From: a virus | Taxonomy: Duplodnaviria > Caudoviricetes | IMG/VR virus record: IMGVR_UViG_3300022555_000003 | Span: 178,081-242,080 of that record | Direction: 5' to 3' (one strand) | Length of the DNA stretch: 64,000 bases | Part shown: piece after piece, positions 1 to 64,000 of the stretch | How the letters are laid out: each line of letters opens with the position of its first letter | Numbering within the stretch: the first letter of the stretch is position 1 | Translations under genes and position numbers: made by a program | The notes under the pieces: generated by a model | Database searches by the model: none | Told to the model about the DNA's origin: nothing | Seen by the model: the letters and a program-made list of their open reading frames with translations, nothing else

Positions 1-668
1 TTAAAATGACCTGGATACTTAGATGGATTACAATAATCTTTTACTTCATCATACCAACTATCTGCTTCTGTATGATTTTCACCTTGTAAAACATTTAAAA
101 ATTTACAGTTACCATTTCTATTATTTATGAAATAGTCGTTGTTAATTTTAGTTGCCGCTAATGCTCCAGCATAAGAAGTGATGCCGGTATTTTTCTTTCC
201 TTCTTCGTTACGACATACCCACGCTGGAATATCTAACGTAATAGAGTAATCAGCATTAGTATCCATCCAAGACAATACTTGGCTACGTTTCTTTTGCGCG
301 ATAGGACAATTAGGATTTGACCAATCTGCTGGCCACTTACCACCTGCAATTTGGAATCCGCCTGAATCTGTTAAAATAAATGAATTCTGCCTGTCGCGGC
401 GAGTAATCATTCTTTCTTTTGGATCATTTGCTGTAATATCGATATTAGCATGACCCGCTGAATATAATGACCACTTATATTGAAAATATCCTAATGCTGC
501 ATTTAGATAGTTCATACCTTCTACACCATTAAAAAATCCATTAGGAATTCTCGACTTTTCCACATACTCTTCAACTTGTTGTTTGCCAACGTAAGTTGAA
601 AAGAATGTGGAAAGAGCTGGTGTAAAGATAGCAAAATCTTTTTGACTAGCTGTTAAGTTTGTGTTCAT
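1..668 (-). CDS. tRNA-guanine transglycosylase (TGT)/DpdA-like protein, 3' end outside window (missing from ORF track)
   Basis: Manual translation from ATG at 668 (TAATG overlap with upstream gene): MNTNLTASQKDFAIFTPAL...FILTDSGGFQIAGGKW...ITLDIP...LNVLQGE; DSGGFQ, LDxP and VxQG are TGT-fold motifs; frame open to window edge. Confidence 0.7.
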   Translation of the reverse strand, partial: MNTNLTASQKDFAIFTPALSTFFSTYVGKQQVEEYVEKSRIPNGFFNGVEGMNYLNAALGYFQYKWSLYSAGHANIDITANDPKERMITRRDRQNSFILTDSGGFQIAGGKWPADWSNPNCPIAQKKRSQVLSWMDTNADYSITLDIPAWVCRNEEGKKNTGITSYAGALAATKINNDYFINNRNGNCKFLNVLQGENHTEADSWYDEVKDYCNPSKYPGHF

Positions 669-1384
669 TATTTGCTCAATGCCGGAATACGATAAATGTA
701 TGCTGCTTGGCCGCTATCAACTTCAATTTCCATCATACCATCATTACTTAGACGTACAGTCTTGTCACCACTCAATGATAAAATAGATGAAATACGTTGA
801 ACTGGATAAGACCAAGCCGTGCGAAGTTTATCACTAGCAGGTTCATGAAAAATATATCGTCCAGTATGTGAACTTGGATCGCCAAATGTAACAACTAACT
901 TACCCTTTTCAGTAACAAACTGACAATTGTCAACGTCACTATTGGCACTGCTTTGGTACTTAAATCTCGTTGTAGAACTAGCTGAAGGTTCGAATTCTAC
1001 TTCAAACTTTGCTCCAACAAATTCAAGATCTGGAATTAATTGATTAGCAGTATCAGGCGACATCAAGCGATATGAATTATTATAATCACCAGATTCATTA
1101 TTGAAAGAAATACTTTCAGCTTGATTCTTGCTGTTGTTAACTACTTTAATATTTGCATTTTCTTGATACTCAGGGCAGTTTAAAATTGTATTTAAACTAT
1201 CAAGATTTGGAAATCCAATAGTTCCAGGAAGATCTGTAAGTTCAGTATGATACGTTCCTGATAAAACTACAGTCTTGTCATCTGAAATACCACTTACCTT
1301 GGTAACTCCATCTGTTGTTGAAATCTTGGTTCTCTTCATAAAACCAGATGTAAATTGAATAATCTCTTTTAGAGTGTTTTTCAT
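668..1384 (-). CDS. putative DNA sliding clamp (T4 gp45-like)
   Basis: 238 aa, beta-rich, directly downstream of PolB; size and synteny only, no diagnostic motif. Confidence 0.5.
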   Translation of the reverse strand: MKNTLKEIIQFTSGFMKRTKISTTDGVTKVSGISDDKTVVLSGTYHTELTDLPGTIGFPNLDSLNTILNCPEYQENANIKVVNNSKNQAESISFNNESGDYNNSYRLMSPDTANQLIPDLEFVGAKFEVEFEPSASSTTRFKYQSSANSDVDNCQFVTEKGKLVVTFGDPSSHTGRYIFHEPASDKLRTAWSYPVQRISSILSLSGDKTVRLSNDGMMEIEVDSGQAAYIYRIPALSK

Positions 1385-1392
1385 TGTTGCTC

Positions 1393-2604
1393 CTATTTAA
1401 AAAATTTTGAAAAATTACTTTTTGTCTGTCTACTTGTTTCTATATTTAGATTTAAAATACCAACTAAATTTTCAATCTTGTTATCAATTGCAGATGAAGA
1501 CATTGCATCATCATCAAATGGCAATTCCTTAAACCATTGTGGAAGTCTGTGTTCGTCTATTGGATATGCAACACTTGTATAACCCATTGGATTATTTCTA
1601 AGTTTACATACAATAACTTTCATACCATCAAATATTTCTAATGCCATATTATCGTGATTGAGTTGCCGTAATACATTCCAATTCAATGAAGCCCTAACAT
1701 GACCAGGTAAATTAGATTTCTTCTTTGCCTCAAGCTCTCTAAACTTTGTTAAATTATTAACACGTTTTGGCATACCTTTTTCCCAAGCTGGCAAATTTTG
1801 AAATACTTCTTTGAAGTTTAAAATCTTTTCTCGAACTAATGAAAAATCTACTTCAGTTAAGATATCCATTAAAATATCACGTAAGAAGTCTTGAACAATC
1901 TTTGGTGTATCTGCTCGCTTGAGATCTAATCCCATAGCTTTCATTTTACCAGGCGACCCATCTATATCAAGACGTTTGCCATCTTTATAATACATCAAAA
2001 TAGCATAACGTTTCTTAGTGATAAATAATCCAGTTTTGCCAACTAACTCAAGCCCACATCGAATTATTTTACCATTTTGTTCTGGAGAATGAAATGCATC
2101 AAAGCAAGCTTCTGGAAAAGTTTCATTAACCTGATTAGCTAATTCTTCGTATAACTTAATACAAGTCTCTTTATCCCATTCCATTTTATCATTTTCAACA
2201 TCATCTTTTATTAATGGCCAAATTGAAAAAATATCTGAATCTGTATCTCCGTATATTACACCATCTCCAACATAGTCAAACTTTCCCGTCAAACAATTAT
2301 TAATATAAGAAGCCATATGTCTAACAATAACACGTCCAGACAATGTCGTACTTTGTCCAACACGCTTATCATAAAATCGACAGCCAGGATTTAAAAAAGA
2401 ACCATAAGCTGAATTTAAACTATTCTTAGATACTAATTGTTTCTGATCATAACTAAAAATAGTTTGTTTAACTTCGTCTAGATTCTTATGAAAAATTTTG
2501 CCATCACGAATTTCAAGATCATTTTCTAAAATAAACAACTTTAACTCTTCAACATTACCAGAGTCTATCAAATTTTGTAATTTCTGAAAGTCAATATTAA
2601 TCAT
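1393..2604 (-). CDS. family B DNA polymerase, C-terminal subunit (split PolB)
   Basis: Motif B KNSLNSAYG, motif C YGDTDS, KKRYA, GLDLKRADTP. Confidence 0.92.
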   Translation of the reverse strand: MINIDFQKLQNLIDSGNVEELKLFILENDLEIRDGKIFHKNLDEVKQTIFSYDQKQLVSKNSLNSAYGSFLNPGCRFYDKRVGQSTTLSGRVIVRHMASYINNCLTGKFDYVGDGVIYGDTDSDIFSIWPLIKDDVENDKMEWDKETCIKLYEELANQVNETFPEACFDAFHSPEQNGKIIRCGLELVGKTGLFITKKRYAILMYYKDGKRLDIDGSPGKMKAMGLDLKRADTPKIVQDFLRDILMDILTEVDFSLVREKILNFKEVFQNLPAWEKGMPKRVNNLTKFRELEAKKKSNLPGHVRASLNWNVLRQLNHDNMALEIFDGMKVIVCKLRNNPMGYTSVAYPIDEHRLPQWFKELPFDDDAMSSSAIDNKIENLVGILNLNIETSRQTKSNFSKFFK

Positions 2605-2618
2605 TAAGTCTTATTACT

Positions 2619-2647
2619 ATTATAGCAGGTCATACTAATTTATTCAA
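2619..2647 (-). promoter_or_regulatory. sigma70-type promoter for PolB C-terminal subunit
   Basis: TTGAAT-17 nt-TATAAT, overlapping the end of the N-terminal subunit gene. Confidence 0.7.
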
Positions 2648-4282
2648 CAGTTCCTTAGGAATTTTAATTCCATATTGTAAGTCGGAATATTGTCCCTTAT
2701 ATTTTTGATGTTCTTTTCTACTTGTATACCATTTTCTAAATAACCCAGGAATAATTCCTTCTGCTGCTGTTGAAAAAATTGTTCCATTAGCACTTAACGT
2801 CCATGGTTTATTATTTGTCCATATTAAGTTATACAGTTGGGCAGGTGACATTTCATCACTTTTACCAGTTTCCCAATCTACAATAATAACAGAACCAATA
2901 TCTTGCTTCATCACTAATTGATATTCTAGTGATCCAAACTGACCTTCCCAAGCATTGGCAAAAGTTAAACCTTCCTTCATTTTTTGTTTTATAAATGCAT
3001 CTGTCATAACTGGTCTAATCTGTCCAATAATAGTTTCAGGACTCATATTTAACATTCTAAATGAGCTAGGATACAGACTATTAATATCAGTTACTCCTAC
3101 ATATTTATGAAACCCTTTCTTTGGATATGCAACATATGCACCTGCAACGCCATCGTGTTTTTCTACGCCATCTTCGTCTTCATCTTCAAGATCTTTGGGT
3201 TCATGTTTTCTGTTTGGAACAACTAATTGTTTATCGTGACATTCATTAATTGCAGCTTGTTCTGTTTGTAAAACTGTTCCTTTAACTGTAGGAAGTAATA
3301 CTGTATTAGTATGAGCAAGATTGTTTGCTAATCCAATATAATGTAATTTTCTATCTAATAGGTCAAGAAGATTAACATCTTGTCTGTTATATTCAATAAA
3401 CTTTTTGAAATCATTATTATATAACTGAGCCAATGTTCCATCATATTCAGTCTTAGATCCTAATTTTTCAAACTCTGCAATCGCATTTAAACTATAACTA
3501 TGATGTTCACCAGGAGTAAACTTTTTGTACAGTGCCATATAATCTAAATGAATTCGTCCTATTAGATCATATGATTCTTTTTCAACACCATATCTAGTAT
3601 AAGAAAACTTCTTTGGATACTGATTCCATAAACACAATCTACTTGTATCATTTTTTGATAATATCTTGCATATCCTATTCACTATATAGGGAATATCGTA
3701 TCCCTCGCTGTTCCACCCGCTTAGAATATCACAATCATCTATCAAAGTTAAAAAAGTATTTAACAGATCAACTTCAGTCTCAAAAACAAAAGTATTACTA
3801 AACTGATTAGCGATTTCTTGACCTTGCTCAAATGTTAAAGTTTTTGGAGGTAAAGCTAGAGTAACAAGTTCATCTAACCAATTCAAATAAACTGTAACCG
3901 CAGTTATTGGCATAAAAGCATCTTCAGGACTGCTAAATCCACCTTTTGGGTCTGAGTCGACTTCTATATCAAAAAATCCAATATTCAACTTAGGAGAAGG
4001 TAAGTGCCTATAATTCTCGTATAGGCACTGGAATGTCCAATTTAGATCACTTTCCCAAATAACTTTATTGCTGTGGATCCTAAGTTCTTTTTGAAACTCT
4101 TTAAAATTGTTGGTTTTAAATTTACTTACAGAAGTATTATATATTGTTCTATACTTACCTTTATTATCAGTAAAATAAAATTCGTAATTAGCCAAATAAT
4201 CTTTATAGATCCGCTGGCCATTTACCCTCTCAACAACATATACTTTATTATCCTGCTTTGAAAATAATGCGTCCACATACAT
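2630..4282 (-). CDS. family B DNA polymerase, N-terminal subunit (3'-5' exonuclease plus motif A)
   Basis: ExoI FFDIEVD, ExoII GWNSEGYDIPY, ExoIII YNRQDV, motif A DINSLYPS; ends inside the fingers region. Confidence 0.92.
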   Translation of the reverse strand: MYVDALFSKQDNKVYVVERVNGQRIYKDYLANYEFYFTDNKGKYRTIYNTSVSKFKTNNFKEFQKELRIHSNKVIWESDLNWTFQCLYENYRHLPSPKLNIGFFDIEVDSDPKGGFSSPEDAFMPITAVTVYLNWLDELVTLALPPKTLTFEQGQEIANQFSNTFVFETEVDLLNTFLTLIDDCDILSGWNSEGYDIPYIVNRICKILSKNDTSRLCLWNQYPKKFSYTRYGVEKESYDLIGRIHLDYMALYKKFTPGEHHSYSLNAIAEFEKLGSKTEYDGTLAQLYNNDFKKFIEYNRQDVNLLDLLDRKLHYIGLANNLAHTNTVLLPTVKGTVLQTEQAAINECHDKQLVVPNRKHEPKDLEDEDEDGVEKHDGVAGAYVAYPKKGFHKYVGVTDINSLYPSSFRMLNMSPETIIGQIRPVMTDAFIKQKMKEGLTFANAWEGQFGSLEYQLVMKQDIGSVIIVDWETGKSDEMSPAQLYNLIWTNNKPWTLSANGTIFSTAAEGIIPGLFRKWYTSRKEHQKYKGQYSDLQYGIKIPKELLNKLV

Positions 4283-4314
4283 AGTTAATTTTACATCTCC
4301 TTTAGATGTGGGAA

Positions 4315-4590
4315 TTACTTCATTTTTACTGTGTCAAGAATGTTTGAAATTTGAGTATTATCCATTTCATTAACATCCCATGAATTCTTATATGCCATTT
4401 TTAATGCACGTTTCAAAACTGAAGGCTTAATTTCCCATTCTTTAGCTAGGTTATTAAGTGTATCTGCTAAACCCTCATTAAGTGTTTCAACTTCGTGCAT
4501 CACACTTAATCCTTCCTTAAAAACTTGTTCTAATTTTACTTTTTCTTCACCATTAAAAATCTTTAACGTCTGAGTACTTGTATTTTCCAT
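4315..4590 (-). CDS. dsDNA-binding protein (T4 DsbA-like)
   Basis: ~91 aa helical protein; start moved to ATG 4590 with AAGGA RBS; resembles T4 DsbA pattern (AKEWEIKPSVLKRALKMAYK). Confidence 0.5.
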   Translation of the reverse strand: MENTSTQTLKIFNGEEKVKLEQVFKEGLSVMHEVETLNEGLADTLNNLAKEWEIKPSVLKRALKMAYKNSWDVNEMDNTQISNILDTVKMK

Positions 4591-4758
4591 ATTTACATTG
4601 TCCTTAGTATTAAGTTTAACATAACGTTCGGTACATGTCAACTGTCGTATTTAGTGGTGTTAAATTTGTACAAAATTTCTGTCACTAATATTTGTAGATG
4701 ATAAATATTTGTGAAGTAGAAAATACTTCAATCAAACTAGTTTATGGAGAAGTAAAAT

Positions 4759-5046
4759 ATGAATATGGCACAATTTAGCACAGAAGAACAAGCTAAGGCA
4801 ATGTTAGCTCTAATCGGTCCTATGGGCGGTGGTGGATCTTACTATGTACCTGAGTATGCTGGTCCGTTCAGTGTTGACTTAGGTCCGGATAGTGCAGTAA
4901 AGTTTTGGCATCTACGCCTTTTCAATGGCTTTGAATGCAACGTAGGCTTAAATCAAGCTAACGTAGACAAGTACGGCGTAGAACAAGCCAAGGCTCAGTC
5001 AAAGGCTGAAATGCAGGCTGCTGGACGTTGGACAATTAACGCTTAA
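4759..5046 (+). CDS. small late hypothetical protein
   Basis: GGAG RBS, upstream ATAAATA near 4700, codon usage enriched in GCT/GGT/AAC/TAC, downstream hairpin. Confidence 0.75.
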   Translation: MNMAQFSTEEQAKAMLALIGPMGGGGSYYVPEYAGPFSVDLGPDSAVKFWHLRLFNGFECNVGLNQANVDKYGVEQAKAQSKAEMQAAGRWTINA

Positions 5047-5080
5047 CTAAAAGGGTAGGTGATCTTTAATTCTTGGAAAT

Positions 5081-5107
5081 TGGAGCGTATAAATTACGCT
5101 CCATTTT
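5081..5107. terminator. intrinsic terminator hairpin between convergent genes
   Basis: TGGAGCGTA-TAAAT-TACGCTCCA followed by TTTT. Confidence 0.65.
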
Positions 5108-5873
5108 CATGAGTGAGGAAATATTTAAATATTTCTTGTTGATCTTTTCTTATTTTCAATAAATCGTCTGGTAAAGTAAACCACTTAGTATTACCAGTTT
5201 CAAAGTCTGTATTAGAAAAGTTATTAGGATCAAATATTTCACAAGCAAATACATGCAAATCGTATTGTTTATACTTAAAAATATTTATTGGCTCAACTTG
5301 TTTGACATTTGAAAGAACTAATCCAACTTCTTCTTGTGCTTCTTTCAATGCATTATTTATTGGGCTGTAACTTGGTTCAATTCCACCTTTTGCTAATTGA
5401 AATTTTGTTCCACCAAATGAAGGATCAGACGGTTTCATTAGTAATACTTTTAATTTACCATTATCATAGTAATATGGAATCATCCCCGACTTATCTCTTT
5501 GTTTAGTTGAAATATCATGTAAAAACTTTATAGCTTGTAGCTTATTAGGAAATTCATGAAATAAATTAGTCTTTTCGTCTGTCAGATTGAAAGCATACCC
5601 ACCACTAAGTGGATGCGAAGCAATATGTTTAATAATATTAAGAATATTTTTAGTAGTAGATTTAAATTCGTATTCAATTCTGGTTCCTGGAGTAAAGTTA
5701 ACTCCACCCAAATAAGTAGCAAATCGTACCGCACCATTGTTCATTTCTAGATCAATATCTGGAACTAGATCTCTGTGTGCTGCTGGATAGTATCCTGAAA
5801 ATCTTTCAATTAGTTTGCCGCTGGCTGTTATTAATCCAAAATATGTTTGATGTTCAACTTCATTTAATCTCAT
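5094..5873 (-). CDS. Nudix hydrolase with N-terminal extra domain and capsid-targeting-like N-terminus
   Basis: Nudix box variant GGIEPSYSPINNALKEAQEEVGL; starts MRLNEV. Confidence 0.85.
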   Translation of the reverse strand: MRLNEVEHQTYFGLITASGKLIERFSGYYPAAHRDLVPDIDLEMNNGAVRFATYLGGVNFTPGTRIEYEFKSTTKNILNIIKHIASHPLSGGYAFNLTDEKTNLFHEFPNKLQAIKFLHDISTKQRDKSGMIPYYYDNGKLKVLLMKPSDPSFGGTKFQLAKGGIEPSYSPINNALKEAQEEVGLVLSNVKQVEPINIFKYKQYDLHVFACEIFDPNNFSNTDFETGNTKWFTLPDDLLKIRKDQQEIFKYFLTHENGA

Positions 5874-7318
5874 TGTTTTAGGTTCCTAATCATATTTTTA
5901 GCCAATACTTCTGCATCATGTCTTGTAAAATTTGGATTCTTAAGAGTAGCATCAAGTATTTTATTTTTGATATCGCCAACTAGTCTACCTTTTGCACCCA
6001 ACGCCATAATTTCATTACCATCCAATATACTCTTAGTATTAAGGATTTGATTGATATCCATTTGTTGGATACGCTTTCTGATCATATTGATTTGTTCTGG
6101 CAATCCGTGACCTACAGCATGAGAATTATTGTCTGCATTGATTACGTCCAACACATCCTCAAGATTGTGACTAACTCTGTAGATAAACTTTCTAAGAGTT
6201 GAATCCTTCATAAGTGTTCCATCTGGACCAGCGCTCTTCAATCCCATATGATTACTGATAATAATACAAACTTTATCAATAACTTCAGTTGGGTATTTTA
6301 GTCTACGCAAAGCAACTTTTGCAATGTCTGCTCCAATACTTTCGTGACCAATAAATTGCACTTTTCCATCTTTTTCTGTTCTCGTTGAAGATTTTCCACA
6401 ATCGTGAAATAGTGCCGCTAGTCTCTTAATAAGGTCTGGTGAACTATTGTCTAGAACTGTTAGAGTGTGTCCAAGTGCATCTTGGTTATGAAACTTGTTT
6501 TGCTTTAGCTTATCTAGTGCTTTAAGCTCAGGCAAAATTACGTCCATAATGCCAGTAATTCTAAATAGTTCAAATGCTTTACCAGGCTTATTAAGAACAA
6601 GAATTTTACTGATCTCATCATTGATTCGTTCTGCACTGATACTCTTAAGAGAGGGAGCAGCTTTTTTAATTGATTTAATGACATTAAGTGGAAGAGTAAA
6701 TCCATACTTAATTGCAAATCGAACAGCACGAAGAATACGAAGAGGATCTTCTGAAAATATTAGTTCTGGCTTTCCGGTTGTATTGAGTACTCCATTTTTA
6801 AGATCTTTCAAACCACGTCCACTCAAATCAAGTATCTCACCAGTTTGTAGATTTTGAATTAGAGAATTTATTGTGAAATCTCTGCGTAGTACATCATCCT
6901 TCAACGTTCCAGCCACTACAGCTGGCTTACGACTTCCTGGAGTATATTTTTCTGTCCTGGGTGCTACAAACTCGACATCCATTGGTCCCGAATTTGTTTT
7001 GATTGCAAGTTTTGCAGTAAAATATGTTGGGAACAATACAGGATTGCTATCTTGCTTAAAAATACCAAGCTTTTTAGCAATAAATGTGGCTGCATCAAGC
7101 CCAGCAGTAGGTCCACCATCAACAACAATATCGATATCTTTTGAATTTTTACCCAAAAGTGTATCACGCACAAATCCTCCAGCAATAAATAGCCTTCCGT
7201 CGAATTCAGATCCTTCGATTGCATTTTTCAGAAGTTCAATTGTTTCGTCGGTTTGTGATGATTCCATTATCATACTACTATTATACACTCTTTGGTTGAT
7301 AATTTCAAATATTTTCAT
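5870..7318 (-). CDS. cca: CCA tRNA nucleotidyltransferase (class II) with HD domain
   Basis: GGFVRD, KDIDI, DDVLRRDFTIN, EDPLRILRAVRF, FHDCGK; no PAP G[RK][RK]F signature seen; starts MKIFEI. Confidence 0.88.
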   Translation of the reverse strand: MKIFEIINQRVYNSSMIMESSQTDETIELLKNAIEGSEFDGRLFIAGGFVRDTLLGKNSKDIDIVVDGGPTAGLDAATFIAKKLGIFKQDSNPVLFPTYFTAKLAIKTNSGPMDVEFVAPRTEKYTPGSRKPAVVAGTLKDDVLRRDFTINSLIQNLQTGEILDLSGRGLKDLKNGVLNTTGKPELIFSEDPLRILRAVRFAIKYGFTLPLNVIKSIKKAAPSLKSISAERINDEISKILVLNKPGKAFELFRITGIMDVILPELKALDKLKQNKFHNQDALGHTLTVLDNSSPDLIKRLAALFHDCGKSSTRTEKDGKVQFIGHESIGADIAKVALRRLKYPTEVIDKVCIIISNHMGLKSAGPDGTLMKDSTLRKFIYRVSHNLEDVLDVINADNNSHAVGHGLPEQINMIRKRIQQMDINQILNTKSILDGNEIMALGAKGRLVGDIKNKILDATLKNPNFTRHDAEVLAKNMIRNLKQ

Positions 7319-7327
7319 TACTTTCCT

Positions 7328-7804
7328 TTATCCAATATACTTTTCTAATTTATTGCCGTCTGCTTGTTTTTTATATCCTAATCGTTCATAAAATGATTTG
7401 GCTGTTGAAGTTAACACTATTTTCTTAACTCCTTTTATTTTAGCTTCTTTTTCTAACGCATTTATAACTTGTGATCCAGCGCCCCTTTCAATGGATCCAA
7501 CATTCATAATTTCCGCTTCAGTTGATTTTCGTGGGATCCACATTGATCCAGCTGCTACAATCTTATTATTTAAAATAACAAATGCTGTCCTAATGTTAGC
7601 TCGCTGTGATAAAGGTGCATTGATTTGTATTTCTAATACTGTACTAATATGACATAATGCAGCATATTCATGATTTTCTTCGCCGTTTTCTTCCAATTCA
7701 GCTATTCGTTCATCAACTTGTTTAATTGATTGACGTGCAATATTATCAGACAGATTAATGCCAGTTTGTACATTTTCTTTTAATATCATTTCTGTTATTT
7801 TCAT
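7328..7804 (-). CDS. GNAT-family acetyltransferase
   Basis: VGSIERGAGSQVI (motif A), SFYERLGY (motif B); starts MKITEM. Confidence 0.85.
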   Translation of the reverse strand: MKITEMILKENVQTGINLSDNIARQSIKQVDERIAELEENGEENHEYAALCHISTVLEIQINAPLSQRANIRTAFVILNNKIVAAGSMWIPRKSTEAEIMNVGSIERGAGSQVINALEKEAKIKGVKKIVLTSTAKSFYERLGYKKQADGNKLEKYIG

Positions 7805-8184
7805 TGCTTTTCTTTTTTCACAAACGAATTTACAGGACTTCGTTTGTTTACTGTTGTCGATTCTTCACTTTTGGTTGTACTAATTTGCTTAATTGCACTT
7901 TTACCTGGCATCATTTTCAAAGCTAGTTTAATTGTTTCTTCATCTTCTGGACATTGTGTTGAGATAAACATATTCTCACCAAATATTGAGTCTTCTACAT
8001 TAGTTTTTGGTAAAACTCCTGCTTGCAGAGCCCTTGCACGAGCAATAGCCATTCCCATCCTATATTGAAAATATGGGTCTTGATTGGTTAACTCAGGCAG
8101 AATAAATGCAGCAGGCAAAGCTCTTGCTACATCAATTTGAATACTACCTTCTCCACTTTCGTTTAATATTTCCTTAATAGTCAT
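7801..8184 (-). CDS. hypothetical protein, putative internal head protein
   Basis: Coupled ORF, starts MTIKEILNE. Confidence 0.7.
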   Translation of the reverse strand: MTIKEILNESGEGSIQIDVARALPAAFILPELTNQDPYFQYRMGMAIARARALQAGVLPKTNVEDSIFGENMFISTQCPEDEETIKLALKMMPGKSAIKQISTTKSEESTTVNKRSPVNSFVKKEKQ

Positions 8185-8537
8185 TTAAAGTTTCCTGGAT
8201 TCTTAGATTTATTGAAAAAGTCAGCAGTAACTTTATCACTTACATTAACTGGCTTATTCTCTTTTTTGTGAACTACATATGTTGGGTGTGGCAAATTTAA
8301 TTGATGTGCTAATATTTTACTTGGATTACCATAATATGATTGTTGTCCAATTCTAACGCTTATATCATTTATCCTTTGTATTGGAATATAAACTGATAGA
8401 TTTCCTTTTGTATAAACATGCTCGTTATTTTGAACTCCATCATACATATATCCGTTGTCAACAAGCATATTATTCGAAATGACCTGATTGGCTGTCATCT
8501 TTCCAATTTTTTTGACACTAACTTCACAAATTTGCAT
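8181..8537 (-). CDS. hypothetical protein, putative internal head protein
   Basis: Starts MQICEV, 6 nt after ATAAATA. Confidence 0.65.
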   Translation of the reverse strand: MQICEVSVKKIGKMTANQVISNNMLVDNGYMYDGVQNNEHVYTKGNLSVYIPIQRINDISVRIGQQSYYGNPSKILAHQLNLPHPTYVVHKKENKPVNVSDKVTADFFNKSKNPGNFK

Positions 8538-8546
8538 ATACTATAT

Positions 8547-9206
8547 TTATCTTATTTCTCGTTTTGCTTTTCGGGTTTCAGTTCGTTTTCTTATAGATTC
8601 GGCAGATTTTGGTTTGCCTTTAGATGCTTTTGATAAATTAGCTTTATGCTCATCAGATTTTGGTTTTGACATATTGGCTCTTGTTTCAGCAGATCGATTA
8701 CTTTGCGCTTTTGACATATTGGCTCTTGTTTCAGCAGATCGATTACTTTGCGCTTTTGACATATTGGCTTTTGCTTCAGCAGATCTTGGTTTTGACATAT
8801 TGGTTTTGACTTCATCTGTATATTTTCTGCCTTTTTGTGCTTTTGACATAGCAACCGAATGTAAAATTCTAGCAGATTCATATTCTTCTGGAGTTGGAAT
8901 ATATCGACCCGTTTGATTTGGTCTTATAAAGCACATATTAAAAAATGCATGTGACATTTTATAATAATCAGGACCAATATATAACATCTGAGTTAATAAC
9001 TGATGACATATAAAATGTTCTCGTCCAGTTAATACAACTAGATTATCGGGGTCATTTGGGTTGCCAGGTACCCATCCTGCTTTATAAAAACACCTTGGTA
9101 TTATATGGTGCTTTTCGGTATAAGTATCTGATGGAAGTGGAAACACTCTCGCCATCTCAATTATTTCATAATATCTTTTTGTTTGCGTGTTATTGATAAA
9201 TATCAT
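8547..9206 (-). mobile_element. free-standing HNH homing endonuclease with NUMOD3-like repeats
   Basis: EKHHIIP...NLVVLTGREHFICHQLL; C-terminal 45-nt (15 aa) tandem repeat ANMSKAQSNRSAETR. Confidence 0.85.
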
Positions 9207-9274
9207 TGCTGTTACTCCTTTTCAGTAATAGAGTAGTTGGGTGATTTCAACACCGCGAACTACATTATTATTTA
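9207..9274 (-). promoter_or_regulatory. late promoter plus conserved two-hairpin leader of HNH gene (copy 1 of 3)
   Basis: TAAATA...GTAGTTcgcGGTG-loop-CACCcAACTACtctATTACT-gaaa-AGGAGTAAcagcaATG. Confidence 0.7.
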
Positions 9275-9282
9275 GCAAAAAT

Positions 9283-9311
9283 TTGACTTTAATACTGTAA
9301 TTTGTTATAAT
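9283..9311 (+). promoter_or_regulatory. sigma70-type promoter for glycan operon
   Basis: TTGACT-17 nt-TATAAT, 6 nt before ATG. Confidence 0.75.
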
Positions 9312-9317
9312 AAATAT

Positions 9318-10118
9318 ATGAACGTCATCAACATTTCAGTTTTACTTCCAACCCGCGGGCGCAAAGAACCGTTGTTAAAATGTTTAGATAGCTTACTTGA
9401 AAATGCTAAAGATAATACCAATATTGAGGTATTATTAGGCGTAGACACTGATGATACTGAAGTAATAGAATACGTTGAAACTGTGATAATACCAAAATAT
9501 TATCAAGTAACAATGTATTTGTTCAAGCAACTAGGCTATGAAAAATTAAATATGTATTATAATACTCTAGCTAATTTAGCTTACGGTAAGTGGCTATTTG
9601 TATTCAATGACGATGTTATATTAGAAACACAAGACTGGGACAATGTTATTTACAAGTATGAATCTCATCCAATGCCACTGCTTCGTGTCAACGTTAGAAA
9701 TATGGACCATCCATTTGCACTATTTCCAATTATTAAAAAAGAAATGATTGAAGTTATGGGACAACTTAGCCCATATAGCCACATTGATCGATTTTTATAT
9801 AACTGTGCAACAAATATTTGTAATGGAATTGTAATCGATATCCCTGTAGATGTAATCCACGATAGATTTGATATAACTGGTGCAAATAACGACGAAACAT
9901 TTAAAAATAGTATTTCAACATATGCTAAGACTGAAGGTAATCCGCTTGATCCAGCAAATGATGACTATCCAACTCAACACCAATATATGCTAATGTTAGT
10001 CAATCGTCTACGCCAGCATATAAACAACAAATATAACTATGCTATCCCGCTTATTGATTTGAGTAAGCCAGTACAAGTGATTAAAAAAACTACTGCAAGT
10101 CACGGTTGTGCAAAATAA
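9318..10118 (+). CDS. glycosyltransferase family 2
   Basis: SVLLPTRGR N-terminal strand, FNDDV DxD motif. Confidence 0.8.
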   Translation: MNVINISVLLPTRGRKEPLLKCLDSLLENAKDNTNIEVLLGVDTDDTEVIEYVETVIIPKYYQVTMYLFKQLGYEKLNMYYNTLANLAYGKWLFVFNDDVILETQDWDNVIYKYESHPMPLLRVNVRNMDHPFALFPIIKKEMIEVMGQLSPYSHIDRFLYNCATNICNGIVIDIPVDVIHDRFDITGANNDETFKNSISTYAKTEGNPLDPANDDYPTQHQYMLMLVNRLRQHINNKYNYAIPLIDLSKPVQVIKKTTASHGCAK

Positions 10119-10151
10119 TTGTGCTATAATAGTAGTATAAGGAAGTAATAA

Positions 10152-10919
10152 ATGAATATAGGCATTATAGGTAAGGGCGTTGTTGGGCAAGCTGTTTATA
10201 CAGGCTTAGAGATGTTAGGGCACACGATGTCATATTATGATATCAAAGAAAAGAATACTTCGTTACTTGATGTAATAAATACCGATATTGTGTTTATATG
10301 TGTTCCCACATTGAATACGATATTCAATGAATGTAACATAAGTATAGTTGATAAATGTTGTTACGATTTAGCAGTAAAAAATTATCGTGGGATCGTCGCA
10401 ATTAAGAGTACTGTTATTCCAGGCACAACTGAAGCATTAGGCAAAAAGTATTCTAATTTACATATTTGCTTTGTTCCAGAATTTCTTCATGCAGCAAACG
10501 CATTAGGTGATTTCTGTAACATGGATGTATTAGTAATTGGATCAAATGATTTAACACATTTTACAACTATAAGTCAGTTACATGGACAATATCCTCAGTT
10601 AGTTAGATTTGTAAATCCAACTGAAGCTGAATTAATAAAGTATTTTAACAATGTTCACAATGCAATGAATTGTACATTTGCTAATATTTTTCATGAAGTA
10701 TGCAAAAAATTTGGTGTTAACTATGATAATATATTACATGCAATTGCTGAACGTCCGAATATTAGTCCATTGTATCTAAAATCAGATTCTGAATATGGAG
10801 CATTTGGTGGTGAATGTTTACCAAAAGATACTATTGCTTTTAACACTCTACTAAGTAAGTTGAAACTAAATTACAGTTTAATTGATTCAATCTTAATGGA
10901 TAACGAGAAATTTAAATGA
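10152..10919 (+). CDS. UDP-glucose/GDP-mannose dehydrogenase family, lacking C-terminal UDP-binding domain
   Basis: GKGVVG Rossmann motif, IKSTVIPGTT, PEFL, KYFNN, FGGECLPKD; only 255 aa. Confidence 0.85.
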   Translation: MNIGIIGKGVVGQAVYTGLEMLGHTMSYYDIKEKNTSLLDVINTDIVFICVPTLNTIFNECNISIVDKCCYDLAVKNYRGIVAIKSTVIPGTTEALGKKYSNLHICFVPEFLHAANALGDFCNMDVLVIGSNDLTHFTTISQLHGQYPQLVRFVNPTEAELIKYFNNVHNAMNCTFANIFHEVCKKFGVNYDNILHAIAERPNISPLYLKSDSEYGAFGGECLPKDTIAFNTLLSKLKLNYSLIDSILMDNEKFK

Positions 10920-11164
10920 GACAAAAGTTAATTAATACACTAAAACTATTAGAAAAGAAGGTTCCTCCTCCTAGAAAATGTCATCATTCATTGACGTATA
11001 ATACATATGGTCCTGACAGAGATGAACTAGGATTACATGTTAATATAGATGGGTGTTTTGTTACATTATTTTTGCAAGATGATGATTTTGATAAAACTCC
11101 TGAAACGTTAGTAGATGATATCATATTAGAGTTAGACAAATATTTTAAGAGATTATCAGAATGA
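10916..11164 (+). CDS. hypothetical protein
   Basis: ATGA overlaps on both sides inside operon. Confidence 0.65.
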   Translation: MRQKLINTLKLLEKKVPPPRKCHHSLTYNTYGPDRDELGLHVNIDGCFVTLFLQDDDFDKTPETLVDDIILELDKYFKRLSE

Positions 11165-12054
11165 GACAGAAAATATTAGTAACTGGTGCTAGTGGATTGC
11201 TTGGAACAGAATTATGTCTCCAGTTATCCACTCTAGGCGTTGAAGTTTGGGCGGTTGATAACCACAGTAGAAGTTCTAGTATTCCAGTATGCGATAAATT
11301 TATCAAATGTGATGTAAGTGATCCAAATCAATACTATCATTTTGATTTTGATTTCGACTATATTTTTCATTATGCTGCTGTTAATGGAACTACTAACTTC
11401 TATTCAAATCCAAACAAAGTATTATATAATAATACAATGGGCGATCTACTAATGTTTGAGTTTGCCAAGAAATGCAAAAATCTTAAAAAACTTATTTATG
11501 CTAGTAGTAGTGAAATAGTATCTGATGATATAACTCCAACTGCTGAAGTATCAAATTCATCTATAGATGATATTCATAACCCACGTTGGTCTTATAGATT
11601 GTCTAAGATGAGTGCAGAAAATTATCTAAGTAATAGTGATCTTCCATATTTAATTATTAGATATTTTAATGTATATGGTAACGAAACTTTCCCGGGACAC
11701 TTTGTATTTGATCAAATTACTAAAATTAAAAAAGGTATTTTTGAATTAATTGGTGCTTATGAAACACGTTCTTTTTGTCATGTTAGTGATGCCATAAAAG
11801 TTACAATTTGTGCAATACCTAGTTTTCCAACTAATGAAATTGTTAATATTGGTTCTGATGAAGAGATACTAATTATTGATGCAGCAAATGCATTGGCTAG
11901 TATGTTAGGCCACAACTGTCCAAATTGGAGACTATTAGATGGTATGGAAGGCAGTACTAAAACACGTAGGCCTGATTTATATAAACTATTAAGAGCTGTC
12001 CCAAGTTATAAGCCAATGAAGTTCATTGATGGAATAAAGCTTTTATCTTGTTGA
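11161..12054 (+). CDS. NAD-dependent nucleotide-sugar epimerase/dehydratase
   Basis: TGASGLLG, HYAA, YASSSE, YRLSK (YxxxK), RYFNVYG. Confidence 0.9.
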   Translation: MRQKILVTGASGLLGTELCLQLSTLGVEVWAVDNHSRSSSIPVCDKFIKCDVSDPNQYYHFDFDFDYIFHYAAVNGTTNFYSNPNKVLYNNTMGDLLMFEFAKKCKNLKKLIYASSSEIVSDDITPTAEVSNSSIDDIHNPRWSYRLSKMSAENYLSNSDLPYLIIRYFNVYGNETFPGHFVFDQITKIKKGIFELIGAYETRSFCHVSDAIKVTICAIPSFPTNEIVNIGSDEEILIIDAANALASMLGHNCPNWRLLDGMEGSTKTRRPDLYKLLRAVPSYKPMKFIDGIKLLSC

Positions 12055-12876
12055 CTGCCAACTCGGCTTAAATTCTTTTACTGAATCAGGTTCAACATCA
12101 TTATAATGTGTTGTATTAAAAACTGTATCTGCTCTAGGACTTGTCATTGCGTCAGCTGAGGGTCTAGTAAGTCTACCTTTTTCAGGTTTCTTTTTAAACA
12201 TGTCTAACAAGCTTTCATTGATATCATATTGCTGGTAAAGATTTTCTAACTCTTTAGCATATAGTCTGTCAGAACTAAATTTCTTCATCTTTTCTGGAAT
12301 CTTCTTAAATAATTTAACCCACATATCAACAAATTTTACTGGAAGAGTTCGTTCACTCCAGTTAATTCCAATACCATCTGAATCAATACCGGGTCCATAA
12401 ATTCTAAACCAAAATGTTTTATTGTCAGGTTCAGACTCTGTCCATGCCTTAACTGTATATTGTCCATCTGAAGATTTAATGTCTGGTAAGTCTGATACTC
12501 CACCACCCATTGGCTTACTTCCTTGTGCTGTTGGTTCTGGCGCGTCAAAACTATCTTCTTGAACAGTTGTTTCGCTTACTTTATTATAGTCAGTTACTTC
12601 TAACCAACCATCATAATGTAATGCTGCTCTAAGCTTATCTTCAAATGCTCTTATTGGTAACTTTTTTGTATTAGATGCAGCAATATTCCACATTGTGGAT
12701 CCATCGCTATAACCACTATCAAAAATTGAAGATTTTCCTAATAACTGTCTAACTGCCTTAGTTATTGAGTCACGACCACCTTGAGGAATTTTAACTTTAA
12801 ACGTTTCAGGAGCTTTAGTAACTCCAGCTTCTTGCATACGGGTCATTGTTTCTAACAGTGTTCGAATATTACTCAT
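12043..12876 (-). CDS. hypothetical protein, putative internal head protein
   Basis: Start moved to MSNIRTLLETM (AAGGA RBS); N-terminus like upstream gene MANIKKILESM. Confidence 0.65.
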   Translation of the reverse strand: MSNIRTLLETMTRMQEAGVTKAPETFKVKIPQGGRDSITKAVRQLLGKSSIFDSGYSDGSTMWNIAASNTKKLPIRAFEDKLRAALHYDGWLEVTDYNKVSETTVQEDSFDAPEPTAQGSKPMGGGVSDLPDIKSSDGQYTVKAWTESEPDNKTFWFRIYGPGIDSDGIGINWSERTLPVKFVDMWVKLFKKIPEKMKKFSSDRLYAKELENLYQQYDINESLLDMFKKKPEKGRLTRPSADAMTSPRADTVFNTTHYNDVEPDSVKEFKPSWQSTR

Positions 12877-13325
12877 TTCTTTTTTCCTTTTGATTCCATA
12901 CATCCACCACCAACTGCTTTTGATGTTTGTTTCTTTGGTTTTCCACCTAGTACTGGTGATTGATTAGGTATCTTTTCTTCTGCATCTAAATATTCTTTAA
13001 AAGAATAACTATCAATGGGTTTGTTTAATAATGCTTCTTCATCTGTTTGCTTTTTCTTATTTTTTGTCATAGCAAAGAAGCTCTTAGTACTTGACCCTGA
13101 CTTTTTAATATCGCCTTTAGTGTATGTCCAACCATAATCATTAAGTGTCACTTTAGAATTCCCATAAGTATATATAGATTCGTCTTCTATACGGCCAGCA
13201 TAGTGCCAATTTAAATTTTCAAGATATGATCCAATGGTGTCTGGACTCATTCCATATTCGTCATCGCCAGACCATTCTTTAATCATTTTGTCCATTGATT
13301 CTAATATTTTTTTAATGTTAGCCAT
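12873..13325 (-). CDS. hypothetical protein, putative internal head protein
   Basis: MANIKKILESM; coupled to neighbours. Confidence 0.7.
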   Translation of the reverse strand: MANIKKILESMDKMIKEWSGDDEYGMSPDTIGSYLENLNWHYAGRIEDESIYTYGNSKVTLNDYGWTYTKGDIKKSGSSTKSFFAMTKNKKKQTDEEALLNKPIDSYSFKEYLDAEEKIPNQSPVLGGKPKKQTSKAVGGGCMESKGKKK

Positions 13326-13326
13326 A

Positions 13327-13491
13327 TTATTTTCCTGTAATCTGCTTCACTAAATTTGAAAACATACTTCCAATGGCAGAAAATATCTGTTTAAAATTTG
13401 CTTTGTTGCTTTGAAAGAAAATAACAATTTGCTTTGATACAGCCACAATTGCATTTTTAATACCTACTAAAATCTTTTTAACTATTGTCAT
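13327..13491 (-). CDS. 54-aa cationic amphipathic peptide (missing from ORF track)
   Basis: MTIVKKILVGIKNAIVAVSKQIVIFFQSNKANFKQIFSAIGSMFSNLVKQITGK; ATGA overlap upstream, TAA-T-ATG downstream. Confidence 0.6.
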   Translation of the reverse strand: MTIVKKILVGIKNAIVAVSKQIVIFFQSNKANFKQIFSAIGSMFSNLVKQITGK

Positions 13492-14144
13492 TGTATATTC
13501 CTTGCAAAATCAGCAAATTGTTTTGTGATTTTCGCTACTTCATCTTCTTTGGGTGCTTCTTTAACTACTTTCTTTCGAGTAAGTTGTCTAGTAACTGTGC
13601 CTGGTCCGCCGTTTAAAAATCCATTGCCTCCACCCATACTGCCAGCAATTCCACCGCTTGATGTTCCACCACTCCCTGCGTCTTCACTTAAAAATTTAGC
13701 ATCTAAGAGTGATAATAAACCACTTATAGTATTAGATACTACAGTCTTAGATAACATTCTAACTGGATCAACAACATCCATATAATACTTATTAATAATA
13801 ATTTGCTCTTGCTCTGCTCCGTTTGCACCAGCTTTAGGTGAATAAAAGTGTCTAAAATTCTTACTATTAGTACATAACTTTTCGATTTGCTTTACACCTT
13901 TATAGATATATTTACGTGAATCCGTTGTATACATACCTTCTAACCAAAGTTCGCTTTTAGCAATGTAAAATCTAATATCACCATGTTCTATACTAATTCC
14001 AAATTTTTGACTTATATCTTCATGAAATATTACATCGTTTGATCTAGAATCACTTAGTGAAGGAAGTTTAACTGCGCCAGATTTGGTAATCCAACCAAAC
14101 ATTGTATAGTTTAAATTTCTAGAAAATACTTCTTTAATTAGCAT
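13488..14144 (-). CDS. hypothetical protein, putative internal head protein
   Basis: Start moved to MLIKEVFS, 5 nt after ATAAATA; Gly-rich segment after LSE. Confidence 0.7.
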   Translation of the reverse strand: MLIKEVFSRNLNYTMFGWITKSGAVKLPSLSDSRSNDVIFHEDISQKFGISIEHGDIRFYIAKSELWLEGMYTTDSRKYIYKGVKQIEKLCTNSKNFRHFYSPKAGANGAEQEQIIINKYYMDVVDPVRMLSKTVVSNTISGLLSLLDAKFLSEDAGSGGTSSGGIAGSMGGGNGFLNGGPGTVTRQLTRKKVVKEAPKEDEVAKITKQFADFARNIQ

Positions 14145-14148
14145 AATA

Positions 14149-14643
14149 TTATTTATCCAATTCTCCATATCCTTGTGCTTGCCCTTCATCACTGGTTGTA
14201 AAAATACTATTACTTCTTCTAGCTTCAATTCCAAGTAGTTTCAAATTCTTATCATAAGCAATTGTATTATCAATATCACTATCGACGGTCCGTCTTTTTT
14301 CAATACTAGCTGATTCAAAAATTACTCCAGATGGTCTTGTGCCACGAAATAATACTTTTTTTATTGTATCAAAAATATTAAGATAGTTACTAGCTTCTTT
14401 TTGTATTTTCTTTATTACATCTACTTCTTTCTTTATAACTTGTTTAACCTGAGATAATTCTTTCAAATAATGTCCTTTTGCAGTCTGATGAATGTTTTTA
14501 ACGGCATCGTTTGTTGTTTGTTTAATGTTATAATCAGAATCTTTAATCCAATAATTCAGTTTTTCCAGATGTGATTCGTCTTCCCACTTGTTTATTAAAA
14601 CAGTACGATGGCTCTTTGCTTCCATTAAGTCAATTATTTTCAT
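14149..14643 (-). pseudogene. putative ADP-ribosyltransferase paralog, C-terminally truncated
   Basis: Has LFRG, RRTVDS, LGIEARRSNSIFTTS..QAQGYG, then stops; lacks FSWS and HE motifs. Confidence 0.7.
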
Positions 14644-15488
14644 TTAGTGTATCCTAATTTTCTTCTAATTGTTTGAAATTCAAAAAAGTACTTTTCTAAT
14701 ATAGCAAAATATGCTCCATGTATTAGTACTTCATTTTCTGATTTTAAGGCGGCTGGAAAATTCTTATTAGTAACTCTAAATTTTTTCTGAAAGCTATCTA
14801 AATCTGGTTCTCTATTTAATAATTCTCTAGTATATTTAAGTACTGGAGATTCGGGGAATTTCAATGATATCCATTTTAAATTATCTACTATAGTACTTTT
14901 TTCTGTAAAACCTAATATTTCATATAGTTTAAATTTATAGTCAATCAAAGTAGATTTTAATTTCCAAACAAGATTATTATATTCTTTATCAGCCCTTTCA
15001 ATCTCGCTGTCAATTACATTTGTTATTTCTTTTGGATAATCTTTTACATAACTACCCATATGATCTAAAATCAAATCATTGTGTATTCTGCTCCAACTAA
15101 ATACTGCTGTATTTTTTGGAATGATGACATATGATATTTGTCCGTAGTCTGAAGAAGAATCCAAACTAGATGTGGTAAAAATACTATTACTTCTAAGAGC
15201 TTTAATACCAAGTAACGTCATCAAATTATCATATCTTAGAGTATCCGATTTGCTACTATCCATTGGACGTCTATTTTCAATACTTTCACCTTCAAAAATT
15301 ACTCCAGTTTTTTTAGTTCCTCTATATAATACTCTATGTGTTGCATCAAATACTTTAAGATATTTACTGCATTCTTTCTGTATTTTAATAGTAATGTCAG
15401 TATTTATTTGTGCGCCGTCTTCCCACTTGTTTATTAAAATTACACGGGTTGAATGTTTCTTTGCTTCCATTAAGTCAGTTATTTTCAT
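14640..15488 (-). CDS. putative ADP-ribosyltransferase-fold paralog
   Basis: LYRG / SNSIFTTS / YVIIP / FSWS / SENEVLIHG; starts MKITDLME. Confidence 0.6.
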   Translation of the reverse strand: MKITDLMEAKKHSTRVILINKWEDGAQINTDITIKIQKECSKYLKVFDATHRVLYRGTKKTGVIFEGESIENRRPMDSSKSDTLRYDNLMTLLGIKALRSNSIFTTSSLDSSSDYGQISYVIIPKNTAVFSWSRIHNDLILDHMGSYVKDYPKEITNVIDSEIERADKEYNNLVWKLKSTLIDYKFKLYEILGFTEKSTIVDNLKWISLKFPESPVLKYTRELLNREPDLDSFQKKFRVTNKNFPAALKSENEVLIHGAYFAILEKYFFEFQTIRRKLGYTK

Positions 15489-16474
15489 TTAAGTAATCCT
15501 AACTTAGTTCTGAGTGGTTGAAGGTGTACGAAGAAGTCCTCTTCAGCTACAGCAAAATATTCTCCGTGTATTAATACTTCATGCTTGGATCTGATTGCTG
15601 CTGAAAAATAAGAATCATAAACTCCATACTTTTTTTGAAATTCTTTAAGATTATATGTTGGATTTATTAGTTCTTCTGAATATTTAAGTATTGGAGATTT
15701 TGGTTTATTTTTAGAGATCCAACTAACTAACCCTTTGGCATCTTCGATAGTTTCTTGATACAACAAATCTCTCAATGAATTATTATATTCTGTCATTTCT
15801 TCAATTTTATTTTCGTCTTTTAGTTTCGATATAATAGCGTCACTTTTATCAAGCTCTTTTTTAATCACATCTTTTAATTTACTAGAATACCTAGGGCCTA
15901 ATAATGCTCTTCTATGTGTAGAATCTAACACCAAATCAGAATATATAAAGCTCCAACTAAACACTGCTGTATTCTTAGGTATAATTACATATACTTTGCT
16001 TCCATAATCACTTGCCTGATTTGAACTTCCTGTTGTAAATGTACTATTACAACGTAAGGCTTCAATACCAAGTAACTTCAATTTTTCATCATATTCTTTT
16101 GACAAAAGATTACTACTGTCCTTAGGATGACGATTTATTGGACTCGTTGCTTCAAATATAGATCCTCCGTTAGTAGTACCTCTGAATAAAAAATTGTTGA
16201 TTTGATCATATACTTTAATGTAATTACTACATTCTTTTTGTATTCTCTTAGCAATAGCAGTCTCTGAATTAATAATTGGTTTTATTTTGGATAACTCTTT
16301 CTCACAATCTTTTAGTAGTTTTTTAAACTTTGTCTTTTCTTTTGGATCTTTTTCTTGTTTAATAAGAGATGTGATATCGACGATATCTTTATTTACATCT
16401 AATCCATCTACCCATTTAGTCAGTAAAGTTTTTCGTTTACTAACAGATTCTAATAGTAAGTCATTTATTTTCAT
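15485..16474 (-). CDS. putative ADP-ribosyltransferase-fold paralog
   Basis: LFRG / NSTFTTG / FSWS / SKHEVLIHG; starts MKINDLLLE. Confidence 0.6.
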   Translation of the reverse strand: MKINDLLLESVSKRKTLLTKWVDGLDVNKDIVDITSLIKQEKDPKEKTKFKKLLKDCEKELSKIKPIINSETAIAKRIQKECSNYIKVYDQINNFLFRGTTNGGSIFEATSPINRHPKDSSNLLSKEYDEKLKLLGIEALRCNSTFTTGSSNQASDYGSKVYVIIPKNTAVFSWSFIYSDLVLDSTHRRALLGPRYSSKLKDVIKKELDKSDAIISKLKDENKIEEMTEYNNSLRDLLYQETIEDAKGLVSWISKNKPKSPILKYSEELINPTYNLKEFQKKYGVYDSYFSAAIRSKHEVLIHGEYFAVAEEDFFVHLQPLRTKLGLLK

Positions 16475-17454
16475 AATAATTTTTTAACCATTGGCCAAAA
16501 TAGATGATTAATGGCAATATATTTTCCGTGTATTAATACTTCGTTACGAGACTGTAATGCCGCTGGCATATCACTATTAGTGATCTGATATTTCTTTTGA
16601 AATTTATCTAAATTAATTGTAATTGTATATTCAATGAGATCATGAAGTATTGTCGAGTTTGGAAAGTTTTTCTCTATAAAATCTAAAGTGTAAAATCGTG
16701 TATCAACTTGTTTAAACTTAATAATATCTTTTAAAATTAGAATATATCTATACATGACTCTGTGTTTGTCGGGGAGATAGTAATCATCGTCATTTATCAG
16801 GTGTTGATATTTTGATAATTCTAGTCTAGATTTGTTAATTAACTCAATTGGTAAATCATACAAATCATCAAACGAATTACTTGTTAGTACTATATCGTCG
16901 GACGTCAATGAGCATGAAAAGTCTGCTGAATCTTCAGGAATAATTATATATGTATTCCCATATATTTGTACAGCCTGTTTCGAACTACTAGTAAAAATAC
17001 TATTCAATCGAAGCGCTTTAATACCTAATTGTGTTGCACATCCATCAAACAACTTACTCATTATAGCACTACTATCAAGTGGTCTTCTTTCTGACAGAGA
17101 TTCTGATTCAAATGCAGTTAAGTTTCCATTGATGCCACGATATAACCATCTTTGTTCTTGTTTAAAAATATTTACATACTTATTGCAACTAGATTTAACT
17201 ATCTGTTGAACATTATTTATAACATCCCTATAGTTAGTCATGTCATTAATTATTTTTTCTTCCTCATCAATGACATTCTCATAATATCCAATACTCTCTG
17301 TATCAATGGGTTCACTAGACTTAATTAAATCTATTTTATTTCTGAGGCGGTCAATACGCTCTATACAAGATGTATAAACAATAATATCAAAATTACCAGT
17401 CAATGAGACTTTCTTAGGAGCTCCATCTTCATTGATAATCTCTGAGAAACGCAT
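16471..17454 (-). CDS. putative ADP-ribosyltransferase-fold paralog
   Basis: LYRG / NSIFTSS / SRNEVLIHG; starts MRFSEI. Confidence 0.6.
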   Translation of the reverse strand: MRFSEIINEDGAPKKVSLTGNFDIIVYTSCIERIDRLRNKIDLIKSSEPIDTESIGYYENVIDEEEKIINDMTNYRDVINNVQQIVKSSCNKYVNIFKQEQRWLYRGINGNLTAFESESLSERRPLDSSAIMSKLFDGCATQLGIKALRLNSIFTSSSKQAVQIYGNTYIIIPEDSADFSCSLTSDDIVLTSNSFDDLYDLPIELINKSRLELSKYQHLINDDDYYLPDKHRVMYRYILILKDIIKFKQVDTRFYTLDFIEKNFPNSTILHDLIEYTITINLDKFQKKYQITNSDMPAALQSRNEVLIHGKYIAINHLFWPMVKKLL

Positions 17455-17457
17455 TAG

Positions 17458-17904
17458 TTAGGCCCTTGCTTTCTTAGTCATTGACCGCATTTTCCACGCC
17501 CATTTTTCGTGAGCAGCAATACGATCCTGTAAAAAGTTTTGTAGACCTAAATGATCACCAGCTTGAGCATAAGTTTCTTCTAATAGCTTAATCACAACAT
17601 GATTGTTTTCTAATAGCTCTTCAATCATTAATTCAGCTCTAGGAACTAGTAATTGTTCACTAATTTCAGTTAGTTCAGCAAAACGTGCTAAACTTCCTGG
17701 AGCATATATGTCAAGTGCTCTGATATGTTCAGCAATATCATCACATGATTCAAACACATCCTGATATAATTCACCTAGGAATGCATGATAAGAATGAAAA
17801 TGGGGACCTTCTAGGTTCCAATGGAAGTATTGAGCTTTTAGTTGGAATACATAAGATGTAGCTAATAAACGTTTGATCTTTTCTTCGAGATGTAGGATAG
17901 TCAT
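17458..17904 (-). CDS. dps: Dps-family ferritin-like protein
   Basis: HWNLEGPHFHSYHAFLGELY...DDIAEHIRAL...HEKWAWKMR; ATAAATA 5 nt before ATG. Confidence 0.92.
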   Translation of the reverse strand: MTILHLEEKIKRLLATSYVFQLKAQYFHWNLEGPHFHSYHAFLGELYQDVFESCDDIAEHIRALDIYAPGSLARFAELTEISEQLLVPRAELMIEELLENNHVVIKLLEETYAQAGDHLGLQNFLQDRIAAHEKWAWKMRSMTKKARA

Positions 17905-17931
17905 ATAACTATTTATCTACATGTTAAAATA

Positions 17932-18706
17932 TCATTCACCAAATAATTTTATTTTAATATCTGGCCACACACTAATGTGAATACCATAATATTCGCCATG
18001 TATTAATATTTCATTGCCTGATTTTAATGCACTAACGAAGTTTGTTGAATCAATTTGATATTTTGCTTGAAACTTATTAATATTTGCTGGAACGTCTTTG
18101 GCATCATCTAATATAATATCATCGTGAGTTTTACTCCAACTAAAATCAGCGGAGTCTTTTGGTATAATTATATATCTTGTTCTAGTTGTATTCTGACCAA
18201 AATTTAAATAGGCAGAGATTTGGCTAGCATCTCCGCTAGTAAAAATACTATTTTTTCGTTGAGCTTTAACACCCAATTTATCTAACTGCCTGTCAAACAA
18301 AATAGACATATAATTATCACTATCAACAGGAATTCTGTCAATGAGACTCCTGTCTTGATATAATGCTCCACGATTTTTTCTGGCACTATATAAACATTCG
18401 TCGGTTTGTTTAAACACACTTAAATATTTTTTACACTCAGCGTTAATTTGCGGAATAAAATTGTCAAATTGTGCTAAGTAATCAGTAAATTGCTTCATCA
18501 ACATTGTATATTTTACTGTTTCTTCATCAATATAATCCTGTGTTGATTTATATTCGGGGTTACTTTTATCAATCTTAATAAGATATATTTTTAATTCTTT
18601 TATATTGTGATCAATTTGAAGAATTTTTTTTATTTAAACTAGCTTGTATTTTGGGAACTAAAATTTGTTGATGTTTAGTTTCAGTTAAAAATTCATGTGA
18701 TCTCAT
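17932..18706 (-). pseudogene. putative ADP-ribosyltransferase paralog with +1 frameshift at an A8 run
   Basis: MRSHEFLTE... from 18706 stops after the A8 run (T8 at 18624-18631); removing one A joins it to the open frame of ORF 17932-18504. Confidence 0.7.
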
Positions 18707-19701
18707 TTTAATAATTTACCTTTGAGTGCTTCCCAAACTGAACTATGCAAGCCATAAAACTCACCATGTATTAGTATTTCATTTCTGGTACTAAGTGCTT
18801 TATCAAAATTAGTTGTATCAATTTTAAATATGTCTATAAACTTCTTTATATCAACAGTTGGTTTATATTTAAGAAGTTTTTTGGATATTTTCAGTATTGG
18901 CGAATTAGGAAATATTTGTTTAATACGTCTTAAATTAAAATCCATGTTTGTATAATTTTGCTTGTCAAGATTATATAATATCTTGTGATATTCATTACTG
19001 GTCCAGTAATGATCATCATCGTCATTATTATCAATATCATCTGTTACTTTTCCCAACTCATCGCTTATTATTTTTTTAAATGGACTATCTACATAAGTTG
19101 GAATTATTGATGAGTTGCTTAGTATTAGATCGTCGTTGGATTCACTCCAGCTAAAATCAGCTGTACTTTTAGGTATAATAACATACTTTGTTTGGCCATA
19201 GCCACCAGCATGTGATGAGTCAGACGAAGTAAAAATACTATTTCCTCTGCGTGCTTTAACACCCATTTCTTGTAATATTTTGTCAAATGATATAGTAATT
19301 CCTTGGTCGCTGTCTCTTACTTGTCTATTTTCAACACTACGTCCAACATATAATCCACCATGCATTCTACGGCCACTAAACAAACACTTATCTGTACGTT
19401 TGTAAGCGTCTAGATAAGTTTTACAGTCGTTACGAATTTGAGGAATGAATGGTGTAAATAATTTTAAATAGTCTTGGCATCTCTTTTTAATTCTTGCATA
19501 CTTAGCTTCTGCAGCATCTAATTCAATTTTAACTTGTTCAGCTGATGAAGCATTAAAATCTTTACTGGTGTTGTTTACAAGATTATTATATCTTTTCTTT
19601 AAGTAATAAACAGTATGTCGGTTTAATGTAACATTATTTATTAACTCAGTATTTATAGGTGTTACTAAAACTTCCATATCTATTACTTCATTGATTTTCA
19701 T
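18703..19701 (-). CDS. putative ADP-ribosyltransferase-fold paralog (FSG variant)
   Basis: LFSGRR / NSIFTSS / FSWS / TRNEILIHG; starts MKINEV. Confidence 0.6.
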   Translation of the reverse strand: MKINEVIDMEVLVTPINTELINNVTLNRHTVYYLKKRYNNLVNNTSKDFNASSAEQVKIELDAAEAKYARIKKRCQDYLKLFTPFIPQIRNDCKTYLDAYKRTDKCLFSGRRMHGGLYVGRSVENRQVRDSDQGITISFDKILQEMGVKARRGNSIFTSSDSSHAGGYGQTKYVIIPKSTADFSWSESNDDLILSNSSIIPTYVDSPFKKIISDELGKVTDDIDNNDDDDHYWTSNEYHKILYNLDKQNYTNMDFNLRRIKQIFPNSPILKISKKLLKYKPTVDIKKFIDIFKIDTTNFDKALSTRNEILIHGEFYGLHSSVWEALKGKLLK

Positions 19702-20672
19702 TGGAATAACTTCCCTTTAACTATGTCCCATATACTGTTATGTATCCCATAATATTTACCATTTATTAGTATTTCGTGATTTGTGTTTAGTACCGCTTCC
19801 ATTGAGGTTGTATTAATCTTGAACTTTTCTTGAAACTTGTTGAGATCAATTTTTGGTTTATATTTAAGTAATTGATCTGCTATACTATTAACTGGAGAGT
19901 CAGGATATTTATTTTTGACATAAGCTAAATCAGTTTTAATGTTATAAAAATTTTGTCTATATAACCATTCTAAGATTTGTAAGTATTTGTAATGTTGTCC
20001 AATATCAGAATCACGTTCAATTCTTTCTTTTTCATCTTTAAGAATCTTTTCCATATTATCTGGCAATGGTCTGTAAGTTAATTTCAATGAATAACTACTT
20101 AGTACTAGATCATCTCTTGTTTCGCTCCAACTAAAGTTAATGTCATTGAATGGAATTATTATGTATCTATCAGCGCCATATTCTGCAGCATGACATTCAC
20201 TTGACGTTGTAAAAATACTATTTCCTCTACGTGCTTTAACACCAAGTTTTTTTAATAAACTATCAAATTTGGTTGTAACAGAGGCCATACTGTCTTTTGG
20301 TCTTCGTTTTTCTAAGCTTTCATCCTGATACAATGCTCCATGAAATCTACGTCCACTGTATAATACTTGGCCTGTTCTGTTAAATAATTCTAGATAATGA
20401 CTACAGTTATTTTGAATTATTGGTCCGAATTTTGAAAATTCTTTCATTGAATCAGCAAATCTTTTTTGAGTTTTTATAACATTATCTTTAGCTTTTTGCA
20501 ACTCTTTTTTAAATTTAGCAGCTTGTTCTGGAGTTGTACTTTCCAACTTGTTATGTTCAATACTTTTTACTTTGTTAATGCCTACTTGCAATGTAGCTTG
20601 TAACTCAAGCTGAACACTATGTATTAAAACTTTTTCATTTGCGCTTTCAACAATAAATTCGTGTGACCGCAT
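19698..20672 (-). CDS. putative ADP-ribosyltransferase-fold paralog (YSG variant)
   Basis: LYSGRR / NSIFTTS / FSWS / TNHEILING; starts MRSHEFIVE. Confidence 0.6.
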   Translation of the reverse strand: MRSHEFIVESANEKVLIHSVQLELQATLQVGINKVKSIEHNKLESTTPEQAAKFKKELQKAKDNVIKTQKRFADSMKEFSKFGPIIQNNCSHYLELFNRTGQVLYSGRRFHGALYQDESLEKRRPKDSMASVTTKFDSLLKKLGVKARRGNSIFTTSSECHAAEYGADRYIIIPFNDINFSWSETRDDLVLSSYSLKLTYRPLPDNMEKILKDEKERIERDSDIGQHYKYLQILEWLYRQNFYNIKTDLAYVKNKYPDSPVNSIADQLLKYKPKIDLNKFQEKFKINTTSMEAVLNTNHEILINGKYYGIHNSIWDIVKGKLFQ

Positions 20673-21721
20673 TACATATCTCCTTTAAACAAATCAAATA
20701 AATCAATTTGAACCGCAATGTATTTTCCATGTATTAGTACTTCGTGCTTTTTAATTATAGCAGTTTGTAAGTTGGTGTCCATTGGTTTATATTTTTTCTT
20801 AAATTTATTCAAATTGACTCGGCTATATTCAATACTGTTTAATGTAAGTAGTAATGATTCAGGAAAATAATAATTTAGAAATTTTCGACCAGTGAAAGAA
20901 ATAATTCTGTTTCCAGTAGTTCGAACATCTAGTAGATATTTATAATAACATTGTAGAATTGATAATTTTTCATTATATTCATTATCGTTTGATTTTGATA
21001 TTAACTCTTTCTCTTCTTCAATTTTAGTCTGTATTTCATCTAATTCATTGTCTAAGGCGGCAATCACTTCGGGTGAAAAAGACATTAGTCCATTAAATGA
21101 ATCACTATGTAATATTAGATCCTTTCCAGCCTCTGACCAGGAATAATCAGCTGTATCTTCAGGAAAAATAACATAAATGTTATTACCATATGATTTAGCT
21201 TGGCTTATACTACTTGATGTAAAAATACTGTTAGAACGCAGAGCTTTAATACCTAATTCTTGTAAACAACTATCATATAATATAGTAGAATCTATATTGC
21301 TATCTTTTGGAGGTCGATTATTAGGACTGTCGGATTCAAATGCAGGAAATGAATTTGACTGACCACGATATAACATTCCACTATGCTTGAAGATTCCAAT
21401 ATATTCACTACATCTTTTTTTAATTATTGATATCAATAATTTTATGTTTTCTTTTAAATTTTCTTCTTTGTATTGATTTTTTTGAAGTTCAGCAATTCTA
21501 TCAGTTAATACTTTATATTCTTTTTTAATTTTAAAAGATTCGTCAGATGTAATTTCTGGATTAAACCATATTTTTTCATGACATTCTGCTTGTTTCTTTT
21601 TTAAATCAATAATTACATAAGTAACCAATGGATCAACAGAAATGTCTACCAATGGATCAACAGAAATGTCTACCAATGGAGTTTTAACTGGTTTTATGTT
21701 CTCTACTTCAAATAGTCTCAT
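20672..21721 (-). CDS. putative ADP-ribosyltransferase-fold paralog
   Basis: Start moved to MRLFEVE (TAA-T-ATG); LYRG / NSIFTSS / YSWS / KKHEVLIHG. Confidence 0.6.
   Translation of the reverse strand: MRLFEVENIKPVKTPLVDISVDPLVDISVDPLVTYVIIDLKKKQAECHEKIWFNPEITSDESFKIKKEYKVLTDRIAELQKNQYKEENLKENIKLLISIIKKRCSEYIGIFKHSGMLYRGQSNSFPAFESDSPNNRPPKDSNIDSTILYDSCLQELGIKALRSNSIFTSSSISQAKSYGNNIYVIFPEDTADYSWSEAGKDLILHSDSFNGLMSFSPEVIAALDNELDEIQTKIEEEKELISKSNDNEYNEKLSILQCYYKYLLDVRTTGNRIISFTGRKFLNYYFPESLLLTLNSIEYSRVNLNKFKKKYKPMDTNLQTAIIKKHEVLIHGKYIAVQIDLFDLFKGDM
21624..21680. repeat. 24-nt in-frame tandem repeat (PLVDISVD x2 plus partial)
   Basis: ACCAATGGATCAACAGAAATGTCT x2 + ACCAATGGA. Confidence 0.9.
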
Positions 21722-21722
21722 A

Positions 21723-22736
21723 TTAGTTTTTCTTTTCTGATATAGTAAGTAACGGTTCAAAATTTGAATTAGGTACAAATTCGTGTTTACGTATAACTGT
21801 CTTAGCTAAAAGCTCAAGTTCATCTTTAAATTTGTTCCATACTAGCACGAATGGAGCATTAACATCAGTTTTTAAATCTTTTAATACTGCTTGAAAGCCT
21901 GGATCTTTCTTTTTCAATTTTGGTGCATATTTTCGATAAGTTTCAATGAATAATCTGGCAAGTTCATTGATTGTTATTGGTTTCTTATTACGTAAATCAT
22001 TTACTCTATCTAAGAAGTGTGTTGAAAAATGAACATCCATTCCAGCTAGCTCCCAAAATTGATTTAAATACTTCTCCAGAGAATGCAATTCATCATTAGT
22101 AATTTCTTCCGTTATTTTCTTTTTGGTACCTGACGGGGCAACTGCCATAGCGTCCTTTAAGGTTTTGAAATAACTCATCCCATTAACTTTTAACTTTGAT
22201 ATTTGAACAGCTCTTTTTGGATCACCAGCTGCTGCTGAAATATAAAATGCTTTTTTATCATCTTCTGCTGCTGCTTTTCTCAATGCTGAAGCACTTCCAA
22301 GTCTGGGACTTTGTACGTGAGTAATTGATTTAAATGTATACTTACGTCCTAACTTGTCTGGAACTCCATTATAATCTTTAAGAAGTTTACCACTCCACCC
22401 ATTCCAATCTTCAATATCAGTTACATATATTAAATCAGTTACTTCAGGATGATGTTGATTAATATAAAAAGCTAATGTAATAACTAATACTTCAGGAATG
22501 ATGTGTCCTTTAAGGGTTGGATCAAATGCTTCCATCCAAGCTTTTTTAACTTCGTAAGTAAGTGGATTATCTTTATTATGAGTAGTAGGACTAGTACCAA
22601 CAAACCATAAATTATTGTCAGCTGAATGTTTAACAACTTCAAATAATTTAACATGTCCCATATGTACTCCGTTAAATCGACCAAAGCACATAGCGGCTGT
22701 TGTATTACTTGCTTCAAATAATTGTTTGAGGTTCAT
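21723..22736 (-). CDS. HIGH-family (cytidylyltransferase-like) nucleotidyltransferase fused to an unknown C-terminal domain
   Basis: CFGRFNGVHMGH (HxGH), NPLTYEVK, SASALR; second domain after ITEE (HFLDRVND). Confidence 0.75.
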   Translation of the reverse strand: MNLKQLFEASNTTAAMCFGRFNGVHMGHVKLFEVVKHSADNNLWFVGTSPTTHNKDNPLTYEVKKAWMEAFDPTLKGHIIPEVLVITLAFYINQHHPEVTDLIYVTDIEDWNGWSGKLLKDYNGVPDKLGRKYTFKSITHVQSPRLGSASALRKAAAEDDKKAFYISAAAGDPKRAVQISKLKVNGMSYFKTLKDAMAVAPSGTKKKITEEITNDELHSLEKYLNQFWELAGMDVHFSTHFLDRVNDLRNKKPITINELARLFIETYRKYAPKLKKKDPGFQAVLKDLKTDVNAPFVLVWNKFKDELELLAKTVIRKHEFVPNSNFEPLLTISEKKN

Positions 22737-23849
22737 TTAATGTTTTCCTAAGTTTGCTGCTGAGAATTTAAATCTATCAACTAACTTTACTGGGCCTGTA
22801 TTGGTATGTACAATGAATCCTTCTTGACCAGTTTCATCACCTATTCCAGCATGTAAATCAGTAGTTGATTTATCAAGTTCATTTATTATCTTAAATTTTG
22901 CAACTGTAAGTAAACTAAACACAGTCATTACAGCACTAAATGCACTTTGATTTTTTTTAATATGTTCTAATATTCTAGGAGTTGCTGGTCCAGATTGAGT
23001 TTCTAACCATTTAATAAACTGTTGATCTAAATTAATTAATGATTTACTATATATAACATGTTGATTAACGAATGTTTTCAATAATGTCAAAAATGATTTA
23101 ATCTTTGCTTCAGCTAAATCAGACTGATTAAATAATTGATCAATTGATGGACCAAACTTAGCAACTAATTGTGTAGCTTTTTTAAGTTCATCAGGCTCAG
23201 TAATAGTTACATTAGGAGCTAATTGGTCTGACATTATTAATAAGCCATTTACTTGATTTCTTACAACACTTTGTAAATCAGTATCAGTAACGTGATGTCC
23301 TGAAGTTGCTCCAGCATCTAACTTACTATGCACTATAATTCCAACTTTGCTACGTCCTATTAACTTACCGAGTTCAGTATCAACGTTAACTGAATAAGTA
23401 ACTGTATTTGGAGTGAAGACAAACTTATCGCCTTGTTTTGGAGGTTGAGCTGTATACATTAAGTCTCCAAAAAGATATCCCGAAAAGCTTGTCGGAATAC
23501 TCTTTTCAAAAATTGGCCACAGTGAAGAATATAAAGCAAGTAAATGTTGATTGGTGCCACCTTTTCTAGCTGATAATATTTGTTCAAGTTCTTGTATACT
23601 ATGTGGAGGAGTACTGATCATATACTTATCACCCATAGCAAAACCAACTTTATCTCGTCCCCAGAATATAGCAGGCTTTCCGTCTGGCTTTAAACTTACT
23701 GTTTGTGGTTGTTTAATAGCTTGTCGTAATGCATTGATAGAGTCTGTTATCGCTGCTGATCCAATGAATGCAGCGTCTTCAACATGTTCAATTCGAGCTT
23801 TTTTAAGATTATATGTCTCTTCTTCTGTAATAAATTCTGATGATCGCAT
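22737..23849 (-). CDS. DUF6267-like protein, covalent nucleotidyltransferase (ligase)-like motifs
   Basis: KPDG (motif I), LFGDLMY (III), EGFIV (IV), VKLVD (V); starts MRSSEFITEE; ATAAATA-N5-ATG. Confidence 0.6.
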   Translation of the reverse strand: MRSSEFITEEETYNLKKARIEHVEDAAFIGSAAITDSINALRQAIKQPQTVSLKPDGKPAIFWGRDKVGFAMGDKYMISTPPHSIQELEQILSARKGGTNQHLLALYSSLWPIFEKSIPTSFSGYLFGDLMYTAQPPKQGDKFVFTPNTVTYSVNVDTELGKLIGRSKVGIIVHSKLDAGATSGHHVTDTDLQSVVRNQVNGLLIMSDQLAPNVTITEPDELKKATQLVAKFGPSIDQLFNQSDLAEAKIKSFLTLLKTFVNQHVIYSKSLINLDQQFIKWLETQSGPATPRILEHIKKNQSAFSAVMTVFSLLTVAKFKIINELDKSTTDLHAGIGDETGQEGFIVHTNTGPVKLVDRFKFSAANLGKH

Positions 23850-23875
23850 ATCAGTATTTATCTGAATTAATAATA

Positions 23876-24607
23876 TTATATTAATCGTTCAGCAAGCATA
23901 TCTTCGTATATTTCTTTTCTAATAGCAATATATGTTCCGTGTACTAGTATTTCATGGCCAGATTTTAATGCAGCATCCAGATCAGTCTGGTCAAGTTTAA
24001 ATACTTGTTGAAATGCTTTCAGATCCAAAATATTTAAATTTGAACTAGGTTGTAATACTATATCCCGATGTGTTTGAGACCAACTAAAATCATCAGAATT
24101 AAACGGAAAGATAACATATACTCTACCATATGAGATAGCTTGGCTTACACTAGTTGTAGTAAAAATACTATTTGATCTCAACGCTTTAATGCCTAGTTTG
24201 GTTGCAAATTCATCATATTCTTCTTGAATTACCATGTAACTGTCTTTTGGTTCTCTATCAAAAGGTGAATAAGCTTCGAATGCTGCTGGCTTCTTACTTC
24301 TAATTCCACGATATAATACTCTATCATTCTTTTTAAATGCATCATAAAATTTACTACATTCTGATTTAATTCTATTAGATATTTGTTCGTAAGTTTTTAT
24401 TATGTCAGTATTTGAATTAATCTTTTCTAATTCATCATTGGCGCGTGCAAGCTTCTCTTGAAATAATTTTTTTCGTGATTCACTAGTAGTCTGATTTATA
24501 ATTCTAACAAAAAATTGTATGTTAAGTTCGATATTTTCTTTAGCAATTGGATCGTAATCTGCTAGTAAAGTAACTACATTTGATTTTGATATTTCGTTTA
24601 GTCTCAT
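23876..24607 (-). CDS. putative ADP-ribosyltransferase-fold paralog (short type)
   Basis: LYRG / SNSIFTTT / FSWS / SGHEILVHG; starts MRLNEI. Confidence 0.6.
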   Translation of the reverse strand: MRLNEISKSNVVTLLADYDPIAKENIELNIQFFVRIINQTTSESRKKLFQEKLARANDELEKINSNTDIIKTYEQISNRIKSECSKFYDAFKKNDRVLYRGIRSKKPAAFEAYSPFDREPKDSYMVIQEEYDEFATKLGIKALRSNSIFTTTSVSQAISYGRVYVIFPFNSDDFSWSQTHRDIVLQPSSNLNILDLKAFQQVFKLDQTDLDAALKSGHEILVHGTYIAIRKEIYEDMLAERLI

Positions 24608-25335
24608 AATAGTTTCTCAATGATCATATCTTCATATAAATCATGCCTAACTGCAATATACTTACCATGTATTAGTACTTCATGTTCAGAAAATAATGCC
24701 TCAGGTAAATTAGTCTGATCAAGTTTATATGTCTGTTGAAACTCTTGTACGTCTTTAAAATGTAATGGCTTCTCAGCGAATAATACAAGATCCTTTTTTG
24801 CATGAGACCAGCTAAAATCAGCTGAACTCTTAGGAAATACGACGTATAGATCGCCATAAATTCTAGCTTGATCTTCGTCTGACGATGTGAAAATACTATT
24901 TGATCTTTGTGCTATAATACCAAGTTGCTCAGCAAATCTATCAAATTTTAATGTATTAACTAATCCGCTGTCCTTAGGTCGTCTGTCAGTTGGACTATTC
25001 GATTCGAATGCTGCTGGTTTGTTATGTCTGATGCCTCTATATAATACAGCATTACTTCGTTTGAATATACTATAAAATTTACTACATTCATTTTTAATCT
25101 TATCAGCTAATTCTTTTAATATATCATTTGACTTATTATATTCTTCAATCTTTCTTAATTGTTCTTTGGCGTGGTCTAACTCAACCTGAAATATTGCTTT
25201 ACGTTCAGGAGTAACATAATCTCTATTTAATTGATCAGTATAATACTGAATGTCTAAATTTATGCTGTTAAGTTTAGTAGCGTTATACTTATCAATTAAT
25301 GTCGTTATGTTAGTAGATATTTCATTCAATCTCAT
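24604..25335 (-). CDS. putative ADP-ribosyltransferase-fold paralog (short type)
   Basis: LYRG / SNSIFTSS / FSWS / SEHEVLIHG; starts MRLNEI. Confidence 0.6.
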   Translation of the reverse strand: MRLNEISTNITTLIDKYNATKLNSINLDIQYYTDQLNRDYVTPERKAIFQVELDHAKEQLRKIEEYNKSNDILKELADKIKNECSKFYSIFKRSNAVLYRGIRHNKPAAFESNSPTDRRPKDSGLVNTLKFDRFAEQLGIIAQRSNSIFTSSDEDQARIYGDLYVVFPKSSADFSWSHAKKDLVLFAEKPLHFKDVQEFQQTYKLDQTNLPEALFSEHEVLIHGKYIAVRHDLYEDMIIEKLL

Positions 25336-26060
25336 AATAGTTTCTCTTTTATCATATCTTCATATACTTGATATTTAATAGCAATATATCGTCCATGTAT
25401 TAATACTTCATGTTCTGATTTTAATGCAGCATCCAGATCTGTTTTCTTTAATTTGTATATCTCTTGGAATGATTTTAAGTCCTTAAATCCAGCTTTATGT
25501 TCAAGATATAATATAATTTCTCGTCGAGATTCTGACCAGCTAAAATCAGCTGTATCTTTTGGGTATATGACAAATAGAATGCCATAATATCTAGCGTGAC
25601 ATTCACTCGAAATAGTGAAAATACTATTTGATCTAAGTGCTTCAATTCCGAGTTCTTGAGCAAACTTATCAAATAATATTGTATTATTAACATCACTGTC
25701 CTTAGGTTCTCTATTTACTGGGCTCATTGATTCAAATGCTGGCGGATGTTTATATTTGTATCCTCTAAACAATACTTTATCACATTTCTTAAAGGCATTA
25801 TAAAAGTCTCTACATTCAACTTTAATTTTAGTAGCTAATTTTTCCAATGAACCTTCCGGAAGTGATTCCAGATATGTTAATTCTTCTAGTGCATCTTCTA
25901 AATATTGTTGAGTTATTTTTTTATGCTCTTCTGTTTGTGGCTGCCGCATAAGTTTTTTATAATATGATATTTGCGAATTAATTGAATTTCTCCTAATAGG
26001 ATCAAAATTCGCCGGTAGTAACAGTATTTTGTTTGAATCAATCATTTCATATAGACGCAT
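25332..26060 (-). CDS. putative ADP-ribosyltransferase-fold paralog (short type)
   Basis: LFRG / SNSIFTIS / FSWS / SEHEVLIHG; starts MRLYEM. Confidence 0.6.
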   Translation of the reverse strand: MRLYEMIDSNKILLLPANFDPIRRNSINSQISYYKKLMRQPQTEEHKKITQQYLEDALEELTYLESLPEGSLEKLATKIKVECRDFYNAFKKCDKVLFRGYKYKHPPAFESMSPVNREPKDSDVNNTILFDKFAQELGIEALRSNSIFTISSECHARYYGILFVIYPKDTADFSWSESRREIILYLEHKAGFKDLKSFQEIYKLKKTDLDAALKSEHEVLIHGRYIAIKYQVYEDMIKEKLL

Positions 26061-26078
26061 AGTAATATTTATCTAAGT

Positions 26079-26810
26079 TTATAGTAATTTTTTACTTACC
26101 ATTTCGTTGTATATGTCGTCTATAATAGCAATATATCTACCATGAATTAATATTTCGTGACCTGATAATAAAGCTTTATCTAAACTAAGTTGATCAAGCA
26201 TAAATTTTTGTTGAAATAATTGGATTGATGTGCAACTATCTAACATGTAAGGAACTAATACTATATCAGAATATTTCATTGACCACGAAAAATCAGCTGT
26301 ATCTTTTGGAAAGATATTATATAAATAATATCCATACTCTTTAGCTTGAGATTTTTGAGTAGTAGCGAAGATACTGTTTGACCTGAGTGCTCTAATTCCA
26401 AGCTGTTCAGCAAATGTATCAAATTTTATTGTGGCTATTTCATTACTATCCTTTGGCCGACGGCCTTCTATACTAGTTGATACAAATACTGGTGGTCTCT
26501 CATTTCTAATTCCTCTAAATAATACCTTGTTTACTTTCTTACAAGCATTATAAAATTTACCACATTCATTTTTAACTTTATCGGCTATTTTTTTAATCTT
26601 TTCATCTATTTCTTTGGCATCAATATCATTTAGAATATCTAGATTGTAGTCTATAGATTGTTGTAATGACTTTCTATCTTCTGGATCAGTTGAATCATTT
26701 TGTAATTTAATCAGATTAGCAATATTCTTCTCAGCACTCTCTTTTTCATCTAATCCTATTTCAGATAGTAACGAAATTATATTTTCATCAGACATTTCAT
26801 ATAGACGCAT
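26079..26810 (-). CDS. putative ADP-ribosyltransferase-fold paralog (short type)
   Basis: LFRG / SNSIFATT / FSWS / SGHEILIHG; starts MRLYEM. Confidence 0.6.
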   Translation of the reverse strand: MRLYEMSDENIISLLSEIGLDEKESAEKNIANLIKLQNDSTDPEDRKSLQQSIDYNLDILNDIDAKEIDEKIKKIADKVKNECGKFYNACKKVNKVLFRGIRNERPPVFVSTSIEGRRPKDSNEIATIKFDTFAEQLGIRALRSNSIFATTQKSQAKEYGYYLYNIFPKDTADFSWSMKYSDIVLVPYMLDSCTSIQLFQQKFMLDQLSLDKALLSGHEILIHGRYIAIIDDIYNEMVSKKLL

Positions 26811-26818
26811 AGTAATAT

Positions 26819-27582
26819 TTATATAAGCCTATTATAATACCTGATCTAACAGCAATATATGTGCCTTTAATCCAAATTTCGTGTCCAGATAATAATGCTT
26901 CTTTTAAATTAGTATCTGAATGTAATCCTAAAACCTTAACCATATTATTAATATTAAAATTAGTACGTAGTTTAAACTCTCCAAATTGCTTTTTAATTGG
27001 ATGATTCAGGTAATCGACTCATGTATATTTCTAGAAGATTACGTTGTTCAAGCACATTATTAATAATAGACAAATACATTCTATTAATAGTTCCATGGTA
27101 ATTATCTTCAACTATTGAAGGATTACTTGTTGGATACTTATCTATATAATCTTTTAAAGCTTTAGTGAATTGACTAGTATAAGAGTATGCTCCATATTTA
27201 ATTACTGAATCAAAATCAAAAACTAAGTCATCATCATTTTCACACCAAGTATAATGAAAACCATTTTTTGGATATATTTGAAATACTTCACCAAAATACT
27301 TTGCTAATTTATGTGAAGTAGTTGCATATATAGAATTTAGACGCCTAGCTTCAACACCAATACTATCAAGACCCCAATCTATTACTCTATATATTTCTGC
27401 ATTAGATGTCTTTGGAATACGATCAGTACTACTACTATCTATATAATAGTTATTCTCATCTCTGGAATGACCACGTGTTCCATGTAGTAATGGATGTTCA
27501 GGAACTTCTTTCAATACCTTAAGATAATCAGAACACTCAGTAGCTATTTTTTCTTCTAATGTGATATTTCAAATAAGCGCAT
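26819..27582 (-). pseudogene. divergent ADP-ribosyltransferase paralog broken by frameshifts
   Basis: ATAAATA-N5-ATG MRLFEISH* at 27582; body (LNSIYATT, YTWC) in another frame; C-terminal LLSGHEIWIKG back in the start frame. Confidence 0.65.
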
Positions 27583-27609
27583 AGCAGTATTTATCACATC
27601 TTAAATGAC

Positions 27610-27642
27610 TATAGGTGGTAGAGTTTAATTCTACCACCTATA
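27610..27642. terminator. intrinsic terminator hairpin
   Basis: Perfect 13-bp stem TATAGGTGGTAGA / TCTACCACCTATA. Confidence 0.75.
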
Positions 27643-27650
27643 TCAAAATA

Positions 27651-28490
27651 CTACTTCTTAAATGTTGATAAATCTGTATTTATTACATCAGCAATTGGAG
27701 GAGGAACCAACTTTTTCTGTTCAATCCCACCATTAGCTTGAGCAATCGATGCTGTTTGCGGAGTTCCTAAAATAGCAGATAACCGTTCAGGATCTCCTGG
27801 GAATCTAAATCTACCAATATGATCTAGCTTAATAGAAATATCACCCCATACATCAATACCAATGCGCCTTGCTTGATCACAGAAGAACCAATCTTCGCTA
27901 AGTAATTCTTCATTAACAACTGGACAAGCAAATAAAGCATACATAGCTTTGTCATACTTACTATCCATACCAATGTTGCCTGAATACTTTGTCTCTGGAT
28001 AAGCTTCAAACATCTTCGTAAATACATTACGCTTGATTAGCATAAATCCAGTACCTAAACGTGTTAACGGGATTAGGTTATTTACTGTAGTAATTTCACC
28101 CTTTTCATTAACATTCTTACCATCAATGTTTACAACATAATCGATTGGTAAGCTCTTCTTAGGATAGCATCCACCAACAATGTCTTTATCATGTAATAGC
28201 AATTGAAAGATATTCTCTGGTTGGAATCCAATATCTGCATCAATGAATAACAGATGTGTTGCATCTGCATTATCCATCATCTTAGCAACTAATGTATTCC
28301 TTCCTCGAGGAATTAGTGACTCATTTGTAAGTGTATCAATTGAAAAGTTTGAACCTAACTTATTACAGAAAATAACAAACTTTAAGCATGATACGAATAC
28401 TGCCTCTGACAACATGCCATCATAGCATGGAATTGCTATGTGGACATGTTGTTTTCTTAGGAACTCAACTTCATCTGGAGTTAATTGCAT
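27651..28490 (-). CDS. GT-A fold glycosyltransferase-like protein
   Basis: IAIPCY, HLLFIDAD, GTGFMLI, LSEDWFFC. Confidence 0.75.
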   Translation of the reverse strand: MQLTPDEVEFLRKQHVHIAIPCYDGMLSEAVFVSCLKFVIFCNKLGSNFSIDTLTNESLIPRGRNTLVAKMMDNADATHLLFIDADIGFQPENIFQLLLHDKDIVGGCYPKKSLPIDYVVNIDGKNVNEKGEITTVNNLIPLTRLGTGFMLIKRNVFTKMFEAYPETKYSGNIGMDSKYDKAMYALFACPVVNEELLSEDWFFCDQARRIGIDVWGDISIKLDHIGRFRFPGDPERLSAILGTPQTASIAQANGGIEQKKLVPPPIADVINTDLSTFKK

Positions 28491-28491
28491 C

Positions 28492-28659
28492 TTAATCCTT
28501 TTCAGTAATAACCTCTACCAATACGCCTTCTGGTGCAACTTTTGCTAATGCTCCCTCAATTTCTGCAATCAAGTTATTGTCGACTACTGATTCAACTTCA
28601 GAATCTCTGATTAATCTGCTGAAACGCACTACTACCATTTCTTCTACAACTTTAGCCAT
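28492..28659 (-). CDS. 55-aa hypothetical protein (missing from ORF track)
   Basis: MAKVVEEMVVVRFSRLIRDSEV...; GAGGA RBS; fills gap between genes. Confidence 0.6.
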   Translation of the reverse strand: MAKVVEEMVVVRFSRLIRDSEVESVVDNNLIAEIEGALAKVAPEGVLVEVITEKD

Positions 28660-28690
28660 TATTTATAATCCTCTATAATATATATCTATT

Positions 28691-30970
28691 TTAATATTCA
28701 GTAACAAGTTCTTCAACTTGAATTTTACTGATATTGGATTGGACAGTGATCTTTAACTCTCCGTCCCAATCCAATAGTAACTTTGACTCATCAGCGACAT
28801 TATCAAATAAGATCTTCTTGCTCAATGGAAGTTTGATTAACTTACTAACTTTGCGTGCTAATGGTCTCGCACCCATTTTATCATCAACACCAGTTTCAAT
28901 AATGTAATCAATTAACTTTTCACTAGCAACAACCTGGAACTTCTTTGCTGATAGTAAATTATTGATATCGTTGATCAAGCTAACAACAATCTTACGATAA
29001 CTCAAATTATCAAGCTTATTGAATGTGCAAATTGCACTTAGTCTATTTCTAAACTCTGGCTTGAAAAAGTCTTTAATTGCACTCTTATTGTTTTTCTTAG
29101 AACTTTGATCAAACCCAATTAAATTTTGTTCCATCTCTACAGATCCAAGATTGCTTGTTAAAACAATAATACTTTCTCTGCAATTTGCTTGCTTACCAAC
29201 TCCATTGATATAACCTTCATCCATCATTTGTAGTAGGATTAATGTAACATCAGGATGAGCCTTTTCAATCTCATCAAATAAAATAATGCTATTTGGATGA
29301 ATTTCAATTTCATTAACAAGCTGGCCGCCACCCATTGTGCTATCATCAAAACCTACATACCCAGGAGGTGCTCCAATTAGTTTTGATACTGAATGCTTTT
29401 CTTGATATTCACTACAATCAACTCTGATCAAGTGCATATTCAATTGTTTGCTCAACTCTTTACAAATCAATGTCTTGCCAACACCAGTTGGTCCAAGTAG
29501 CAAGAAGCTGCCAATTGGCTTATTAGGATCTTTCAACCCAGCCTTGCTGATAAGTAATTCATCAGTGATGATATCAACTGCTTCATCTTGACCATATACT
29601 ACTTTCTTTACTTCAAAGCTTAGATCTTTGATTTTTTCAGTTTGAACTTCATCTAGCTGTTCAAGAGGAATCTTAGTTGCTTTACTAATTTCTAGCTGGA
29701 TATCAGACTTATTAACTATCCAATCTGTTGCATCTAAAATTTTAAATTTTGCACAAGCACTATCAATTAGATCAATTGCCTTATCAGGTAACTTTAACTC
29801 TTTCTGATAGCGAATACTCAAATCAACTGCTTCATCAATGGCTTCGTCTGTAATAAATCCACCATGAAATGTTTCAAAGTAACTCTTAATTCCACGTAAG
29901 ATTTGTTTTGCTTTGTTTGGAGTTGGCTCAGTTAACATTAACTTACGGAACCTTCGCATCAAAGCTTTATCTTTTTCAAATGACTTTTTGTACTCTTCCC
30001 AAGTTGTACTTGCAATAACTTTAATTCTGCCCTTTGAGATAGCAGGTTTGAGCATATTTGCTAAATCTGGACCACCAGAAGATCCTGATCCTGCACCAGA
30101 CATTTGATGGGCTTCATCAATGAATAAAATGCATTTTCCGGTTACCGAAAGAGCATCAATGATCTCTACAATCTTTTCTTCAAATTCGCCTCTGTACTTG
30201 GTACCAGCTAACAAGGTACCAATATCAAGATTCCAAACTGTCCAATCTTTTAAGTAATTTGGTACAAATCCTTTAGCAATATTTAATGCAAGACCTTCAA
30301 TCAGACATGTTTTACCAATACCACTATCACCAATCAATAGTACATTGGACTTATTTTTCTTTGCTAAAATTTGAGTGATATCAGTGAGCTCTTCTTCGCG
30401 ACCAATAACAGGATCAATTTTACCATCGTTTGCAAGTGCGTTCAAATTGATACAATGCTTTTCTAGAAGTTCAAGAGCTTGATTGGTGTCCATCTTTCCT
30501 TTTTCAGCAGTTACTTTGTGTTCTTGATAATTATCTTCGTAAAATTTGATAAATTTTTCAGAATCTTCATTGGTAGAACCTAAATGCTTCTTCAGTATAT
30601 ATGCTGCATAGCTGGTTGTTTCTTGCGTAATGCTAACATAGATATCAATCAATCTAATATGATCACGACCTTGAAATACAACCAAATTAGCAGAACGTTC
30701 AATCACTCTTGATAACGTTGCTGTTTTAACTGGATTTGTTTGAGTCTGAGTATTCTGAGTAATAAGTTTTTGATCAGATACATACTTGTTGATTTCTGAA
30801 TGCATCTGATTAGTATCAACACCATACTTAGATAATATATCTTTGAAATTCTTGTAGCATGTCAATGAATACAATAAATGTTCTAATGTCAAATATTGGT
30901 GATTCAAAGACTTGGCATATTCAACAGTCTTCTGAAGTACTAAACTAAGTTCTGGATTTTCTCTTAACAA
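28691..30970 (-). CDS. clpA: ClpA-like Hsp100 ATPase
   Basis: Two AAA+ modules (GDSGIGKT/FIDEAH; GPTGVGKT/LFDEIEKAHPD), IGF ClpP-docking loop (NLIGFDQ), GARPL; 759 aa, no ClpB middle domain. Confidence 0.85.
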   Translation of the reverse strand: MLRENPELSLVLQKTVEYAKSLNHQYLTLEHLLYSLTCYKNFKDILSKYGVDTNQMHSEINKYVSDQKLITQNTQTQTNPVKTATLSRVIERSANLVVFQGRDHIRLIDIYVSITQETTSYAAYILKKHLGSTNEDSEKFIKFYEDNYQEHKVTAEKGKMDTNQALELLEKHCINLNALANDGKIDPVIGREEELTDITQILAKKNKSNVLLIGDSGIGKTCLIEGLALNIAKGFVPNYLKDWTVWNLDIGTLLAGTKYRGEFEEKIVEIIDALSVTGKCILFIDEAHQMSGAGSGSSGGPDLANMLKPAISKGRIKVIASTTWEEYKKSFEKDKALMRRFRKLMLTEPTPNKAKQILRGIKSYFETFHGGFITDEAIDEAVDLSIRYQKELKLPDKAIDLIDSACAKFKILDATDWIVNKSDIQLEISKATKIPLEQLDEVQTEKIKDLSFEVKKVVYGQDEAVDIITDELLISKAGLKDPNKPIGSFLLLGPTGVGKTLICKELSKQLNMHLIRVDCSEYQEKHSVSKLIGAPPGYVGFDDSTMGGGQLVNEIEIHPNSIILFDEIEKAHPDVTLILLQMMDEGYINGVGKQANCRESIIVLTSNLGSVEMEQNLIGFDQSSKKNNKSAIKDFFKPEFRNRLSAICTFNKLDNLSYRKIVVSLINDINNLLSAKKFQVVASEKLIDYIIETGVDDKMGARPLARKVSKLIKLPLSKKILFDNVADESKLLLDWDGELKITVQSNISKIQVEELVTEY

Positions 30971-30991
30971 ATTATTTTCTCCTACAATATA

Positions 30992-31020
30992 AGTATAGCA
31001 GGTATATCTTACTTAATCAA
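30992..31020 (-). promoter_or_regulatory. sigma70-type promoter for clpA
   Basis: TTGATT-17 nt-TATACT. Confidence 0.65.
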
Positions 31021-31749
31021 ATTAATGATTTTAAATTTTTGATCTTGAGTTAATTTTGGAATACTCACAGTGATATTTATTAACAAGTCTGAGCGAGACT
31101 TATTTGCCCTACTATATCCTCCACATTGTGGAATACGTAAAATAGTATTTGGTTGAGTGCTTTCAGGAACTGTAACATTAACATTTATCCCCAATGGATC
31201 TTTTATAGTCAATACAGTACCGAGCATTGCATCCCAAATCGAAATTGTTCTTTCACATAACAAATCTACACCTTTCCAAACGAAATCAGTTGGAGGCTGG
31301 ATTATAATATGAACAAACAAATTTCCAGGTGACATATCTTTACCAGAATTTATTATGTTTGCATACTTTATAACGTCTCCATTTTGACACCCAGGAGGAA
31401 TAGTTAAATCGATTGTCTTATCAAAAGTTTGTGCAGAACGAGAACAACCATTTATACTTTCTGCAATAGAAATATTGATTTGCACTTCATGATTGATATT
31501 TCTAAACTGCTGATGAAAGCCTCCGCCCATATTTTTGAAAAACTGTTCAAAAGGATTGAATTGGCTATTATGATTATTTGATTGTTGTGGTGCAGTCAAC
31601 GTTTCGTATGCTTGTTTTATTTCTAAAAATTTATCGTGATCTCCACCAACATCTGGATGATTGTCTTTTGCCAACTTTCTGTAAGCGGCTTTTATTTCTT
31701 CAGGAGTAGCCGATTGAGGAATTTCTAATATTTCCCAGGGAGTCTTCAT
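31009..31749 (-). CDS. DnaJ/CbpA-type co-chaperone (no zinc finger)
   Basis: J-domain HPD (NHPDVGGD), G/F-rich linker, DnaJ C-terminal domain. Confidence 0.9.
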   Translation of the reverse strand: MKTPWEILEIPQSATPEEIKAAYRKLAKDNHPDVGGDHDKFLEIKQAYETLTAPQQSNNHNSQFNPFEQFFKNMGGGFHQQFRNINHEVQINISIAESINGCSRSAQTFDKTIDLTIPPGCQNGDVIKYANIINSGKDMSPGNLFVHIIIQPPTDFVWKGVDLLCERTISIWDAMLGTVLTIKDPLGINVNVTVPESTQPNTILRIPQCGGYSRANKSRSDLLINITVSIPKLTQDQKFKIINLIK

Positions 31750-31777
31750 ATTAAATATTTATCGGGTATTATACAGC

Positions 31778-32170
31778 TTAGAACTTTTTAGCTTTTGGCA
31801 TTACTTCAGTGTCAACATGCGGGACTGCAATTTCTGCTGGCGGTTCATTAAACGGTCCCTGTTGGTTAATATCATTTGGATGTTCAAATCTATTATTATA
31901 TACTCCACCTAATTTTTCTTGACTCTTCCCCCAAGATGTAACTCCTAATACAGCGCCCATTGCCAAATGAAATATTCCACCACCTTGAACTGTTAATGGT
32001 TGCCAAGGAATATATGATTGTTTGGTGTGAAAAGTATATATGGATAATAATATAGGAGCAGCTAAAAAATCAAACAGATTAATAAAAACATAGATCCAAG
32101 CTAATGCTGGACGCCATGCATCATGAAAATGCATTTCAAATAAATGATTATGTTGTTTGTTTTTCTTCAT
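31778..32170 (-). CDS. putative holin (3TM/GTA-holin-like)
   Basis: WRPALAWIY motif, hydrophobic segments, position in lysis cluster. Confidence 0.55.
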   Translation of the reverse strand: MKKNKQHNHLFEMHFHDAWRPALAWIYVFINLFDFLAAPILLSIYTFHTKQSYIPWQPLTVQGGGIFHLAMGAVLGVTSWGKSQEKLGGVYNNRFEHPNDINQQGPFNEPPAEIAVPHVDTEVMPKAKKF

Positions 32171-32171
32171 T

Positions 32172-32960
32172 TTAGTCCTCCGGAAGTATAATATTATATT
32201 TATATCTTTCTAATGCTGATAAAAATCGAGATAATCCATGAGACTCAGTGAATTTACGAGGAGACATAAAATATGTTTTTAGTCTATCTAAATTAATTTC
32301 AAATTGATTATATTGTACTACATTGCCAAATCTATTAATATAATATGGTTCAGAATGATGAGCATACCCAAATATCAAACTTGGAGAAGAAGATACAATA
32401 TCAATATTATTGACCCATCTTGTCAATGAAATGTCTTCAAAATTTAGATTATTTAAAATGAAAATAATACGTGGAGATCCATAAGTAAATACATTAGGTT
32501 TTTTTTGTATAGATAATTCTGAAACTGCTTTAAATGCTAACAGTTTAGAAATAGAACCTCCCATGCTATGTCCAGTAAACCATATTTTTTTGTTGCCATG
32601 TAATAATAAAATAACTTTAATTATAGGCCAAATAATGTCTGTATACTTACCAAAGCCCGAATGAACTAATGCTTTGTTTAATTCACTGTGATACCAAATT
32701 TTTAAGCATGAAATACTTGGTATAGAATTGTTGTCAGAAACACCTCTAATAGAAACTATGATGTCATCTTCTAATTCAATAACAAATCCTACAGTATTTT
32801 TTTCTATTGGAAGTATAGGAGTAATAGAAACAAAATTATACTCATGTAAATTATTCTGGATGTGATCTATCTCGTTGTAACAGATTTTATTGATGTGAGC
32901 AAAAAACCATGAATTATACGCAAATGAGTTATTAGATAAATTTTTCATAAAACATACCAC
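32172..32960 (-). CDS. lipase class 3 (alpha/beta hydrolase)
   Basis: SIRG, VHSGF, FTGHSMGG nucleophile elbow, YTYGSPR-like, NNIDIV, SHG. Confidence 0.85.
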   Translation of the reverse strand: MVCFMKNLSNNSFAYNSWFFAHINKICYNEIDHIQNNLHEYNFVSITPILPIEKNTVGFVIELEDDIIVSIRGVSDNNSIPSISCLKIWYHSELNKALVHSGFGKYTDIIWPIIKVILLLHGNKKIWFTGHSMGGSISKLLAFKAVSELSIQKKPNVFTYGSPRIIFILNNLNFEDISLTRWVNNIDIVSSSPSLIFGYAHHSEPYYINRFGNVVQYNQFEINLDRLKTYFMSPRKFTESHGLSRFLSALERYKYNIILPED

Positions 32961-33012
32961 GATATGTATTAGTATTTATCTTAGAAAAATTAAAATATTG
33001 GTAGTACTACCA

Positions 33013-33513
33013 TTACTTTAGAAAGGGAATAAGAGTTCTTGCCAGCCCTTTCTTAGGAACTTCGGGTTGTTTTGTTGGTACAGGTACTTCTTTCTTATCA
33101 GTTACAACTTTAACTGGAGGCACAGGTTTAAGCACACTAGGTACAATTAATTGTGGATCATCTGAAATATTATAATATGATTTCAATGCAGCAATTACAG
33201 CTTTTTGTTGAGCCATATGACCTCTGATCTTAGTCATATTAATACTTAACTTTTCATACCCTGCTTCATTTAATGAAAATAAAATTGGTTGATATCCTTG
33301 ATCTTTTAACTTTGCAAATATTTCTTTGTAGTTATTTTCAGTTATAATAGACCATTGAACTCCATCTAATTGTAATGGTGTAAGTAATGGTAAATCTAAT
33401 GTCGGCCTTGGTGCCTGAACTACTTTGATTTCAGTAGGGCGTTTAGCGCAACTACTTAGTAATGCTGTACTTAAAAAAAGTATCTGGGCAAATTGTATTA
33501 GTTTGCTGTCCAT
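33013..33513 (-). CDS. putative o-spanin lipoprotein
   Basis: Lipobox LLSSC, Pro-rich, overlaps 3' end of i-spanin gene. Confidence 0.7.
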   Translation of the reverse strand: MDSKLIQFAQILFLSTALLSSCAKRPTEIKVVQAPRPTLDLPLLTPLQLDGVQWSIITENNYKEIFAKLKDQGYQPILFSLNEAGYEKLSINMTKIRGHMAQQKAVIAALKSYYNISDDPQLIVPSVLKPVPPVKVVTDKKEVPVPTKQPEVPKKGLARTLIPFLK

Positions 33514-33946
33514 TTTGTTCCTCTGGAGTTAATTCACTACCTGATAATATTTCAAAACATCTAAATTGATCTTTTGTACCAACATTTATTGCATGTTCAA
33601 TGACTGTTGGTTGAGCCAACGCAGCTTTACTTAATGTGGTTACTTCTCCAGTTACTTCATCTGTATGTGAGGAAAACTGTCTACGAACTGCATCAATATT
33701 AAGTTGTGTTTGAGAAATTGTCTTGTTGACTTGCTGACGTAAGATATTTTGTTTACTTATGTCATTATTTATTTGATCTGTGATTGCTTGCTGTTGCTTA
33801 ATTATTATTTCTTGTTTGGCAAGTCTATCAGCATTTTCAACTAACTTCTTTTGTGTATCTTTATAATAAAAATATCCGCCAAAAACTATAGTAGAAATGA
33901 TAATACTAACAATGCCGATGAGTATCCATTTAGGTGTGAGTAACAT
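33452..33946 (-). CDS. putative i-spanin
   Basis: N-terminal TM helix, then coiled coil; paired with o-spanin. Confidence 0.7.
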   Translation of the reverse strand: MLLTPKWILIGIVSIIISTIVFGGYFYYKDTQKKLVENADRLAKQEIIIKQQQAITDQINNDISKQNILRQQVNKTISQTQLNIDAVRRQFSSHTDEVTGEVTTLSKAALAQPTVIEHAINVGTKDQFRCFEILSGSELTPEEQNGQQTNTICPDTFFKYSITK

Positions 33947-33957
33947 AACAGTATTAT

Positions 33958-34503
33958 TTATACTAATCCAGCAAGCTTCTGTAAATCTTTACTACCTTGA
34001 TCTTCAACTTTTGGAGTAGTAATATTTAATCCAGCTGCTGTTTTTAGATCCTTTATTGGCTTTTCATATAGTCTACGATATTTTAGAGGACTAAGTGGTA
34101 CTAACTTATTAAAATTTTCTTGAGTAAAAGGAACATAATTCTTTTCTTTCATAAACTTAAAAGTCCATTTAGAAAAATTAATACCTGTTGCTCCTTTAAG
34201 ATCTTTTAGTATATGTGATATTTGATCAAATAATGTTGTTCGTCTTTGAAATTCTATAAAAACTAAAAAATTATCAATTCCTGAATCATCTTGTATAAAG
34301 TCTGTGTCATTGACATAGCTATAACCACTCTTAACAAATTCTACTAAATCTTTAGATGCTTGTTTATCACGCACTCCAATACTTACAACACAGTTCTTAT
34401 CATCTCGACCTGCACTACTTCGATACATATCTACTTCAAATTTTGGCTTGATAATATCGACTAAATCGTCTAATTCAAATCCTTCAAATAAGTTGTTTGC
34501 CAT
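33958..34503 (-). CDS. hypothetical protein
   Basis: Clean coupled ORF. Confidence 0.75.
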   Translation of the reverse strand: MANNLFEGFELDDLVDIIKPKFEVDMYRSSAGRDDKNCVVSIGVRDKQASKDLVEFVKSGYSYVNDTDFIQDDSGIDNFLVFIEFQRRTTLFDQISHILKDLKGATGINFSKWTFKFMKEKNYVPFTQENFNKLVPLSPLKYRRLYEKPIKDLKTAAGLNITTPKVEDQGSKDLQKLAGLV

Positions 34504-35045
34504 TAAAAATTATCCATTTCTTCTGATTCGTTTGATTCTTCTTCTGTATCAACTATACCTTGTTTATCGAGCCCTTGCTCATACGCTTTGTCGATATCAG
34601 ATAAATCTATAGTACTATTTAATATATCTTGTGTACCAGTTTGAATATCCTTGATTAATGATTTTGGTAAATTAATAGTTACTAACCAAACTTGCTTTTG
34701 TGCTAATTTAGGCTTTTTATTGTTTGGTCTAAAATCGCTTTGATCTTTAATTTTAACTGGATAAATTAACCAATCCTTTTTAAATGAAATCTTTGCGTTA
34801 TAGTTTAATAGACGTTCAGCTGCTGCTGGATCAGGCATCATTGAAACCGGCCACATAAAAGTACATATTACTCTATATTTCTTAACTATTGGCCCTTCAA
34901 CTAGCTCTCCTAACTTCCAGTTTTGAAAAGCATAAGTTCCCATTTCATCAATAACTCTTTCAAAATCAAGTAATATGTCCATAGAACTTTTTGACATTGA
35001 AACTTGTTTAATGTTGGTTATAATATCTTTAAGCTGTTGACCCAT
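34503..35045 (-). CDS. hypothetical protein
   Basis: Clean ORF, upstream ATAAATA and RBS-like sequence. Confidence 0.75.
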   Translation of the reverse strand: MGQQLKDIITNIKQVSMSKSSMDILLDFERVIDEMGTYAFQNWKLGELVEGPIVKKYRVICTFMWPVSMMPDPAAAERLLNYNAKISFKKDWLIYPVKIKDQSDFRPNNKKPKLAQKQVWLVTINLPKSLIKDIQTGTQDILNSTIDLSDIDKAYEQGLDKQGIVDTEEESNESEEMDNF

Positions 35046-35181
35046 AGTGTTTGTTCTCTTCTATAGTATTTATCTAATCACTCGTACAAAATATTTATGC
35101 ATTTTTTCTTAAAATTTAAAGTAAGAATACACGAAAACAAAAACAAATAAATACTAGTGACACAAGGAGTCTAAAAACTAC

Positions 35182-35901
35182 ATGTCCAAGAAGCAACAAC
35201 AACAACAAAAACAATCAAAACCAGTAACTGATAATACAATACAATTTGAACGTATCCAAAAACGTACTAGCATTGTACCCAGAAATTTAGTACAAGAAGA
35301 GTACTTAGATATGTTAATGGATACTCAAAAAGTAATTGTATTTGCAGTTGGCCCAGCTGGAACTGGTAAAACACTTTTATCCATGATGGCTGGTGTAAGA
35401 GCACTTAAAGAAGGCATTGTTAAAAAATTAATTTTAACTAGGCCAGCTATTGGAGTTGATGGAGAAGAGCACGGATTTTTGCCTGGCGATATAAATGCTA
35501 AAATGGCACCGTGGACTTTACCACTTATGGATATTATAAACGAATGTTATGATCATACTCAAGTTGAAAAAATGTTACTTGAGCAAACAATCGAACTAGC
35601 TCCACTTTCTTTTATGAGAGGAAGAAATTTTGCTAATGCTTGGATTGTGTTTGATGAAGCACAAAATTCTACAGTTAATCAAATGAAGATGGTATTAACA
35701 CGTATTAGTACAAATAGCAAAGCTATTATAACTGGTGATCTTGAACAAGTTGATAGACAGTTTGCTAAAATTAATGGGTTAAAAGATATTTTAACTAGAC
35801 TTCCTGACGATGATAAAATGATTGGAAAAGTTACATTTGGGCGTGAACATATTGAACGTCATCCGATTGTGTCGAAAGTGCTCAGTCTATACGGAGAATA
35901 A
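35182..35901 (+). CDS. phoH: PhoH-family ATPase
   Basis: GPAGTGKT, RGRNF, DEAQN, TGDLEQVD. Confidence 0.92.
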   Translation: MSKKQQQQQKQSKPVTDNTIQFERIQKRTSIVPRNLVQEEYLDMLMDTQKVIVFAVGPAGTGKTLLSMMAGVRALKEGIVKKLILTRPAIGVDGEEHGFLPGDINAKMAPWTLPLMDIINECYDHTQVEKMLLEQTIELAPLSFMRGRNFANAWIVFDEAQNSTVNQMKMVLTRISTNSKAIITGDLEQVDRQFAKINGLKDILTRLPDDDKMIGKVTFGREHIERHPIVSKVLSLYGE

Positions 35902-35908
35902 TCACAAG

Positions 35909-35938
35909 TGTAGGGCTGAGTTTTAATTCAGCCCTACA
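35909..35938. terminator. terminator hairpin between convergent genes
   Basis: TGTAGGGCTGA / TCAGCCCTACA. Confidence 0.75.
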
Positions 35939-35947
35939 CAAAAGTTA

Positions 35948-36325
35948 CTAATTATTTTCTTTACAACTGATTACTATTGCTAGTGTTGTTATCCTTTGCT
36001 CTATTGTAGCATGTAAGAATACCCAGGCATCTTCGTAAAATTTGCCTTTGAGACCATTTATACTTGCTACATGGCTTATATAATGTTCTCGTTGATTGTC
36101 AGTAAGACGATTTTCTACTTCGTGAATACAATCTAATGTTAACTCTCTCGGAATCCACTTCATCCCGCCGCCATAAATAGCTATTAATATCCACCAACCG
36201 TCCTTAGAATTCTCTTTTCCATACCAGCACAACGGAAGTTCGGGTTTTTCTTCCATTAGATTACAGATTATTTTTTTGTTATTTAAAACTTCTCTGTAAT
36301 CTACATAATCTAATTTGTCATTCAT
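35948..36325 (-). CDS. hypothetical protein
   Basis: ORF in operon. Confidence 0.65.
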   Translation of the reverse strand: MNDKLDYVDYREVLNNKKIICNLMEEKPELPLCWYGKENSKDGWWILIAIYGGGMKWIPRELTLDCIHEVENRLTDNQREHYISHVASINGLKGKFYEDAWVFLHATIEQRITTLAIVISCKENN

Positions 36326-36333
36326 ATTTTATA

Positions 36334-36705
36334 TTAAGCTACAATTTCATCGGCTGTAATATTAATTACATTAGGTACAACTACATCACCCTTTGCATCT
36401 TCGGTGTTTACACCCATTGCTTTGAAAAGTCTATCAAAATATCCAGTATAATTCTTATAAAAATAAGAAAAAATCTGTTCGTAGTTTTGTCCTTTGAGTT
36501 CACCTAAGCTGCATTTAATAACTTCTTGGTTGATGACATCAATAATGACATTACAATTTCTCATATCCTTCTTAGAAACTGTTCGTACGAAGTTAACAGT
36601 TTCTTCTAGTTGATAGTTCCCTTCTGTTTTCATATAACCAACTTCAGATGTTTTCTTAGCATCTAGCGGTGTACGAAAGTATGTTGCTGTGAGATATATA
36701 TTCAT
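36334..36705 (-). CDS. hypothetical protein
   Basis: AAGGA RBS, coupled. Confidence 0.7.
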   Translation of the reverse strand: MNIYLTATYFRTPLDAKKTSEVGYMKTEGNYQLEETVNFVRTVSKKDMRNCNVIIDVINQEVIKCSLGELKGQNYEQIFSYFYKNYTGYFDRLFKAMGVNTEDAKGDVVVPNVINITADEIVA

Positions 36706-36872
36706 TTTATCCTTTTTTCTAATTCTGTAATTCGTTCACGTAATACCTGGTTAACATCATCTGCATCAACTTTATAATCCAATAGATAAACGATATGATT
36801 TACGCCATAAGTTTTATGATGTTCTAAAATTTTATCTCGTATTTCAATGGGTAATGGTCCAATATTTTTCAT
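36702..36872 (-). CDS. small hypothetical protein
   Basis: Start moved to MKNIG (TAA-T-ATG coupling). Confidence 0.5.
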   Translation of the reverse strand: MKNIGPLPIEIRDKILEHHKTYGVNHIVYLLDYKVDADDVNQVLRERITELEKRIK

Positions 36873-36873
36873 A

Positions 36874-37602
36874 TTATTTCTCAAGAGCTGATAATTCTAC
36901 AAATAATGCGGCAACATTTATTTCTGGATCACAAACCAAACTTGCATTTACAGCCGCTTTTCTGATAATCAAGATTGCTTCATCTTTACCTTCTTCTGTA
37001 TTAGCAAATAAATCCAAATTTTGATAAGTCCATGTAATTAACGAATCGATTTCATCTGGTCTAATTTGTGAGCAAATTAAAGTCCTTGCTTCTCTAAATT
37101 TTCCTTGCTTAAATAAATTTACTGCTTCAACTTTGTAATCATTGGCATCTACTTCTTCAGATTCGCTAATAGTTAATTTCTTATCAATAGAATTCAATTG
37201 GCAAATATTAATGCATTTTCGTAAATCTGGATATGTAGCTTTTACATAAGTATCAATTGTATCAAGATCAAAATCAATATTTTCAGCAATTAATATTTCA
37301 GCTATTCTTGTTGTAAACGAAGTTAGATCTAACTTATCAATATGTAGGCATTGGCATCTACCTTTAACAGCTGGAATGATCTTATGAGCATAGTTGCATG
37401 TTAGAATAAATCTAGACGTCAAAGCATATTCTTCCATAAGCCCACGTAAGATACCTTGAGCACCTGGGGAGAGAAAATCACAATTATGAGTTAAAAAATT
37501 CCCGTTGTTGATAAAGAAGTTATGGGTTCCTGGTACCGATATATCAAAAACTTTAGCTTTTTTTTCAATTACCTTAATTGATTTTATTTTTAATTCGACC
37601 AT
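36874..37602 (-). CDS. clamp loader (RFC/gp44-like) C-terminal half preceded by split-intein IntC (40 aa)
   Basis: IntC MVELKIK...VFDISV..THNFF...LTHN followed by +1 Cys: CDFLSPGAQ...RFILTCNY...GRC. Confidence 0.9.
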   Translation of the reverse strand: MVELKIKSIKVIEKKAKVFDISVPGTHNFFINNGNFLTHNCDFLSPGAQGILRGLMEEYALTSRFILTCNYAHKIIPAVKGRCQCLHIDKLDLTSFTTRIAEILIAENIDFDLDTIDTYVKATYPDLRKCINICQLNSIDKKLTISESEEVDANDYKVEAVNLFKQGKFREARTLICSQIRPDEIDSLITWTYQNLDLFANTEEGKDEAILIIRKAAVNASLVCDPEINVAALFVELSALEK

Positions 37603-38596
37603 TTTCAATACCTTTTAACATTTTATCTAACTGTTTCTTATTATTTTCGTTAGCAGAAAACTGTTCTTTGTTAATATAAGTCAATATGTTATTTTCATTT
37701 ACCCAAATAAACTTAATATCATTTGATATACAATATTCTATCACTTTACTTATTTTGTAATTACATTCTTTCATTGTGTTTGTTGGTTTAATTTCATATA
37801 AAATCTTATTATATGGATCATAAAAATCTGCTATATATGTTCTGCCATTATTACTTTCATCAATATATGGTATCCTAAATTTTTCATATAATAGATCTGA
37901 ATTACAAATAGCAAAACATGCTTCCCAGCTACTTCTATACTTTCTTTCTTCATTATTAATTATAGCAAAAGCTGACCAATGAGTCCACGAATTTGTAATA
38001 CACGGAACAAATAAACCATTTGCAATTTTTCTTTTCATTATAACTGAATTTTTTTCAGCTGTAGATTTTAAATTACTTTTACCTTTTTCAGTCAGATTAA
38101 ACGCTTTCATTTTTTCGGAATTTATATTACCAACTTTTTTGGCACATATCTTTCCTTCTTCGGTTTGAAACCATATTTTTTTAGAATTAGAAATTTTAAG
38201 TCCAGCATTTGGATGTTTTTTTTGTTTCCATCTTTTTAATTTAGTACATGATCGGCATCGCTTCAATTGGTTAATTTGATATTGTTCTATACTATGTTCG
38301 ATACTGCATTCTATACATTTTTTCAAAGTCTTTGAAAAAAAATCGATATAATAATATAATTTATATCTACAATCTTTAATTACTTTAGCACCCACTTCTT
38401 GTTTCCATGCATTTTCGGTTTTATGTATTTTGGCTGGAAATAACACAGATGTTAATTTATTTTGTGTTTTTGAATAATTAATGGCTAATTCTTGTAATTG
38501 CTGATCAGTATAATATTCAGCAATTCTGTTTTTTCCTCCTAAACCATTTTTAATTGCTAATTCTCTAAATTTTTGTTTTTGCTCTTCTGAAAACAT
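37574..38596 (-). mobile_element. free-standing PD-(D/E)XK (TnsA-like) endonuclease between intein halves
   Basis: YRSSWE...LYE..RIPY...TYIADF...YEIKP; own late promoter TAAATA at 38620-38625. Confidence 0.75.
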
Positions 38597-38627
38597 ATGC
38601 TTGCGAGTTCCTTCACAAGTATTTAGC

Positions 38628-39257
38628 TTATGTTGTTAAAATATGATTATATTTATATAAGTCTTTAGCTTTAACAACAATGGTATTTCCGTTTTCATCT
38701 TTTACATACCATTTATGAGTTGGGGTACATAAAACTTTCTCATTATTTTCAAATTCAATTTCTAATAAATCTTGAATACCTTTATAGAATAAAGAAAATG
38801 GTTTCCATAATATTGTATTTGTTTTAATGCAAAAAGTTTTTACTAAATCTGTATCATCTTTCAAATCCTTTATTGGAATATGCTGAACTGTTCCATCTCT
38901 AAGAATAGTTACTGTGGTATTTTCTTCTAAACACTCATCAAGTAATACAATTTTCATATCACCAAATGGCATAGTGCTGATAAAATTTGTAATCTTATTA
39001 CGCATATCATCAACACTATTCTCACGGCTTGCATTAATCTCGAGTAGATCATACTTATGAATATTCAGTGCTTTAATAAGAATCTTAGCTAGAGTTGTTT
39101 TTCCAGTTCCAGTTGGACCTTCTAATAGAATATGATTAATTTGTTTTTCATTAATCCATTTTTCAATTTGAGATTGTTGCTGTAGACTTGAAAATACATA
39201 GCCTGACAGAGTGTCAGGCCTGTATAATTCTGTCCAAATTGTTTGAACCGTTGCCAT
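38628..39257 (-). CDS. clamp loader N-terminal half fused to split-intein IntN (101 aa)
   Basis: WTELYRP, GPTGTGKTT, EINAS, IVLLDE|CLEENT...CTPTHKW (block B TxxH). Confidence 0.9.
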   Translation of the reverse strand: MATVQTIWTELYRPDTLSGYVFSSLQQQSQIEKWINEKQINHILLEGPTGTGKTTLAKILIKALNIHKYDLLEINASRENSVDDMRNKITNFISTMPFGDMKIVLLDECLEENTTVTILRDGTVQHIPIKDLKDDTDLVKTFCIKTNTILWKPFSLFYKGIQDLLEIEFENNEKVLCTPTHKWYVKDENGNTIVVKAKDLYKYNHILTT

Positions 39258-39284
39258 ATGTTAATTATATTTCCTTAGTAATTA

Positions 39285-39313
39285 AGTATAACATAGTTAC
39301 AAATATTATGCAA
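39285..39313 (-). promoter_or_regulatory. sigma70-type promoter for clamp loader
   Basis: TTGCAT-17 nt-TATACT. Confidence 0.6.
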
Positions 39314-39635
39314 CTCCTACAGCATCATCTTCGTTAGGAAATACATCAGATACAGCAAGAATTGCTTTTGTGTCTACTAATCGAATAACATCATCACTAA
39401 TTTTAACACCACGAGACCATCGTCCGTGTTCAATTAATAAGTATTGACCTACGCTAATATCTTCTTGCTTTGGTCCAATTGCATAAACCCTTCCCCATCG
39501 TGGTCTAATGCCGGTAGATTTTGCATCATCAGACAGCAAAATGATACCCGCTTTAGTTTTTCGTTCGCTAAAGTTCATCTCTTTAACTAAGACATTATCT
39601 CGTAATGGTACTACTGTTCCATCATACTGTTGCAT
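39306..39635 (-). CDS. groES: GroES-like co-chaperonin
   Basis: PLRDNVLV, mobile loop KTKAGIIL, GRVYAIGP. Confidence 0.85.
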   Translation of the reverse strand: MQQYDGTVVPLRDNVLVKEMNFSERKTKAGIILLSDDAKSTGIRPRWGRVYAIGPKQEDISVGQYLLIEHGRWSRGVKISDDVIRLVDTKAILAVSDVFPNEDDAVGVA

Positions 39636-39665
39636 TGTTATTTCATCTATCCTTTTATTTTCTAA

Positions 39666-39998
39666 CTATTGTATTACGACTATTTTGAGTATAATCAAAA
39701 GAGCCCAAATTGCTTTAAATGATATATGTATGTACTGATCTTCATTTAATGAAATTTTACCTTCAGATTTTGTATAATCAGTTATTGCATGAGCTATTGT
39801 TTCAAGTACACCTAATAATACAGATCCAGTAATTAAAGCTACCATTCCACCTTGTATTAGTGAATGCCAAAATAAGCATTGATACCAAGGAATCCCAGGA
39901 ATTGGAGACTTGTGATTCTTCCCACGTGCTAAAAAATCTCCTTGTAATGGATAATCAGCAAGACCATGTCCAACAAGTAACCAGAAGAAGAGTTCCAT
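39666..39998 (-). CDS. DUF3307-like membrane protein
   Basis: HGLADYPLQ, HSLI, HAITD, DQYIH. Confidence 0.7.
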   Translation of the reverse strand: MELFFWLLVGHGLADYPLQGDFLARGKNHKSPIPGIPWYQCLFWHSLIQGGMVALITGSVLLGVLETIAHAITDYTKSEGKISLNEDQYIHISFKAIWALLIILKIVVIQ

Positions 39999-40258
39999 TA
40001 TTCACTTTCTGTTGGTGGTACTTCCACTAACGCATTTTGTTTCTTAACACGTGGTTTCTTTGTTGGAATTACAGAATGTAACTTGTAATATTCTGTCATC
40101 TGTTCTTTTCTTGTTCTTGGTACTTCTACCATTGGAGCAATTTCGTCTCCCCGAGCATTCACATTCATATTACCTAATGCGACAACTGTTTCATTTTTAA
40201 ATCTAATCGCATCCATATCTATAATCTGACCGTTCGCTGTTTTTGTAATATTTGGCAT
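39998..40258 (-). CDS. hypothetical protein
   Basis: Start moved to MPNITKT (GGAG RBS). Confidence 0.7.
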   Translation of the reverse strand: MPNITKTANGQIIDMDAIRFKNETVVALGNMNVNARGDEIAPMVEVPRTRKEQMTEYYKLHSVIPTKKPRVKKQNALVEVPPTESE

Positions 40259-40266
40259 ATCTTCTC

Positions 40267-40776
40267 CTATTTCAAAAAATCTTTGTAATTTAATTCCCAC
40301 TTAATGGAATTAATTTTGTGTACTCCTAATTTATAAAGTACAAAACTCGAAACGCTACTCCCTCTTCCAATACCAAGTACAATATTATTTTCTTTAAGTG
40401 TTGTAACCATATAATGTAAGTACCTAAGTAAATCTATTAAATTAAATTCTTCATATAGTATTAGCTCTTGTGCAATTCGTGTAAGTTCTACGTCATCTTT
40501 GCACGAATCTACTAAAATTTTAATTATGTCTATTTGTTTATACTTATCTGGCATCAGCCAAATTGATTGTAATTGTGTATGAAAATCTTCAGCAACTTCA
40601 CATTGTGACCATTGCGGTAATAGTGCAAAATCGCTATACAATTCTCTGATGGCATCATTATATTTTGATAATCCAACAATGCTAGTAATAGATATGTTTG
40701 CATCAGGATTAGTTTTAATAATATCTATTAACTCTTCTTCTGTGCGACCTACTAAACCACAATCACTAATTTTCAT
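40267..40776 (-). CDS. stand-alone fragment resembling DNA polymerase III alpha (DnaE) palm region
   Basis: RIAQELILY...GIGRGSSVSSFVLYKLGVHKIN matches DnaE GxGRGS(A/S)xSLVxYxLGITxID pattern. Confidence 0.7.
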   Translation of the reverse strand: MKISDCGLVGRTEEELIDIIKTNPDANISITSIVGLSKYNDAIRELYSDFALLPQWSQCEVAEDFHTQLQSIWLMPDKYKQIDIIKILVDSCKDDVELTRIAQELILYEEFNLIDLLRYLHYMVTTLKENNIVLGIGRGSSVSSFVLYKLGVHKINSIKWELNYKDFLK

Positions 40777-41473
40777 TCGTACTTTTGCCACCATCAACAA
40801 CTTCTACTTTAAATTTATTACTCTTTGGCTTTCTCTTATTCTTAGGTTTCGGAACTTTCATCTCAATAATGTCAGCTAATTTTTCAGGAATAAATTCTAT
40901 ATCTAATTCTTCATCAGTATCTTCAACAAAATTTAAACCTAAATCATCCCATGTTAGAAATTCATCTTCTGAATCATTAACATCAATATCAACTAACAAA
41001 GCATCGTTTTTATGCCACCACGGCCAAAATTGTTTCTTTTTTCCTGTTGGCTTTTCTAAAGCAAATGGTCCTAGTGCATCACCAGCAGTGTAATCATACC
41101 ATACATTGTCACCAAATGTACTACTAATTCGAACGCGATTACAAATTAGAGTGTCCTCCATAACAGCATTTATTTTGCAGAATATAGCCAAGCCAATAAT
41201 CTGATCAAATGCTTCATCAGGAAATAGTACCATCTTTCCTGGATATAAATTAGCCAATGATTCAAAATTTGTGTTATTAGCAGATATAAAAATACTGTTG
41301 TTAAACAGTGTTGTAATAACAAACTTCATACGTTCAAAAGCTATATTTTGAAACTTGGAACTTTCTGTATTTGTCACCATTTGCAATTCGACAAAGAAAT
41401 GATTAGGAAAAATCTTATCATCAAAAACGCAAATACCTAAAAAATTACAATTCCAATCCAGTTTAACGTTCAT
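40766..41473 (-). CDS. hypothetical protein, possible degenerate QueD/T-fold
   Basis: Weak pattern PNHFFVEL...LFNNSIF; canonical His/Glu motifs absent. Confidence 0.35.
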   Translation of the reverse strand: MNVKLDWNCNFLGICVFDDKIFPNHFFVELQMVTNTESSKFQNIAFERMKFVITTLFNNSIFISANNTNFESLANLYPGKMVLFPDEAFDQIIGLAIFCKINAVMEDTLICNRVRISSTFGDNVWYDYTAGDALGPFALEKPTGKKKQFWPWWHKNDALLVDIDVNDSEDEFLTWDDLGLNFVEDTDEELDIEFIPEKLADIIEMKVPKPKNKRKPKSNKFKVEVVDGGKSTNEN

Positions 41474-41483
41474 TTATATATCC

Positions 41484-41714
41484 TCAACTGATATCTATAA
41501 TATCAGACAGCTTTCCATTTTTATTAGATTTTTCCAAAAATTCCATATTACGACGGGTTTGTTCTTCCATCAATGAATTAAAAATCATTGATACTTGATT
41601 GTATAAGTCTGGATCGGACGCAAATCGAAATATACCACTTATTTTAGTAATTTTTTCAGACAATTCGTTTTCTGTTAGTTTTGTATAATCTTCTATTAAT
41701 GGATGCATCATCAC
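41484..41714 (-). CDS. hypothetical protein
   Basis: AAGGAGG RBS, sigma70-type promoter upstream. Confidence 0.75.
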   Translation of the reverse strand: MMMHPLIEDYTKLTENELSEKITKISGIFRFASDPDLYNQVSMIFNSLMEEQTRRNMEFLEKSNKNGKLSDIIDIS

Positions 41715-41728
41715 CTCCTTGCTATTTA

Positions 41729-41758
41729 ATTATAGCATAGGAATAACTTAAAATTCAA
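41729..41758 (-). promoter_or_regulatory. sigma70-type promoter
   Basis: TTGAAT-18 nt-TATAAT. Confidence 0.6.
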
Positions 41759-41759
41759 A

Positions 41760-42809
41760 TTAAATTAAAGGAGTTGCTGTAACACAAGCTCCAGCTATAA
41801 CTGTTAAATTTCCACCATTGGTTGATCCAGTTATAGTAACAATATCATTATAAGTATTAAAATATGTTCCATTAATTTTTGCCATCCGTAATGTTGAACT
41901 AGCTGTAATTACATTGCTGTAAATATTGCTTGCATTACTAGTTAATACAGTGAAGTCGCTTCCTGGAGCATTTTGTTGCTCAACCGAGTAAACACTAACC
42001 GCAGAAGCATTACCAAACTGAACACTAAAACTGTGAACATTTGTTGCAGATAAGCTATGAGTGAATGGTATTGTTGCTGTAAATTGATATGGTGTTCCTG
42101 CATTTGTATAAAATGATAGTCCAGTTGTTGTTAATGCTCTACTAGTTGTAGTTGCATTAATAACAACATTTGAAGTTGCAACACTCATTAATGCTCTAGA
42201 ACTTTTTTCAACTACTGAAATTGTTAAACCAGCATCAACCGATCCAAATATAAATTCATATATTCCAGTATGTGAAAATGTTATAACATTAGTTGTTTGA
42301 TTGTACCCAGCAATATTTTCTGTATAAAGTAAATTTGGATTACCTGCATTAGAATATATAGCTAAGGTATGTGTAATATTAGCAACTGTTACAAGTACGG
42401 TAGCTTCTGCAAATTGCCCAGCAAGTGGCCAGTTTGCAAATACAAGCTGTGAGGAAACTCTAGTTCCACTTAAAGCAATTGTTTTATAATTACCGTTGTT
42501 GAAATCAATAGTTACATTACCACTAGTTACCTGATTGCCAAGATCTTCACTAGTCAAACTTACATCTTTAAGTACCGCAGAAATAATCTGATTATTATTA
42601 AAATTATTACTCGTAATTGTAGGAGTTGAACCATAAGTCAATGGCGCCTTGACAACTACTTTATCCTGGAGATCTTCTATTTCACGTTTTAAAATAGTAA
42701 GATTATTTTTTACTCCAGTAAAATTGTCACGGAAGCCCTGACTGTTATTGTCTACACCAGCTACGGGAAAATTTTGATTTATACTATTTGGGGTTACCTG
42801 ACTGGGCAT
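41760..42809 (-). CDS. baseplate/tail fiber structural protein
   Basis: N-terminal FPVAGVDNNSQGFRDNF motif, beta-rich T/N/S composition, structural cluster. Confidence 0.6.
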   Translation of the reverse strand: MPSQVTPNSINQNFPVAGVDNNSQGFRDNFTGVKNNLTILKREIEDLQDKVVVKAPLTYGSTPTITSNNFNNNQIISAVLKDVSLTSEDLGNQVTSGNVTIDFNNGNYKTIALSGTRVSSQLVFANWPLAGQFAEATVLVTVANITHTLAIYSNAGNPNLLYTENIAGYNQTTNVITFSHTGIYEFIFGSVDAGLTISVVEKSSRALMSVATSNVVINATTTSRALTTTGLSFYTNAGTPYQFTATIPFTHSLSATNVHSFSVQFGNASAVSVYSVEQQNAPGSDFTVLTSNASNIYSNVITASSTLRMAKINGTYFNTYNDIVTITGSTNGGNLTVIAGACVTATPLI

Positions 42810-42851
42810 CGATAATCTCCTCCATATATATATTTAGCAAATTTATATCTT

Positions 42852-43718
42852 TTACTCAACATTATCAGACAATTTTCTACCTTTATGTGCTTTTGACATA
42901 TTAGCTCTGTGTTCATCAGATTTTGGTTTACCTTTAGATGCTTTTGACATTTTAGCTCTTGTTTCAGCAGATTTTGGTTTAGACATTTTGAGTTTGGTTT
43001 CATCAGACAATTTTCTACCTTTATGTGCTTTTGACATATTAGCTCTGTGTTCATCAGATTTTGGTTTACCTTTAGATGCTTTTGACATTTTAGCTCTTGT
43101 TTCAGCAGATTTTGGTTTTGACATATTGGCTTTTGCTTCAGCAGAAAATAGTTTCCGTTTTTTGCATGTAAACGATTTTGACACATTAGATATAACTTTA
43201 GGTGATGGAGTTTTACCTAACATTGCTTTTGATATTTTATTTTTTGTTTCTTGAGTAGGAGGTTTTCTTTCTAATGCCGCTTTTGACATATTGGCCCTTG
43301 CTTCATCTGAATGTTTACGACCTAATAGTAATTTTGATGTAGCATTAGAATTTAAAATTTTAGCTTCTTCATATTCTTCTGGAGTTGGAATATATAGACT
43401 ATTATTTGACTTACTTTTTCGAAACATATTAAAAAATGCATGTGACATTTTATAATAACTAGTACCAACGGGCAACATATGAGTTAATAATTGATGACAT
43501 ATAAAATGTTCTTTACCAGTTAAAATAACTAAATTGGTTGGATCATTTGGATTACCATCTAGCCAACCAGTTTTACTTCTTTTATTATTTTTATAAAATG
43601 ATGCAGGAATTATATGATGTTTCTCGGTATATCCATAAGGTGGAAACAATATGGCCATTTCAATTATTTCATAATATCTTTTTGTTGATTGGTTATCTAG
43701 AAATTCACTAAATGTCAT
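42852..43718 (-). mobile_element. free-standing HNH homing endonuclease with NUMOD3-like repeats
   Basis: EKHHIIP...NLVILTGKEHFICHQLL; C-terminal duplication with 138-nt period (42864 and 43002). Confidence 0.85.
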
Positions 43719-43787
43719 TGAGCTGTTACTCCTTATTAGTAATAGAGTAGTTGGATATTCAAGTACCGCTAACTACAATTATATTTA
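43719..43787 (-). promoter_or_regulatory. late promoter plus conserved two-hairpin leader of HNH gene (copy 2 of 3)
   Basis: TAAATA...GTAGTTagcGGTA-loop-TATCcAACTACtctATTACT-aata-AGGAGTAAcagctcaATG. Confidence 0.7.
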
Positions 43788-46700
43788 CTAAACTGATACA
43801 ATTCCTGATTCAATAAAATATTTACGTTTAAATACTGTATATTTTGATCCAACATCTTTTTTGAGATATTCATCGGTACTATTCGAAAAGAATTTAGTAG
43901 TATTATCATCAAATGTTGTTTTGAGTTCTGCTGATACTATTTCTTTATCAATAAATCCTGGAACTGTATAAGCTGATCCTAGTGTTTCCGGAGCTACCAA
44001 ACTTACTACAGTGCCGCCGTGTTTCACACCACTCGTAACTCCAACGCTAGTATATGGTGAACTATTTATATACTGTAATGGACTTACAAAGTCTAACGTA
44101 ACTATTCCATTGGATCCAATTAAAATTCTCCAAATTCCAGCTCGTTGATAATCAATTGTTGGATTAATAAAATGTTCCTGAAATCCTGGAATAACTGTAA
44201 ATGGTTCGTAATTTTCTCCATATATTTGTTCTTCATATGGAGTTACTCTTACCCAACCATCATACAATTCATCAGACATATTAAAATCTATAGGTGATCC
44301 ATCTGGATTTGTATATAATTCTTGCTTGAAAAACACTAATAATTTATTATTTAAATCACCTCTATATCCGTCTATCAAGCCAAGCGCACCTAAATCATAT
44401 GCATTGGCATTGTTAATTTGATAGAATGGAGTTTCAACTGCAAAATCAACAATTGAAACAATATTTTCAACACTTATTATTTGATCAAATGTTGTTAACT
44501 TATTCAAATAATATTGATTCAATGATTTATCAAAGTTTAAAGCCAATCCATCATCCCAGAGGTATCTATCTGTAATAGCATTTATATTTGTTAACTGTAA
44601 TGATAATTGTAATTTGTATAATATTTTCTTACCAAATCCTGGCTTCACATATAATAATGGAACTGCATCTATACATTTTCCGTCTTGATCAATTAACCAA
44701 TTTGCTAGTAATCTCTTTGTATTTCGGCTTAACTTATTTTTAATTTGCTCACGCATGTTTGGCAAACTAGCTGGATACAATTCCATAATCTTACTATCAC
44801 TAACATATGTTAGATCATCATCTGCTGTTATATAAGAGTTATCAGCTGTTATTGGAATATTAATTTGACTAGTAGATATACTTCCCGATAATTGAGTTCC
44901 GTTTTCTGTAGTAAATCTATCTACTGGATTAATATATATTACTTCATATTCAACTTCTCCAGTTGAAGTTAAGCTTTGTGCCCATCTTAAATCAGTAAAT
45001 AGATATTGTTTGGTGTGATGATATGCTGCTATAGCACCTATTAAGTCGCTATCAGTTGCTGTATTAATTCCATATGCAACTAACATTCGATAAGTATTCT
45101 GTCTGCCAAACCAATGATCACTAAGTCTGTAAATGTGTTCATCTGGTACTATTTTATCATTGAAAATTGCTGTTCTAATTTTGTCTCTATCTACACCATT
45201 AAGTAAGAATTCTAAGTATAAATTTGAACTTGGTTTGCGTTTGTAATCTGCTATATAGAATGTAAAGCTTCTGTCCTTATAAATTTCACGACGTATTGGA
45301 TCGTTTAAATGTAAACTAGCTCTAACAGATACTACATATTTTCTATCAAATGTAGTTATATCTTTGTCAAATGTTGTTCCATCATTTAATAATAAATGTT
45401 GATGACTTGCTCTTCCTTCAAAATTTCCAAAATTAGTAAATTCTAATCCACGTGGTAAATCGTCTGAAGTAAATCGTAATACTGTATTATTTGGCAATGT
45501 TTGTAGACTGCTAAGTTTAATTATATTATTAACTTCATCCACTGAAACAACAACTGTAGATAGTGGAATATCAACCTGAGTTGATATCACTGGCATGCCA
45601 ACTAAAATTCCATCAACGCTATCTAATTGTATAATATTTTGATTAATAGCAGAACTTAACATTGTGTGTTCTATATATGGTATAATAGAATAAGATATTT
45701 CAGTATCAGAAGAATTAGTCGCATGAACTGAAAGCGTGCTTGGTACTCCACTAGTTACAACTCCTAAGTCAGGTTGTGTAATCCAAGTTATTAAATAATT
45801 ATTACTATTTGTTACTGTTAATATTCTCTTCCATAAACTACTAAAAGGATTGTCTACATTTCTAGTATAATGAGGAACTGTTTGAGGGCTTAAAAAAGTT
45901 AATATTTCTGTTGCAACCAATGATTGAACTGAACTCATTGTAATTTGTTTACTTGTTCTGTCAATTGCTAACACTGTTGGTGTTCCAACAATATCTACAC
46001 CAACAATTGTATATCCTATATCTATACCTCTTGTACTTTCAACTATAACTGAATTTATTGCAGATGTAGATACCATTACTGGTGTTTCTGGACCAGTACT
46101 ACCAAAACTTGTAAGACTCTCGTATAATAATTTAACTTTTCTTTCTTGATATTGAGAACTTCCGTATCCAGTAAATTTATCAACAAAAATAAGACAACCT
46201 TGAGGAATTGGTTGAACAAAATCTAAGTAATAATTAGTTCCGCCAAATGTTAAATCAGAACTTATTGGAATATTAGCAATAGTTGGTTTACTAATAAAAA
46301 CAAATTTGTTTGGAATATCAACTGAAACTACAATAGTATCTGCATCTATTCCAACTCCACTAACAGGCATACCAACAGCAATAGTATCCATTGATTTCAT
46401 TTCAATTACTGTACCATATGGTAAAGAAACTGCATTTTGTCTTACAACAGATTTAACAATTCTCCAAATACCTGCTCTATAATTAGGTATTACACTTGAT
46501 AATGTCCATCCGTGAATAATATTTCCAGATGGATCATACCACCCATCTAAATTAATATTTAATGGATCAGTTTCATATCCATAATAAGTGGGATCAAAAA
46601 ATTCTTGTTTAGTTAATACAATAGTTTTATTTGTAAAATCTGTTGCCCTTGCATCTAAAAATAATGAGTCTATTTTATTTTGACTACTGTCATTTACGAT

Positions 46701-48077
46701 GGTGAAGGGTAATTCACATCCATAATCTACTTCAAAAACTATATTACTTGGTTCACTTGTCTTCTTGTAAACCCTAACATAGAAGATATATTTTTCTTCG
46801 CCTGTTGTAATAGGATCAATATATCCATATAACCAACCAGTGCTAGAATTCAATTTTAAGCTTGCTGGTAATAATTTATTTATGTTAGCTGTTACAAATC
46901 CATCAGGGTCAGAAGTATTTCTTTGATATGTTCCTGGTGTAATACCTAAATCAGTTAGTGGAAAGTTAACTTCGTTTTCTATAACTATACTGCTATCGCC
47001 TATATATATTAACAACTTCCCAGAACTTGCTTCAGCACTCACATTAGCTAATGTTTCGTTATATGCTGCTGCTGTTGTGATATCAGTTGCGACTGTATAA
47101 ACTGTTGGAAAATCGCTAAGTGGTATTACAATATTATTAATTCTAATAGATGAATTTAATGTAATAATTGGGTTAACAGTTGTTCCAATAATTGTTGGAA
47201 GTGGTAAAACTGGTAATATTTCATATCCTAGATTATTAGTAGTAGAATTAACATCATCAAAATCTTTTCCTAAAAATTGATAATAGAAAAAGTTTTCATC
47301 AGACACTGTAGCAATATCTGTATCTCTATTAAGCAAAACAGGAACATGTTGACCAACTATAACTGTTTGATTTGAATTATAATATGATGTGTCAACTAAT
47401 GTAACCTCACCCTTATAAAATGTTACTTTATAATTTGTAATTACATCTATTTTTCCATCTGATACTCTTATAGCAAATGTATATATTATAACATTATCAG
47501 TCTGATTTTGATCAAATGTATTAGTGTCAAATAAATCTACGTCGAATCTTACAACACCAATTGCAAATACTGCTGGATCAACATATCCAACTATGTGTGC
47601 TATATTATTAATTGACAAGCCCGTAGGAAGTGTTCCACCAACTAAAGTATAAGTTAATGTATCTGTAATATCAGGATCGAATGCAGTTATATCAATATCA
47701 ACCCAAGTTCCATCAAAATATTCACCTAAACTCTGGTTAGGTAATGATGGTACAAAGGGTCTCGGAGCATCTTCGCCAGTAACTGTTATGCTAAATGTTC
47801 TATCCGCAAGTTGACCGAGTTCATTTGAACATCTAATATTGAATATAAATATTGTTTCTTCGCTTACAGGTAACGGAGCTCCTACTATTCTGCAAATAGG
47901 ATAACCTTTTGTATTGTCAGATTTTATTAATCGTAATCCAGGCGGCAACTTACCGCTTACAATAGAAAAGTTAGCTCTAAAGCTTCCAGAAATTATTCCT
48001 AAGTTATAATTAAATGGTTCTAACTCTTTTGTAATACCTAAACTGCCAGAATTTGTGATCCACTGTGGCGCTGACAT
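43788..48077 (-). CDS. large baseplate wedge/tail protein with Ig/cadherin-like repeats
   Basis: 1429 aa; repeated SGKLPPGL/GGTLPTGL/LPASLKLN/LPRGL Ig-like strands. Confidence 0.7.
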   Translation of the reverse strand: MSAPQWITNSGSLGITKELEPFNYNLGIISGSFRANFSIVSGKLPPGLRLIKSDNTKGYPICRIVGAPLPVSEETIFIFNIRCSNELGQLADRTFSITVTGEDAPRPFVPSLPNQSLGEYFDGTWVDIDITAFDPDITDTLTYTLVGGTLPTGLSINNIAHIVGYVDPAVFAIGVVRFDVDLFDTNTFDQNQTDNVIIYTFAIRVSDGKIDVITNYKVTFYKGEVTLVDTSYYNSNQTVIVGQHVPVLLNRDTDIATVSDENFFYYQFLGKDFDDVNSTTNNLGYEILPVLPLPTIIGTTVNPIITLNSSIRINNIVIPLSDFPTVYTVATDITTAAAYNETLANVSAEASSGKLLIYIGDSSIVIENEVNFPLTDLGITPGTYQRNTSDPDGFVTANINKLLPASLKLNSSTGWLYGYIDPITTGEEKYIFYVRVYKKTSEPSNIVFEVDYGCELPFTIVNDSSQNKIDSLFLDARATDFTNKTIVLTKQEFFDPTYYGYETDPLNINLDGWYDPSGNIIHGWTLSSVIPNYRAGIWRIVKSVVRQNAVSLPYGTVIEMKSMDTIAVGMPVSGVGIDADTIVVSVDIPNKFVFISKPTIANIPISSDLTFGGTNYYLDFVQPIPQGCLIFVDKFTGYGSSQYQERKVKLLYESLTSFGSTGPETPVMVSTSAINSVIVESTRGIDIGYTIVGVDIVGTPTVLAIDRTSKQITMSSVQSLVATEILTFLSPQTVPHYTRNVDNPFSSLWKRILTVTNSNNYLITWITQPDLGVVTSGVPSTLSVHATNSSDTEISYSIIPYIEHTMLSSAINQNIIQLDSVDGILVGMPVISTQVDIPLSTVVVSVDEVNNIIKLSSLQTLPNNTVLRFTSDDLPRGLEFTNFGNFEGRASHQHLLLNDGTTFDKDITTFDRKYVVSVRASLHLNDPIRREIYKDRSFTFYIADYKRKPSSNLYLEFLLNGVDRDKIRTAIFNDKIVPDEHIYRLSDHWFGRQNTYRMLVAYGINTATDSDLIGAIAAYHHTKQYLFTDLRWAQSLTSTGEVEYEVIYINPVDRFTTENGTQLSGSISTSQINIPITADNSYITADDDLTYVSDSKIMELYPASLPNMREQIKNKLSRNTKRLLANWLIDQDGKCIDAVPLLYVKPGFGKKILYKLQLSLQLTNINAITDRYLWDDGLALNFDKSLNQYYLNKLTTFDQIISVENIVSIVDFAVETPFYQINNANAYDLGALGLIDGYRGDLNNKLLVFFKQELYTNPDGSPIDFNMSDELYDGWVRVTPYEEQIYGENYEPFTVIPGFQEHFINPTIDYQRAGIWRILIGSNGIVTLDFVSPLQYINSSPYTSVGVTSGVKHGGTVVSLVAPETLGSAYTVPGFIDKEIVSAELKTTFDDNTTKFFSNSTDEYLKKDVGSKYTVFKRKYFIESGIVSV

Positions 48078-48080
48078 TCA

Positions 48081-49502
48081 TTAAACTCCTATCACTGTCC
48101 AATTTGAACCATTGTACCATACAAGAGCTTTTGCTGTTCCGCCGCCTGCAATCACATTTCCTATTGTTGGAGATGTTGCATTTGTTACCACTTGTATTGC
48201 TCCTAATACCGGTGTTCCTAAATTTCCTGTATCTGTTGATCCGCACAATAATTTACTGGCTTGTACTGATGAAACACAAACAATATTTCCAGTAACACTT
48301 AATATTCCGCCAACATTTGAATTTAATCCAACATTTGAATTACCTGTTACAGATAATCTTCCGCTAGTTGTTAAATTTCCAGCAGTAACGTTTGCAGATG
48401 TTGTTAATGAAGATGATGTAATTGAATTTGTTATAGTTGCATTTACACTTACGAATAAATTTGATGAAACATTAACATTACTTCCACTTATATTACCAGA
48501 AGTTGTTATTACTCCACTTGATCCAAGATTACCAACATTTGCATTTTTAGTTATTACAACATTTCCTGAAAAAGTTCCATCAGTTGTTAAGACATTCAAT
48601 ACATTAGCATTACCACTTGATATAATACTATTAGTAACTATTACATTATTTCCAGTTATGTTTCCAATAATAGAAGCGTCTTGAGCAATGCTTAAATTTC
48701 CATTGGTAGAACCTATATTCCCTGAAGCAACAATATTATTACCAGAAAATATATTGCCAACTACTCCAACACCGCCAGCAACTGTTAACGCACCTGTAGT
48801 AGAACTTGTTGAAGTTGCTACTGCTTGAATATTAGCTAGTGTAATAATTTGTACTGTGCCAATAGTTGCTGTTCCAGATGTTATTAAACTTACCCCTACT
48901 ATGCTTCCAAGTAAACCATTAACGGCAGTAATATTATTAGTAGATGTAATATTACCAACAACTGATAAATTCTTATTGCTGACCCAAGAATCTAACGCAT
49001 AATTATATAATAGATTAGCGTTTGATACCGCAACATTAACGCCAGCTCCATTTGTTGCTGCTGCATTTGCTGCTCCGCTAGCTAATGTTATTAATAAGTT
49101 TGCTGTTGTTAAATTAGTTACTGTTGTATTTGTATAATTCAAATTAATAACATTTACATTACTTGAAACATTTATATTCCCAGCTGATATATTTCCAAAT
49201 GTTGCTGTTCCAGATACTAGTAAATTTGTTAAATTAGAATTATTACTAGAAGATAAATTTACAACCGATATATTTCCGCTTGATATGTTACCAGATGAAA
49301 CAATGTCAATGATGGTAGCTGAATTTGATACTATACTGTTACCAATAATATTTCCAGTTGTTGATATATTATTTGCTGTAATATCACTTGAATCTAGATA
49401 TAATTCAGTAAAATTGTCGTTTACATCCTGAAATGCATCACGTAGTGTGATTCCTGTACCGTCATTAGCGACTAATCCAATATTTATTAACTTTTGGCTC
49501 AT
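48081..49502 (-). CDS. fiber-like protein with T4 gp9/gp10-like N-terminal baseplate-binding motif
   Basis: IGLVANDGTGITLRDAFQDVNDNFTELY, then G/N/S/T-rich beta repeats. Confidence 0.7.
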   Translation of the reverse strand: MSQKLINIGLVANDGTGITLRDAFQDVNDNFTELYLDSSDITANNISTTGNIIGNSIVSNSATIIDIVSSGNISSGNISVVNLSSSNNSNLTNLLVSGTATFGNISAGNINVSSNVNVINLNYTNTTVTNLTTANLLITLASGAANAAATNGAGVNVAVSNANLLYNYALDSWVSNKNLSVVGNITSTNNITAVNGLLGSIVGVSLITSGTATIGTVQIITLANIQAVATSTSSTTGALTVAGGVGVVGNIFSGNNIVASGNIGSTNGNLSIAQDASIIGNITGNNVIVTNSIISSGNANVLNVLTTDGTFSGNVVITKNANVGNLGSSGVITTSGNISGSNVNVSSNLFVSVNATITNSITSSSLTTSANVTAGNLTTSGRLSVTGNSNVGLNSNVGGILSVTGNIVCVSSVQASKLLCGSTDTGNLGTPVLGAIQVVTNATSPTIGNVIAGGGTAKALVWYNGSNWTVIGV

Positions 49503-49558
49503 TTGTGATCCACCTATACATGTATTTACCTCCGCTGGGAAGGATAATTTCAGTGAGG

Positions 49559-50005
49559 TTAATCACTAAGTGGAGCTACAATTATTTTATCAAAAATAAT
49601 ATCAAAATCAGGTATTATTTTTGGAATGTCTATGTGTTTTGTTGAATCTATTGATATATGTGGAGTAAATTTAGGATAATCATGAGATGCACCAAATTTT
49701 TTCAGTAAATTAAAAATTTGCTGTATCTTTTCTGATTTAATCAGCAATACGGTTGCTTTTTCTCCTAATTTTTCCCAACTAATAATTTTTGCTGTTACAT
49801 TAACTGGCACGCAGTTTAGTACTTCTGCAGCAGGCAACGGAGAAGATGAATAACAAATAGTGCAATGAAGGTCTTTAGATTTATCATGCTCTATATTATT
49901 TTCATCACACCAATTAGCTAATTTTTCAGCGCACTCTTTGCTAAGTTTTAAAGATGCATATGTGCCATCTTTGTGTTTTGTATTTAAAATTTCATCGGCA
50001 GTCAT
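49559..50005 (-). CDS. acb1: 2H phosphoesterase, anti-CBASS nuclease Acb1 (T4 57B)-like
   Basis: GTYASLK, LHCTICYS, HDYPKFTPHISI (two HxT/S motifs), 148 aa. Confidence 0.8.
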   Translation of the reverse strand: MTADEILNTKHKDGTYASLKLSKECAEKLANWCDENNIEHDKSKDLHCTICYSSSPLPAAEVLNCVPVNVTAKIISWEKLGEKATVLLIKSEKIQQIFNLLKKFGASHDYPKFTPHISIDSTKHIDIPKIIPDFDIIFDKIIVAPLSD

Positions 50006-50024
50006 TATGCTAATATTTATCTAA

Positions 50025-50468
50025 TTAATACTTTTCAACTTCTAGAATTTCTGCTGATGTAGTTAAATATTCCCATACTTGCTCATTTACATGAGGAAGT
50101 CCTACCCAATAATTTTTAGCAGCATTTTCAACTTCAAATGAATCTTTTTCATATCCATCTGAAATCAAGCTTTCTATTTCAGATCCATAATTAATATCGT
50201 GACGTTGAATTGGTCCAAGTGGTTTTACTGTAAACATCCACTCAGTTCCTCCGCCAGCTAAATCAATATCATCAGGATCTGCTACCATAAACACAGAATC
50301 TTTATGAGATAATTTATCTGTTGGTCGATATTTTTCTAATATTTGATAAAAAGAAGTATCTCCCCAATCAGATTCATATTCTGAATGACGGGGAGATAAA
50401 ATCGTTCCTACAGGTAATTTATTGTTACTTCCGTGATAATAAGTTGTTGATATTTCAAATGCTTTCAT
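50025..50468 (-). CDS. putative H-type ADP-ribosyltransferase (Arr-like N-terminus)
   Basis: YYHGS..LPVGTILSP, VFM, terminal WEYL; starts MKAFEI; TAAATA-N5-ATG. Confidence 0.55.
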   Translation of the reverse strand: MKAFEISTTYYHGSNNKLPVGTILSPRHSEYESDWGDTSFYQILEKYRPTDKLSHKDSVFMVADPDDIDLAGGGTEWMFTVKPLGPIQRHDINYGSEIESLISDGYEKDSFEVENAAKNYWVGLPHVNEQVWEYLTTSAEILEVEKY

Positions 50469-50476
50469 ATCAATAT

Positions 50477-50689
50477 TTAGTGTCGATAAGAAATTCTTCC
50501 TTTTGATAAATCATAAGGGGACATTTCAACTGAAACTGTATCACCTAAAATAACTTTAATTCTTGCTTTTCTCATCTTTCCACTTAAATGAGCGAGTACT
50601 GTATAATCGTCATTTACGCGGACACGAAATAAGGATGGTAATACTTCTACTACTTCTCCTGTCATTTTTACTGAATCATCTACTGGCAT
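50477..50689 (-). CDS. infA: translation initiation factor IF-1
   Basis: GEVVEVLP..FRV...VLAHLSGKMRK..IKVILGDTVSVEMSPYDLSKGRISYR. Confidence 0.95.
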   Translation of the reverse strand: MPVDDSVKMTGEVVEVLPSLFRVRVNDDYTVLAHLSGKMRKARIKVILGDTVSVEMSPYDLSKGRISYRH

Positions 50690-50691
50690 AA

Positions 50692-50958
50692 TTAATAAAT
50701 TGTTTCCATAACTGAATTGTATCTAAAACTTCTCCATTCTTTTTTTTCAAGATCCCAGACGGGAATTGAATTTTCACTTTTCTTTTTTGTGACTATCTTT
50801 GGTTCGAATGCTGGCATCAATTGTTCGCACAATGTTGCTCGCATATGTCTAACAGTTCCATCTGATTTCAAAAATGTTATATTCACTATTCCATTTTGTA
50901 ATTGTGAAATTAACAAATTTTTATTTTCTTCTAAAGTGTAATCAATCTTTTTGTTCAT
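50692..50958 (-). CDS. SH3-fold phage protein (DUF2693/WYL_2-like)
   Basis: ITFLKSDGTVRHMRATL...VWDLEKKEWRSFR. Confidence 0.7.
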   Translation of the reverse strand: MNKKIDYTLEENKNLLISQLQNGIVNITFLKSDGTVRHMRATLCEQLMPAFEPKIVTKKKSENSIPVWDLEKKEWRSFRYNSVMETIY

Positions 50959-51406
50959 AAGCTAATGCAAGCACCATTTTATATTTGTCCGATATATCTT
51001 GAACTGCTGGTAGTTCCGCTGTAGTTGATGCAAGCTTGGTAAGTTCTTCAACAACCTTTTCCGCAATTTCTTGATTTGACGGATAATAAATTCTGAAGAT
51101 TCCAGCATCTTGCATTTTACTTGTTATTTCTCTAAGAACTTCTTTTTGTTTTTCTGTATAATTTAAAGCATTTGCGATATTACTTGACTTATTTGAAATA
51201 ATTTGTGCAAGGCTATTTTCAATACTATGAGCAGCCGCACTTAATGCAATAAAATCTGGATTAACATTATATCGTCTAGATCTGGTATGTGATGTAATAT
51301 GAACTAAATGATAACCTAATGGAAGAGAATCCAATAGATTATTATCTTCTATTCTTACTGCTTCGTACCTACCATTTGATAATTTTTTGTAAAAAGTTTC
51401 ACTCAT
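50942..51406 (-). CDS. hypothetical protein
   Basis: Coupled ORF. Confidence 0.7.
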   Translation of the reverse strand: MSETFYKKLSNGRYEAVRIEDNNLLDSLPLGYHLVHITSHTRSRRYNVNPDFIALSAAAHSIENSLAQIISNKSSNIANALNYTEKQKEVLREITSKMQDAGIFRIYYPSNQEIAEKVVEELTKLASTTAELPAVQDISDKYKMVLALAYEQKD

Positions 51407-51804
51407 TTATTTTCGCATAATGCACGAATAGTTAATAGTTGTCTATGTTTTTGTTTTAAATTTTCTAACGCATTATACCAAGCACCAACTGCATCAGCAA
51501 CTGTAACATTATTCATGTCTAGTCCTTCAGGTAATGTTGTTAATGGTAATAACTCTAATAACTTGGATAATTTTCGATTATCGATAATGATATCTTTACA
51601 TTTTATCTTTTCACATTCTAAAGATTCGTATGGTTGTGCTGGAGGAATATACGGAATTTGCGGATAAGTAGGATAAGTAGGATATGTGATGGTACCATAA
51701 GTAACATTTCCACTTGCAATACCTCCTCCGCTTATTGTACCAGGTACAGTTAATGTATTAGGTAAGTTAGTATACGTACTATCTGTGGTTAAATTGACTG
51801 ACAT
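51403..51804 (-). CDS. hypothetical protein
   Basis: ATAAATA 6 nt before ATG. Confidence 0.65.
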   Translation of the reverse strand: MSVNLTTDSTYTNLPNTLTVPGTISGGGIASGNVTYGTITYPTYPTYPQIPYIPPAQPYESLECEKIKCKDIIIDNRKLSKLLELLPLTTLPEGLDMNNVTVADAVGAWYNALENLKQKHRQLLTIRALCENK

Positions 51805-51809
51805 ATAAA

Positions 51810-52958
51810 CTATTTATAGTTCTTCAATAGGATCATTTCAGAAGTGATTCGACCATTCATTTTAGTCTCTACTGATTTGATTTCGTTGAACCACTTAATA
51901 CTTGCTGGCTTTCCAAGCGATAGCAATTTTTCCAACTGTTCTTTTGGCTTGCGTAGAGTCTTGCATACGCTACTAATTTCGTTGTACCCTAAAATCTTGC
52001 TGCCCTTAACATAAAATGCAGATTGCGTACTATCAGTAACATACAAACCAAGCTTCCTACGCTTCACATTATAAACCCATACTTCAGAAGATTTAAGAAT
52101 TTGAATGGGATCAAAACTTTCAATTCCGAATTCTTCATAAGTACGAATATACTTAATCTTGCCAACCATCTTTTGTGGGGAGGTATTCTTTTTAATGCTC
52201 GGCTTGCGATGAGCTGATTTCATAACACCATAGCTATAAATTTGCTCTTGTGCAGTGTTAAGCCATTCAACAATTTTATTGATCTGGCGTTTACCAAAAT
52301 TACTATACGCTTCAGACAACTGCTCATCTGTTCCAGTTGTCGACAGCTTAAATTCAAGTGCCTGCTTTTCCAAACGTTCAGCGAGTTCCTTAACACGAAT
52401 CTGTGGAATGTTGTACCTAACAAGCAATCCAACAACAGATGGTTCAGTCTCTAGTTTACTAGCAAGAAATTCATCAAACTGGAATGCAATTTCGCCTGCG
52501 CACTCACGCATCTTTTCGTTAATGCGGTCTTGAATGGTTGGTCCTTTTGGCTTCGGAACAATCAACTTCTTCTCAGCAGCACTTTTTGATGCCATTAAGA
52601 CCATGTTGCCCAAAGCAATATGGATCAATCTCAACTCATGTAAGGTCAACTTTAAGCCCATCATATTAGCTCTACATAGCCAGCCAATAGTGGACGGAAC
52701 GTTGTCGCTCTTACGGATAATGTGAGCCAAGTCCTTCCGCTTATCCAAGCGGTCCAGCCATTGTGCAACCCATTCAGACGCTGTTTTGTTTGACTGTGTG
52801 AATGTGTACCAATTAAAAGCATCACCAATCAACTTTGTTCTATAGTGTTTGGTCCAGCACTCTTGCTCTTTAACAGGAGACCACGTTGGTTCCTGCGCTC
52901 CAACCATTTTAGCATCTTCGCCTCTATAAATTAGCGGCTTGATAAACTTTGCTTTCAT
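51810..52958 (-). CDS. early hypothetical protein
   Basis: Start moved downstream of its promoter (MKAKF); higher GC than flanks. Confidence 0.75.
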   Translation of the reverse strand: MKAKFIKPLIYRGEDAKMVGAQEPTWSPVKEQECWTKHYRTKLIGDAFNWYTFTQSNKTASEWVAQWLDRLDKRKDLAHIIRKSDNVPSTIGWLCRANMMGLKLTLHELRLIHIALGNMVLMASKSAAEKKLIVPKPKGPTIQDRINEKMRECAGEIAFQFDEFLASKLETEPSVVGLLVRYNIPQIRVKELAERLEKQALEFKLSTTGTDEQLSEAYSNFGKRQINKIVEWLNTAQEQIYSYGVMKSAHRKPSIKKNTSPQKMVGKIKYIRTYEEFGIESFDPIQILKSSEVWVYNVKRRKLGLYVTDSTQSAFYVKGSKILGYNEISSVCKTLRKPKEQLEKLLSLGKPASIKWFNEIKSVETKMNGRITSEMILLKNYK

Positions 52959-52964
52959 ATAACA

Positions 52965-52993
52965 AGTATAGCAAACATAAGATATGGAGTCAA
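52965..52993 (-). promoter_or_regulatory. sigma70-type early promoter (divergent pair, left)
   Basis: TTGACT-17 nt-TATACT. Confidence 0.8.
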
Positions 52994-53123
52994 CAACTAT
53001 TTTAAGTCGTTTGTTTTCAATGCCCAATTCGGCGTAAACCGCCGTATAATGCATCGTTAGGGGAAAGTTGGGGTAATGTACCAGACTGGTCGTAAAATAC
53101 GCTTAAACGACGTTTTATTTTGG

Positions 53124-53153
53124 TTGACATTTGCTTGCCCAAACTGCTATACT
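53124..53153 (+). promoter_or_regulatory. sigma70-type early promoter (divergent pair, right)
   Basis: TTGACA-18 nt-TATACT. Confidence 0.8.
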
Positions 53154-53159
53154 TAAAGA

Positions 53160-53522
53160 GTGAAGAAGACCATAAAAATTAACAGCAAGGCTGGTCACAT
53201 ATTATATTCAGCTGATGGCAATACTTTAGTTGGCGCAAATCTTCGCGATACCAATTTACATTATGCATATTTGCCTGGTGTGGATTTAAGTTATTCAGAT
53301 TTGAGATTTTCAAATTTATATCTGGCAGATTTGAGTAATGCTAATTTACATGGTGCAAATTTAATCGAAGCAGATTTAACTAGAGCTGATTTACGTGGTG
53401 CAAATCTAGAAGATATAATAGTAAATGAATACACTGTTATAGATTTGAACACTAAATTAGATCCTGAACAACTTACATATTTGATACTTAAAGGAGTATA
53501 TTATTTTGGAAATAAAGTCTAA
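53160..53522 (+). CDS. pentapeptide repeat protein 1
   Basis: A(D/N)LxxA(D/N)L repeats. Confidence 0.9.
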   Translation: MKKTIKINSKAGHILYSADGNTLVGANLRDTNLHYAYLPGVDLSYSDLRFSNLYLADLSNANLHGANLIEADLTRADLRGANLEDIIVNEYTVIDLNTKLDPEQLTYLILKGVYYFGNKV

Positions 53523-53862
53523 GGACGGAAAAATATTGCGTACAACCCAAAAGAATACACTAGTTTTTGAAGATTTATCAAGAGAAAATTTAGGGTGGGT
53601 AGATTTTAGAGATCAGAATATGCTTGGTGTATCTTTAAATAATTCATATTTGCGCTGTGCAGATTTTCGTAGATCAAATTTGTGTCATGCAAACTTATGT
53701 GGTGCAAGTTTAGTTGAAGCAAATTTGCGTGGTGCAAATTTGTGTGATGCAGATTTTCGCAGGGCAAGTTTACGTGGAGCATATTTAGATAATGTTGAAA
53801 TAGATGAGCTTACAAGAATTGATTCAACTACTAATATTAGTGAAAAAATCTCGCCTATCTGA
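53506..53862 (+). CDS. pentapeptide repeat protein 2 (probable 1-nt deletion near 3' end)
   Basis: Pentapeptide repeats; paralog tail LAYLILLGLKYGN lies out of frame after the A6 run at 53843-53848. Confidence 0.85.
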   Translation: MEIKSKDGKILRTTQKNTLVFEDLSRENLGWVDFRDQNMLGVSLNNSYLRCADFRRSNLCHANLCGASLVEANLRGANLCDADFRRASLRGAYLDNVEIDELTRIDSTTNISEKISPI

Positions 53863-53880
53863 TTTTGCTAGGACTTAAAT

Positions 53881-54387
53881 ATGGAAATTAAAAATAAATC
53901 TGGAGTGATTTTATATGACACTTTTAACGACTCTTTAGCTGGTATAAATTTAAGTGGTGATAATTTATTTGAATTATGTTTAAGTAGATCTAATTTAGAA
54001 AGTGCAAACTTCGACTTTTCAAACATACGAGAATCAGATTTGAGTTTTTCAAATCTGAAGCACGCCCACATGCGTGATATATATGCAGAATATGTAGACT
54101 TTCATGGAGCAGATTTATATAATGCAGATTTATATAAAGCTAAGTTAAAAGGTTCAAATTTATCTGGAGCAAATCTAAAAAATTCAAATTTATATTGTTC
54201 AGATTTACGTGATGCAGATTTAAGTAATGCTGATTTGAGTGGAGTAAGTATGAGCAGAACTAATTTGTACGGCGCTAATTTAGAAAATGTAAAAATAAGT
54301 GATACAACTTTTATGAACATAACAACATTAATTTCACCAGAAAATCTCACCTATCTGATTTTGCTAGGACTTAAATATGGAAATTAA
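53881..54387 (+). CDS. pentapeptide repeat protein 3
   Basis: Pentapeptide repeats; 42-nt near-identical repeat at 53849-53890 and 54346-54387. Confidence 0.9.
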   Translation: MEIKNKSGVILYDTFNDSLAGINLSGDNLFELCLSRSNLESANFDFSNIRESDLSFSNLKHAHMRDIYAEYVDFHGADLYNADLYKAKLKGSNLSGANLKNSNLYCSDLRDADLSNADLSGVSMSRTNLYGANLENVKISDTTFMNITTLISPENLTYLILLGLKYGN

Positions 54388-54389
54388 GG

Positions 54390-54418
54390 TTGCGCTTTGG
54401 ATTAGGATCTGCTATACT
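54390..54418 (+). promoter_or_regulatory. sigma70-type promoter for RNA ligase
   Basis: TTGCGC-17 nt-TATACT. Confidence 0.6.
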
Positions 54419-54423
54419 TAATT

Positions 54424-55524
54424 ATGGAACTAAATATTCAAAAACTGTTGCGAAATATACCTAATGCTTTAGATGAAATTAAAGCACTTGGTATTGATTA
54501 TCGTGTTCACCCAAGATTTCCAAATTTGGTGCAGTTCACGTATGATCAAATTGAATCAGCTTCTAACAAATCACATCCTATTGTATGCGAATCACGCGGT
54601 TTGATTTTAGATTCTATGCAGAATTGGAACGTGGTTTCACACCCGCTTAATCGCTTTTTTAATTATGGCGAAGTAGGTAGCGCAGAAATTGACTGGAAGT
54701 CAGCTAAGATTTTTGAAAAAGTCGATGGCAGCATGTTGGTTGTTTATTGGTACGCTGGTTCGTGGCAAGTTTCAACCAAAGGAACTCCTGATGCAAACTG
54801 CAATGTAGGTGAATTTGATACCACGTTTGAAAAGTTGTTTTGGAAGTCGTTTTATAATACACACGATGCTGGTTTTTTAATTCCTGGGTGGACTTATGTT
54901 TTTGAATTAACTTCAAAATACAATCGAATTGTAACGTCTCAAATGGGCAACGAAGGGTTTGTTACGTTACTTGCAATTCGAGATCAAAAAGGTGACGAAT
55001 TAAGTGTTGACGACTGGACGCACGAATTCAATGTTGTAAAACAATTTAACATTAATACTGTGGATGCTGTTATCGAAGCGGCTAAAAATCTAGATCCTAT
55101 TTCTCAAGAAGGATTTGTTGTTGTTGACAAAAACTTCAACCGTGTTAAAATCAAGTCTCCTCGTTATGTGATGATTCACCACTTGAAGGATGCAATTAAT
55201 CCACGTCGATTAGTTGATCTCATCAAGCTTGGTGAAAAAGATGAGTGCTTGGTTTATTTTCCAGATCTTGAACAACGATATAATGAACTGCAATCTGCAA
55301 TGTATAACACTGGTATAAAAGCTGATTATTGGTTTCTTCAAGTGCGATCATTTAACAATACTCGAAAAGAGTTTGCACTTAAAGTTCAAGAAATTGTGCC
55401 TAAGCCATTATGGAGTGCAATGTTTATGATGCTCAGTGTTCAACAATCTGGGTTTGCTTGGTTATGTTCGCAAGCATCTATACGAGTTATTGAAATTTTG
55501 GAGAATTTAAATGATAAAAATTAA
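54424..55524 (+). CDS. RNA ligase (T4 Rnl1-like)
   Basis: ESRGLI, RFFN, EKVDGS (I), YVFEL (III), EGFVV (IV), RVKIK (V). Confidence 0.88.
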   Translation: MELNIQKLLRNIPNALDEIKALGIDYRVHPRFPNLVQFTYDQIESASNKSHPIVCESRGLILDSMQNWNVVSHPLNRFFNYGEVGSAEIDWKSAKIFEKVDGSMLVVYWYAGSWQVSTKGTPDANCNVGEFDTTFEKLFWKSFYNTHDAGFLIPGWTYVFELTSKYNRIVTSQMGNEGFVTLLAIRDQKGDELSVDDWTHEFNVVKQFNINTVDAVIEAAKNLDPISQEGFVVVDKNFNRVKIKSPRYVMIHHLKDAINPRRLVDLIKLGEKDECLVYFPDLEQRYNELQSAMYNTGIKADYWFLQVRSFNNTRKEFALKVQEIVPKPLWSAMFMMLSVQQSGFAWLCSQASIRVIEILENLNDKN

Positions 55525-55876
55525 TGATTTTATAGATAAATCTAGAGTTGTCCAATGGGCACAATACAAGAAAGCCAAGCGTGATGCTGGAGAGGAATGT
55601 TATAAGTGTAGTGGTTTTATTCCTTATCATTATACAGCTACGCCTGGACCAGCAATGTGTGGAAGTTGTAAAAATTTAGAGAATAATCCTGGACAGGTAT
55701 TTAGTGAAAGGTTAGTTAGATGTCCTACTTGTTCTCACCAGCAAGAAATTGATACTTATGACGATTATTCAGTTTATGAAGAAGGCGAGCACGAAGTTAT
55801 GTGTAATAATTGCGAAGAAGAGTATACAATTTCTACTTCAATAACATATACATTTAAAAGTCCAAGGTTAAATTAA
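55511..55876 (+). CDS. Cys-rich (four CxxC) zinc-ribbon protein
   Basis: CYKC, CGSC, CPTC, CNNC. Confidence 0.7.
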   Translation: MIKINDFIDKSRVVQWAQYKKAKRDAGEECYKCSGFIPYHYTATPGPAMCGSCKNLENNPGQVFSERLVRCPTCSHQQEIDTYDDYSVYEEGEHEVMCNNCEEEYTISTSITYTFKSPRLN

Positions 55877-56118
55877 TGAAAAAAACAGTTTACATATGTG
55901 ATCGTTGTGGTAAAGAATTCTCAGAAACTAGTGGAGGAACAAGTGTGGAATTCCAATTTGGTACTTACATGGATCCAGCTGAAGGTACTAAATCAGATTA
56001 TAAATACATTGACTTATGCGAAGTATGTATCTATCATTTGCTTAAAGGATGTCTGAAGAAATTAACTGAACTAGACCGTGAATCTTCTTATAATATTTTT
56101 CGGATAAAAATAAAATGA
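55876..56118 (+). CDS. small zinc-finger protein
   Basis: YICDRCGK...DLCEVC. Confidence 0.7.
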   Translation: MKKTVYICDRCGKEFSETSGGTSVEFQFGTYMDPAEGTKSDYKYIDLCEVCIYHLLKGCLKKLTELDRESSYNIFRIKIK

Positions 56119-56489
56119 TATACGGAAAGCGTGAAATTAGTACTAGTTTTATTAATCGTGTGACCATTGATAATCTACATTTCGCAAAAGAAATTTCTGA
56201 TAAATGTATAAAGTATGATGCAGACAGTGATTATCTAGTTCGAATGTCTGAAGCTGTGTGCAAGTATTGTTTTTATATTACTACTTCTAGAATAGGCGGA
56301 TGCGCTATGACTAGTCAGCCCTGCGGAATTTGTGAAGAAGTTCAAATGTATGGTAGTACTGCAACAAATGTTCTTTGCCAGCCATGTGGAGTTAAACATA
56401 ATTTGTGTGTTAGATGTGGCGCAGATCTTCTTGATCGCCCAAAAAGGAAATTCAAAAATGAAGAGTCCAACACTAAAAGAAAAAGTTGA
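56115..56489 (+). CDS. Cys-rich hypothetical protein
   Basis: CKYC, CGIC, CQPC, CVRC. Confidence 0.7.
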   Translation: MIYGKREISTSFINRVTIDNLHFAKEISDKCIKYDADSDYLVRMSEAVCKYCFYITTSRIGGCAMTSQPCGICEEVQMYGSTATNVLCQPCGVKHNLCVRCGADLLDRPKRKFKNEESNTKRKS

Positions 56490-56679
56490 GGTGTATGAAA
56501 ATCTGCTGCATACTCTTAATACTTATTTTGCAATTACAATGAGTTCAGAAAAAGTTAAAGAAGTTCTTTGTGAGATTTCAAATTGGTCCTATGCTCACAG
56601 AGTAGGAAATGGAACTTTAACTGATCGAGAACAATCTAAATTAGTAAATAAACATTTTGATAACTTTAAAAAACTATGA
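56458..56679 (+). CDS. hypothetical protein
   Basis: Start moved to MKSPTLKE (AAGGA RBS). Confidence 0.6.
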   Translation: MKSPTLKEKVEVYENLLHTLNTYFAITMSSEKVKEVLCEISNWSYAHRVGNGTLTDREQSKLVNKHFDNFKKL

Positions 56680-57062
56680 CACCAAATGAATTATCAGATT
56701 TAATAAAACGTCTTCGTAAGCGTCAAACGAAACTAGCTGTTACTATCGAAAAAACATTGGAACTATGTAAACACGAAAAAGTTGTCACATTGTGTTCGTA
56801 TTATGGTGGAAGCTATTCTTATGATCGAGATGATTGGCATCCCGAAATGAGAAAATGTTTGATTTGTGGTCTAATAGAGTGTGGTCCATCTACAGATATT
56901 GATGAATTCAAACTATTAAAAAATCCAATTAAACGATTTGAATACAGTGTTCTTGATAGTAAAAATAAAGGGTGGAAAGATAGTCCATTAAATAATACCA
57001 TGAAATATTCACTCGAACAATTAGAAAAATGGGTGTCTGAGTCTGGATATCGAGTATGGTAA
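56676..57062 (+). CDS. hypothetical protein
   Basis: ATGA coupling. Confidence 0.65.
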   Translation: MTPNELSDLIKRLRKRQTKLAVTIEKTLELCKHEKVVTLCSYYGGSYSYDRDDWHPEMRKCLICGLIECGPSTDIDEFKLLKNPIKRFEYSVLDSKNKGWKDSPLNNTMKYSLEQLEKWVSESGYRVW

Positions 57063-57442
57063 GCGACTTGTTTAAGCAGTTATTTTTTGGATATGAAGTA
57101 GCACTTGGTGTCATCGGAGTTGCTATATTTGTTGGAGTATTGGTGTATGTCTTACAAGGTAAAAAATATACTCAAGAAGAAATTAATGAGTTAGATGCGA
57201 AGCTAATTCATAAGTATCAAGTAAAATCTTTTGAAAATTCAAATCTATTAAAAAATAGCAAGTATTATACGGCTACTTCAGACGAGATTATAAGTCAAAT
57301 GACAAATGAATTAACTCCAAACGAAATTTATTGCAAACTTTTTCTTTATTATATTCAAACAAAAAAATGTCGTTCTGATGTATTAAGAATGTATAAAGAA
57401 GAATTTGAAAATATTGGTCGGAAGCCAGAATGGCATAAATAA
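57056..57442 (+). CDS. membrane-anchored hypothetical protein
   Basis: N-terminal TM helix. Confidence 0.65.
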   Translation: MVSDLFKQLFFGYEVALGVIGVAIFVGVLVYVLQGKKYTQEEINELDAKLIHKYQVKSFENSNLLKNSKYYTATSDEIISQMTNELTPNEIYCKLFLYYIQTKKCRSDVLRMYKEEFENIGRKPEWHK

Positions 57443-57446
57443 GTTT

Positions 57447-57720
57447 GTAGGTGATGATCTGGACTGAAAACTTTCTGGACGCGAATTCGAATTTCGCCAT
57501 CTCCACTGAGCATATTCTAATAAGTGTGTTGAGTGGGGATGTACAGGTTTCGACAGGATGGAATGGGAATAGGGAATCTACCGTGAAGTGCTCACGAAAA
57601 ACAGAACAAAACTATAAACGACACAACTAATAATTGGATCGCTACTGGTTCTTACGACTTCAGCAATGAAGATGTATTAGCATAAACAGATGAGTTGATC
57701 GCTTGGAAACAGAAAGATCG
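57447..57720 (+). ncRNA. ssrA: circularly permuted (two-piece) tmRNA
   Basis: T-arm GCGAA-TTCGAAT-TTCGC plus acceptor 3' strand CATCTCCA (57498-57505) precede the 5' strand GGGGATG..AGGTTTCGAC (57535); resume TAAAC|GAC at 57620; tag ORF 57620-57685; CTTGGAAACAGAA motif downstream. Confidence 0.9.
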
Positions 57721-57721
57721 T

Positions 57722-57755
57722 AAAAATGGCGTACCGTAAAAAGTACGCCATTTTT
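57722..57755. terminator. bidirectional intrinsic terminator
   Basis: AAAAATGGCGTAC / GTACGCCATTTTT. Confidence 0.85.
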
Positions 57756-57761
57756 ATCTAT

Positions 57762-58991
57762 CTACTTAGTTGATTTCTGTACAGAATCGAAATGATCTCC
57801 ATGTGAACTATTTCTATCACAATTTGGTTTTTGACCACGTAAAATTTTAAATGCTCCGTTTTGTATAAGTCCTTTCTGATTCTTAGCCCATTGTTCCCAC
57901 AGAGATAACTCAACTTCTTTTAAGTCTGGACTTTTACTCAATGGTAGAATACCATTTGATTCATATTCTTTTTCAAAGTGTTCAAACAATGTATAATACA
58001 TTTCGCAGGCTTCAGTTTTATTTCTCCAATCTTGCATTATTCCTGTACCTGGGCATTGAGCTTTACACATACTAAAAAATCTACACCCTTTACATCCATT
58101 GTATTCTTGTGGAGTCAGGTATAGAGCCATTTGACGTTCATACCCATGTTGTTCAGCTTTAATAAAGCTAATGCCTTCTTTTGCATTTCGACCACAACTT
58201 AAACTTTCACCTTGCCCACTAACTCCTCTGACTGCATCAGTTGTATAAGGGTCGCAACTATGAAATGTACAAGTTGTAGAATCATCTTCTCCTAACAACA
58301 TTTGTTTAACATCGCCAAACATATCAAATTTTAAATTTTTTAATTCCTTTTCTAATTCACTAAATTCTAACATTACTTCAGCTACTCGTTTACCTGGCAT
58401 TCCCATCTTATCGCCAACGCTATCATATTCAATCTCTAATGGATGCAATCTACAACTACAGACACCTTTATCATCCATTTCTCTAAACCATTGTTTAAGT
58501 TTAGGTAATTTTTCTGGAGTTGAATTTAACTTATGCAATGTTATAATAAAACTTGGTGGTCGACCTATGCTGCATAATTTTTCAGCAGCTAACATACTCA
58601 TTGCAGTACGTCGATTAGTTTCTTCTATGCTTCCAGCCCATCTACCTAGATTGAGTTCATATGGACCATCTACACTCATGCCAACATGCACATTATACTT
58701 TACAAATAAATCAATATGTTTATCAGTAATTAAAGTACCGTTAGTCTGGATACCATTTGACTTGTATTTTTTGAATCCATATTCAAATAATTTTTCTAAC
58801 GTATCAATATCAGTTAATAATGGCTCACCACCAAATATACTAAATTTCCCACCCTCACGATCTAATCCGGCAATCATCTTTTCTAGATCATAATTTGGCC
58901 TATATCCACCAGCATCCCGCATAGGATGTTCATAACAATATGTACAGGCTAGATTGCATAAAATTCCGACGGGGGTCAGCTCCACACTCAA
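57762..58991 (-). CDS. radical SAM/SPASM-domain protein (peptide-maturase type)
   Basis: CNLACTYC (CxxxCxxC), FGGEPLL, IQTNG, SVDGP, SPASM Cys (CTFHSC, SCG, CKGCRFFSMCKAQCP, CEMY); TTG start with AAGGAG RBS. Confidence 0.92.
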   Translation of the reverse strand: MSVELTPVGILCNLACTYCYEHPMRDAGGYRPNYDLEKMIAGLDREGGKFSIFGGEPLLTDIDTLEKLFEYGFKKYKSNGIQTNGTLITDKHIDLFVKYNVHVGMSVDGPYELNLGRWAGSIEETNRRTAMSMLAAEKLCSIGRPPSFIITLHKLNSTPEKLPKLKQWFREMDDKGVCSCRLHPLEIEYDSVGDKMGMPGKRVAEVMLEFSELEKELKNLKFDMFGDVKQMLLGEDDSTTCTFHSCDPYTTDAVRGVSGQGESLSCGRNAKEGISFIKAEQHGYERQMALYLTPQEYNGCKGCRFFSMCKAQCPGTGIMQDWRNKTEACEMYYTLFEHFEKEYESNGILPLSKSPDLKEVELSLWEQWAKNQKGLIQNGAFKILRGQKPNCDRNSSHGDHFDSVQKSTK

Positions 58992-59009
58992 AATAAATCT
59001 CCTTTTGAC

Positions 59010-59078
59010 TAAATAATAGTGTAGTTCGCGGAATTGATGTTCCCAACTACTCTATTACTAAACAGGAGTAACAGCTCA
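59010..59078 (+). promoter_or_regulatory. late promoter plus conserved two-hairpin leader of HNH gene (copy 3 of 3)
   Basis: TAAATA...GTAGTTcgcGGAAT-tgat-GTTCCcAACTACtctATTACT-aaac-AGGAGTAAcagctcaATG. Confidence 0.7.
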
Positions 59079-60005
59079 ATGATATTTATCAAAGACGAAT
59101 TTTCAACAGAGTATTTTCAAATAATTTCAACTGCTCAATTAAGAGCAAACACCAAAAAATTAGCCCAAAAATTATTTCCATTAACAATAATTGAAAAACA
59201 TCATATTATACCTGATTCTTTTTATATAAATCGTAAGCGAGAAGGAAATGGTGGTTGGTTAAGTGGCAATCCATCTGAAATAAGCAATTTAGTATTTTTG
59301 ACATCCAGAGAACATTATAGATGTCATTGGTTATTATCTTTAATGACATTAGATGATATTACATATCATATTTTAGCAAAAGTAAAAATGGCCAATGCAT
59401 TGAATCGTATGAGTGGCAAAGGAGTTAATTTTACAAGATATGAACTATCAGAATCTGAATATGTTTTTGCTAGGAAAAATCTTAGTAAATTATTATCTAA
59501 ATGTATTGTTTCTGAGGGAAGTATCAAAAAACAACTTGCTACTAAATTAAAAAACGGAACACTAAATTGTAGTAGTACAGAATCTATACAAAAAGGATTA
59601 GATACTAAGACAGTTAATAACACATTACCTAGTAATCCAATAATTAAAGATAAAGCTAAAGCTACTAGACTATCTAGATATGGTACATTAAATACTAGTA
59701 GTCCTGAATCTATTGCTAAAATTCTTTCTACTAAAATATCAAATAATACATTAGCAAGTAATCTATTGATAAAAGCTAAAACTAAAGCTACCAAATTAAA
59801 GAATAATTCTGGACCTAGTGCAGCAGAAACTATCAAAAAACAACAAGAAACTAAACTGAAAAACGGAACCTTACAAAATTCTTTAGAAGTTCAAACAAAA
59901 AGTCGTAATACAAAAGAAGCAAATCATAATAAATTTATTTGTGAAATTTGCAAAAAGAAATATAGTTATGAAAAATCACTTGTTAATCATATTGATCGAC
60001 ATTAA
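59079..60005 (+). mobile_element. free-standing HNH homing endonuclease inserted antisense in the radical SAM operon
   Basis: EKHHIIP...NLVFLTSREHYRCHWLL; K-x-K-x-T-K-L repeats; C-terminal C2H2 finger; start moved to 59079. Confidence 0.82.
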
Positions 60006-60631
60006 AATCTCTCCTGAGAAAACAAGTTACTACCATTATAGTATTGACTTTTTAAACTAAGCATCCAAGATTTATAATAACTTCCACATATCGTTTTTTC
60101 ATCGAATGTACAAACTGTTGGTTTAGCAAGTTCCATTTCTTCGTCGGTTTCAAAAATAGATCTACCTAAAATAGAAGTCCAATCTTGTTCTTCTTTTAAC
60201 TTTTTTCCGTACATAGAACTACCTTCAATATACCAATTAGTTTGTTGTTCAATTTCTTTCCATAGTTCAGGTGTTTGTTGTTGACTAATTAATACATTTT
60301 CGTCTACAAATACAATGTAATCTAAATTTTGAGTTTCTTTTAAATATTGTATAAATGCTGGATTGAAATTTTCATCACTAACAGTTCCTTTGTAATAATT
60401 TTCAATTTCACTTCTGGTATGTTCACATAAAGTTAAATGATGATTGTATTTCTTATTGCACCAATTAAGTTTAAATCGTAAAGATTCTTTATAATACTCA
60501 ACATCAGATTCTTTAAATCCGACATGAAAATTAACTATATGATTTTGAAACTTACTTGCTAAATGCCAAAGTCTAACTAAAGTTGAAACATCTACTTCAC
60601 TTGCTGGTGTAACTAAATTAATTGTTTCCAT
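60002..60631 (-). CDS. hypothetical protein in radical SAM operon
   Basis: AGGA RBS, co-oriented between methyltransferase fusion and rSAM. Confidence 0.7.
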   Translation of the reverse strand: METINLVTPASEVDVSTLVRLWHLASKFQNHIVNFHVGFKESDVEYYKESLRFKLNWCNKKYNHHLTLCEHTRSEIENYYKGTVSDENFNPAFIQYLKETQNLDYIVFVDENVLISQQQTPELWKEIEQQTNWYIEGSSMYGKKLKEEQDWTSILGRSIFETDEEMELAKPTVCTFDEKTICGSYYKSWMLSLKSQYYNGSNLFSQERF

Positions 60632-60637
60632 ATTATC

Positions 60638-62101
60638 CTATAAAATATTAAGAATTTTTTCTGCAGGTTGAATCTTTCCAATGTAGGCTTTTACTTGCTG
60701 ATTACCCGAACTATTAGTTTTAATAAATTGTAAACCTAATTTATTTAAAGTCTGCATAGGTTCGGTTACAATATATTGATTAGAACGAGTAACCCAATCA
60801 CCATAGAAATAAAATAATACCCATTTAGTATTATTACTAATCCATTTCATAAAATTTTCACGTTGTAGTTCATTTGATTCTTGAAGTCTGCCAGGCATTA
60901 CGATAGCTAAATCATACTTACGATTCATCCAATCGCCTGCATTATTAAACATATTATCACAATAAAACTTACCTTCAAGTTGATCAGTAATATTATATTT
61001 AATATTATTAAAATTCTTTGTTGAAAGTTCAACACCAAATAATGTACTGTCTTTTAATATTCGTTGTTGAATGTTCTTGAGTAGCTCTCCGTTGCCACAA
61101 CCAAAATCAATAATATCATAATGTACCACAGGATCTAAAATAGTTGCACACTCCATCAAATGTTTGTGGCTATTAATCATTGACTCAAAAGTTTTAAATC
61201 CGTTATCAATCCATTGATTTTCTAATAGTAATCCTCGTTTGAAACTATTATTTTTAGACACAATGCTAGTTGCTTTATTAATATAAGGAAAACTAACTCC
61301 ACTTGCACCTTCATCTGGATAACTAAATCCTTGCCTGTTTACTACAACTAAATCACCTGTTGCATCAGTTCTAGTACTAATTTTAAGGATAGGAGTTTTA
61401 ATTTCAGCTATGCCATGTAATGCTGACCATTGTATTGGCCAATCAAGTATTTCTTCTAGCCAATCCATTTCTTTCTCGTATCCGTTTTGTCTAGCCCAAT
61501 TAATATTTTGTCTACCAATTTGATAAGTTTCATTACAATCAAAACTACAAGGTAAATGACTTACTGCTCTTACTCCTAGCCATCGATTTAATATATTACA
61601 TTCTTTTGGACCATCAGTCCCAGTTAAACTCATTGGATAAGTCGTATCTATAAATTTTTCTTTAATCCAATATTGTTGAAAAAAAGATTGACAACATTTA
61701 GGAAAGCCTAATAACTCACCCATACGAACATTGTCTCTTTGTTTCCATGCTTGTTTCCATACATCCACCAAGTTATGTTTAGTTATAACTACACGAAGGT
61801 CAAATGGTTGATGTTCCTGATGAACCAACGAACTACTACTATAAAAAGATTGTCTTCCAACTTTTTGTAATACAATTGGAGTAAAATTGGTTCCATCAAG
61901 TTCGCTTTTCAATTTGAATAAGCTATCTGGAGACATAATTGTTAACCAGCTAGGTTTAATTCCAGCAAGTGTAGTTTGTTTTTCAATCTGTACAAATGCT
62001 TGACTAACTTGATTTATTCTTGGTTCCCAAACAGTTTTAGCTACCGTAGTAGTCCATATAATACGCGTCCACTCAGGTAATACAAAATTAAGTCTAATCA
62101 A
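60638..62101 (-). CDS. DUF483-like Cys-motif domain fused to class I SAM methyltransferase
   Basis: GELLGFPKCC, HLPCSFDC in N-terminal part; IIDFGCGNGELL, FGVEL in C-terminal part; TTG start with GGAG RBS. Confidence 0.7.
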   Translation of the reverse strand: MIRLNFVLPEWTRIIWTTTVAKTVWEPRINQVSQAFVQIEKQTTLAGIKPSWLTIMSPDSLFKLKSELDGTNFTPIVLQKVGRQSFYSSSSLVHQEHQPFDLRVVITKHNLVDVWKQAWKQRDNVRMGELLGFPKCCQSFFQQYWIKEKFIDTTYPMSLTGTDGPKECNILNRWLGVRAVSHLPCSFDCNETYQIGRQNINWARQNGYEKEMDWLEEILDWPIQWSALHGIAEIKTPILKISTRTDATGDLVVVNRQGFSYPDEGASGVSFPYINKATSIVSKNNSFKRGLLLENQWIDNGFKTFESMINSHKHLMECATILDPVVHYDIIDFGCGNGELLKNIQQRILKDSTLFGVELSTKNFNNIKYNITDQLEGKFYCDNMFNNAGDWMNRKYDLAIVMPGRLQESNELQRENFMKWISNNTKWVLFYFYGDWVTRSNQYIVTEPMQTLNKLGLQFIKTNSSGNQQVKAYIGKIQPAEKILNIL

Positions 62102-62135
62102 CTGAAACTCCTATTCTCAGTGATATTTATAGTAG

Positions 62136-62825
62136 TTAAGGAACATGTACAACAAATTCAGGCTGATCAGCATGTGCAATAGGACTTATATCAGTATGTG
62201 TAGTTGGAATATCTCCATGATCTGTGTGGCTAGGTATATCTCCATAGGTAGTTGAATCTCCATGATCTGAATAGCCAGTACTATCAGAGTGTGGGTATGA
62301 ATCTACATGATCTAAATAACCATGATCATCTGTGTGATCTGTATGATCAAAACCATCTTGAAAGTCAGCATGATCGGTATAACTACTAAAAAAATCAGAA
62401 TGATCGCTAAAGTCACTATGATCGGTATATGCTGGATGATCTGTATGATCAAAAAAAGTATCGCTATAATCAATATGATCGCTATGATCTGTGTGATCAG
62501 AATGTATATCTGAATAATTAGCAAATGCAACATCTGTATGATAATTAACTTTTTGACTGCTATTTAATGTTTTGAGTCTGCTCGATTCTACCCACAAACT
62601 TCCTGCTTTACCAGTTATAGTTGCATCTACAACAAAATTGAGATATCTCTCATCTCCACTAGCATCAATATAATGTAAGTATCCACTTGCATCAATCCAT
62701 GTAGAACCAAGTTTAGCTGTACTCCGATGAGCCACATAGATTCCAGTATATCTGTATTGATCAGACCCGGCATTTAGAAAATTAATGTATACTCCGTCGA
62801 TCCAACACGATCCTGCTTTTGCCAT
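62136..62825 (-). CDS. protein with GSxW[IV][DE] N-terminal repeats and 28 aromatic-X-Asp motifs; candidate radical SAM substrate/virion appendage
   Basis: 18 HxD, 7 YxD, 3 FxD counted in residues 96-220; late promoter ATAAATA and GGAG RBS. Confidence 0.85.
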   Translation of the reverse strand: MAKAGSCWIDGVYINFLNAGSDQYRYTGIYVAHRSTAKLGSTWIDASGYLHYIDASGDERYLNFVVDATITGKAGSLWVESSRLKTLNSSQKVNYHTDVAFANYSDIHSDHTDHSDHIDYSDTFFDHTDHPAYTDHSDFSDHSDFFSSYTDHADFQDGFDHTDHTDDHGYLDHVDSYPHSDSTGYSDHGDSTTYGDIPSHTDHGDIPTTHTDISPIAHADQPEFVVHVP

Positions 62826-62882
62826 AATATATTTCTCCGTTTACAATTAATTTTGTACTAGGACTTACTACACTACTATTTA

Positions 62883-64000
62883 TTAAGTTGCGTAAAGGTT
62901 TGTTCCAACTGGTAATACCAATCGATAATTTGAACTTCCAGTATATCCAATAACACCGTTTACATCTAACTTAGCTAGTGGATTTGGTGCTCCAATGCCA
63001 ACATTTCCAGAAGCTGTAATTCTTACTCGTTCAGAAGATCCTGCTCCACTGGCATTGTTAAAAATAAAATCTCCAGTTGATACCCCTTCTCTACCTATGT
63101 CCCAATAAAATGCTGCATTATTAATTGCAGAGAATCTCAATGAAGGAGTTGCTGATGATCCAGCTATATCAATTTTATTAGCAGGAGTAGACGTTTCAAT
63201 TCCAAAATTGCCATTTATAACATATGTATTACCTGCTGGTGTTATAGCAAATCTTACTACATTACTAGTAAGATCAAAAATGAAGAAATCATTTAAATCA
63301 TTTTGATATAAACTTCTACCTAATAAATATCCATTGATAGTACTATTAGCAGTATTTGAAAATAACATTGTATTCTGAGAATATCCACCAATGATTAATT
63401 TTAATCCAACAGTAGAACTTGATAAATGTAATTTTGCACTAGGTGAAGAAGTTCCAATACCAATATTTCCAATATTATCAATTATCATTCTTAATGTTAA
63501 TCCAGCTGAATTAGTATTGGATGTCAAAAAGTAAAGTGATGTTGGAACATTTCCAGCTGATACAGAACCAGAAACTACTGGTCTTATGTCAGTAACAGCT
63601 TGATATGCTGATCCGTCATATCCATAAGCAGTTAGTTCTCCTAAGACATTTCCATTTGTAACTGCTAGTGGTGCACCAGCTGAACCATTGGCACGTCTCA
63701 TTGCTATTTCACTATTACCACTAAAATAATTAGAATGGATACCTCCAATTACAGTAAGTGGGGATTCTGGACTAGCAGTCCCAATACCAACATTACCATC
63801 AACTATTAATGTAGTATTTGTTCGTATTGACAAATCATTTTGTATACCAATTGATCCATAATATATACCATCAATTCCAAATTGTATTCCATTACTATTC
63901 CATGCACTAGCACCAAGTCTATTAGTTAAATATTTAAAACCTGCATTGTATACATCACCAGTTACATGTAATTTATATGATGGACTTAAAGTACCAATAC
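62883..64000 (-). CDS. tail fiber-like protein, 5' part outside window
   Basis: Repeated GNVGIGTxSPxxxL[DH]V units; frame stays open to 64000, so the track start at 63833 is not the real start. Confidence 0.8.
   Translation of the reverse strand, partial: IGTLSPSYKLHVTGDVYNAGFKYLTNRLGASAWNSNGIQFGIDGIYYGSIGIQNDLSIRTNTTLIVDGNVGIGTASPESPLTVIGGIHSNYFSGNSEIAMRRANGSAGAPLAVTNGNVLGELTAYGYDGSAYQAVTDIRPVVSGSVSAGNVPTSLYFLTSNTNSAGLTLRMIIDNIGNIGIGTSSPSAKLHLSSSTVGLKLIIGGYSQNTMLFSNTANSTINGYLLGRSLYQNDLNDFFIFDLTSNVVRFAITPAGNTYVINGNFGIETSTPANKIDIAGSSATPSLRFSAINNAAFYWDIGREGVSTGDFIFNNASGAGSSERVRITASGNVGIGAPNPLAKLDVNGVIGYTGSSNYRLVLPVGTNLYAT

Follow-up and report, generated by a model that had tools for sequence, protein, structure and literature searches.

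A short N-terminal tag on late proteins of an uncultured marine jumbo phage: a probable, greatly expanded capsid-targeting system of the T4 style

The window analysed here is a stretch of 64,000 nucleotides from the 242-kb contig, 74% complete, of an uncultured marine jumbo phage of the Rak2/Atu_ph07-like type. Many of its genes open with a short, similar N-terminus, referred to here as the tag. All tagged N-termini listed in a preliminary description of this DNA were found at their places on the minus strand, and two of them belong to broken genes. The features are as follows, with the position of the ATG after each tag.

5094..8537, minus strand: late operon of five tagged genes, ORFs whose starts and stops abut or overlap, coding for a 118-aa protein (MQICEV, 8537), a 127-aa protein (MTIKEI, 8184), a GNAT (MKITEM, 7804), a CCA-adding enzyme (MKIFEI, 7318) and a Nudix protein (MRLNEV, 5873)
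8544..8551, minus strand: late-type promoter, GATAAATA; the ATG at 8537 follows after 6 nt
14149..17454, minus strand: four tagged ADP-ribosyltransferase-like paralogs, MKIIDLME (14643, truncated), MKITDLME (15488), MKINDLLLE (16474) and MRFSEI (17454)
17458..17917, minus strand: gene for a ferritin-like protein that starts MTILHLEE and lacks a canonical tag; its ATG follows GATAAATA after 5 nt, and it heads a unit that runs on into 14149-17454
17932..18706, minus strand: broken member of the paralog family, with the tag MRSHEFLTE (18706), 31 aa and a stop, then a family-homologous 190-aa ORF
18703..21721, minus strand: three tagged members of the paralog family, MKINEV (19701), MRSHEF (20672) and MRLFEV (21721)
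21723..22736, minus strand: cytidylyltransferase/NMNAT-like enzyme, MNLKQLFEAS (22736), with its Pfam domain from residue 17
22737..23862, minus strand: ligase-like DUF6267 protein (KxDG) whose N-terminus is extended by 12-14 aa, MRSSEFITEE (23849), and GATAAATA 5 nt upstream
23876..26823, minus strand: four paralog-family members of 242-243 aa, MRLNEI (24607 and 25335) and MRLYEM (26060 and 26810), with late promoters at 26066-26073 and 26816-26823
26993..27595, minus strand: broken member of the paralog family, read as GATAAATA, 5 nt, ATG, MRLFEISH (27582, 8 aa) and a stop
28691-30970: 759-aa ClpA-like gene with two AAA+ domains, adjoining the tagged cassette
49559..50021, minus strand: homologue of Acb1 (anti-CBASS), weakly tagged (MTADEI) and preceded by GATAAATA at a distance of 8 nt
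50025..50468, minus strand: 147-aa tagged protein, MKAFEI (50468)

One more tagged N-terminus, MLIKEV, starts at 14144. Pfam confirmed the Nudix, PolyA_pol+HD (CCA-adding enzyme) and GNAT assignments in 5094..8537. In the broken gene at 26993..27595, the family motif (ECSDYL...) resumes in another frame after an A-run. A suspected homology of the MKAFEI protein (50025-50468) to Atu_ph07 gp381 (MKWQDLSE...YHGS) found no support, nor did one suspected for 26993-27514.

The units of tagged genes are headed by GATAAATA, a T4-late-like promoter motif that is also present upstream of tail and virion genes. In the form [GT]ATAAATA it precedes the first ATG of every unit by 5-6 nt (8544-8551, 17910-17917, 23855-23862, 26066-26073, 26816-26823 and 27588-27595). 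There are 65 occurrences of GATAAATA, where 38 would be expected, and their distances to an ATG peak sharply at 5 nt upstream. The placing of the tagged genes in late-promoter transcription units by the preliminary description was thus borne out, and the promoters indicate that these genes would be expressed late, along with the virion genes.

In order to count tags, we used the strict motif M-[KR]-[ILFSA]-x-[ED]-[IVMFL], as loose versions are not diagnostic and also match NUMOD3 homing endonucleases (MTFSEFLDN). Over the whole contig, the strict motif opens 25 of 379 ORFs, whereas 0.47 such N-termini are expected from composition, and it follows an internal Met in just 3 of 1302 cases. These 25 bearers fall into about 16 families. 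About 14 tag bearers in the contig form one paralog family, while the others represent about 15 families without detectable mutual similarity, among them the Nudix protein, the CCA-adding enzyme, two GNATs, the NMNAT-like enzyme and the ligase-like DUF6267 protein; a zeta-like kinase is also counted as tagged cargo. In the window alone, 13-14 bearers, more than half, are paralogs of the one family and about 8 unrelated families are tagged, so that the earlier figure of about 20 unrelated enzymes was too high, although the tag does stand on unrelated proteins. Bearers of all kinds number about 25-33, roughly 8% of the phage genes, and the stretch from the tail tube gene to the terminase gene contains ten more that are tag-like. 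A set of 43 related IMG/VR loci has 895 ORFs, of which 143 bear the tag: 74 belong to the paralog family, which has 112 members there, and the remaining 69 fall into 30 clusters.

The tag contains two hydrophobic or aromatic residues three positions apart. They occupy positions 4 and 7 in MKTFTQYLSE, MNTFNDLL and MTTLNDYL, while other tags are mostly shifted by one residue, to positions 3 and 6. As read from the sequences, a hydrophobic-x-E element is present, its Glu being residue 5 in 32 ORFs and one of residues 8-10 in others. Residues 1-8 were predicted with a pLDDT below 50 in the AF2 model.

The paralog family of about 14 members had no match in Pfam or among PDB sequences. Fold searches with a full-length 243-aa model were swamped by a helical hairpin, and the short member P0008, which consists of the tag and the catalytic domain without the hairpin, was used instead (model pLDDT 90). 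Only 67 of 48,161 chains matched its model at Z>=2, and ADP-ribosyltransferases made up most of the top 50, among them Arr (Z 5.3), cholix and diphtheria toxins, PARPs, DarT, Tpt1 and pertussis toxin. Putative counterparts of the catalytic R-S-E (or H-Y-E) residues are seen in the sequence alignment, where the Arg of LYRG is found in at least 90% of the sequences, and the Ser of R-S-N-S and the Glu of GHE are invariant. The modelled fold appears to be ADP-ribosyltransferase-like, and we call it divergent because the Z values of P0008 are low.

Within the tag, Arg is encoded by AGA, CGA, CGT or CGG and Leu by TTA, CTA or TTG. Since synonymous codons vary, selection acts on the peptide and not on the DNA. 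A signal at the DNA or RNA level was ruled out by this variation, by the dissimilar DNA upstream of tagged genes and by the use of other codons in Atu_ph07 on the same paralog family. By sequence comparison, the tag is an add-on relative to untagged homologues. The CCA enzyme of Atu_ph07 is untagged, and its alignment begins at residue 18 of the enzyme studied here. DUF6267 proteins of S-WAM1 and Vibrio phage 2.275.O start with the conserved HLEHLED and carry no tag, whereas those of this phage (MRSSEFITEE) and of Melnitz (MINFSKYITED) have 12-14 extra N-terminal residues. In the NMNAT-like enzyme and Acb1, the Pfam domains do not begin until residues 17 and 13, respectively. The CCA enzyme has only 3 relatives in IMG/VR, too few for a comparison of N-termini, and megablast against phage records returned no close DNA relatives.

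A cultured relative, the Agrobacterium phage Atu_ph07, has a published virion proteome. Its genome contains the paralog family too, in tandem as gp53-63, and there the sister form of the tag reads M[RK]WxQLxE. This is a different dialect from the one found here, with Trp at position 3, Gln at 5 and Glu at 8. With a pattern set a priori, and with that proteome (Table S5) matched by exact mass, 18 of 21 tagged ORFs were found in the proteome against a base rate of 131/714 (Fisher p = 1.6e-11). The sister tag is therefore enriched among virion proteins of Atu_ph07 as given in that table, in which homologues of the Nudix protein (gp257) and of the 199-aa MKTFTQYLSE protein (gp113) of our phage are also present, while the untagged CCA enzyme is not recorded from the particles. 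Virion proteins of Atu_ph07 such as gp53-gp65 (Attai et al. 2018, PMC6102473) thus resemble the system described here in the homologous tandem paralog family, the sister N-terminal tag and, by this proteome, the occurrence in particles. The passages on Atu_ph07 drawn on here make no mention of a common N-terminus. It counts against the link between tag and virion that the particles were purified by PEG only and that a RecA-like protein, SSB, RNR and terminase turn up in them as well, though at low coverage (PMC6102473).

The best-known counterpart is the capsid-targeting sequence (CTS) of T4, which IPI, IPII, IPIII and Alt carry and gp21 removes. In the T4 record it reads MKTYQEFIAE in IPII and IPIII, MKTFKEF in IPI and MELITELF in Alt; residues 4 and 7 govern targeting and residues 8 and 10 processing (PMC9026906). 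As here, a short N-terminal peptide is placed on unrelated cargo from late genes, with hydrophobic residues spaced i, i+3 ahead of a Glu that closes an [L/I]-x-E sequence, and an ADP-ribosyltransferase is among the cargo. Some proteins of our phage have the exact T4 register (MKTFTQYLSE versus MKTYQEFIAE), but most of its tags are one residue shorter in register with the first Glu at 5, and their core has 5-6 residues against 10 in the T4 CTS. Further differences are the number of bearers (about 25-33 against four in T4) and the presence of large cargo enzymes (CCA-adding, NMNAT-like, ligase-like); no precedent for packaging of CCA-adding, NMNAT-like or ligase-like enzymes was found. The phage itself is Rak2/Atu_ph07-like and not a member of the Straboviridae.

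Two other systems are comparable in part. The phiKZ-like phages (phiKZ, SPN3US) are also jumbo phages with dozens of head-internal proteins and paralog families, and the propeptides of their ejection or inner-body proteins are cut after Glu at S/A/G-x-E by gp175/gp245, a T4-related protease (PMC9026906). These propeptides are long and varied, without a short common N-terminal tag, and belong to another lineage with another cut motif. Iyer et al. (2022, PMC9503650) describe head-packaged ADP-ribosyltransferases and Nudix proteins, as well as polyvalent effectors fused to MuF, which embody the idea proposed here, late-made NAD/ADP-ribose enzymes packaged and injected by myoviruses. Their packaging, however, was inferred from MuF/portal fusion or gene neighbourhood, while the proteins described here are separate and bear a short address tag.

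Searches of the 74%-complete contig with T4 proteins, Atu_ph07 proteins and PF03420 matched a gp15-like protein, the sheath and the terminase alone and recovered no portal, protease, scaffold or capsid. No head gene came up either when its large ORFs were scanned with PHROG and Pfam, and no T4 gp55 homologue was found in it. Because head-gene homologues and gp55 are absent from the contig, the machinery is inferred from relatives. Atu_ph07 and the related contig G002 have a gp21-type protease (gp204 in Atu_ph07) and a scaffold alongside tagged family members. Capsid proteins of the clade, which has the gp21-type protease, start with MSKL[FL].E...ALLEG, and the small protein beside the portal gene is tagged too (MKLTELF in Atu gp199, MQLNEMF in its G002 homologue).

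Taken together, the tag M-[KR]-hydrophobic-x-[E/D]-hydrophobic is probably a capsid-targeting sequence of the T4 type, acting in head loading, cleavage and injection, to which we give a probability of about 0.65; the system as a whole would be a greatly expanded version of that of T4. The earlier proposal that a modular tag loads diverse enzymes into the head stands as far as a modular N-terminal tag sending diverse late-made proteins to the virion, given the peptide-level signal, the untagged homologues, the likeness to the T4 CTS and the 18 of 21 in the Atu_ph07 table. We infer the steps of docking, cleavage, internal location and injection. Tagged proteins would be made late in infection, and their short, flexible N-terminal peptide would attach them to the scaffolding core while the prohead is being assembled. 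The tag is then probably removed by a prohead protease of the gp21 type, cutting after Glu in the [L/I/F]-x-E context, and the cargo would be kept in the head, leave with the DNA at the next infection and act ahead of any phage gene expression. The delivered set would consist of about 14 ADP-ribosyltransferase-like paralogs, Nudix, the CCA-adding enzyme, GNATs, the NMNAT-like enzyme, the ligase-like DUF6267 protein and the zeta-like kinase.

The tag might instead lead to the particle but outside the head; the proteins would then sit, for instance, on the hair-like fibres of Rak2-like phages or on some other outer structure, and would not be injected. Atu_ph07 itself belongs to the 'hairy' phages, and the published proteome does not tell its internal from its external proteins (PMC6102473). 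Nevertheless, the cargo consists of soluble enzymes (ADP-ribosyltransferase-like, Nudix, CCA, GNAT) without fibre-like features, and both the likeness to the T4 head-core signal and the tag on the portal-adjacent protein argue for the head, so that we regard an external location as improbable. We would likewise be surprised by a non-virion signal, be it a degron or handle for the ClpA-like AAA+ unfoldase or a late chaperone or localisation signal. The ClpA-like gene does adjoin the cassette, and Clp-family genes are common in the clade, but such a signal leaves unexplained the enrichment of tagged proteins in the tabulated Atu_ph07 particles, the likeness to the T4 CTS and the tagged genes within the structural module. 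Least likely of all is a tag without any sorting role, arising as a translational optimum of late or leaderless mRNAs or through recombination that has spread the 5' ends of genes. In its favour, AT-rich genomes often show Lys at position 2 and A-rich early codons, and many late genes here look leaderless. However, leaderless structural genes are untagged and most tagged genes are operon-internal, which rules out the tag as a requirement of leaderless mRNAs, and the synonymous codon variation, the unconserved upstream DNA and the Trp (TGG) at position 3 in Atu_ph07 on the same paralog family speak against such a tag as well.

If head loading by a capsid-targeting sequence is true, the internal-protein system of T4 would be no curiosity of the T-even phages but a delivery platform of general use, open to expansion, in jumbo phages of the Rak2/Atu_ph07 type. 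More tentatively, and with slightly less than an even chance in our view, the tag may be an address label that can be read from DNA to list the injected proteome of the clade, a time-zero kit for anti-defence and take-over (about 8% of the genes), with lineage dialects matched to their own scaffold and protease. The kit would combine about 14 diversifying ADP-ribosyltransferase-like effectors with RNA repair (CCA-adding enzyme, ligase-like DUF6267, zeta/PNK-like kinase) and NAD/ADP-ribose enzymes (NMNAT-like, Nudix). Under head loading, injected effectors, prime candidates for anti-defence, would be predictable from N-termini in metagenomic phages, and in the cultured Atu_ph07 the tag is a possible packaging handle. 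CCA-adding, ligase-like and NAD-related enzymes would arrive ready-made, which would point to host defences, such as tRNA damage and NAD depletion, that need to be countered before phage transcription.

The window is the terminal 64 kb of a 242,080-bp IMG/VR virus contig (33% GC, CheckV completeness 74%). The split family-B DNA polymerase has its top matches (~43% identity) in Sinorhizobium phage Phosso, the Pseudomonas PA5oct group and Agrobacterium phage Atu_ph07, and T4-like terminase, sheath and gp15 genes were found in the contig; these genes place the source, an uncultured marine jumbo myovirus, in the Rak2/Atu_ph07-like group.

The preliminary description had listed about 20 unrelated enzymes and paralogs sharing a capsid-targeting-like N-terminal motif (the tag) between 5094 and 27582, plus MKAFEI at 50468. 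All the listed N-termini were found, each at its given ATG on the minus strand. Over the entire contig, the strict pattern M-[KR]-[ILFSA]-x-[ED]-[IVMFL] opens 25 of 379 ORFs, where 0.47 would be expected from composition, and the motif turns up behind just 3 of the 1302 internal Met residues. All-against-all BLAST, with the first 12 residues removed, yielded one family of ~14 paralogs, ADP-ribosyltransferase-like (ART-like) proteins, and ~15 other bearers mutually without detectable similarity. With one such family, "about 20 unrelated" was too strong for the window, but the modularity across unrelated families is real. Besides paralogs, the window bearers are a Nudix protein, a CCA-adding enzyme, a GNAT, two small proteins, a cytidylyltransferase/NMNAT-like enzyme, a DUF6267 protein and a 147-aa protein; those elsewhere in the contig include a second GNAT. 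Further tagged clusters and particular members were:

contig 17997-24954: tagged cluster between the tail tube and terminase genes
contig 123703-130491: tagged cluster
contig 123703-125181: zeta-toxin-like P-loop kinase joined to an ART-like (paralog) domain, 492 aa, start MILRELYEQLSE
window 17932-18706: ART-like family member disrupted just after the tag
window 26993-27582: ART-like family member disrupted just after the tag

The N-terminus of the kinase fusion, MILRELYE, fits the loose pattern only; free-standing tagged zeta-like kinases are present in related contigs. At ATG 18706, MRSHEFLTE heads 31 aa and a stop, followed by a 190-aa ORF that also belongs to the family, and at ATG 27582 MRLFEISH runs into a stop, the family motif resuming in a different frame past an A-run. 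Both disruptions could be decay, assembly error or slippage. Directly adjoining the tagged cassette lies a 759-aa ClpA-like protein with two AAA+ domains (phrog_4871; window 28691-30970). The N-termini MTFSEFLDN and MIFSEFLDN of a homing endonuclease family match the loose pattern as well, probably by coincidence, which cautions against such patterns:

window 8547-9206: NUMOD3 homing endonuclease
window 42852-43718: NUMOD3 homing endonuclease
contig 20592-21305: NUMOD3 homing endonuclease
contig 80356-80835: NUMOD3 homing endonuclease

Because the codons for tag Arg (AGA, CGA, CGT, CGG) and Leu (TTA, CTA, TTG) vary, the DNA upstream of the bearers is not alike and the majority of them are operon-internal, the signal is evidently carried by the peptide and not by the nucleic acid. 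The tag is an add-on to the protein. The Atu_ph07 CCA enzyme (gp18) starts MLTPELEN, and its alignment begins at residue 18 of the contig's enzyme. DUF6267 of cyanophage S-WAM1 and Vibrio phage 2.275.O starts directly at the conserved HLEHLED, and an extension of 12-14 residues precedes it in the contig (MRSSEFITEE) and in the T4-like phage Melnitz (MINFSKYITED). Pfam domains start at residue 17 in the NMNAT-like enzyme and at residue 13 in Acb1, and a 243-aa paralog modelled with AF2 has a pLDDT of 90 overall and <50 at residues 1-8. KxDG is invariant in DUF6267 (window 22737-23849), which resembles ligases or capping-type nucleotidyltransferases; its gene is paired with the cytidylyltransferase-like gene (21723-22736), likewise in S-WAM1 (L001 1495-3740), where the cytidylyltransferase begins MRFRQFIIE.

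The late-promoter units of the preliminary description were confirmed. Each unit in the 5094-27582 range is headed by a T4-late-like motif, which is also found upstream of tail and virion genes and which resembles the T4 late promoter TATAAATA:

window 8544-8551: promoter motif heading a tagged unit
window 17910-17917: likewise
window 23855-23862: likewise
window 26066-26073: likewise
window 26816-26823: likewise
window 27588-27595: likewise

There are 65 occurrences of GATAAATA versus 38 expected, and the remaining three NATAAATA words are depleted; 59 NATAAATA sites lie at most 60 nt upstream of a correctly oriented ORF, 16 of the 59 exactly 5 nt before the ATG. Behind the motif we found a gp15-like gene, a baseplate-like gene, several genes with 'virion structural' PHROG matches and the 213-aa ORF directly after the sheath gene, which we take to be the tail tube, though it has no annotation. 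Since the motif both heads the tagged units and precedes virion genes, the tagged enzymes most probably belong to the late class, and late timing of Nudix, CCA and NMNAT-type enzymes is odd unless they are destined for the particle. A search of the contig for a gp55 homologue found none. In 16 genes the ATG lies exactly 5 nt past GATAAATA (e.g. window 17905-17917, 23850-23862, 26061-26073, 27583-27595), most of them lacking a Shine-Dalgarno sequence; their mRNAs would be leaderless, provided that transcription begins the way it does at T4 late promoters. That the tag is a requirement of leaderless translation was ruled out, because structural genes with the same layout do not carry it. Within the cassette, a ferritin/Dps-like gene (window 17458-17904) has its own late promoter and no canonical tag (MTILHLEE). 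Elsewhere in the window, an Acb1 homologue (anti-CBASS 2H phosphodiesterase, 49559-50005) is preceded by a late promoter and begins MTADEI, a weak likeness of the tag.

The Gly of LYRG, the Ser of R-S-N-S and the Glu of GHE are invariant in the paralog family, the Arg of LYRG almost so, and the family has no Pfam match and no PDB sequence match. A model of P0008, a short member consisting of tag and catalytic domain without the hairpin (pLDDT 90), gave Z of at least 2 in only 67 of 48,161 chains, the top 50 being mostly ADP-ribosyltransferases (Arr, Z 5.3; cholix and diphtheria toxins, PARPs, DarT, Tpt1, pertussis toxin), in agreement with an Atlas search. We interpret the family as a divergent domain of the ART superfamily that is similar to T4 Alt in role without belonging to its family. 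Iyer et al. (2022), on the basis of fusions and gene context, made the case for frequent head packaging of ARTs and Nudix proteins in myoviruses (PMC9503650).

The T4 capsid-targeting sequence (CTS) and its occurrence on diverse internal proteins are well established (PMC3012670, PMC9026906). MKTYQEFIAE, the sequence quoted in the preliminary description, opens IPII and IPIII in the T4 record, with MKTFKEF in IPI and MELITELF in Alt, and gp21 cleaves after Glu (PMC9026906). In IPIII, ten N-terminal residues are enough for packaging, residues 4 and 7 being the main determinants of targeting and residues 8 and 10 of processing (PMC9026906). Like the CTS, the tag has a basic residue, a hydrophobic pair three apart and Glu in a hydrophobic-x-E context, but it is mostly shorter by one residue; some tags terminate at residues 8-9 (MKITDLME, MNLKQLFE, MRSSEFITE), and the exact T4 register occurs in some contig proteins (MKTFTQYLSE, MNTFNDLL, MTTLNDYL).

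In Atu_ph07 (MF403008), gp53-gp63 form the same family in tandem, every member beginning M[RK]WxQLxE or MRLFQLLE. Its virion proteome, from particles that were PEG-purified only and in which a RecA-like protein, SSB, RNR and terminase were also detected at low coverage, includes gp53 to gp65, each represented by 3-31 unique peptides (Attai et al. 2018, PMC6102473, Table S5). Gp numbers were set in two ways, through a count running from CDS 49 (histidine kinase) up to CDS 70 (primase) and through exact agreement in mass. The a-priori pattern ^M[KR]..[QED][LIFVMY].{1,2}E fits 21 ORFs of the 490-kb genome, of which 18 agree with Table S5 in mass and position (base rate 131/714; Fisher p = 1.6e-11, counting paralogs, which are not independent observations). 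The 18 include the non-family proteins gp381, gp482, gp487, gp548, gp561 and gp672, and the three missing from Table S5 are of 8-17 kDa. Homologues of the contig's Nudix (gp257; 4 peptides, 43% coverage) and of its MKTFTQYLSE protein (gp113; 11 peptides) are also listed there, and the untagged CCA enzyme gp18 is absent from that table. Gp113 (84393-85148, minus strand) is probably annotated with the wrong start, MDGLEK: with an in-frame ATG lying 87 nt further upstream it begins MKTLQDYLTE, and this N-terminus aligns with the MKTFTQYLSE protein from residue 1. Two more N-terminal motifs shared between virion proteins of Atu_ph07, M[ND]I[DE][KR]LK.LAG[IL] (gp111, gp257) and [LI]RK[FY].NI[LI].E (gp33, gp206, gp594), may represent further classes of packaging signal or propeptide.

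Searched with the Atu_ph07 portal, protease, scaffold and capsid proteins, the contig yielded no homologue, and the head genes must be located in the missing part of the genome. G002, a related contig of 179 kb, has a tagged family member and a complete head module in the order portal, 78-aa protein (MQLNEMF, homologous to Atu gp199, MKLTELF), gp21-type protease, scaffold and capsid; the protease is 50% identical to gp204, the gp21 homologue of Atu_ph07. The capsid proteins of G002 and Atu_ph07 both start MSKL[FL].E ... ALLEG, a pattern consistent with L-x-E processing.

In 43 IMG/VR loci in which the family is represented, the loose tag was found on 143 of 895 ORFs: 74 of the 112 family members have it, as do 69 other proteins, which form 30 clusters and include zeta-toxin-like kinases. 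In the literature searched, we found no description of a common short tag in Rak2/Atu_ph07-like phages. The modular capsid-targeting tag proposed at the outset is overall the most likely reading, with its modularity, its T4-like plan and the Atu_ph07 sister tag (18/21 in Table S5) in its favour: we put at roughly two in three the probability that it represents a T4-style system expanded to about 25-33 proteins. Cleavage after Glu and injection of the tagged proteins are plausible as predictions. Tags are similar inside one contig and dissimilar across contigs (MKINEIDPG/MKIYEIEAG, MKIYEIINP/MKIFELLKP, MRWEQLTE), as would be expected of a signal fitted to each phage's own partner.

Follow-up and report, generated by a model that had tools for sequence, protein, structure and literature searches.

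Among the described systems closest to the locus reported here, Alt of phage T4 is carried in the phage head, is ejected with the DNA and has a catalytic domain of ADP-ribosyltransferase (ART) fold and R-S-E type. It is a single-copy protein of 682 aa (N-terminus MELITELFDE) with a short propeptide at its N-terminus that ends in I-T-E. The propeptide is removed by gp21, which cleaves after Glu (PMC9026906). [quoted passage not shown] ART-PolyVal, another ART domain of phages for which delivery into the host is predicted, is found inside giant multidomain phage polyvalent proteins. Finally, Agrobacterium phage Atu_ph07 carries a tandem array of genes with overlapping stop and start codons, gp53-63, whose products are annotated as hypothetical proteins. 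Here we analysed a 64,000-nucleotide stretch (the window) of the 242-kb record of a freshwater giant phage, for which a preliminary description had reported a tandem 13-copy family of putative virion-packaged ADP-ribosyltransferases.

ORF listing, translation and alignment confirmed the array at 14149-27582, with 13 paralogs, all on the minus strand, of which 10 are intact, one is truncated and two are frameshifted, exactly as first counted. The truncated copy (14149-14643, 164 aa) keeps its leader and N-terminal helices and ends within the core, after GYG. It is followed by an intact copy with an N-terminal region of only 35 aa and an 88-aa insert (14640-15488, 282 aa), and by two intact long copies at 15485-16474 (329 aa, 92-aa insert) and 16471-17454 (327 aa, 91-aa insert). 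The frameshifted copy at 17932-18706 is of the short-insert type; its leader fragment, MRSHEFLTE (18611-18706), stops past a run of eight A, and its core resumes in a different frame as a 190-aa ORF (17932-18504). Three more intact long copies lie at 18703-19701 (332 aa), 19698-20672 (324 aa) and 20672-21721 (349 aa counted from the ATG of MRLFEVEN, 99-aa insert), the last with a direct repeat, PLVDISVD PLVDISVD, within its N-terminal region. Four intact short copies occupy 23876-24607 (243 aa), 24604-25335 (243 aa, the copy used for modelling), 25332-26060 (242 aa) and 26079-26810 (243 aa). The broken copy at 26811-27582 has the leader MRLFEISH, then TAG, and lies in pieces in three frames: its core is a 173-aa ORF (26993-27514) in another frame, with LLHGT at the beta-1 position and the N-terminal helices absent, and a C-terminal piece (...SGHEIWIKGTYIAV...) lies in the third. 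Freshwater contigs from four studies matched the whole array region without differences, both frameshift sites included, so the breaks are not errors of one assembly, although the source samples may be among those sequenced in these runs. The four copies of 242-243 aa have an insert of 10 aa and the six long copies one of 85-99 aa, in line with the earlier division into a very short and a long type. When the entire record was searched with the family profile, the array copies scored E 1e-52 to 1e-96 and four further copies were found outside the window (record 123703-127845), giving 17 genome-wide. In contrast to single-copy Alt, these are proteins of 240-350 aa, apart from one kinase-fused copy of 492 aa in the record's second cluster. 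They are likewise small separate genes, unlike the embedded ART-PolyVal domains.

The 13 copies are thus present, but the array is not purely tandem, as three unrelated genes, also on the minus strand, interrupt it. The first of these (17458-17904, 148 aa) is Dps/ferritin-like (Pfam Ferritin, E 3.5e-18), lies outside the family and matches NCBIfam Dps models below their own cut-offs. The second (21723-22736, 337 aa), starting MNLKQLFE, is adenylyl/cytidylyltransferase-like (Pfam CTP_transf_like, E 5.7e-8) and has a weak likeness to NMN adenylyltransferases, with NCBIfam NMNAT models far under their cut-offs. The third (22737-23849, 370 aa) encodes a DUF6267 protein (Pfam DUF6267, E 1.6e-33) with a KPDG ligase-like motif, and it bears the same leader as the family copies (MRSSEFITEE). 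This leader, M-[RK]-x-x-[ED]-hydrophobic, starts all 13 copies if the upstream fragments of the two broken ones are counted, consistent with the capsid-targeting-like motif previously ascribed to every copy. It was found in 24 of about 327 genes, compared with 0.3% for the same pattern after an internal Met (binomial P about 6e-25, although paralogs do not count as independent observations). Some dozen of the carriers lie outside the family, among them a Nudix hydrolase, a CCA-adding-type nucleotidyltransferase, a GNAT protein and the DUF6267 protein. A leader with an [LI]-x-E context is therefore common to unrelated cargo proteins, as in T4-type capsid-targeted internal head proteins, and it resembles the Alt propeptide, with window leaders such as MKITE[LM] and MRLNEI. 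Like IPI, IPII and IPIII, the 24 genes place one N-terminal leader on varied proteins; the leader sequence differs from theirs, however, most of the cargo here consists of enzymes (the ART-like family, Nudix hydrolase, nucleotidyltransferase and GNAT), and a gp21-type protease was not found in the present incomplete record.

All eight copies scanned matched PHROG 11975 (E 2e-32 to 3e-18), which is annotated as of unknown function, and a profile search at E<=1e-3 gathered a family of 4,610 clusters at 50% identity. Four subclades can be distinguished among the window copies, and each of them has counterparts in other metagenomes. Some family members are fused to a P-loop kinase of AAA_33/zeta type, namely gp53 of Atu_ph07, proteins from metagenomes and, in the present record, a copy of the second cluster. 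The family had no sequence match in Pfam, NCBIfam or the PDB; specifically, no ART match was found in Pfam with eight copies or with 118 members, or among PDB profiles, and the HMMs of DUF2441 (PF10386) and ART-PolyVal (PF18760) had zero matches in the genome at E<=10. Comparison of the family profile with T4 ModA, ModB and Alt by hhalign gave probabilities of 1.1%, 2.3% and 0.2%, that is, no detectable homology.

In the modelled copy, a leader (residues 1-9) and a helical region (19-94) precede an ART-like core (95-243) that includes R100, R118, R144, N146, S147, F149-T-S-S, D182 and E219. The copies are 45-56% identical to each other in the core, whereas the N-terminal region reaches 15-26% and the insert 13-24%. 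The shared motifs quoted in the preliminary description are correct. R144, N146, S147 and P168 are invariant among 118 family members, and R118, S123 and D182 are each kept in 116. This conservation bears on the possibility that the family consists of abundant, packaged, non-catalytic proteins of the head interior, serving in DNA condensation, as core or scaffold, or in ejection, on a degenerate ART-like scaffold. Such a role would fit the scaffold-like N-terminal helical hairpin, the loss of R100 in three window copies, the decay of 3 of the 13 copies, the lack of a sequence link to active ARTs, and the place of homologs among the better-covered proteins of the Atu_ph07 virion preparation. 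However, 97-100% of the 118 diverse members retain E219, R144, N146, S147, R118, S123 and D182, and identity is two- to threefold higher in the core than in its flanks. Polar conservation of this kind, apparently clustered around the ART site, is unexpected for a purely structural protein, and we regard a non-catalytic role as distinctly unlikely.

AlphaFold models of the modelled copy were of very high confidence, with a pLDDT of 94.3 at full length and 97.5 for the domain only. An exhaustive VIA-align comparison of the domain-only model with 48,161 PDB representative chains returned only 115 at Z>=2, and the top 22 all or almost all belong to the ART superfamily. The best match was BC2332 of Bacillus cereus (PDB 2AUA), a DUF2441 protein (Z 6.5, 128 aa, rmsd 3.9), followed by Arr (Z 5.6), a PE-like toxin, diphtheria toxin, DarT, cholix toxin and exotoxin A, with AvrPphF, PARP16, CopC/OspC3 and PARP1 also among the top matches. 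A second structure comparison agreed, placing 2aua first (Z 7.1) ahead of three Arr entries (4.4-5.6) and then PARPs, DarT and Tpt1. The likeness to BC2332 thus extends over 127-128 residues in the two comparisons, at 9% sequence identity. Values of Z up to 7.1 are ‘middling’ on the tool's own scale, and it is the consistency of the hit list that carries the case; Foldseek against the PDB gave no significant match. In an Atlas shape search, ART-PolyVal and the Tse2 ART ranked just behind the family's own clusters, ART-PolyVal being the nearest named cluster (TM 0.43/0.51). By language-model features the nearest named family was DUF2441 (0.86), for which we know of no assigned function. DUF2441 belongs to the Pfam ART clan (PMC7955679). 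Together, the models point, with moderate support (best Z 6.5-7.1), to a split beta-sheet ART fold for the family domain, and the fold proposed beforehand was recovered in a search that returned almost only ART-superfamily chains, at modest scores.

Within this predicted fold, R100, F-T-T/S-S and E219 appear to occupy the ART triad sites; the residues of the R-S/T-E triad first proposed are indeed conserved, their positions being judged from aligned ranges only. R100, part of [YF]-R-G on the first core strand, is R in 106 of 118 members, S in 9 and H in 2. The Ser is found in three window copies (17932-18706, 18703-19701 as LFSGRR and 19698-20672 as LYSGRR), and copies of the record's other cluster carry WHGT and YHGS at this site. 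N146-S147-I-F-T-[TS]-S is conserved, and F-T-T-S resembles [hydrophobic]-S-T-S by motif alone. E219, the first residue of strand 219-223, is kept in 114 of 118. R100 corresponds approximately to Arr H19 and E219 to PARP1 E988, as read from aligned ranges and not from residue-level superposition. By the same ranges, the beta-1 and catalytic-strand positions coincide with those of Arr, DarT, Tpt1/KptA, diphtheria-type toxins and PARPs, with which the family shares a minimal ART core (Z 3-5.6); those proteins differ in having H-Y-[EDQ] or H-H-h motifs, compared with mostly R...[TS]S...E here, and have no sequence similarity to the family. An E or Q two positions before the catalytic Glu is typical of R-S-E transferases. 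E-x-E or Q-x-E ahead of the catalytic strand is not conserved among the 118 members, where the residue two before E219 is mostly G (60), then R (15), E (14), K (10), N (6) or D (3), so the S-x-[HN]-E loop had been accurately called unusual. This separates the family from Alt, to which it also has no detectable sequence relation. The label ‘cholera-toxin-like’, which had been attached to the triad, is based on motifs and not on the fold ranking, in which the nearest structures are DUF2441, Arr and H-Y-E-type ARTs.

The same ranking raises the question of the substrate, as ART-fold enzymes need not be protein ADP-ribosyltransferases. The family could instead comprise NAD+ glycohydrolases, enzymes acting on nucleic acids (DarT, Tpt1) or enzymes acting on small molecules or immune signalling nucleotides (Arr). 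Tpt1 is an RNA 2'-phosphotransferase of RNA repair. The nearest structures, Arr (small molecule), DarT (DNA) and Tpt1 (RNA), rather than the C2/C3/cholera group, fit such substrates, as does the variable residue two positions before the Glu; the invariant R118, R144 and N146 could bind phosphate, and some members are fused to AAA_33/zeta-type kinases. Several neighbours and leader carriers are RNA-repair-like (the CCA-adding-type nucleotidyltransferase, a T4 Rnl1-like ligase, the DUF6267 protein with its ligase motif, and the Nudix hydrolase). Yet Z differences among ART clades are too small for ranking, and a set of 17 diverged copies with hypervariable N-termini and inserts is more in keeping with many macromolecular targets than with a single housekeeping role in repair. 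Protein-targeting R-S-E ARTs, moreover, presumably have a strand and a motif similar to E-[VI]-L-I-x-G and [YF]-R-G. We consider this alternative to protein ADP-ribosylation unlikely.

Evidence for packaging comes from the cultured phage Atu_ph07, with which the record has a collinear gene block in common. Its gp53-63 (AUZ94865-AUZ94875) are 11 homologs of the family (family HMM, E 4e-49 to 3e-5), and the computed masses of these accessions agree with the published Table S5 to 0.01 kDa. The published virion ESI-MS/MS table lists every one of the 11, with 3-31 unique peptides per protein (PMC6102473, Suppl. Table S5). The virions were PEG-purified only, and the same table contains replication proteins (PMC6102473), so that some entries may be contaminants. 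The Atu_ph07 homologs share with the copies of the present record the tandem arrangement, a conserved 8-residue leader (M[RK]W[EHDQN][QD]L[TNI]E; MRLFQLLE in gp63) and one zeta/P-loop kinase fusion, while the leader pattern (M[RK]WxQLxE versus M[RK]xxE-hydrophobic), the host and the habitat differ. The Atu_ph07 copies form their own clades and have thus expanded independently. Thus, relatives of the family were found in a virion preparation, as the proposed packaging would predict, but support for this part of the preliminary description is limited to Atu_ph07.

In the present phage, the proteins might instead act early and in the cytoplasm as enzymes of host takeover, as T4 ModA and ModB do, and the common leader would then reflect translation initiation, N-terminal stability or a recombination footprint. 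Atu_ph07 carries T4-type gp21 protease and gp23 capsid genes; in the record we detected no gp21-type protease, no gp23 or HK97-type capsid protein and no T4-type portal, and T4-like late-promoter motifs were not enriched. These results, and an Atu_ph07 preparation made without CsCl purification, would fit a cytoplasmic role. However, with an estimated completeness of only 74%, the record may simply lack the head module, and it is related to Atu_ph07, in which 11 of 11 homologs were detected by several peptides each. The leader is also common to unrelated enzymes and resembles the Alt propeptide and its [LI]-x-E cleavage context. We consider it very unlikely that the proteins are left out of the virion, and a role of the leader in translation, stability or recombination similarly improbable.

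The reading we favour, at a probability of roughly 55%, is a diversified family of packaged, injected ART-fold enzymes that modify the host. Each small protein of ~240-350 aa consists of a leader, a fast-diverging helical hairpin region and a conserved C-terminal domain with a predicted ADP-ribosyltransferase fold. The leader (M-[RK]-[ILF]-x-[ED]-hydrophobic) most likely acts like the propeptide of T4 Alt or the internal proteins, directing the protein into the assembling head, where the prohead protease would then cut after Glu. The proteins probably travel inside the capsid and enter the cell alongside the DNA. Once in the cell, they may use NAD+ to ADP-ribosylate host macromolecules, candidate targets being the transcription or translation machinery, defence proteins and nucleic acids. 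The variable helical region, together with the insert of 10 or 85-99 aa just upstream of the catalytic strand, may give each paralog a distinct target. We infer NAD+ use, transferase activity and its targets, as well as leader cleavage, packaging and injection in the present phage, from these features and from the likeness to Alt. The interpretation in the preliminary description is thus largely supported. The family is an undescribed ART-fold family and a variation on the T4 Alt theme, and the occurrence of its Atu_ph07 relatives in virion preparations suggests that it is probably an injected enzyme set.

The record from which this window comes (IMGVR_UViG_3300022555_000003) is 242,080 bp long with a G+C content of 33% and an estimated completeness of 74%, the window being its final 64 kb. 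Between 14149 and 27582 lie 13 related genes on the minus strand: 10 intact, one truncated and two frame-broken. Our gene listing and alignment agreed in detail with the preliminary description of this array, in copy numbers, coordinates and damage alike. The truncated copy (14149-14643, minus strand) stops after the conserved ...GYG motif, the frameshifted copy (17932-18706, minus strand) is split within a run of eight A, and the broken copy (26811-27582, minus strand) is interrupted by an early TAG and changes frame at least twice. An ATGA stop/start overlap joins most adjacent copies. The array is not uninterrupted, as three unrelated minus-strand genes lie inside it: a Dps/ferritin-like gene (17458-17904), an adenylyltransferase-like gene with weak resemblance to NMN adenylyltransferases (21723-22736), and a DUF6267 gene (22737-23849) whose product has a KPDG motif of ligase type and bears the N-terminal leader discussed below. 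A profile of the 13 copies retrieved four more at record positions 123703-127845, one with an N-terminal P-loop kinase fusion. About 1 kb upstream of this second cluster are two pentapeptide-repeat proteins (record 122017-122695), and in other metagenomic proteins the family domain is joined to such repeats. A full-length ClpA/ClpB-type double AAA+ chaperone of 759 aa is encoded at window positions 28691-30970 (minus strand).

Contigs from lake and freshwater metagenomes in four studies matched the whole stretch with zero differences, frameshift sites included, and some of these matching runs may themselves be the source of the record. Because contigs of all four studies carry identical frameshift sites, the broken copies are fixed in the population as sampled. 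The eight-A frameshift of copy 17932-18706, located at 18611-18706, is the same in all four; the site may mark a fixed pseudogene, or slippage there may bring some transcripts or translations back into frame. Copy 20672-21721 has a direct repeat in its N-terminus (PLVDISVD twice, 21624-21677), and contigs of independent assemblies all end at this repeat.

The family protein consists, in order, of a leader (M-[RK]-[ILF]-x-[ED]-hydrophobic), a helical N-terminal region, a conserved core and an insert site. Overall the paralogs are 30-56% identical, and because synonymous sites would be saturated at that distance we used identity by region in place of dN/dS. Identity between copies is only 15-26% in the helical region, which forms a hairpin in our model, and 45-56% in the core. 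The insert follows the ...D-L-V-L strand and comes before the two helices that lead to the last conserved strand; it measures 10 residues in the four copies of 242-243 aa and 85-99 residues in the six long copies. Across 118 diverse members (numbered by the modelled 243-aa copy at 24604-25335), R144, N146, S147 and P168 are invariant, R118, S123 and D182 are each present in 116, and C84 and E219 each in 114. R100 is present in 106, with serine in nine and histidine in two. The Ser-100 subclade holds three window copies (17932, 18703, 19698), while histidine occurs in two second-cluster copies (WHGT, YHGS) and in the broken window copy (LLHGT). In a tree of the family the window copies fall into four subclades, each of which also contains proteins from other metagenomes, so the subfamilies predate this phage and are maintained, with no recent burst of duplication.

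Scans of the copies against Pfam, NCBIfam and PADLOC gave no relevant match, and the family is matched by PHROG 11975, whose function is unknown. Sequence-profile matches in the PDB covered the helical N-terminus only and were set aside as chance. AlphaFold2, given the 118-sequence alignment, modelled the whole short copy with a pLDDT of 94.3 and residues 73-243 alone with 97.5. The core was modelled alone because helical-hairpin matches had swamped a first VIA search with the full-length model. An exhaustive VIA-align comparison of the core model with 48,161 representative chains returned only 115 at Z≥2, headed by BC2332 (2AUA; Z 6.5 over 128 residues, rmsd 3.9) and then Arr (Z 5.6), scores that are individually middling on the tool's own scale. 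The list is strikingly coherent: further matches were a PE-like toxin, diphtheria toxin, DarT, cholix toxin, exotoxin A, an ADPR complex, AvrPphF ORF2, PARP16, an Rhs toxin, an anti-CRISPR (which we take to be the ADP-ribosyltransferase (ART) AcrIF11), CopC/OspC3, PARP1, tankyrase and PARP13, and the first non-ART folds, cNMP-binding domains, appeared at rank 23 (Z 3.0). A second look at the Foldseek candidates gave 2AUA (Z 7.1), three Arr entries and then only PARPs, DarT, Tpt1, CopC/OspC3 and PltA. In an Atlas shape search, ART-PolyVal and a Tse2 ART ranked directly after the family's own clusters, and a search of AlphaFold DB Swiss-Prot gave OspC and PARP16 rows only, all weak. By language-model features the nearest family was DUF2441 (0.81-0.86), a member of the Pfam ART clan (PMC7955679). 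The ART fold put forward in the preliminary description is supported by the ART-dominated exhaustive VIA list. In Foldseek against the PDB, neither the full nor the domain model gave anything significant. Taken as a prediction from these models, an ART fold for the family core is likely, though not proven.

Estimated by arithmetic on the aligned ranges rather than by superposition, R100 corresponds to H19 of Arr, and E219 lies near E988 of PARP1, some 15 residues ahead of position 1003. The core runs from a strand with [YF]-R-G through a strand and helix, a strand with I-F-T-[TS]-S and its helix, two strands, the variable insert and two helices to a strand beginning at E219. This predicted order fits an R-S-E-type reading, and interchange of Arg and His at position 100 would be expected for the beta-1 position of an ART. 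The residue two before the glutamate is not a conserved E or Q in the 118 members (G 60, R 15, E 14, K 10), in line with the preliminary description of the catalytic loop as unusual. An hhalign comparison with T4 ModA, ModB and Alt found no relation. We class the proteins as putative packaged ARTs of the T4 Alt kind, multiplied here into many diversified copies whose catalytic loop is non-canonical. A main rival, in which the same fold would serve chemistry on nucleic acids or small molecules, or NADase activity, we regard as unlikely. Overall, the array represents an apparently undescribed family whose modelled core is ART-like and whose triad-like residues are conserved.

The family is large: 4,610 clusters pass E≤1e-3, of which 426 also pass E≤1e-30. 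Multi-copy sets in BFVD belong to the Agrobacterium phage Atu_ph07, another phage proteome (A0A248S... accessions), uncultured marine and Caudovirales phages, and Achromobacter phage Motura. The family domain is found fused to P-loop kinases (AAA_33/zeta), pentapeptide repeats and GNAT domains, some proteins carry two to five family domains in tandem, and uncharacterised proteins of the same fold occur among AlphaFold DB clusters. Every homolog seen was annotated as hypothetical. A pattern scan of bacterial genomes found no relative, and a search of the accessible literature found no paper naming the proteins.

Among named phages, megablast of the region gave no match, and tblastn gave a single relative, Atu_ph07, with seven matching places in two database records. 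In this phage, the hypothetical genes AUZ94865-94877 stand in tandem, and AUZ94865-94875 among them match the family HMM at E 4e-49 to 3e-5; the main texts of two comparative studies of jumbo-phage ARTs do not mention these eleven. Their computed masses equal those of gp53-gp63 in the published virion mass spectrometry table to 0.01 kDa. All eleven were detected there with 3-31 unique peptides and 12-46% coverage, the major capsid protein having 10 peptides and 41% coverage (PMC6102473 Suppl. Table S5). The virions were purified by PEG only, and the table includes a few low-coverage replication proteins (PMC6102473). Two further rival readings seem improbable: that in our phage the proteins are early enzymes that stay outside the virion, against which stands the recovery of all eleven homologs, and, marginally less improbable, that they are internal head proteins devoid of catalysis, against which stands the near-invariance of E219. 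The record and Atu_ph07 have a collinear gene block in common (28-54% identity). The proposal that the proteins are packaged is supported by the homologs in Atu_ph07 virion preparations; for the phage of our record we infer it. Two adjacent genes of 550 and 403 aa (window 1393-4282, minus strand) together encode the family B DNA polymerase, a split that Atu_ph07 also has (gp276/gp277). In the Atu_ph07 stretch 33939-52325, gp64 and gp65 adjoin the array; they lie outside the family and lack the MRWxQLxE leader, yet are in the virion table.

At their N-termini the Atu_ph07 copies read M[RK]W[EHDQN][QD]L[TNI]E, or MRLFQLLE in gp63. In our record the leader pattern starts 24 of about 327 genes, against a background of 0.3% after internal Met. 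Roughly a dozen of these genes encode proteins unrelated to the family, among them a Nudix hydrolase (window 5094-5873), a CCA-adding-type nucleotidyltransferase that has an HD domain (5870-7318), a GNAT (7328-7804) and the DUF6267 ligase-like protein. The second cluster contributes a GS...DxD nucleotidyltransferase-like protein and an HExxH protein; such carriers occupy window 5094-7804 and 22737-23849 and record 18470-24954, 66769-67212 and 126988-130491. T4 Alt begins MELITELFDE. The T4 protease gp21 removes a short N-terminal propeptide from Alt, cutting after Glu (PMC9026906), and a 10-residue capsid targeting sequence suffices for head entry of T4 internal proteins (PMC9026906; PMC3012670). 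The family leader, which unrelated enzymes carry too, resembles this T4 Alt/CTS system. Atu_ph07 encodes a T4-type gp21 protease and gp23 capsid protein. Searches of the record detected no gp21 protease, gp23, HK97-type capsid or T4 portal, most simply explained by its incompleteness, and two related viral contigs with family copies gave no gp21 match. The late-promoter motif TATAAATA occurred 14 times against 17 expected by chance, an uninformative count, and sigma-70 and terminator scans were at chance level. A 147-aa protein (50025-50468, minus strand) starts MKAFEISTTYYHGS, a leader-like N-terminus followed by Y-H-G-S, a motif reminiscent of H-Y-E-type ARTs; it had no match in Pfam, NCBIfam or PADLOC. 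Beside it, a 148-aa protein (49559-50005, minus strand) matches Pfam Acb1, an anti-CBASS 2H phosphodiesterase (E 5.8e-22), so the phage carries at least one recognisable counter-defence gene.

The preliminary interpretation is supported to the extent that computation and literature allow; NAD+ turnover, modified targets, and packaging and injection by this phage are what we infer from it. In a further-reaching reading, to which we give roughly one chance in four, the leader would be a portable capsid-entry tag and the ART-like paralogs, with their non-canonical catalytic loop, would be combinatorial injected effectors. The tag would bring about 25 enzymes into the head: 17 ART-like paralogs, the Nudix hydrolase, the CCA-adding-type nucleotidyltransferase, the GNAT, the ligase-like protein and others. 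The host defence component or nucleic acid that is ADP-ribosylated would differ from paralog to paralog. Together they would provide a ready-made counter-defence and RNA-repair kit as infection begins, and an entire lineage of giant phages would have conserved it. Direct testing is feasible, as both Atu_ph07 and the plant pathogen it infects, Agrobacterium tumefaciens C58, are culturable. If active, the family would add to the ADP-ribosyltransferase superfamily a large unannotated branch of thousands of clusters with no Pfam model. A conserved N-terminal tag common to many unrelated enzymes would make the packaged proteins of these phages simple to predict, and would also serve to bring foreign proteins into their heads. 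The T4 Alt strategy, in which an enzyme is injected with the DNA, would be enlarged in giant phages to 11-17 diversified copies.

Follow-up and report, generated by a model that had tools for sequence, protein, structure and literature searches.

We report here a gene for a circularly permuted, two-piece tmRNA in the genome of a large uncultured freshwater phage, a jumbo phage of the lytic type, and we hold it very likely that this is a functional ssrA gene of the phage. The DNA analysed, called the window in the following, is a stretch of 64,000 nucleotides that makes up the last 64 kb of a virus record of 242,080 bp in IMG/VR, with a GC content of 33% and a completeness of 74% as estimated by CheckV. 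ARAGORN identified 20 tRNA genes in the record, plus one tmRNA marked as permuted. The tmRNA combines a beta-like character with a promoter-like motif shared with structural genes of the phage and with a long tag reading frame that ends in an unusual manner.

The gene was called by ARAGORN as a permuted tmRNA on the plus strand at 57416-57776 and was matched by the Rfam family RF04321 (tmRNA_permuted) at 57447-57685 on the same strand, with 81.3 bits (E 5e-14) and over positions 1-213 of the 213 positions in the model. A preliminary description had proposed a phage-encoded circularly permuted tmRNA with a complete tag frame and a terminator, to be checked by ARAGORN and by a covariance model. 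Both programs bear this proposal out, the RF04321 score being well past the gathering score of 47, and every element listed in that description was found in place when checked on the sequence.

The order of the gene is permuted in that the 3′ half of the tRNA-like domain comes first and is followed by a spacer, the 5′ half and the tag frame, with a 7-bp acceptor stem formed across the spacer. The acceptor piece, or 3′ half of the tRNA-like domain (57447-57505, plus strand), was delimited by RF04321 model positions 1-62, the 3′ tRNA domain of ARAGORN and the MFE fold. Helix P2 has its 5′ strands here, at 57447-57451 and in inner strands, and the piece also contains the T arm at 57481-57497 on the plus strand (stem GCGAA/UUCGC and loop UUCGAAU, in both the RF04321 alignment and the fold) and the 3′ strand of the acceptor stem at 57498-57504. 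The discriminator base is A57505, positions 57498-57505 reading CATCTCCA, and CCA is not encoded in the gene, A-C-T following the acceptor stem instead. An intervening segment of 29 nt (57506-57534, plus strand) is predicted to be excised from the precursor and forms a hairpin that prolongs the acceptor stem; folded alone it reaches −7.8 kcal/mol (z −3.4), a value equalled by none of 200 shuffled sequences. In the coding piece (57535-57760, plus strand; RF04321 alignment, ARAGORN and fold), positions 57535-57541 supply the 5′ side of the acceptor stem. The D-loop analogue GGUUUCGAC and the 3′ strands of P2, which extend to 57581, belong to this piece as well, and further 3′ a hairpin (57582-57596) precedes the tag frame, after which come a 3′ tail and the terminator. 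GGGGATG at 57535-57541 and CATCTCC at 57498-57504 form six Watson-Crick pairs and a single G-U pair, G57537-U57502, at position 3:70. The G3:U70 pair is an identity element for alanyl-tRNA synthetase (AlaRS) in tRNA-Ala and in tmRNA, and the one G-U pair pointed out in the acceptor stem by the preliminary description is thus the alanine identity pair.

The fold of the whole precursor (57447-57760) has a free energy of −88.6 kcal/mol (z −4.7) and recovers the T arm, the acceptor stem extended by the spacer, and the terminator. The latter, likewise claimed at the outset and described as strong, is a bidirectional intrinsic terminator, a 15-bp hairpin followed by a T run at 57720-57757, serving both strands and held in common with the convergent radical-SAM gene at 57762-58991 on the minus strand. 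An A run precedes the hairpin just as a T run follows it, which makes the terminator symmetric, and the terminator scan flags the minus strand, that of the convergent gene; the segment 57686-57760 folds with −24.7 kcal/mol (z −5.8). The GC content of the tmRNA gene is 41%, and Rfam gave no match to a glutamine riboswitch in the window. Two open reading frames in this region, at 57451-57630 on the plus strand and at 57288-57506 on the minus strand, were rejected as genes, as they overlap the tmRNA and are without support.

The tag reading frame (57620-57685, plus strand; ARAGORN and RF04321 alignment) consists of the 21 codons DTTNNWIATGSYDFSNEDVLA and the stop codon TAA at 57683-57685. The resume codon is GAC (Asp), directly after UAAAC, the two together occupying 57615-57622, and UAAACGAC aligns with the Rfam consensus UAAaUGCa. 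Translated in full, the frame would add Ala and 21 residues, 22 in total, with a net charge of about −4 and with Val-Leu-Ala at the end. A tag ending in VLA rather than LAA had been singled out as unusual from the start, and a collection of 63 distinct tags of permuted tmRNAs agrees: 55 end in Ala-Ala, and the present tag is the only one that ends in Leu-Ala. Its length and its first residue are shared more widely, tags of at least 21 residues accounting for 13 and tags starting with Asp for 4 of the 63. The present tag sequence was absent from the searched supplements of the tmRNA database paper.

The tmRNA stretch was found without a single difference in contigs of four lake or other freshwater metagenome runs from four studies (2016-2020), some of which may be the source of the record itself, and no variant of the stretch was present in the DNA contigs of these runs. 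The runs listed as carrying the stretch include no RNA run. The recurrence of an identical stretch in runs of four studies shows that the tmRNA sequence is not an accident of assembly and that the phage is a freshwater phage. A search of GenBank phages with blastn in distant mode revealed no similar DNA, and no relatives were found by way of the ORF directly upstream (57056-57442).

The sole true relative found is a tmRNA on the 24-kb viral contig IMGVR_UViG_3300027586_000051 (Ga0208966_1000131; L150, the same as L163 and L229). It was sought through homologues of the RNA ligase of the phage, which were found at 13 loci with 44-50% identity; a tmRNA was present at L150 only, at most 3 kb from a ligase gene that is 45% identical to that of the phage. 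Lineage-specific DNA patterns returned nothing beyond the L150 contig from viral and metagenome contigs, and a looser pattern returned one unrelated standard tmRNA and chance matches. The two genes have the sequence of P2 and of the D-loop analogue in common, as well as the resume context of UAAAC followed by GAC, and in L150 the late-type octamer TATAAATA is located 5-7 nt ahead of the 5′ end of the tmRNA. They differ in that L150 encodes CCA, has the T loop UUUAACU, scores 104 bits with RF04321 and specifies the tag DNSNVFALLAA, which has 11 codons and a canonical LAA end. Since the relative ends in this canonical manner, VLA appears to be a derived state. Three helices differ between the two genes by compensatory changes: positions 5 and 6 of the acceptor stem are A5-U and U6-A here and C-G and C-G in L150, the T stem is GCGAA/UUCGC here and GUUGG/CCAAC in L150, and the outer part of P2 is GUAGG/UCUAC here and GAUAA/UUAUC in L150. 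Such changes in three helices indicate that selection acts on the structure of the tmRNA. A comparison with 113 other permuted tmRNAs from viral and bacterial contigs showed similarity in the tRNA-like domain only, 70-79% over about 90 nt, and knowledge of the mRNA-like part therefore rests on two sequences. Judged by these comparisons, the lineage is a rare and divergent one, with two members in the viral and metagenome collections searched.

Among the subtype models, the beta model RF01850 gave the best score, 80.3 bits over its full length, narrowly below the gathering score of 84. The cyano model RF01851 gave 38.1 bits over its full length, below its gathering score of 70, and the alpha model RF01849 gave 24.1 bits in a local match to model positions 83-171. 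The gene is best described as beta-like but divergent, and we file it under no subtype. A tight core pattern retrieved 49 bacterial loci, almost all of them from Rhodocyclaceae and other Burkholderiales with the tag ANDERFALAA; other loci with this pattern were second copies in Stenotrophomonas and Herbaspirillum, and beta-type tmRNAs were found on many low-GC viral contigs as well. The preliminary description had considered the host to be probably an alphaproteobacterium and had proposed the alpha_tmRNA covariance model as a check, on which the gene remains below the gathering score of 50; with 24.1 bits for alpha against 80.3 for beta, and with Rhodocyclaceae and other Burkholderiales as the bacteria sharing the core pattern, that assignment finds no support. 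The permuted form of the tmRNA gives no pointer to an alphaproteobacterial host. The type of a phage tmRNA can in any case differ from that of the host, as phage Melnitz has a tmRNA gene that groups with alphaproteobacteria and a host with a beta-type gene (PMC9004378). When the gene was compared by BLAST with 401 genomes of the order, it gave 6 weak matches, confined to the tRNA-like domain, with 74-79% identity over about 90 nt among bacterial tmRNAs, and the homologues of the RNA ligase in cultured phages had at most 35% identity and mixed hosts.

The promoter-like octamer CATAAATA, recognised by its sequence and by the genome-wide geometry of the motif, lies ahead of the gene at 57434-57441 on the plus strand. 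It is identical in 7 of 8 positions to the T4-type late consensus TATAAATA and is composed of ATAAATA at 57435-57441 and a preceding C57434. The Rfam match begins with G57447, separated from the octamer by 5 nt, and the transcript most likely starts 5-6 nt past the octamer, at about G57447. Throughout the genome, 57 of 175 NATAAATA sites have an ORF of 60 codons or more that starts no further than 60 nt downstream, as compared with 3-11 of 38-105 sites for ten control octamers of like composition. The distances from motif to ATG display a sharp spike at exactly 5 nt, a spacing that, in these leaderless genes, leaves no room for a ribosome-binding site. There are 33 ORFs with NATAAATA 3-8 nt ahead, and the ten that were scanned include the tail sheath (E 1e-82), a head-tail adaptor, a virion structural protein and baseplate/collar-like proteins. 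The motif has a preference for G as first base, 39 of 65 GATAAATA sites being upstream of genes against 4 of 24 CATAAATA sites. A sigma-70-like promoter was not predicted ahead of the tmRNA. The tmRNA most likely has a promoter of its own, of the class that drives structural genes, and "late" is said of its timing by analogy with T4. Of the late promoter in the preliminary description, the promoter stands to the extent that NATAAATA followed by 5 nt fits a genome-wide rule that includes structural genes, whereas the late sigma factor was not found: neither T4 gp55 and its PHROG family (phrog_234) nor a second late-sigma family (phrog_12791) matched the record, estimated to be 74% complete, and phrog_12791 matched no control genome either. 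The gene would thus provide an example of a stable-RNA gene behind a late-type phage promoter at the spacing of leaderless mRNAs.

The gene, the features that define its fold, the geometry of its promoter and the lack of smpB in the record are shown here; we infer the start of transcription, the processing, charging and tagging steps and the fate of tagged proteins in an order modelled on the established two-piece pathway (PMC9004378, PMC11915505). One precursor of about 310 nt would be transcribed by way of the NATAAATA-type phage promoter from about G57447 to the hairpin at 57720-57757. Host RNase P would cut ahead of G57535, the 29-nt spacer (57506-57534) would be removed and the 3′ end trimmed to A57505, where CCA would be completed, possibly by the CCA-adding enzyme of the phage itself. 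A CCA-adding-type nucleotidyltransferase with PolyA_pol head, RNA-binding and HD domains is encoded at 5870-7318 on the minus strand and is a candidate enzyme for CCA completion on both the tmRNA and the majority of the phage tRNAs; most of the 20 tRNAs end in N73-C and then T, the same incomplete CCA pattern as in the tmRNA. A gene for an Rnl1-type RNA ligase is found 2 kb upstream of the tmRNA (54424-55524, plus strand). The acceptor piece of 59 nt and the coding piece of roughly 225 nt would be held together by the acceptor stem and helix P2, and host AlaRS would charge the RNA through G3:U70. The record, 74% complete, encodes no SmpB, and the phage tmRNA must therefore rely on that of the host, with which it would enter stalled ribosomes. 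Translation would resume at GAC 57620 and add the Ala and 21 residues that end in Val-Leu-Ala. The likely benefit for the phage would be that ribosomes are kept free late in infection and that truncated proteins are marked for proteolysis.

There are alternatives to this interpretation, and one of them concerns the promoter. The tmRNA could be transcribed by read-through from the upstream plus-strand block (53160-57442), with both ends of the acceptor piece made by processing and with CATAAATA present by chance. The word ATAAATA is not enriched (50 occurrences in the window, where 56 are expected), no other first base is used as little as C ahead of genes, the octamer overlaps the TAA stop codon (57440-57442) of the ORF at 57056-57442, and the failure to find a late sigma factor adds to the same side. 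We nevertheless regard read-through as unlikely, as the leaderless genes have precisely this spacing of 5 nt, four other long ORFs carry CATAAATA 3-5 nt ahead, the tmRNA of L150 has TATAAATA at a similar place, and the bacterial genes of the beta model likewise begin right behind their promoters. A more radical doubt is whether the gene is active at all. A host ssrA gene or fragment might have been gained through faulty excision or recombination and might now be decaying. Integration commonly takes place at tmRNA genes, fragments of which are carried by phages (PMC9004378), and the beta score is under its cut-off. The gene is, however, complete, with all helices intact and the tag frame open; the bacterial tmRNAs that were found are distant from it, with 74-79% identity limited to about 90 nt, its base composition is that of the phage, and it is kept with compensatory changes in the distant relative L150. 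A decaying passenger is accordingly very improbable. An active RNA might still serve as a decoy, either by titrating the SmpB of the host or by blocking its trans-translation. A precedent is offered by the RNA of mycobacteriophage DS6A, which consists of the tRNA-like domain only and for which such a role was proposed (PMC4131195), and the phage encodes no SmpB. A decoy has no need of a full tag frame and a resume context, both of which are conserved in the two members of the lineage, and we give this explanation hardly any credence. A functional, tag-encoding tmRNA thus remains by far the preferred reading.

An extension of this preferred reading, not exclusive of it, is that the phage also supplies the reader of its tag. 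The phage ClpX, encoded at positions 104226-105467 of the record, has 413 aa, scores 486.8 bits with NF003745 (cut-off 359) and thereby qualifies as a true equivalog; it has the zinc finger and the GYVG, IGF and KKH loops, and its gene is followed by those for bS21, Hsp20 and ClpS. A ClpA-like double-ring AAA+ unfoldase of 759 aa is encoded at 28691-30970 on the minus strand (TIGR02639 ClpA, full length, 753.7 bits, below the cut-off of 993) and is a possible reader of tagged proteins, and the record also encodes, at its positions 130510-131151, a ClpP-like peptidase that appears to keep the Ser, His and Asp motifs. Fei et al. 2020 (PMC7652416) name six residues with which E. coli ClpX holds the ssrA tag at its Ala-Ala-COO− terminus. 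In an alignment with E. coli ClpX (8e91_A) the phage protein keeps Y153, V154 and H230 and differs at the other three (T199N, V202I and R228K), and the tag ends in VLA, not in AA. The 20 closest ClpX sequences (61-68% identity) have Asn or His at 199 in 19 cases and Ser in one, and Ile at 202 in all, whereas most other viral ClpX keep T/V/RKH; on the contigs of these close relatives the clpX-rpsU-hsp20-clpS cluster is retained, and a CLP_protease gene follows at a distance of 4 kb. This pattern constitutes weak evidence for a clade of phages in which ClpX recognises another C-terminus. Set against it, T199 is not universal, as 34 of 120 ClpX homologues have A199/S230, a bond to the carboxylate would still be feasible with Asn or His, and the tag of L150 has the canonical LAA end. 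ClpX was found in 0 of 16 other tmRNA-bearing viral records and a tmRNA above the cut-off in 0 of 20 ClpX-bearing viral fragments. That the tag is directed at the Clp set of the phage (ClpX, ClpS, ClpA-like and ClpP-like) and not at host ClpXP is a speculative and rather unlikely possibility, and a related version, a private tag-and-destroy system in which the 22-residue VLA tag is read by phage ClpX, possibly with the ClpA-like and ClpP-like proteins, and not by host ClpXP, is one that we rather doubt. If true, the phage would control what becomes of truncated proteins during infection. ClpX, ClpS, ClpA-like and ClpP-like proteins, bS21, Hsp20, 20 tRNAs and the CCA-adding enzyme are all encoded in the same genome as the tmRNA, and the main value of the system lies in its being a well-defined case on which to ask whether a phage adapts its tag to the protease that it encodes.

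Phage tmRNAs have been listed since at least 2014 (PMC4131195), were reported in huge phages (Al-Shayeb et al. 2020, PMC7162821) and are represented by 79 phage sequences in the tmRNA database (PMC11915505). The one-piece tmRNAs of the mycobacteriophage Bxz1 group, of Bacillus phage G and of huge phages are, like the present one, ribosome-rescue RNAs encoded amid many tRNAs and translation genes; they are not permuted, and some huge phages encode SmpB, of which the present record has none. Buchholz et al. 2022 (PMC9004378) counted 53 two-piece tmRNAs called by ARAGORN among 18,146 phage genomes, all but three of the 53 being aquatic, and one loose pattern found about 100 IMG/VR contigs with permuted tmRNAs. 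The gene of phage Melnitz and those on pelagimyophage-like contigs resemble ours in being permuted, encoded by aquatic phages with low-GC genomes of the T4-like or large myophage type, provided with a complete tag frame and without integrase context. For the Melnitz gene an early promoter, an alpha-like character and, within the 3′ part, a glutamine riboswitch have been reported, whereas here a late-type motif, no riboswitch match and a beta-like character are found, and tags of the Melnitz kind are of the ANDxxxALAA type as opposed to 21 codons ending in VLA.

The closest likeness is to the two-piece tmRNA of betaproteobacteria (Sharkady and Williams 2004, as cited in PMC9004378), whose model RF01850 is the best subtype model and with which the phage gene has the core motifs UCUGGACG...UUCGA...CCAnCUCCA and GGGGnUGUACnGGUUUCGACAGG in common. 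Both kinds of gene begin directly behind the promoter. The bacterial genes, such as those of Rhodocyclaceae with the tag ANDERFALAA, resume with Ala and have about 60% GC, whereas the phage gene resumes with Asp, has 41% GC and resides in a phage; its tag is twice as long as the beta tags and without the AA end, and its 3′ part cannot be aligned with theirs. As phage two-piece tmRNAs have already been published, the present gene adds to a known set. What is new is a divergent beta-like lineage from fresh water that unites a late-type promoter with a tag that does not end in Ala-Ala.

Within the window, the tmRNA gene lies at the end of a plus-strand gene block that opens with three adjacent genes for pentapeptide-repeat proteins of 120, 118 and 168 aa (53160-54387, plus strand). 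Between the radical-SAM gene and the minus-strand genes that come after it lies a homing-endonuclease-like ORF (phrog_655; window 59034-60005, plus strand).

In the whole virus record (G000), 33 ORFs were found to carry the late-type motif NATAAATA, a promoter-like octamer termed late by analogy with T4, 3-8 nt before the ATG, with a sharp peak at exactly 5 nt, and without a Shine-Dalgarno sequence; G is preferred as the first base of the motif. Examples are the minus-strand gene starts at window 14144, 17904, 23849, 26060 and 26810, and structural genes are among those starting in this leaderless-type manner. A TnpB/IS200-605-type transposase homologue (G000 35686-36891, minus strand; phrog_506, E 4e-108) also has a late-type start, CATAAATA-N5-ATG. 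In a second gene class of G000 the motif is located 18-24 nt upstream and accompanied by an AGGA-type site. Many of the late mRNAs of this phage are apparently leaderless.

The genes clpX, rpsU (bS21), hsp20 and clpS, in a row outside the window (G000 104226-106637), a ClpA-like protein of 759 aa (window 28691-30970, minus strand) and a ClpP-like peptidase (G000 130510-131151, minus strand) together constitute a predicted proteostasis kit. Phage ClpX has N199, I202 and K228 (E. coli numbering), three of the six ssrA-reading positions, and its 20 closest homologues (61-68% identity) share both the N/H/S199 plus I202 signature and the gene cluster around clpX. A nucleotidyltransferase of the CCA-adding type, which includes RNA-binding and HD domains, is encoded at window 5870-7318 (minus strand). 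The CCA end is not fully encoded in 13 of the phage's 20 tRNA genes, nor in its tmRNA gene.

Permuted tmRNA genes of the betaproteobacterial two-piece subtype, with odd and variable tags (e.g. ANADYYDQNEQDTLLAA and ANQPQYIAYGT), were observed in genomes of Stenotrophomonas (loci L111, L112, L115, L116, L119, L123, L129, L137 and L142) and Herbaspirillum (L121). Since Stenotrophomonas would be expected to carry a one-piece tmRNA gene, the permuted genes are probably additional copies borne by prophages or other mobile elements. Four IMG/VR contigs (L004, L032, L068 and L082; GC 51-54%) give a permuted tmRNA call of 495 nt that scores only 71 bits with RF04321. Its tag, GKADEWIFMGSVGG, has a C-terminal residue other than Ala, and the W-I-x-x-G-S within it resembles, perhaps by chance, W-I-A-T-G-S in the tag of the present phage.

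Follow-up and report, generated by a model that had tools for sequence, protein, structure and literature searches.

A proposed phage tail-fibre accessory module that couples a radical SAM/SPASM enzyme and a DUF483 protein to a candidate substrate dense in aromatic-x-Asp triplets

The DNA analyzed here is a viral stretch of 64,000 nucleotides (IMGVR_UViG_3300022555_000003:178081-242080), referred to below as the window. Four genes on its minus strand encode a 229-aa protein rich in His-x-Asp (HxD) triplets (62136-62825), a DUF483-methyltransferase fusion of 487 aa (60638-62101), a 209-aa accessory protein (60002-60631) and a 409-aa radical SAM/SPASM enzyme (rSAM; 57762-58991) with a TTG start after AAGGAG. 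Directly upstream lies the 3' part of a tail-fibre gene (62883-63998, minus strand; phrog_9942 tail fibre, E = 8e-22), which runs off the window and whose last 14 codons (62886-62927, minus strand) encode the C-terminal peptide ..LVLPVGTNLYAT. The four genes lie at the coordinates of a first-pass annotation of this DNA, which had also placed them directly downstream of a tail-fibre gene and seen no protease or exporter gene; gene calls and profile searches likewise detect neither at this locus or at other phage loci. That annotation had overlooked an HNH homing endonuclease gene on the opposite strand (59034-60005, plus strand; 323 aa; phrog_655, E = 1e-18), an insertion outside the module that separates the 209-aa gene from the rSAM gene. 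The late promoter that it described is putative, at the level of sequence motifs: AATAAATA, which by direct reading resembles a T4 late promoter with one mismatch, overlaps the fibre stop codon (62877-62884, minus strand), and an exact TATAAATA is located 22 nt 5' of the DUF483-methyltransferase start (62124-62131, minus strand), but the window as a whole has no excess of TATAAATA (14 occurrences compared to 17 ± 4 expected). A terminator-like hairpin with a 15-bp stem directly past the rSAM stop codon (57721-57756, minus strand) closes the unit.

The 229-aa protein contains 18 HxD, 8 YxD and 3 FxD triplets. The earlier count of 18, 7 and 3 holds for the tail, with one further YxD in the head. 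The head domain (aa 1-95; 62541-62825, minus strand) comprises three G-S-x-W-[IV]-[DE] beta-hairpin repeats, is all beta in the AlphaFold2 model (pLDDT 88-98) and weakly resembles beta-prism II (LlpA, Z 4.4). It is represented by 545 clusters among 1.84 billion proteins, and 28 of 118 head-domain representatives carry other C-terminal domains instead of the HxD tail. The tail (aa 96-220; 62166-62540, minus strand), which we propose as the core or substrate region, has 28 aromatic-x-Asp triplets (18 His, 7 Tyr, 3 Phe), compared to 8.5 ± 2.2 and a maximum of 17 in 20,000 composition-preserving shuffles, and 28 of its 30 Asp residues stand at +2 of an aromatic residue. The DNA does not qualify as a tandem repeat: a 9-nt period shows up in no more than three weak arrays, each with 2-4 copies. 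In the monomer model the tail is a low-confidence loop, followed by a C-terminal segment (..DQPEFVVHVP; 62139-62165, minus strand; pLDDT 93) with a conserved H-x-D-Q-P end. The strand formed by residues 223-227 (pLDDT 93) is modelled as packing back onto the head, so that the tail would form a closed loop. Of 121 candidate substrate ORFs, 52 have H-x-[DN]-[QENY]-P among their 25 C-terminal residues.

The rSAM enzyme belongs to the radical SAM superfamily by its match to Radical_SAM (PF04055; 56.1 bits, gathering threshold 29.5) and carries the CX3CX2C motif at C12/C16/C19. Its full complement of SPASM cysteines (C246-x14-G261-x4-C266, C300-x2-C303-x5-C309-x3-C313, C329; also C241) follows a pattern invariant in 24 homologues and assigns it to the SPASM subfamily; the Pfam SPASM model gave no match at E <= 0.01, and an N-terminal RRE domain is absent. 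A profile search covering triceptide and anSME families as well as cofactor and DNA families placed it nearest to anSME and the cyclophane formers AmcB, DynA, YhhB and GrrM/OscB and not to the cofactor or DNA-modifying families, and the nearest solved structures are anSME (PDB 4k36; E = 5e-20) and the triceptide synthase ChlB (E = 2e-10). By sequence comparison the enzyme would thus be of the peptide- or protein-modifying type. The relation to triceptide maturases drawn in the first-pass annotation is partly supported by these neighbors, but the scores remain below the cut-off of every characterized family (XyeB 36.5 against 450 bits, GrrM/OscB 35.6 against 310, FxsB 31.8 against 370, YhhB 50.3 against 445, AmcB 64.4 against 425), and the enzyme of another locus, L170, gives the same picture. 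Because the scores lie so far under the cut-offs of all characterized maturase families, the crosslink chemistry is not transferable by homology. The C-terminus of the enzyme itself carries HGDHFD (57786-57803, minus strand), and 63 of 107 rSAM family members have H-x-D-H-x-D among their 80 C-terminal residues; such an HGDHxD C-terminus appears to tie the enzyme to the substrate motif.

Both parts of the fusion protein were correctly recognized before. Its DUF483 domain (aa 1-299; 61205-62101, minus strand) matches PF04467 with 25.7 bits against a cut-off of 25 (28 bits in a six-frame genome search), and C136, C137, H182, C185 and C189 are near-invariant in an alignment of 60 sequences. The AlphaFold2 model (pLDDT 94.8) matches DUF483 entries in the AlphaFold DB and no solved structure. 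DUF483 is fused to SPASM rSAM enzymes in P0081, L098 and the AlphaFold DB. The class-I SAM methyltransferase domain (60638-61204, minus strand; methyltransferase region residues 328-419) matches Pfam Methyltransf_25/31/23/12 at scores just short of gathering, and its best solved relative is the plantazolicin methyltransferase BamL, at an E-value of only 0.018. This domain is present in most, not all, versions of the module. The 209-aa protein has no match in Pfam, NCBIfam or PHROG and is kept in only 19 of 105 loci, which form a T4-like subgroup; the ESM Atlas neighbors of its low-confidence model (GT8, GT2, GT6; TM 0.56) suggest that it possibly adopts a GT-A glycosyltransferase-like fold.

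The HxD protein, rSAM and DUF483 occur together in more than 100 unrelated phages and in five bacterial phyla. We compared 105 loci with a member of the rSAM family, which includes the cultured Thermus phages Cumys, phiMa and phiLo, with 65 control loci from the same scan that contain other rSAM enzymes. DUF483 was present in 98 of 105 family loci compared with 0 of 65 controls, and a repeat ORF (8 or more aromatic-x-[DN] triplets per 60 aa) in 91 of 105 compared with 2 of 65, so that, as with triceptide synthases, a candidate cognate aromatic-X-X substrate is encoded beside the enzyme. Most of the misses are cut contigs or short cores spotted by eye (L013, L090, L095, L097, L100; the cores of L090 and L100 have two to three motifs), and a few bacterial loci (L096, L102, L103) have no substrate within 8 kb. 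When DUF483 served as the seed instead, 76 of 77 loci contained the family rSAM and 72 of 77 a repeat ORF. The co-occurrence that the first-pass annotation had set as a check therefore holds almost without exception in phages and bacteria. The recurrence of the trio points to a hitherto undescribed enzymatic modification of a virion protein, which probably consists of ring-forming crosslinks.

The triplet rule extends to the whole family. Among 104 distinct tails (22,555 residues), Asp or Asn stands at +2 of 84% of the aromatics, and 91% of all Asp lie two residues after an aromatic. His accounts for 72% of the aromatics, Phe for 14%, Tyr for 12% and Trp for 3%; these four interchange at position 1, as do Asp and Asn at position 3. 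Phe-x-Asn tails have arisen at least twice inside His-x-Asp clades of the enzyme tree, and His-x-Asn-rich tails are nested in such clades in at least two cases; no enzyme residues were found to co-vary with the switch from His-x-Asp to Phe-x-Asn. Phe is not a metal ligand, yet it can accept a radical. The range of residues at both positions coincides with what triceptide synthases are known to accept, with the precedents of Tyr-Asp (YxdB), Trp-Asn/Asp (OscB), Phe-Asn (XncB/OscB) and Phe-Ser (MscB), crosslinks on His-C2 by HaaB, YhhB and HtkB, and tolerance of HtkB for His-to-Phe and His-to-Trp changes (PMC11002830, PMC11499958).

Triceptide synthases (XncB/XyeB, OscB/GrrM, MscB/FxsB, YxdB, HaaB, YhhB, HtkB, ChlB) are likewise RRE-less SPASM enzymes that act on several aromatic-X-X motifs per substrate, with His, Tyr, Phe or Trp at position 1 and a third residue bearing a beta-CH2 (Asp, Asn or Ser), and often have several substrate genes per enzyme. 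The present enzymes differ in forming a separate family (32-78 bits against cut-offs of 310-450), in nearly always having a DUF483 partner, in lacking a protease or exporter in phages, and in having as candidate substrate a folded, virion-associated protein of 200-1500 aa with up to ~100 motifs in place of a short leader-core peptide. With anSME the window rSAM shares the rSAM core, a SPASM domain with two auxiliary clusters and the absence of an RRE; anSME also matches the proposed activity, in that its substrate is a whole protein from which it takes a C-beta hydrogen. Identity with the anaerobic sulfatase maturase was rejected, as TIGR03942 scores are 65-74 bits (64.9 for the window enzyme) where 349 are required, neither the window nor related loci contain a sulfatase gene, the C/S-x-P/A-x-R motif is missing, and partner and substrate are different. 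The His-Xaa-Ser system (HxsA-D) also pairs SPASM rSAM enzymes with a His-rich precursor of tripeptide periodicity, but HxsB (TIGR03978) was rejected at 26 bits against 370, and here there is one rSAM instead of two, an HxD motif and DUF483.

In the window, as in Thermus phage Cumys and several IMG/VR lineages, the HxD gene neighbors fibre genes. The C-terminal peptide of the window fibre gene recurs, as [LVI][LVI]P[VF]G[TVA][DN]x[WFY][AV], at the end of the gene directly preceding the head+HxD gene in 25 distinct loci, among them that of Thermus phage Cumys (gp14). HxD regions also lie within a J-like central fibre and form the C-terminal part of 766-1476-aa proteins encoded just upstream of rSAM, and HxD-type tails are fused to genuine tail-fibre proteins. 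The claim that a virion protein is the target gains support from this adjacency in independent lineages and from these fusions, and we consider it likely that the HxD protein is located in the virion.

An 'rSAM module' was noted in 2024 (Viruses) in Thermus phages Cumys and phiMa, where DNA modification was proposed and cyanobacterial homologues were reported near deazapurine DNA-modification genes (PMC11437467). It is the same system, with an rSAM 45% identical, a DUF483 protein that lacks the methyltransferase fusion seen in the window, and a third gene, listed as 'unknown', that encodes a head+HxD protein with 54 HxD triplets. The module as such had been noted, although the first-pass annotation was not aware of such a system; the 2024 study did not single out the repeat protein as a possible substrate.

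Bacterial HxD proteins carry a conserved twin-arginine leader. In their clusters the peptide chaperone PqqD forms a fusion with an aKG-HExxH peptide beta-hydroxylase (73 bits, cut-off 40), accompanied by an HprK-related kinase (kinase A-like) and NTP_transf_5. These are all hallmarks of peptide-maturation clusters and resemble the HPr-rel-A/PqqD/nucleotidyltransferase cassettes of NCBIfam. The phage loci, which have no RRE, protease or exporter, are not a RiPP pathway in the strict sense; PqqD and the conserved leader give the bacterial clusters RiPP-type features.

These results lead us to favor, with some confidence, a conserved tail-fibre accessory module in which rSAM and DUF483 modify an HxD loop, most likely into a string of cyclophanes. 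The three-repeat beta head would dock the small HxD protein on the tip of the upstream-encoded fibre, displaying a long loop made up almost entirely of aromatic-x-Asp/Asn triplets. The gene linkage suggests that rSAM and its DUF483 partner modify these triplets successively in the host cytoplasm before assembly, and that rSAM acts on the HxD protein is in our judgment very likely. Given that relation, crosslinking is somewhat the better bet as to chemistry: a hydrogen would be abstracted from the beta-carbon of Asp/Asn and the radical added to the aromatic ring two positions earlier, leaving three-residue cyclophanes as with triceptide synthases, with optional methylation where the methyltransferase is fused. 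The product is expected to be a distal fibre surface that is rigid, withstands proteases and heat and can still bind metal. In bacteria, the same enzyme pair may act on the exported HxD proteins. Against this explanation stand the unusual conservation of the enzyme, the lack of enzyme residues that co-vary with the substrate switch, the bacterial loci with no substrate within 8 kb, and the fact that anSME, the single best relative, is an oxidase and not a crosslinker.

The kinship with the oxidase anSME favors an unlikely but serious alternative, in which the tail is above all a metal-binding element of a trimeric fibre and rSAM makes another modification of the protein, such as Asp epimerization, beta-oxidation, decarboxylation or the preparation of ligands. 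Classical ligands of iron include beta-hydroxy-Asp and beta-hydroxy-His, the bacterial clusters include a peptide beta-hydroxylase, and some tails have fibre-repeat-like periods of 7-9 residues. The known proteusin epimerases do not belong to the SPASM enzymes, which speaks against the epimerization variant. His and Asp at i/i+2 of a beta strand would face the same way, as in the iron-binding HxH motifs established for phage fibres (PMC11705849, citing Bartual 2010). T4 gp37 and other fibres similarly have His-based i/i+2 motifs in their distal part, but the present motifs are HxD/YxD/FxD, which excludes membership in the gp37-type HxH needles, and they number in the tens in a single chain, give way to Phe-x-Asn in some tails and are always linked to rSAM. 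Whole Phe-x-Asn tails keep the same enzyme pair, Phe being no ligand, and the i/i+2 aromatic rule is exactly that of triceptides.

It is improbable that the HxD protein is a gp38- or Tfa-like assembly chaperone or transient cap that is tuned by rSAM/DUF483 and not retained in the virion. Its gene occupies the usual place of a fibre chaperone and some heads have other C-terminal domains, as noted above, but HxD regions are also part of large fibre proteins and the bacterial homologues are exported and have nothing to do with fibre assembly. We regard as very improbable that rSAM and DUF483 modify DNA, nucleotides or a host target beside an unmodified fibre component. The deazapurine neighborhoods (PMC11437467) and the methyltransferase fused to DUF483 fit this possibility; however, at the cyanobacterial loci L090 and L171, HxD substrates with a shared leader are accompanied by PqqD, kinase and NTP_transf_5, whose surroundings were free of deazapurine genes over 8 kb. 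Moreover, the HxD linkage spans phages with unrelated replication modules and five bacterial phyla, SPASM enzymes with two auxiliary clusters typically act on peptides or proteins, and the substrate motif recurs on the enzymes' own C-termini.

A doubtful extension is that the product of the module is a siderophore-like polymer that binds metal, encoded ribosomally and crosslinked by the enzyme, placed at the fibre tip in phages and exported by Tat in bacteria. If so, a virion protein would for the first time be known to be modified post-translationally by a radical SAM enzyme, and the function of DUF483 would be defined. Such a polymer could serve phages in metal capture or in docking on metal-uptake receptors, giving the 'Ferrojan horse' idea a concrete molecular basis, and its bacterial version would be a protein metallophore exported through the Tat pathway.

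The rSAM family comprises more than 1000 proteins and is conserved at ~50% identity, a level also seen between Thermus and cold-water phages. Such high conservation is atypical for RiPP maturases.

The 229-aa protein encoded at 62136-62825 (minus strand) consists of a head (residues 1-95) with three repeats of the form G-S-x-W-[IV]-[DE] and a tail (residues 96-220) with 28 aromatic-x-Asp triplets, 18 of them starting with His, 7 with Tyr and 3 with Phe, in agreement with the counts in the first-pass annotation. Asp is located two positions after an aromatic residue in 28 of its 30 occurrences in the tail. Among 20,000 shuffled versions of the tail, the number of triplets was 8.5 +/- 2.2 with a maximum of 17, compared to 28 in the real sequence. 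A frame artefact of repeated DNA is excluded by the lack of a tandem DNA repeat under the tail, by the conserved fold of the head, and by the gene being the sole ORF of such kind across the 242-kb genome.

The AlphaFold2 model, built with 39 homologues, has an all-beta head (pLDDT about 93-98), an unstructured tail, and a final strand (residues 223-227, pLDDT 93) that packs onto the head, so that in the model the tail would be closed into a loop. The head weakly resembles beta-prism II lectins (Z 4.4), gave one significant match in a search of BFVD (E 1.9e-10), and belongs to a family of 545 cluster representatives. Of the 118 head relatives that extend past the head, 90 have an aromatic-x-[DN] tail there and 28 have other domains, and on these grounds the head looks like an attachment module rather than a leader for the enzyme. 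In some head relatives (P0126, P0138, P0152, P0176 and P0177), a Cys-rich C-terminal domain replaces the HxD tail. No radical SAM enzyme directly follows the tail-less head genes in loci L252 and L253 (about 3 kb each), a weak test given that tail-less head proteins are found on contigs of 1-3 kb, of which these are the longer two.

The minus-strand gene order from 63998 to 57762 is the 3' part of a tail-fibre gene (from 63998; phrog_9942, E 8e-22), the 229-aa protein, a 487-aa protein, a 209-aa protein, and a 409-aa radical SAM/SPASM enzyme (57762-58991), within the terminal 64 kb of a 242,080-bp IMG/VR virus record. The 487-aa protein (60638-62101) joins a DUF483 domain (25.7 bits, cut-off 25) to a class-I methyltransferase region. 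The 209-aa protein (60002-60631) has GT-A glycosyltransferase-like ESM Atlas neighbours of GT8, GT2 and GT6 (TM about 0.56, from a low-confidence model), and its gene is common to just 19 loci. The four-gene operon described in the first-pass annotation is therefore in place, with the addition of a 323-aa HNH homing endonuclease (phrog_655) that was not mentioned there and lies on the opposite strand at 59034-60005, between the 209-aa and radical SAM genes; the related locus L004 has two small ORFs in this position instead. T4-type late-promoter words precede the first two genes of the unit, and since the word is not enriched within the window, the late promoter proposed earlier is retained at the level of a motif only. 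A hairpin with a perfect 15-bp stem (57721-57756), directly past the radical SAM stop codon, may serve as a transcription stop for both sides.

The enzyme contains the cluster motif CX3CX2C (C12, C16, C19) and a complete SPASM set (C241, C246, G261, C266, C300, C303, C309, C313, C329). Its radical SAM core begins at the very start of the protein and an N-terminal peptide-recognition domain (RRE) is absent. As the first-pass annotation had suggested, the enzyme was compared with maturase families: the nearest NCBIfam profiles are the anaerobic sulfatase maturase (anSME) and the cyclophane formers AmcB, DynA, YhhB and GrrM/OscB, yet all scores, including those for anSME and the cyclophane-forming families, fall far under the family cut-offs. 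Among solved structures, it comes closest to anSME (E 5e-20) and to the triceptide synthase ChlB (E 2e-10). Judged by these similarities, the enzyme is best placed in a separate SPASM family of an RRE-less anSME/cyclophane-synthase type. The enzyme itself ends in a related motif, HGDHFD (57786-57803, minus strand). The pattern H-x-D-H-x-D occurs in the last 80 residues of 63 out of 107 enzymes in alignment A1, the present one included, and the enzyme of phage phiLo has 9 HxD triplets. These C-terminal triplets could be sites of self-modification, an autoinhibitory element or a substrate mimic.

The relationship among the three genes was investigated in other genomes. A nucleotide search of the phage collection and a single-protein scan of IMG/VR gave no match, and a profile was needed to find relatives. 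The profile scan yielded 80 IMG/VR loci and 15 bacterial loci as true family members, while 65 loci with other radical SAM enzymes from the same scan served as controls. DUF483 was present in 98 of 105 loci with the window-type enzyme compared with 0 of 65 controls, and a repeat ORF, defined as having at least 8 aromatic-x-[DN] triplets per 60 aa, in 91 of 105 compared with 2 of 65; the misses are mostly contigs ending near the enzyme or short cores spotted by eye. Head domains vary too much for their profile to be used in scanning contigs; the linkage was therefore checked in the reverse direction, starting from the substrate, with DUF483 and a library of representatives. Of the 77 loci recovered by seeding with DUF483, 76 contain the family enzyme and 72 the repeat ORF. 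The co-occurrence of the radical SAM and HxD genes, the lack of which the first-pass annotation had named as refuting its reading, is thus upheld. The order substrate, radical SAM enzyme, DUF483 is the commonest (about 45 loci), and the window-type order, with DUF483 following the substrate and the enzyme more distant, is found in about 13. The enzyme has 1054 relatives in a large protein database at E <= 1e-10, the best 120 of which are all 45-66% identical to it; overall, the system has been traced to 113 or more IMG/VR contigs and to at least five bacterial phyla, and its enzyme has over 1000 homologues.

Three Thermus phages in culture, Cumys, phiMa and phiLo, encode enzymes 45-48% identical to that of the window. 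In Cumys, the gene for a tail collar fibre is followed by genes for a 98-aa protein with the end ..VVLPVGTDRWAP, for a 343-aa protein that combines the three-repeat head of the window protein with 54 HxD triplets, for the radical SAM enzyme and for the DUF483 protein. In several lineages that are not related to each other, the protein encoded upstream belongs to the tail or the tail fibre. One example is a J-like central fibre protein (phrog_31, Phage-tail_3) with an internal HxD region, which ends in ..PIAPVGTDKWVPS directly ahead of the head and HxD gene. Elsewhere, the enzyme gene is immediately preceded by genes for proteins of 766-1476 aa that have the HxD region at the C-terminus, one of them with a Laminin_G_3 domain. 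The terminal peptide of the window fibre, [LVI][LVI]P[VF]G[TVA][DN]x[WFY][AV] (62886-62927, minus strand, in the window), is shared by the gene next upstream of the head and HxD gene in 25 distinct cases. We infer that this peptide is a candidate docking strand on the three-repeat head, by which perhaps one fibre chain would attach to each repeat.

In Thermodesulfobacteriota, Rokubacteria, cyanobacteria, Chloroflexota, Planctomycetota and Acidobacteriota, the enzyme pair accompanies headless HxD proteins, some with cores of over 30 motifs and others (L090, L100) with as few as two or three. These proteins have a common leader, F-[TS]-R-R-x-L-[IL]-x-A-G-W-x-V-P-[VI] followed by an A-x-A site, which is strikingly conserved across five or more phyla (loci L008, L170, L171, L090, L092, L100 and L104) and by its sequence looks like a twin-arginine signal. 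Nearby genes encode, among others, a fusion of PqqD with an aKG-HExxH peptide beta-hydroxylase (TIGR04267, 73 bits, cut-off 40), a kinase related to HprK and a nucleotidyltransferase (NTP_transf_5), which are typical company of peptide maturation. Together with the leader, they mark an uncharacterised maturation cassette of its own kind.

Motif statistics were collected from 104 distinct tails comprising 22,555 residues. Among the aromatic residues (72% His, 14% Phe, 12% Tyr and 3% Trp), 63% have Asp and 21% have Asn at position +2, and 91% of all Asp residues are placed two positions after an aromatic one. The middle residue is chiefly Thr, Ser, Gly or Ala; as it is mostly Thr or Ser, glycosylation of the triplets by the modelled 209-aa protein would be conceivable. 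Many tails end in H-x-D-Q-P and a short hydrophobic strand. In loci L007 and L033, His-Thr-Asp/Asn recurs with a period of 7-9 residues, and the tails of L004 and L045 are nearly all Phe-x-Asn or Phe-x-Ser. In the enzyme tree, Phe-type tails have at least two origins and Asn-rich tails occur in at least two clades, in both cases nested within His-x-Asp clades. No enzyme positions switch together with Phe-x-Asn substrates, and one weak column does so with Asn-rich substrates.

Triceptide synthases bond an aromatic carbon of residue i to the C-beta of residue i+2, and the described pairs include Tyr-Asp (YxdB), Trp-Asn/Asp (OscB), Phe-Asn (XncB, OscB) and Phe-Ser (MscB); His is linked through C2 by HaaB, YhhB and HtkB, the last of which also tolerates replacement of His by Phe or Trp (PMC11002830, PMC11499958). 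The natural variation of the tails mirrors this substrate space, and even His, a potential metal ligand, is replaced by Phe. By this analogy, serial formation of three-residue cyclophanes along the tail by the radical SAM enzyme is the most likely chemistry, and a metal-binding fibre matured by a different radical SAM reaction appears unlikely, though it is the strongest of the alternatives. That the HxD protein acts as a transient chaperone is improbable. Modification of DNA by the enzyme and DUF483, suggested for the module of the Thermus phages (PMC11437467), is weakened by the cyanobacterial loci examined, which hold HxD substrates and have no deazapurine genes nearby; we set it aside as the main reading and consider it very improbable.

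If cyclophanes are formed, methylation would be a dispensable addition, since no methyltransferase is present in the Thermus versions. DUF483 might be a substrate-handling partner required by the RRE-less enzyme, or a second catalyst. Its model is confident (pLDDT 94.8), four Cys and one His are nearly invariant, and it is repeatedly fused to SPASM enzymes (protein P0081, locus L098, and AlphaFold DB entries). A Foldseek search of the model against the PDB gave no match, and the similarities found by VIA, 2guk (Z 7.3 over residues 30-150 only) and NleE (Z 4.5), are not trusted as solved relatives. No function of DUF483 was found in the accessible literature.

The first-pass annotation knew of no such phage system. 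The module was in fact recorded once, in the Thermus phages, where the repeat protein was not recognised as a substrate (PMC11437467), and we found no published description of a phage tail-fibre HxD system matured by a radical SAM enzyme. Known SPASM-type maturation of aromatic-X-X motifs would here act on the fibre proteins of phages and on proteins that bacteria export, with DUF483 as an obligatory partner. Should the crosslinks prove real, this would, to judge from our searches, be the first case of a phage structural protein matured by a radical SAM enzyme, and chemistry of the natural-product type would serve to build a receptor-binding organelle rather than a secreted peptide. Triceptide-like chemistry would be stretched from peptides with a few motifs to folded proteins with up to about 100, DUF483 would gain a role, and the cultured Thermus module, tentatively put under DNA modification, would be reinterpreted. 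Direct tests are feasible with the cultured Thermus thermophilus phages and the natural substrates with two or three motifs.

Two further repetitive regions were seen. The translation of 53881-54387 (plus strand) resembles a pentapeptide-repeat protein. Outside the window, long low-complexity repeats at about 61.9-69.3 kb and 75.8 kb of G000:C1 appear as off-frame ORFs rich in W, N and Y, probably because fibre repeats, collagen-like or of another type, are being translated in a wrong frame.
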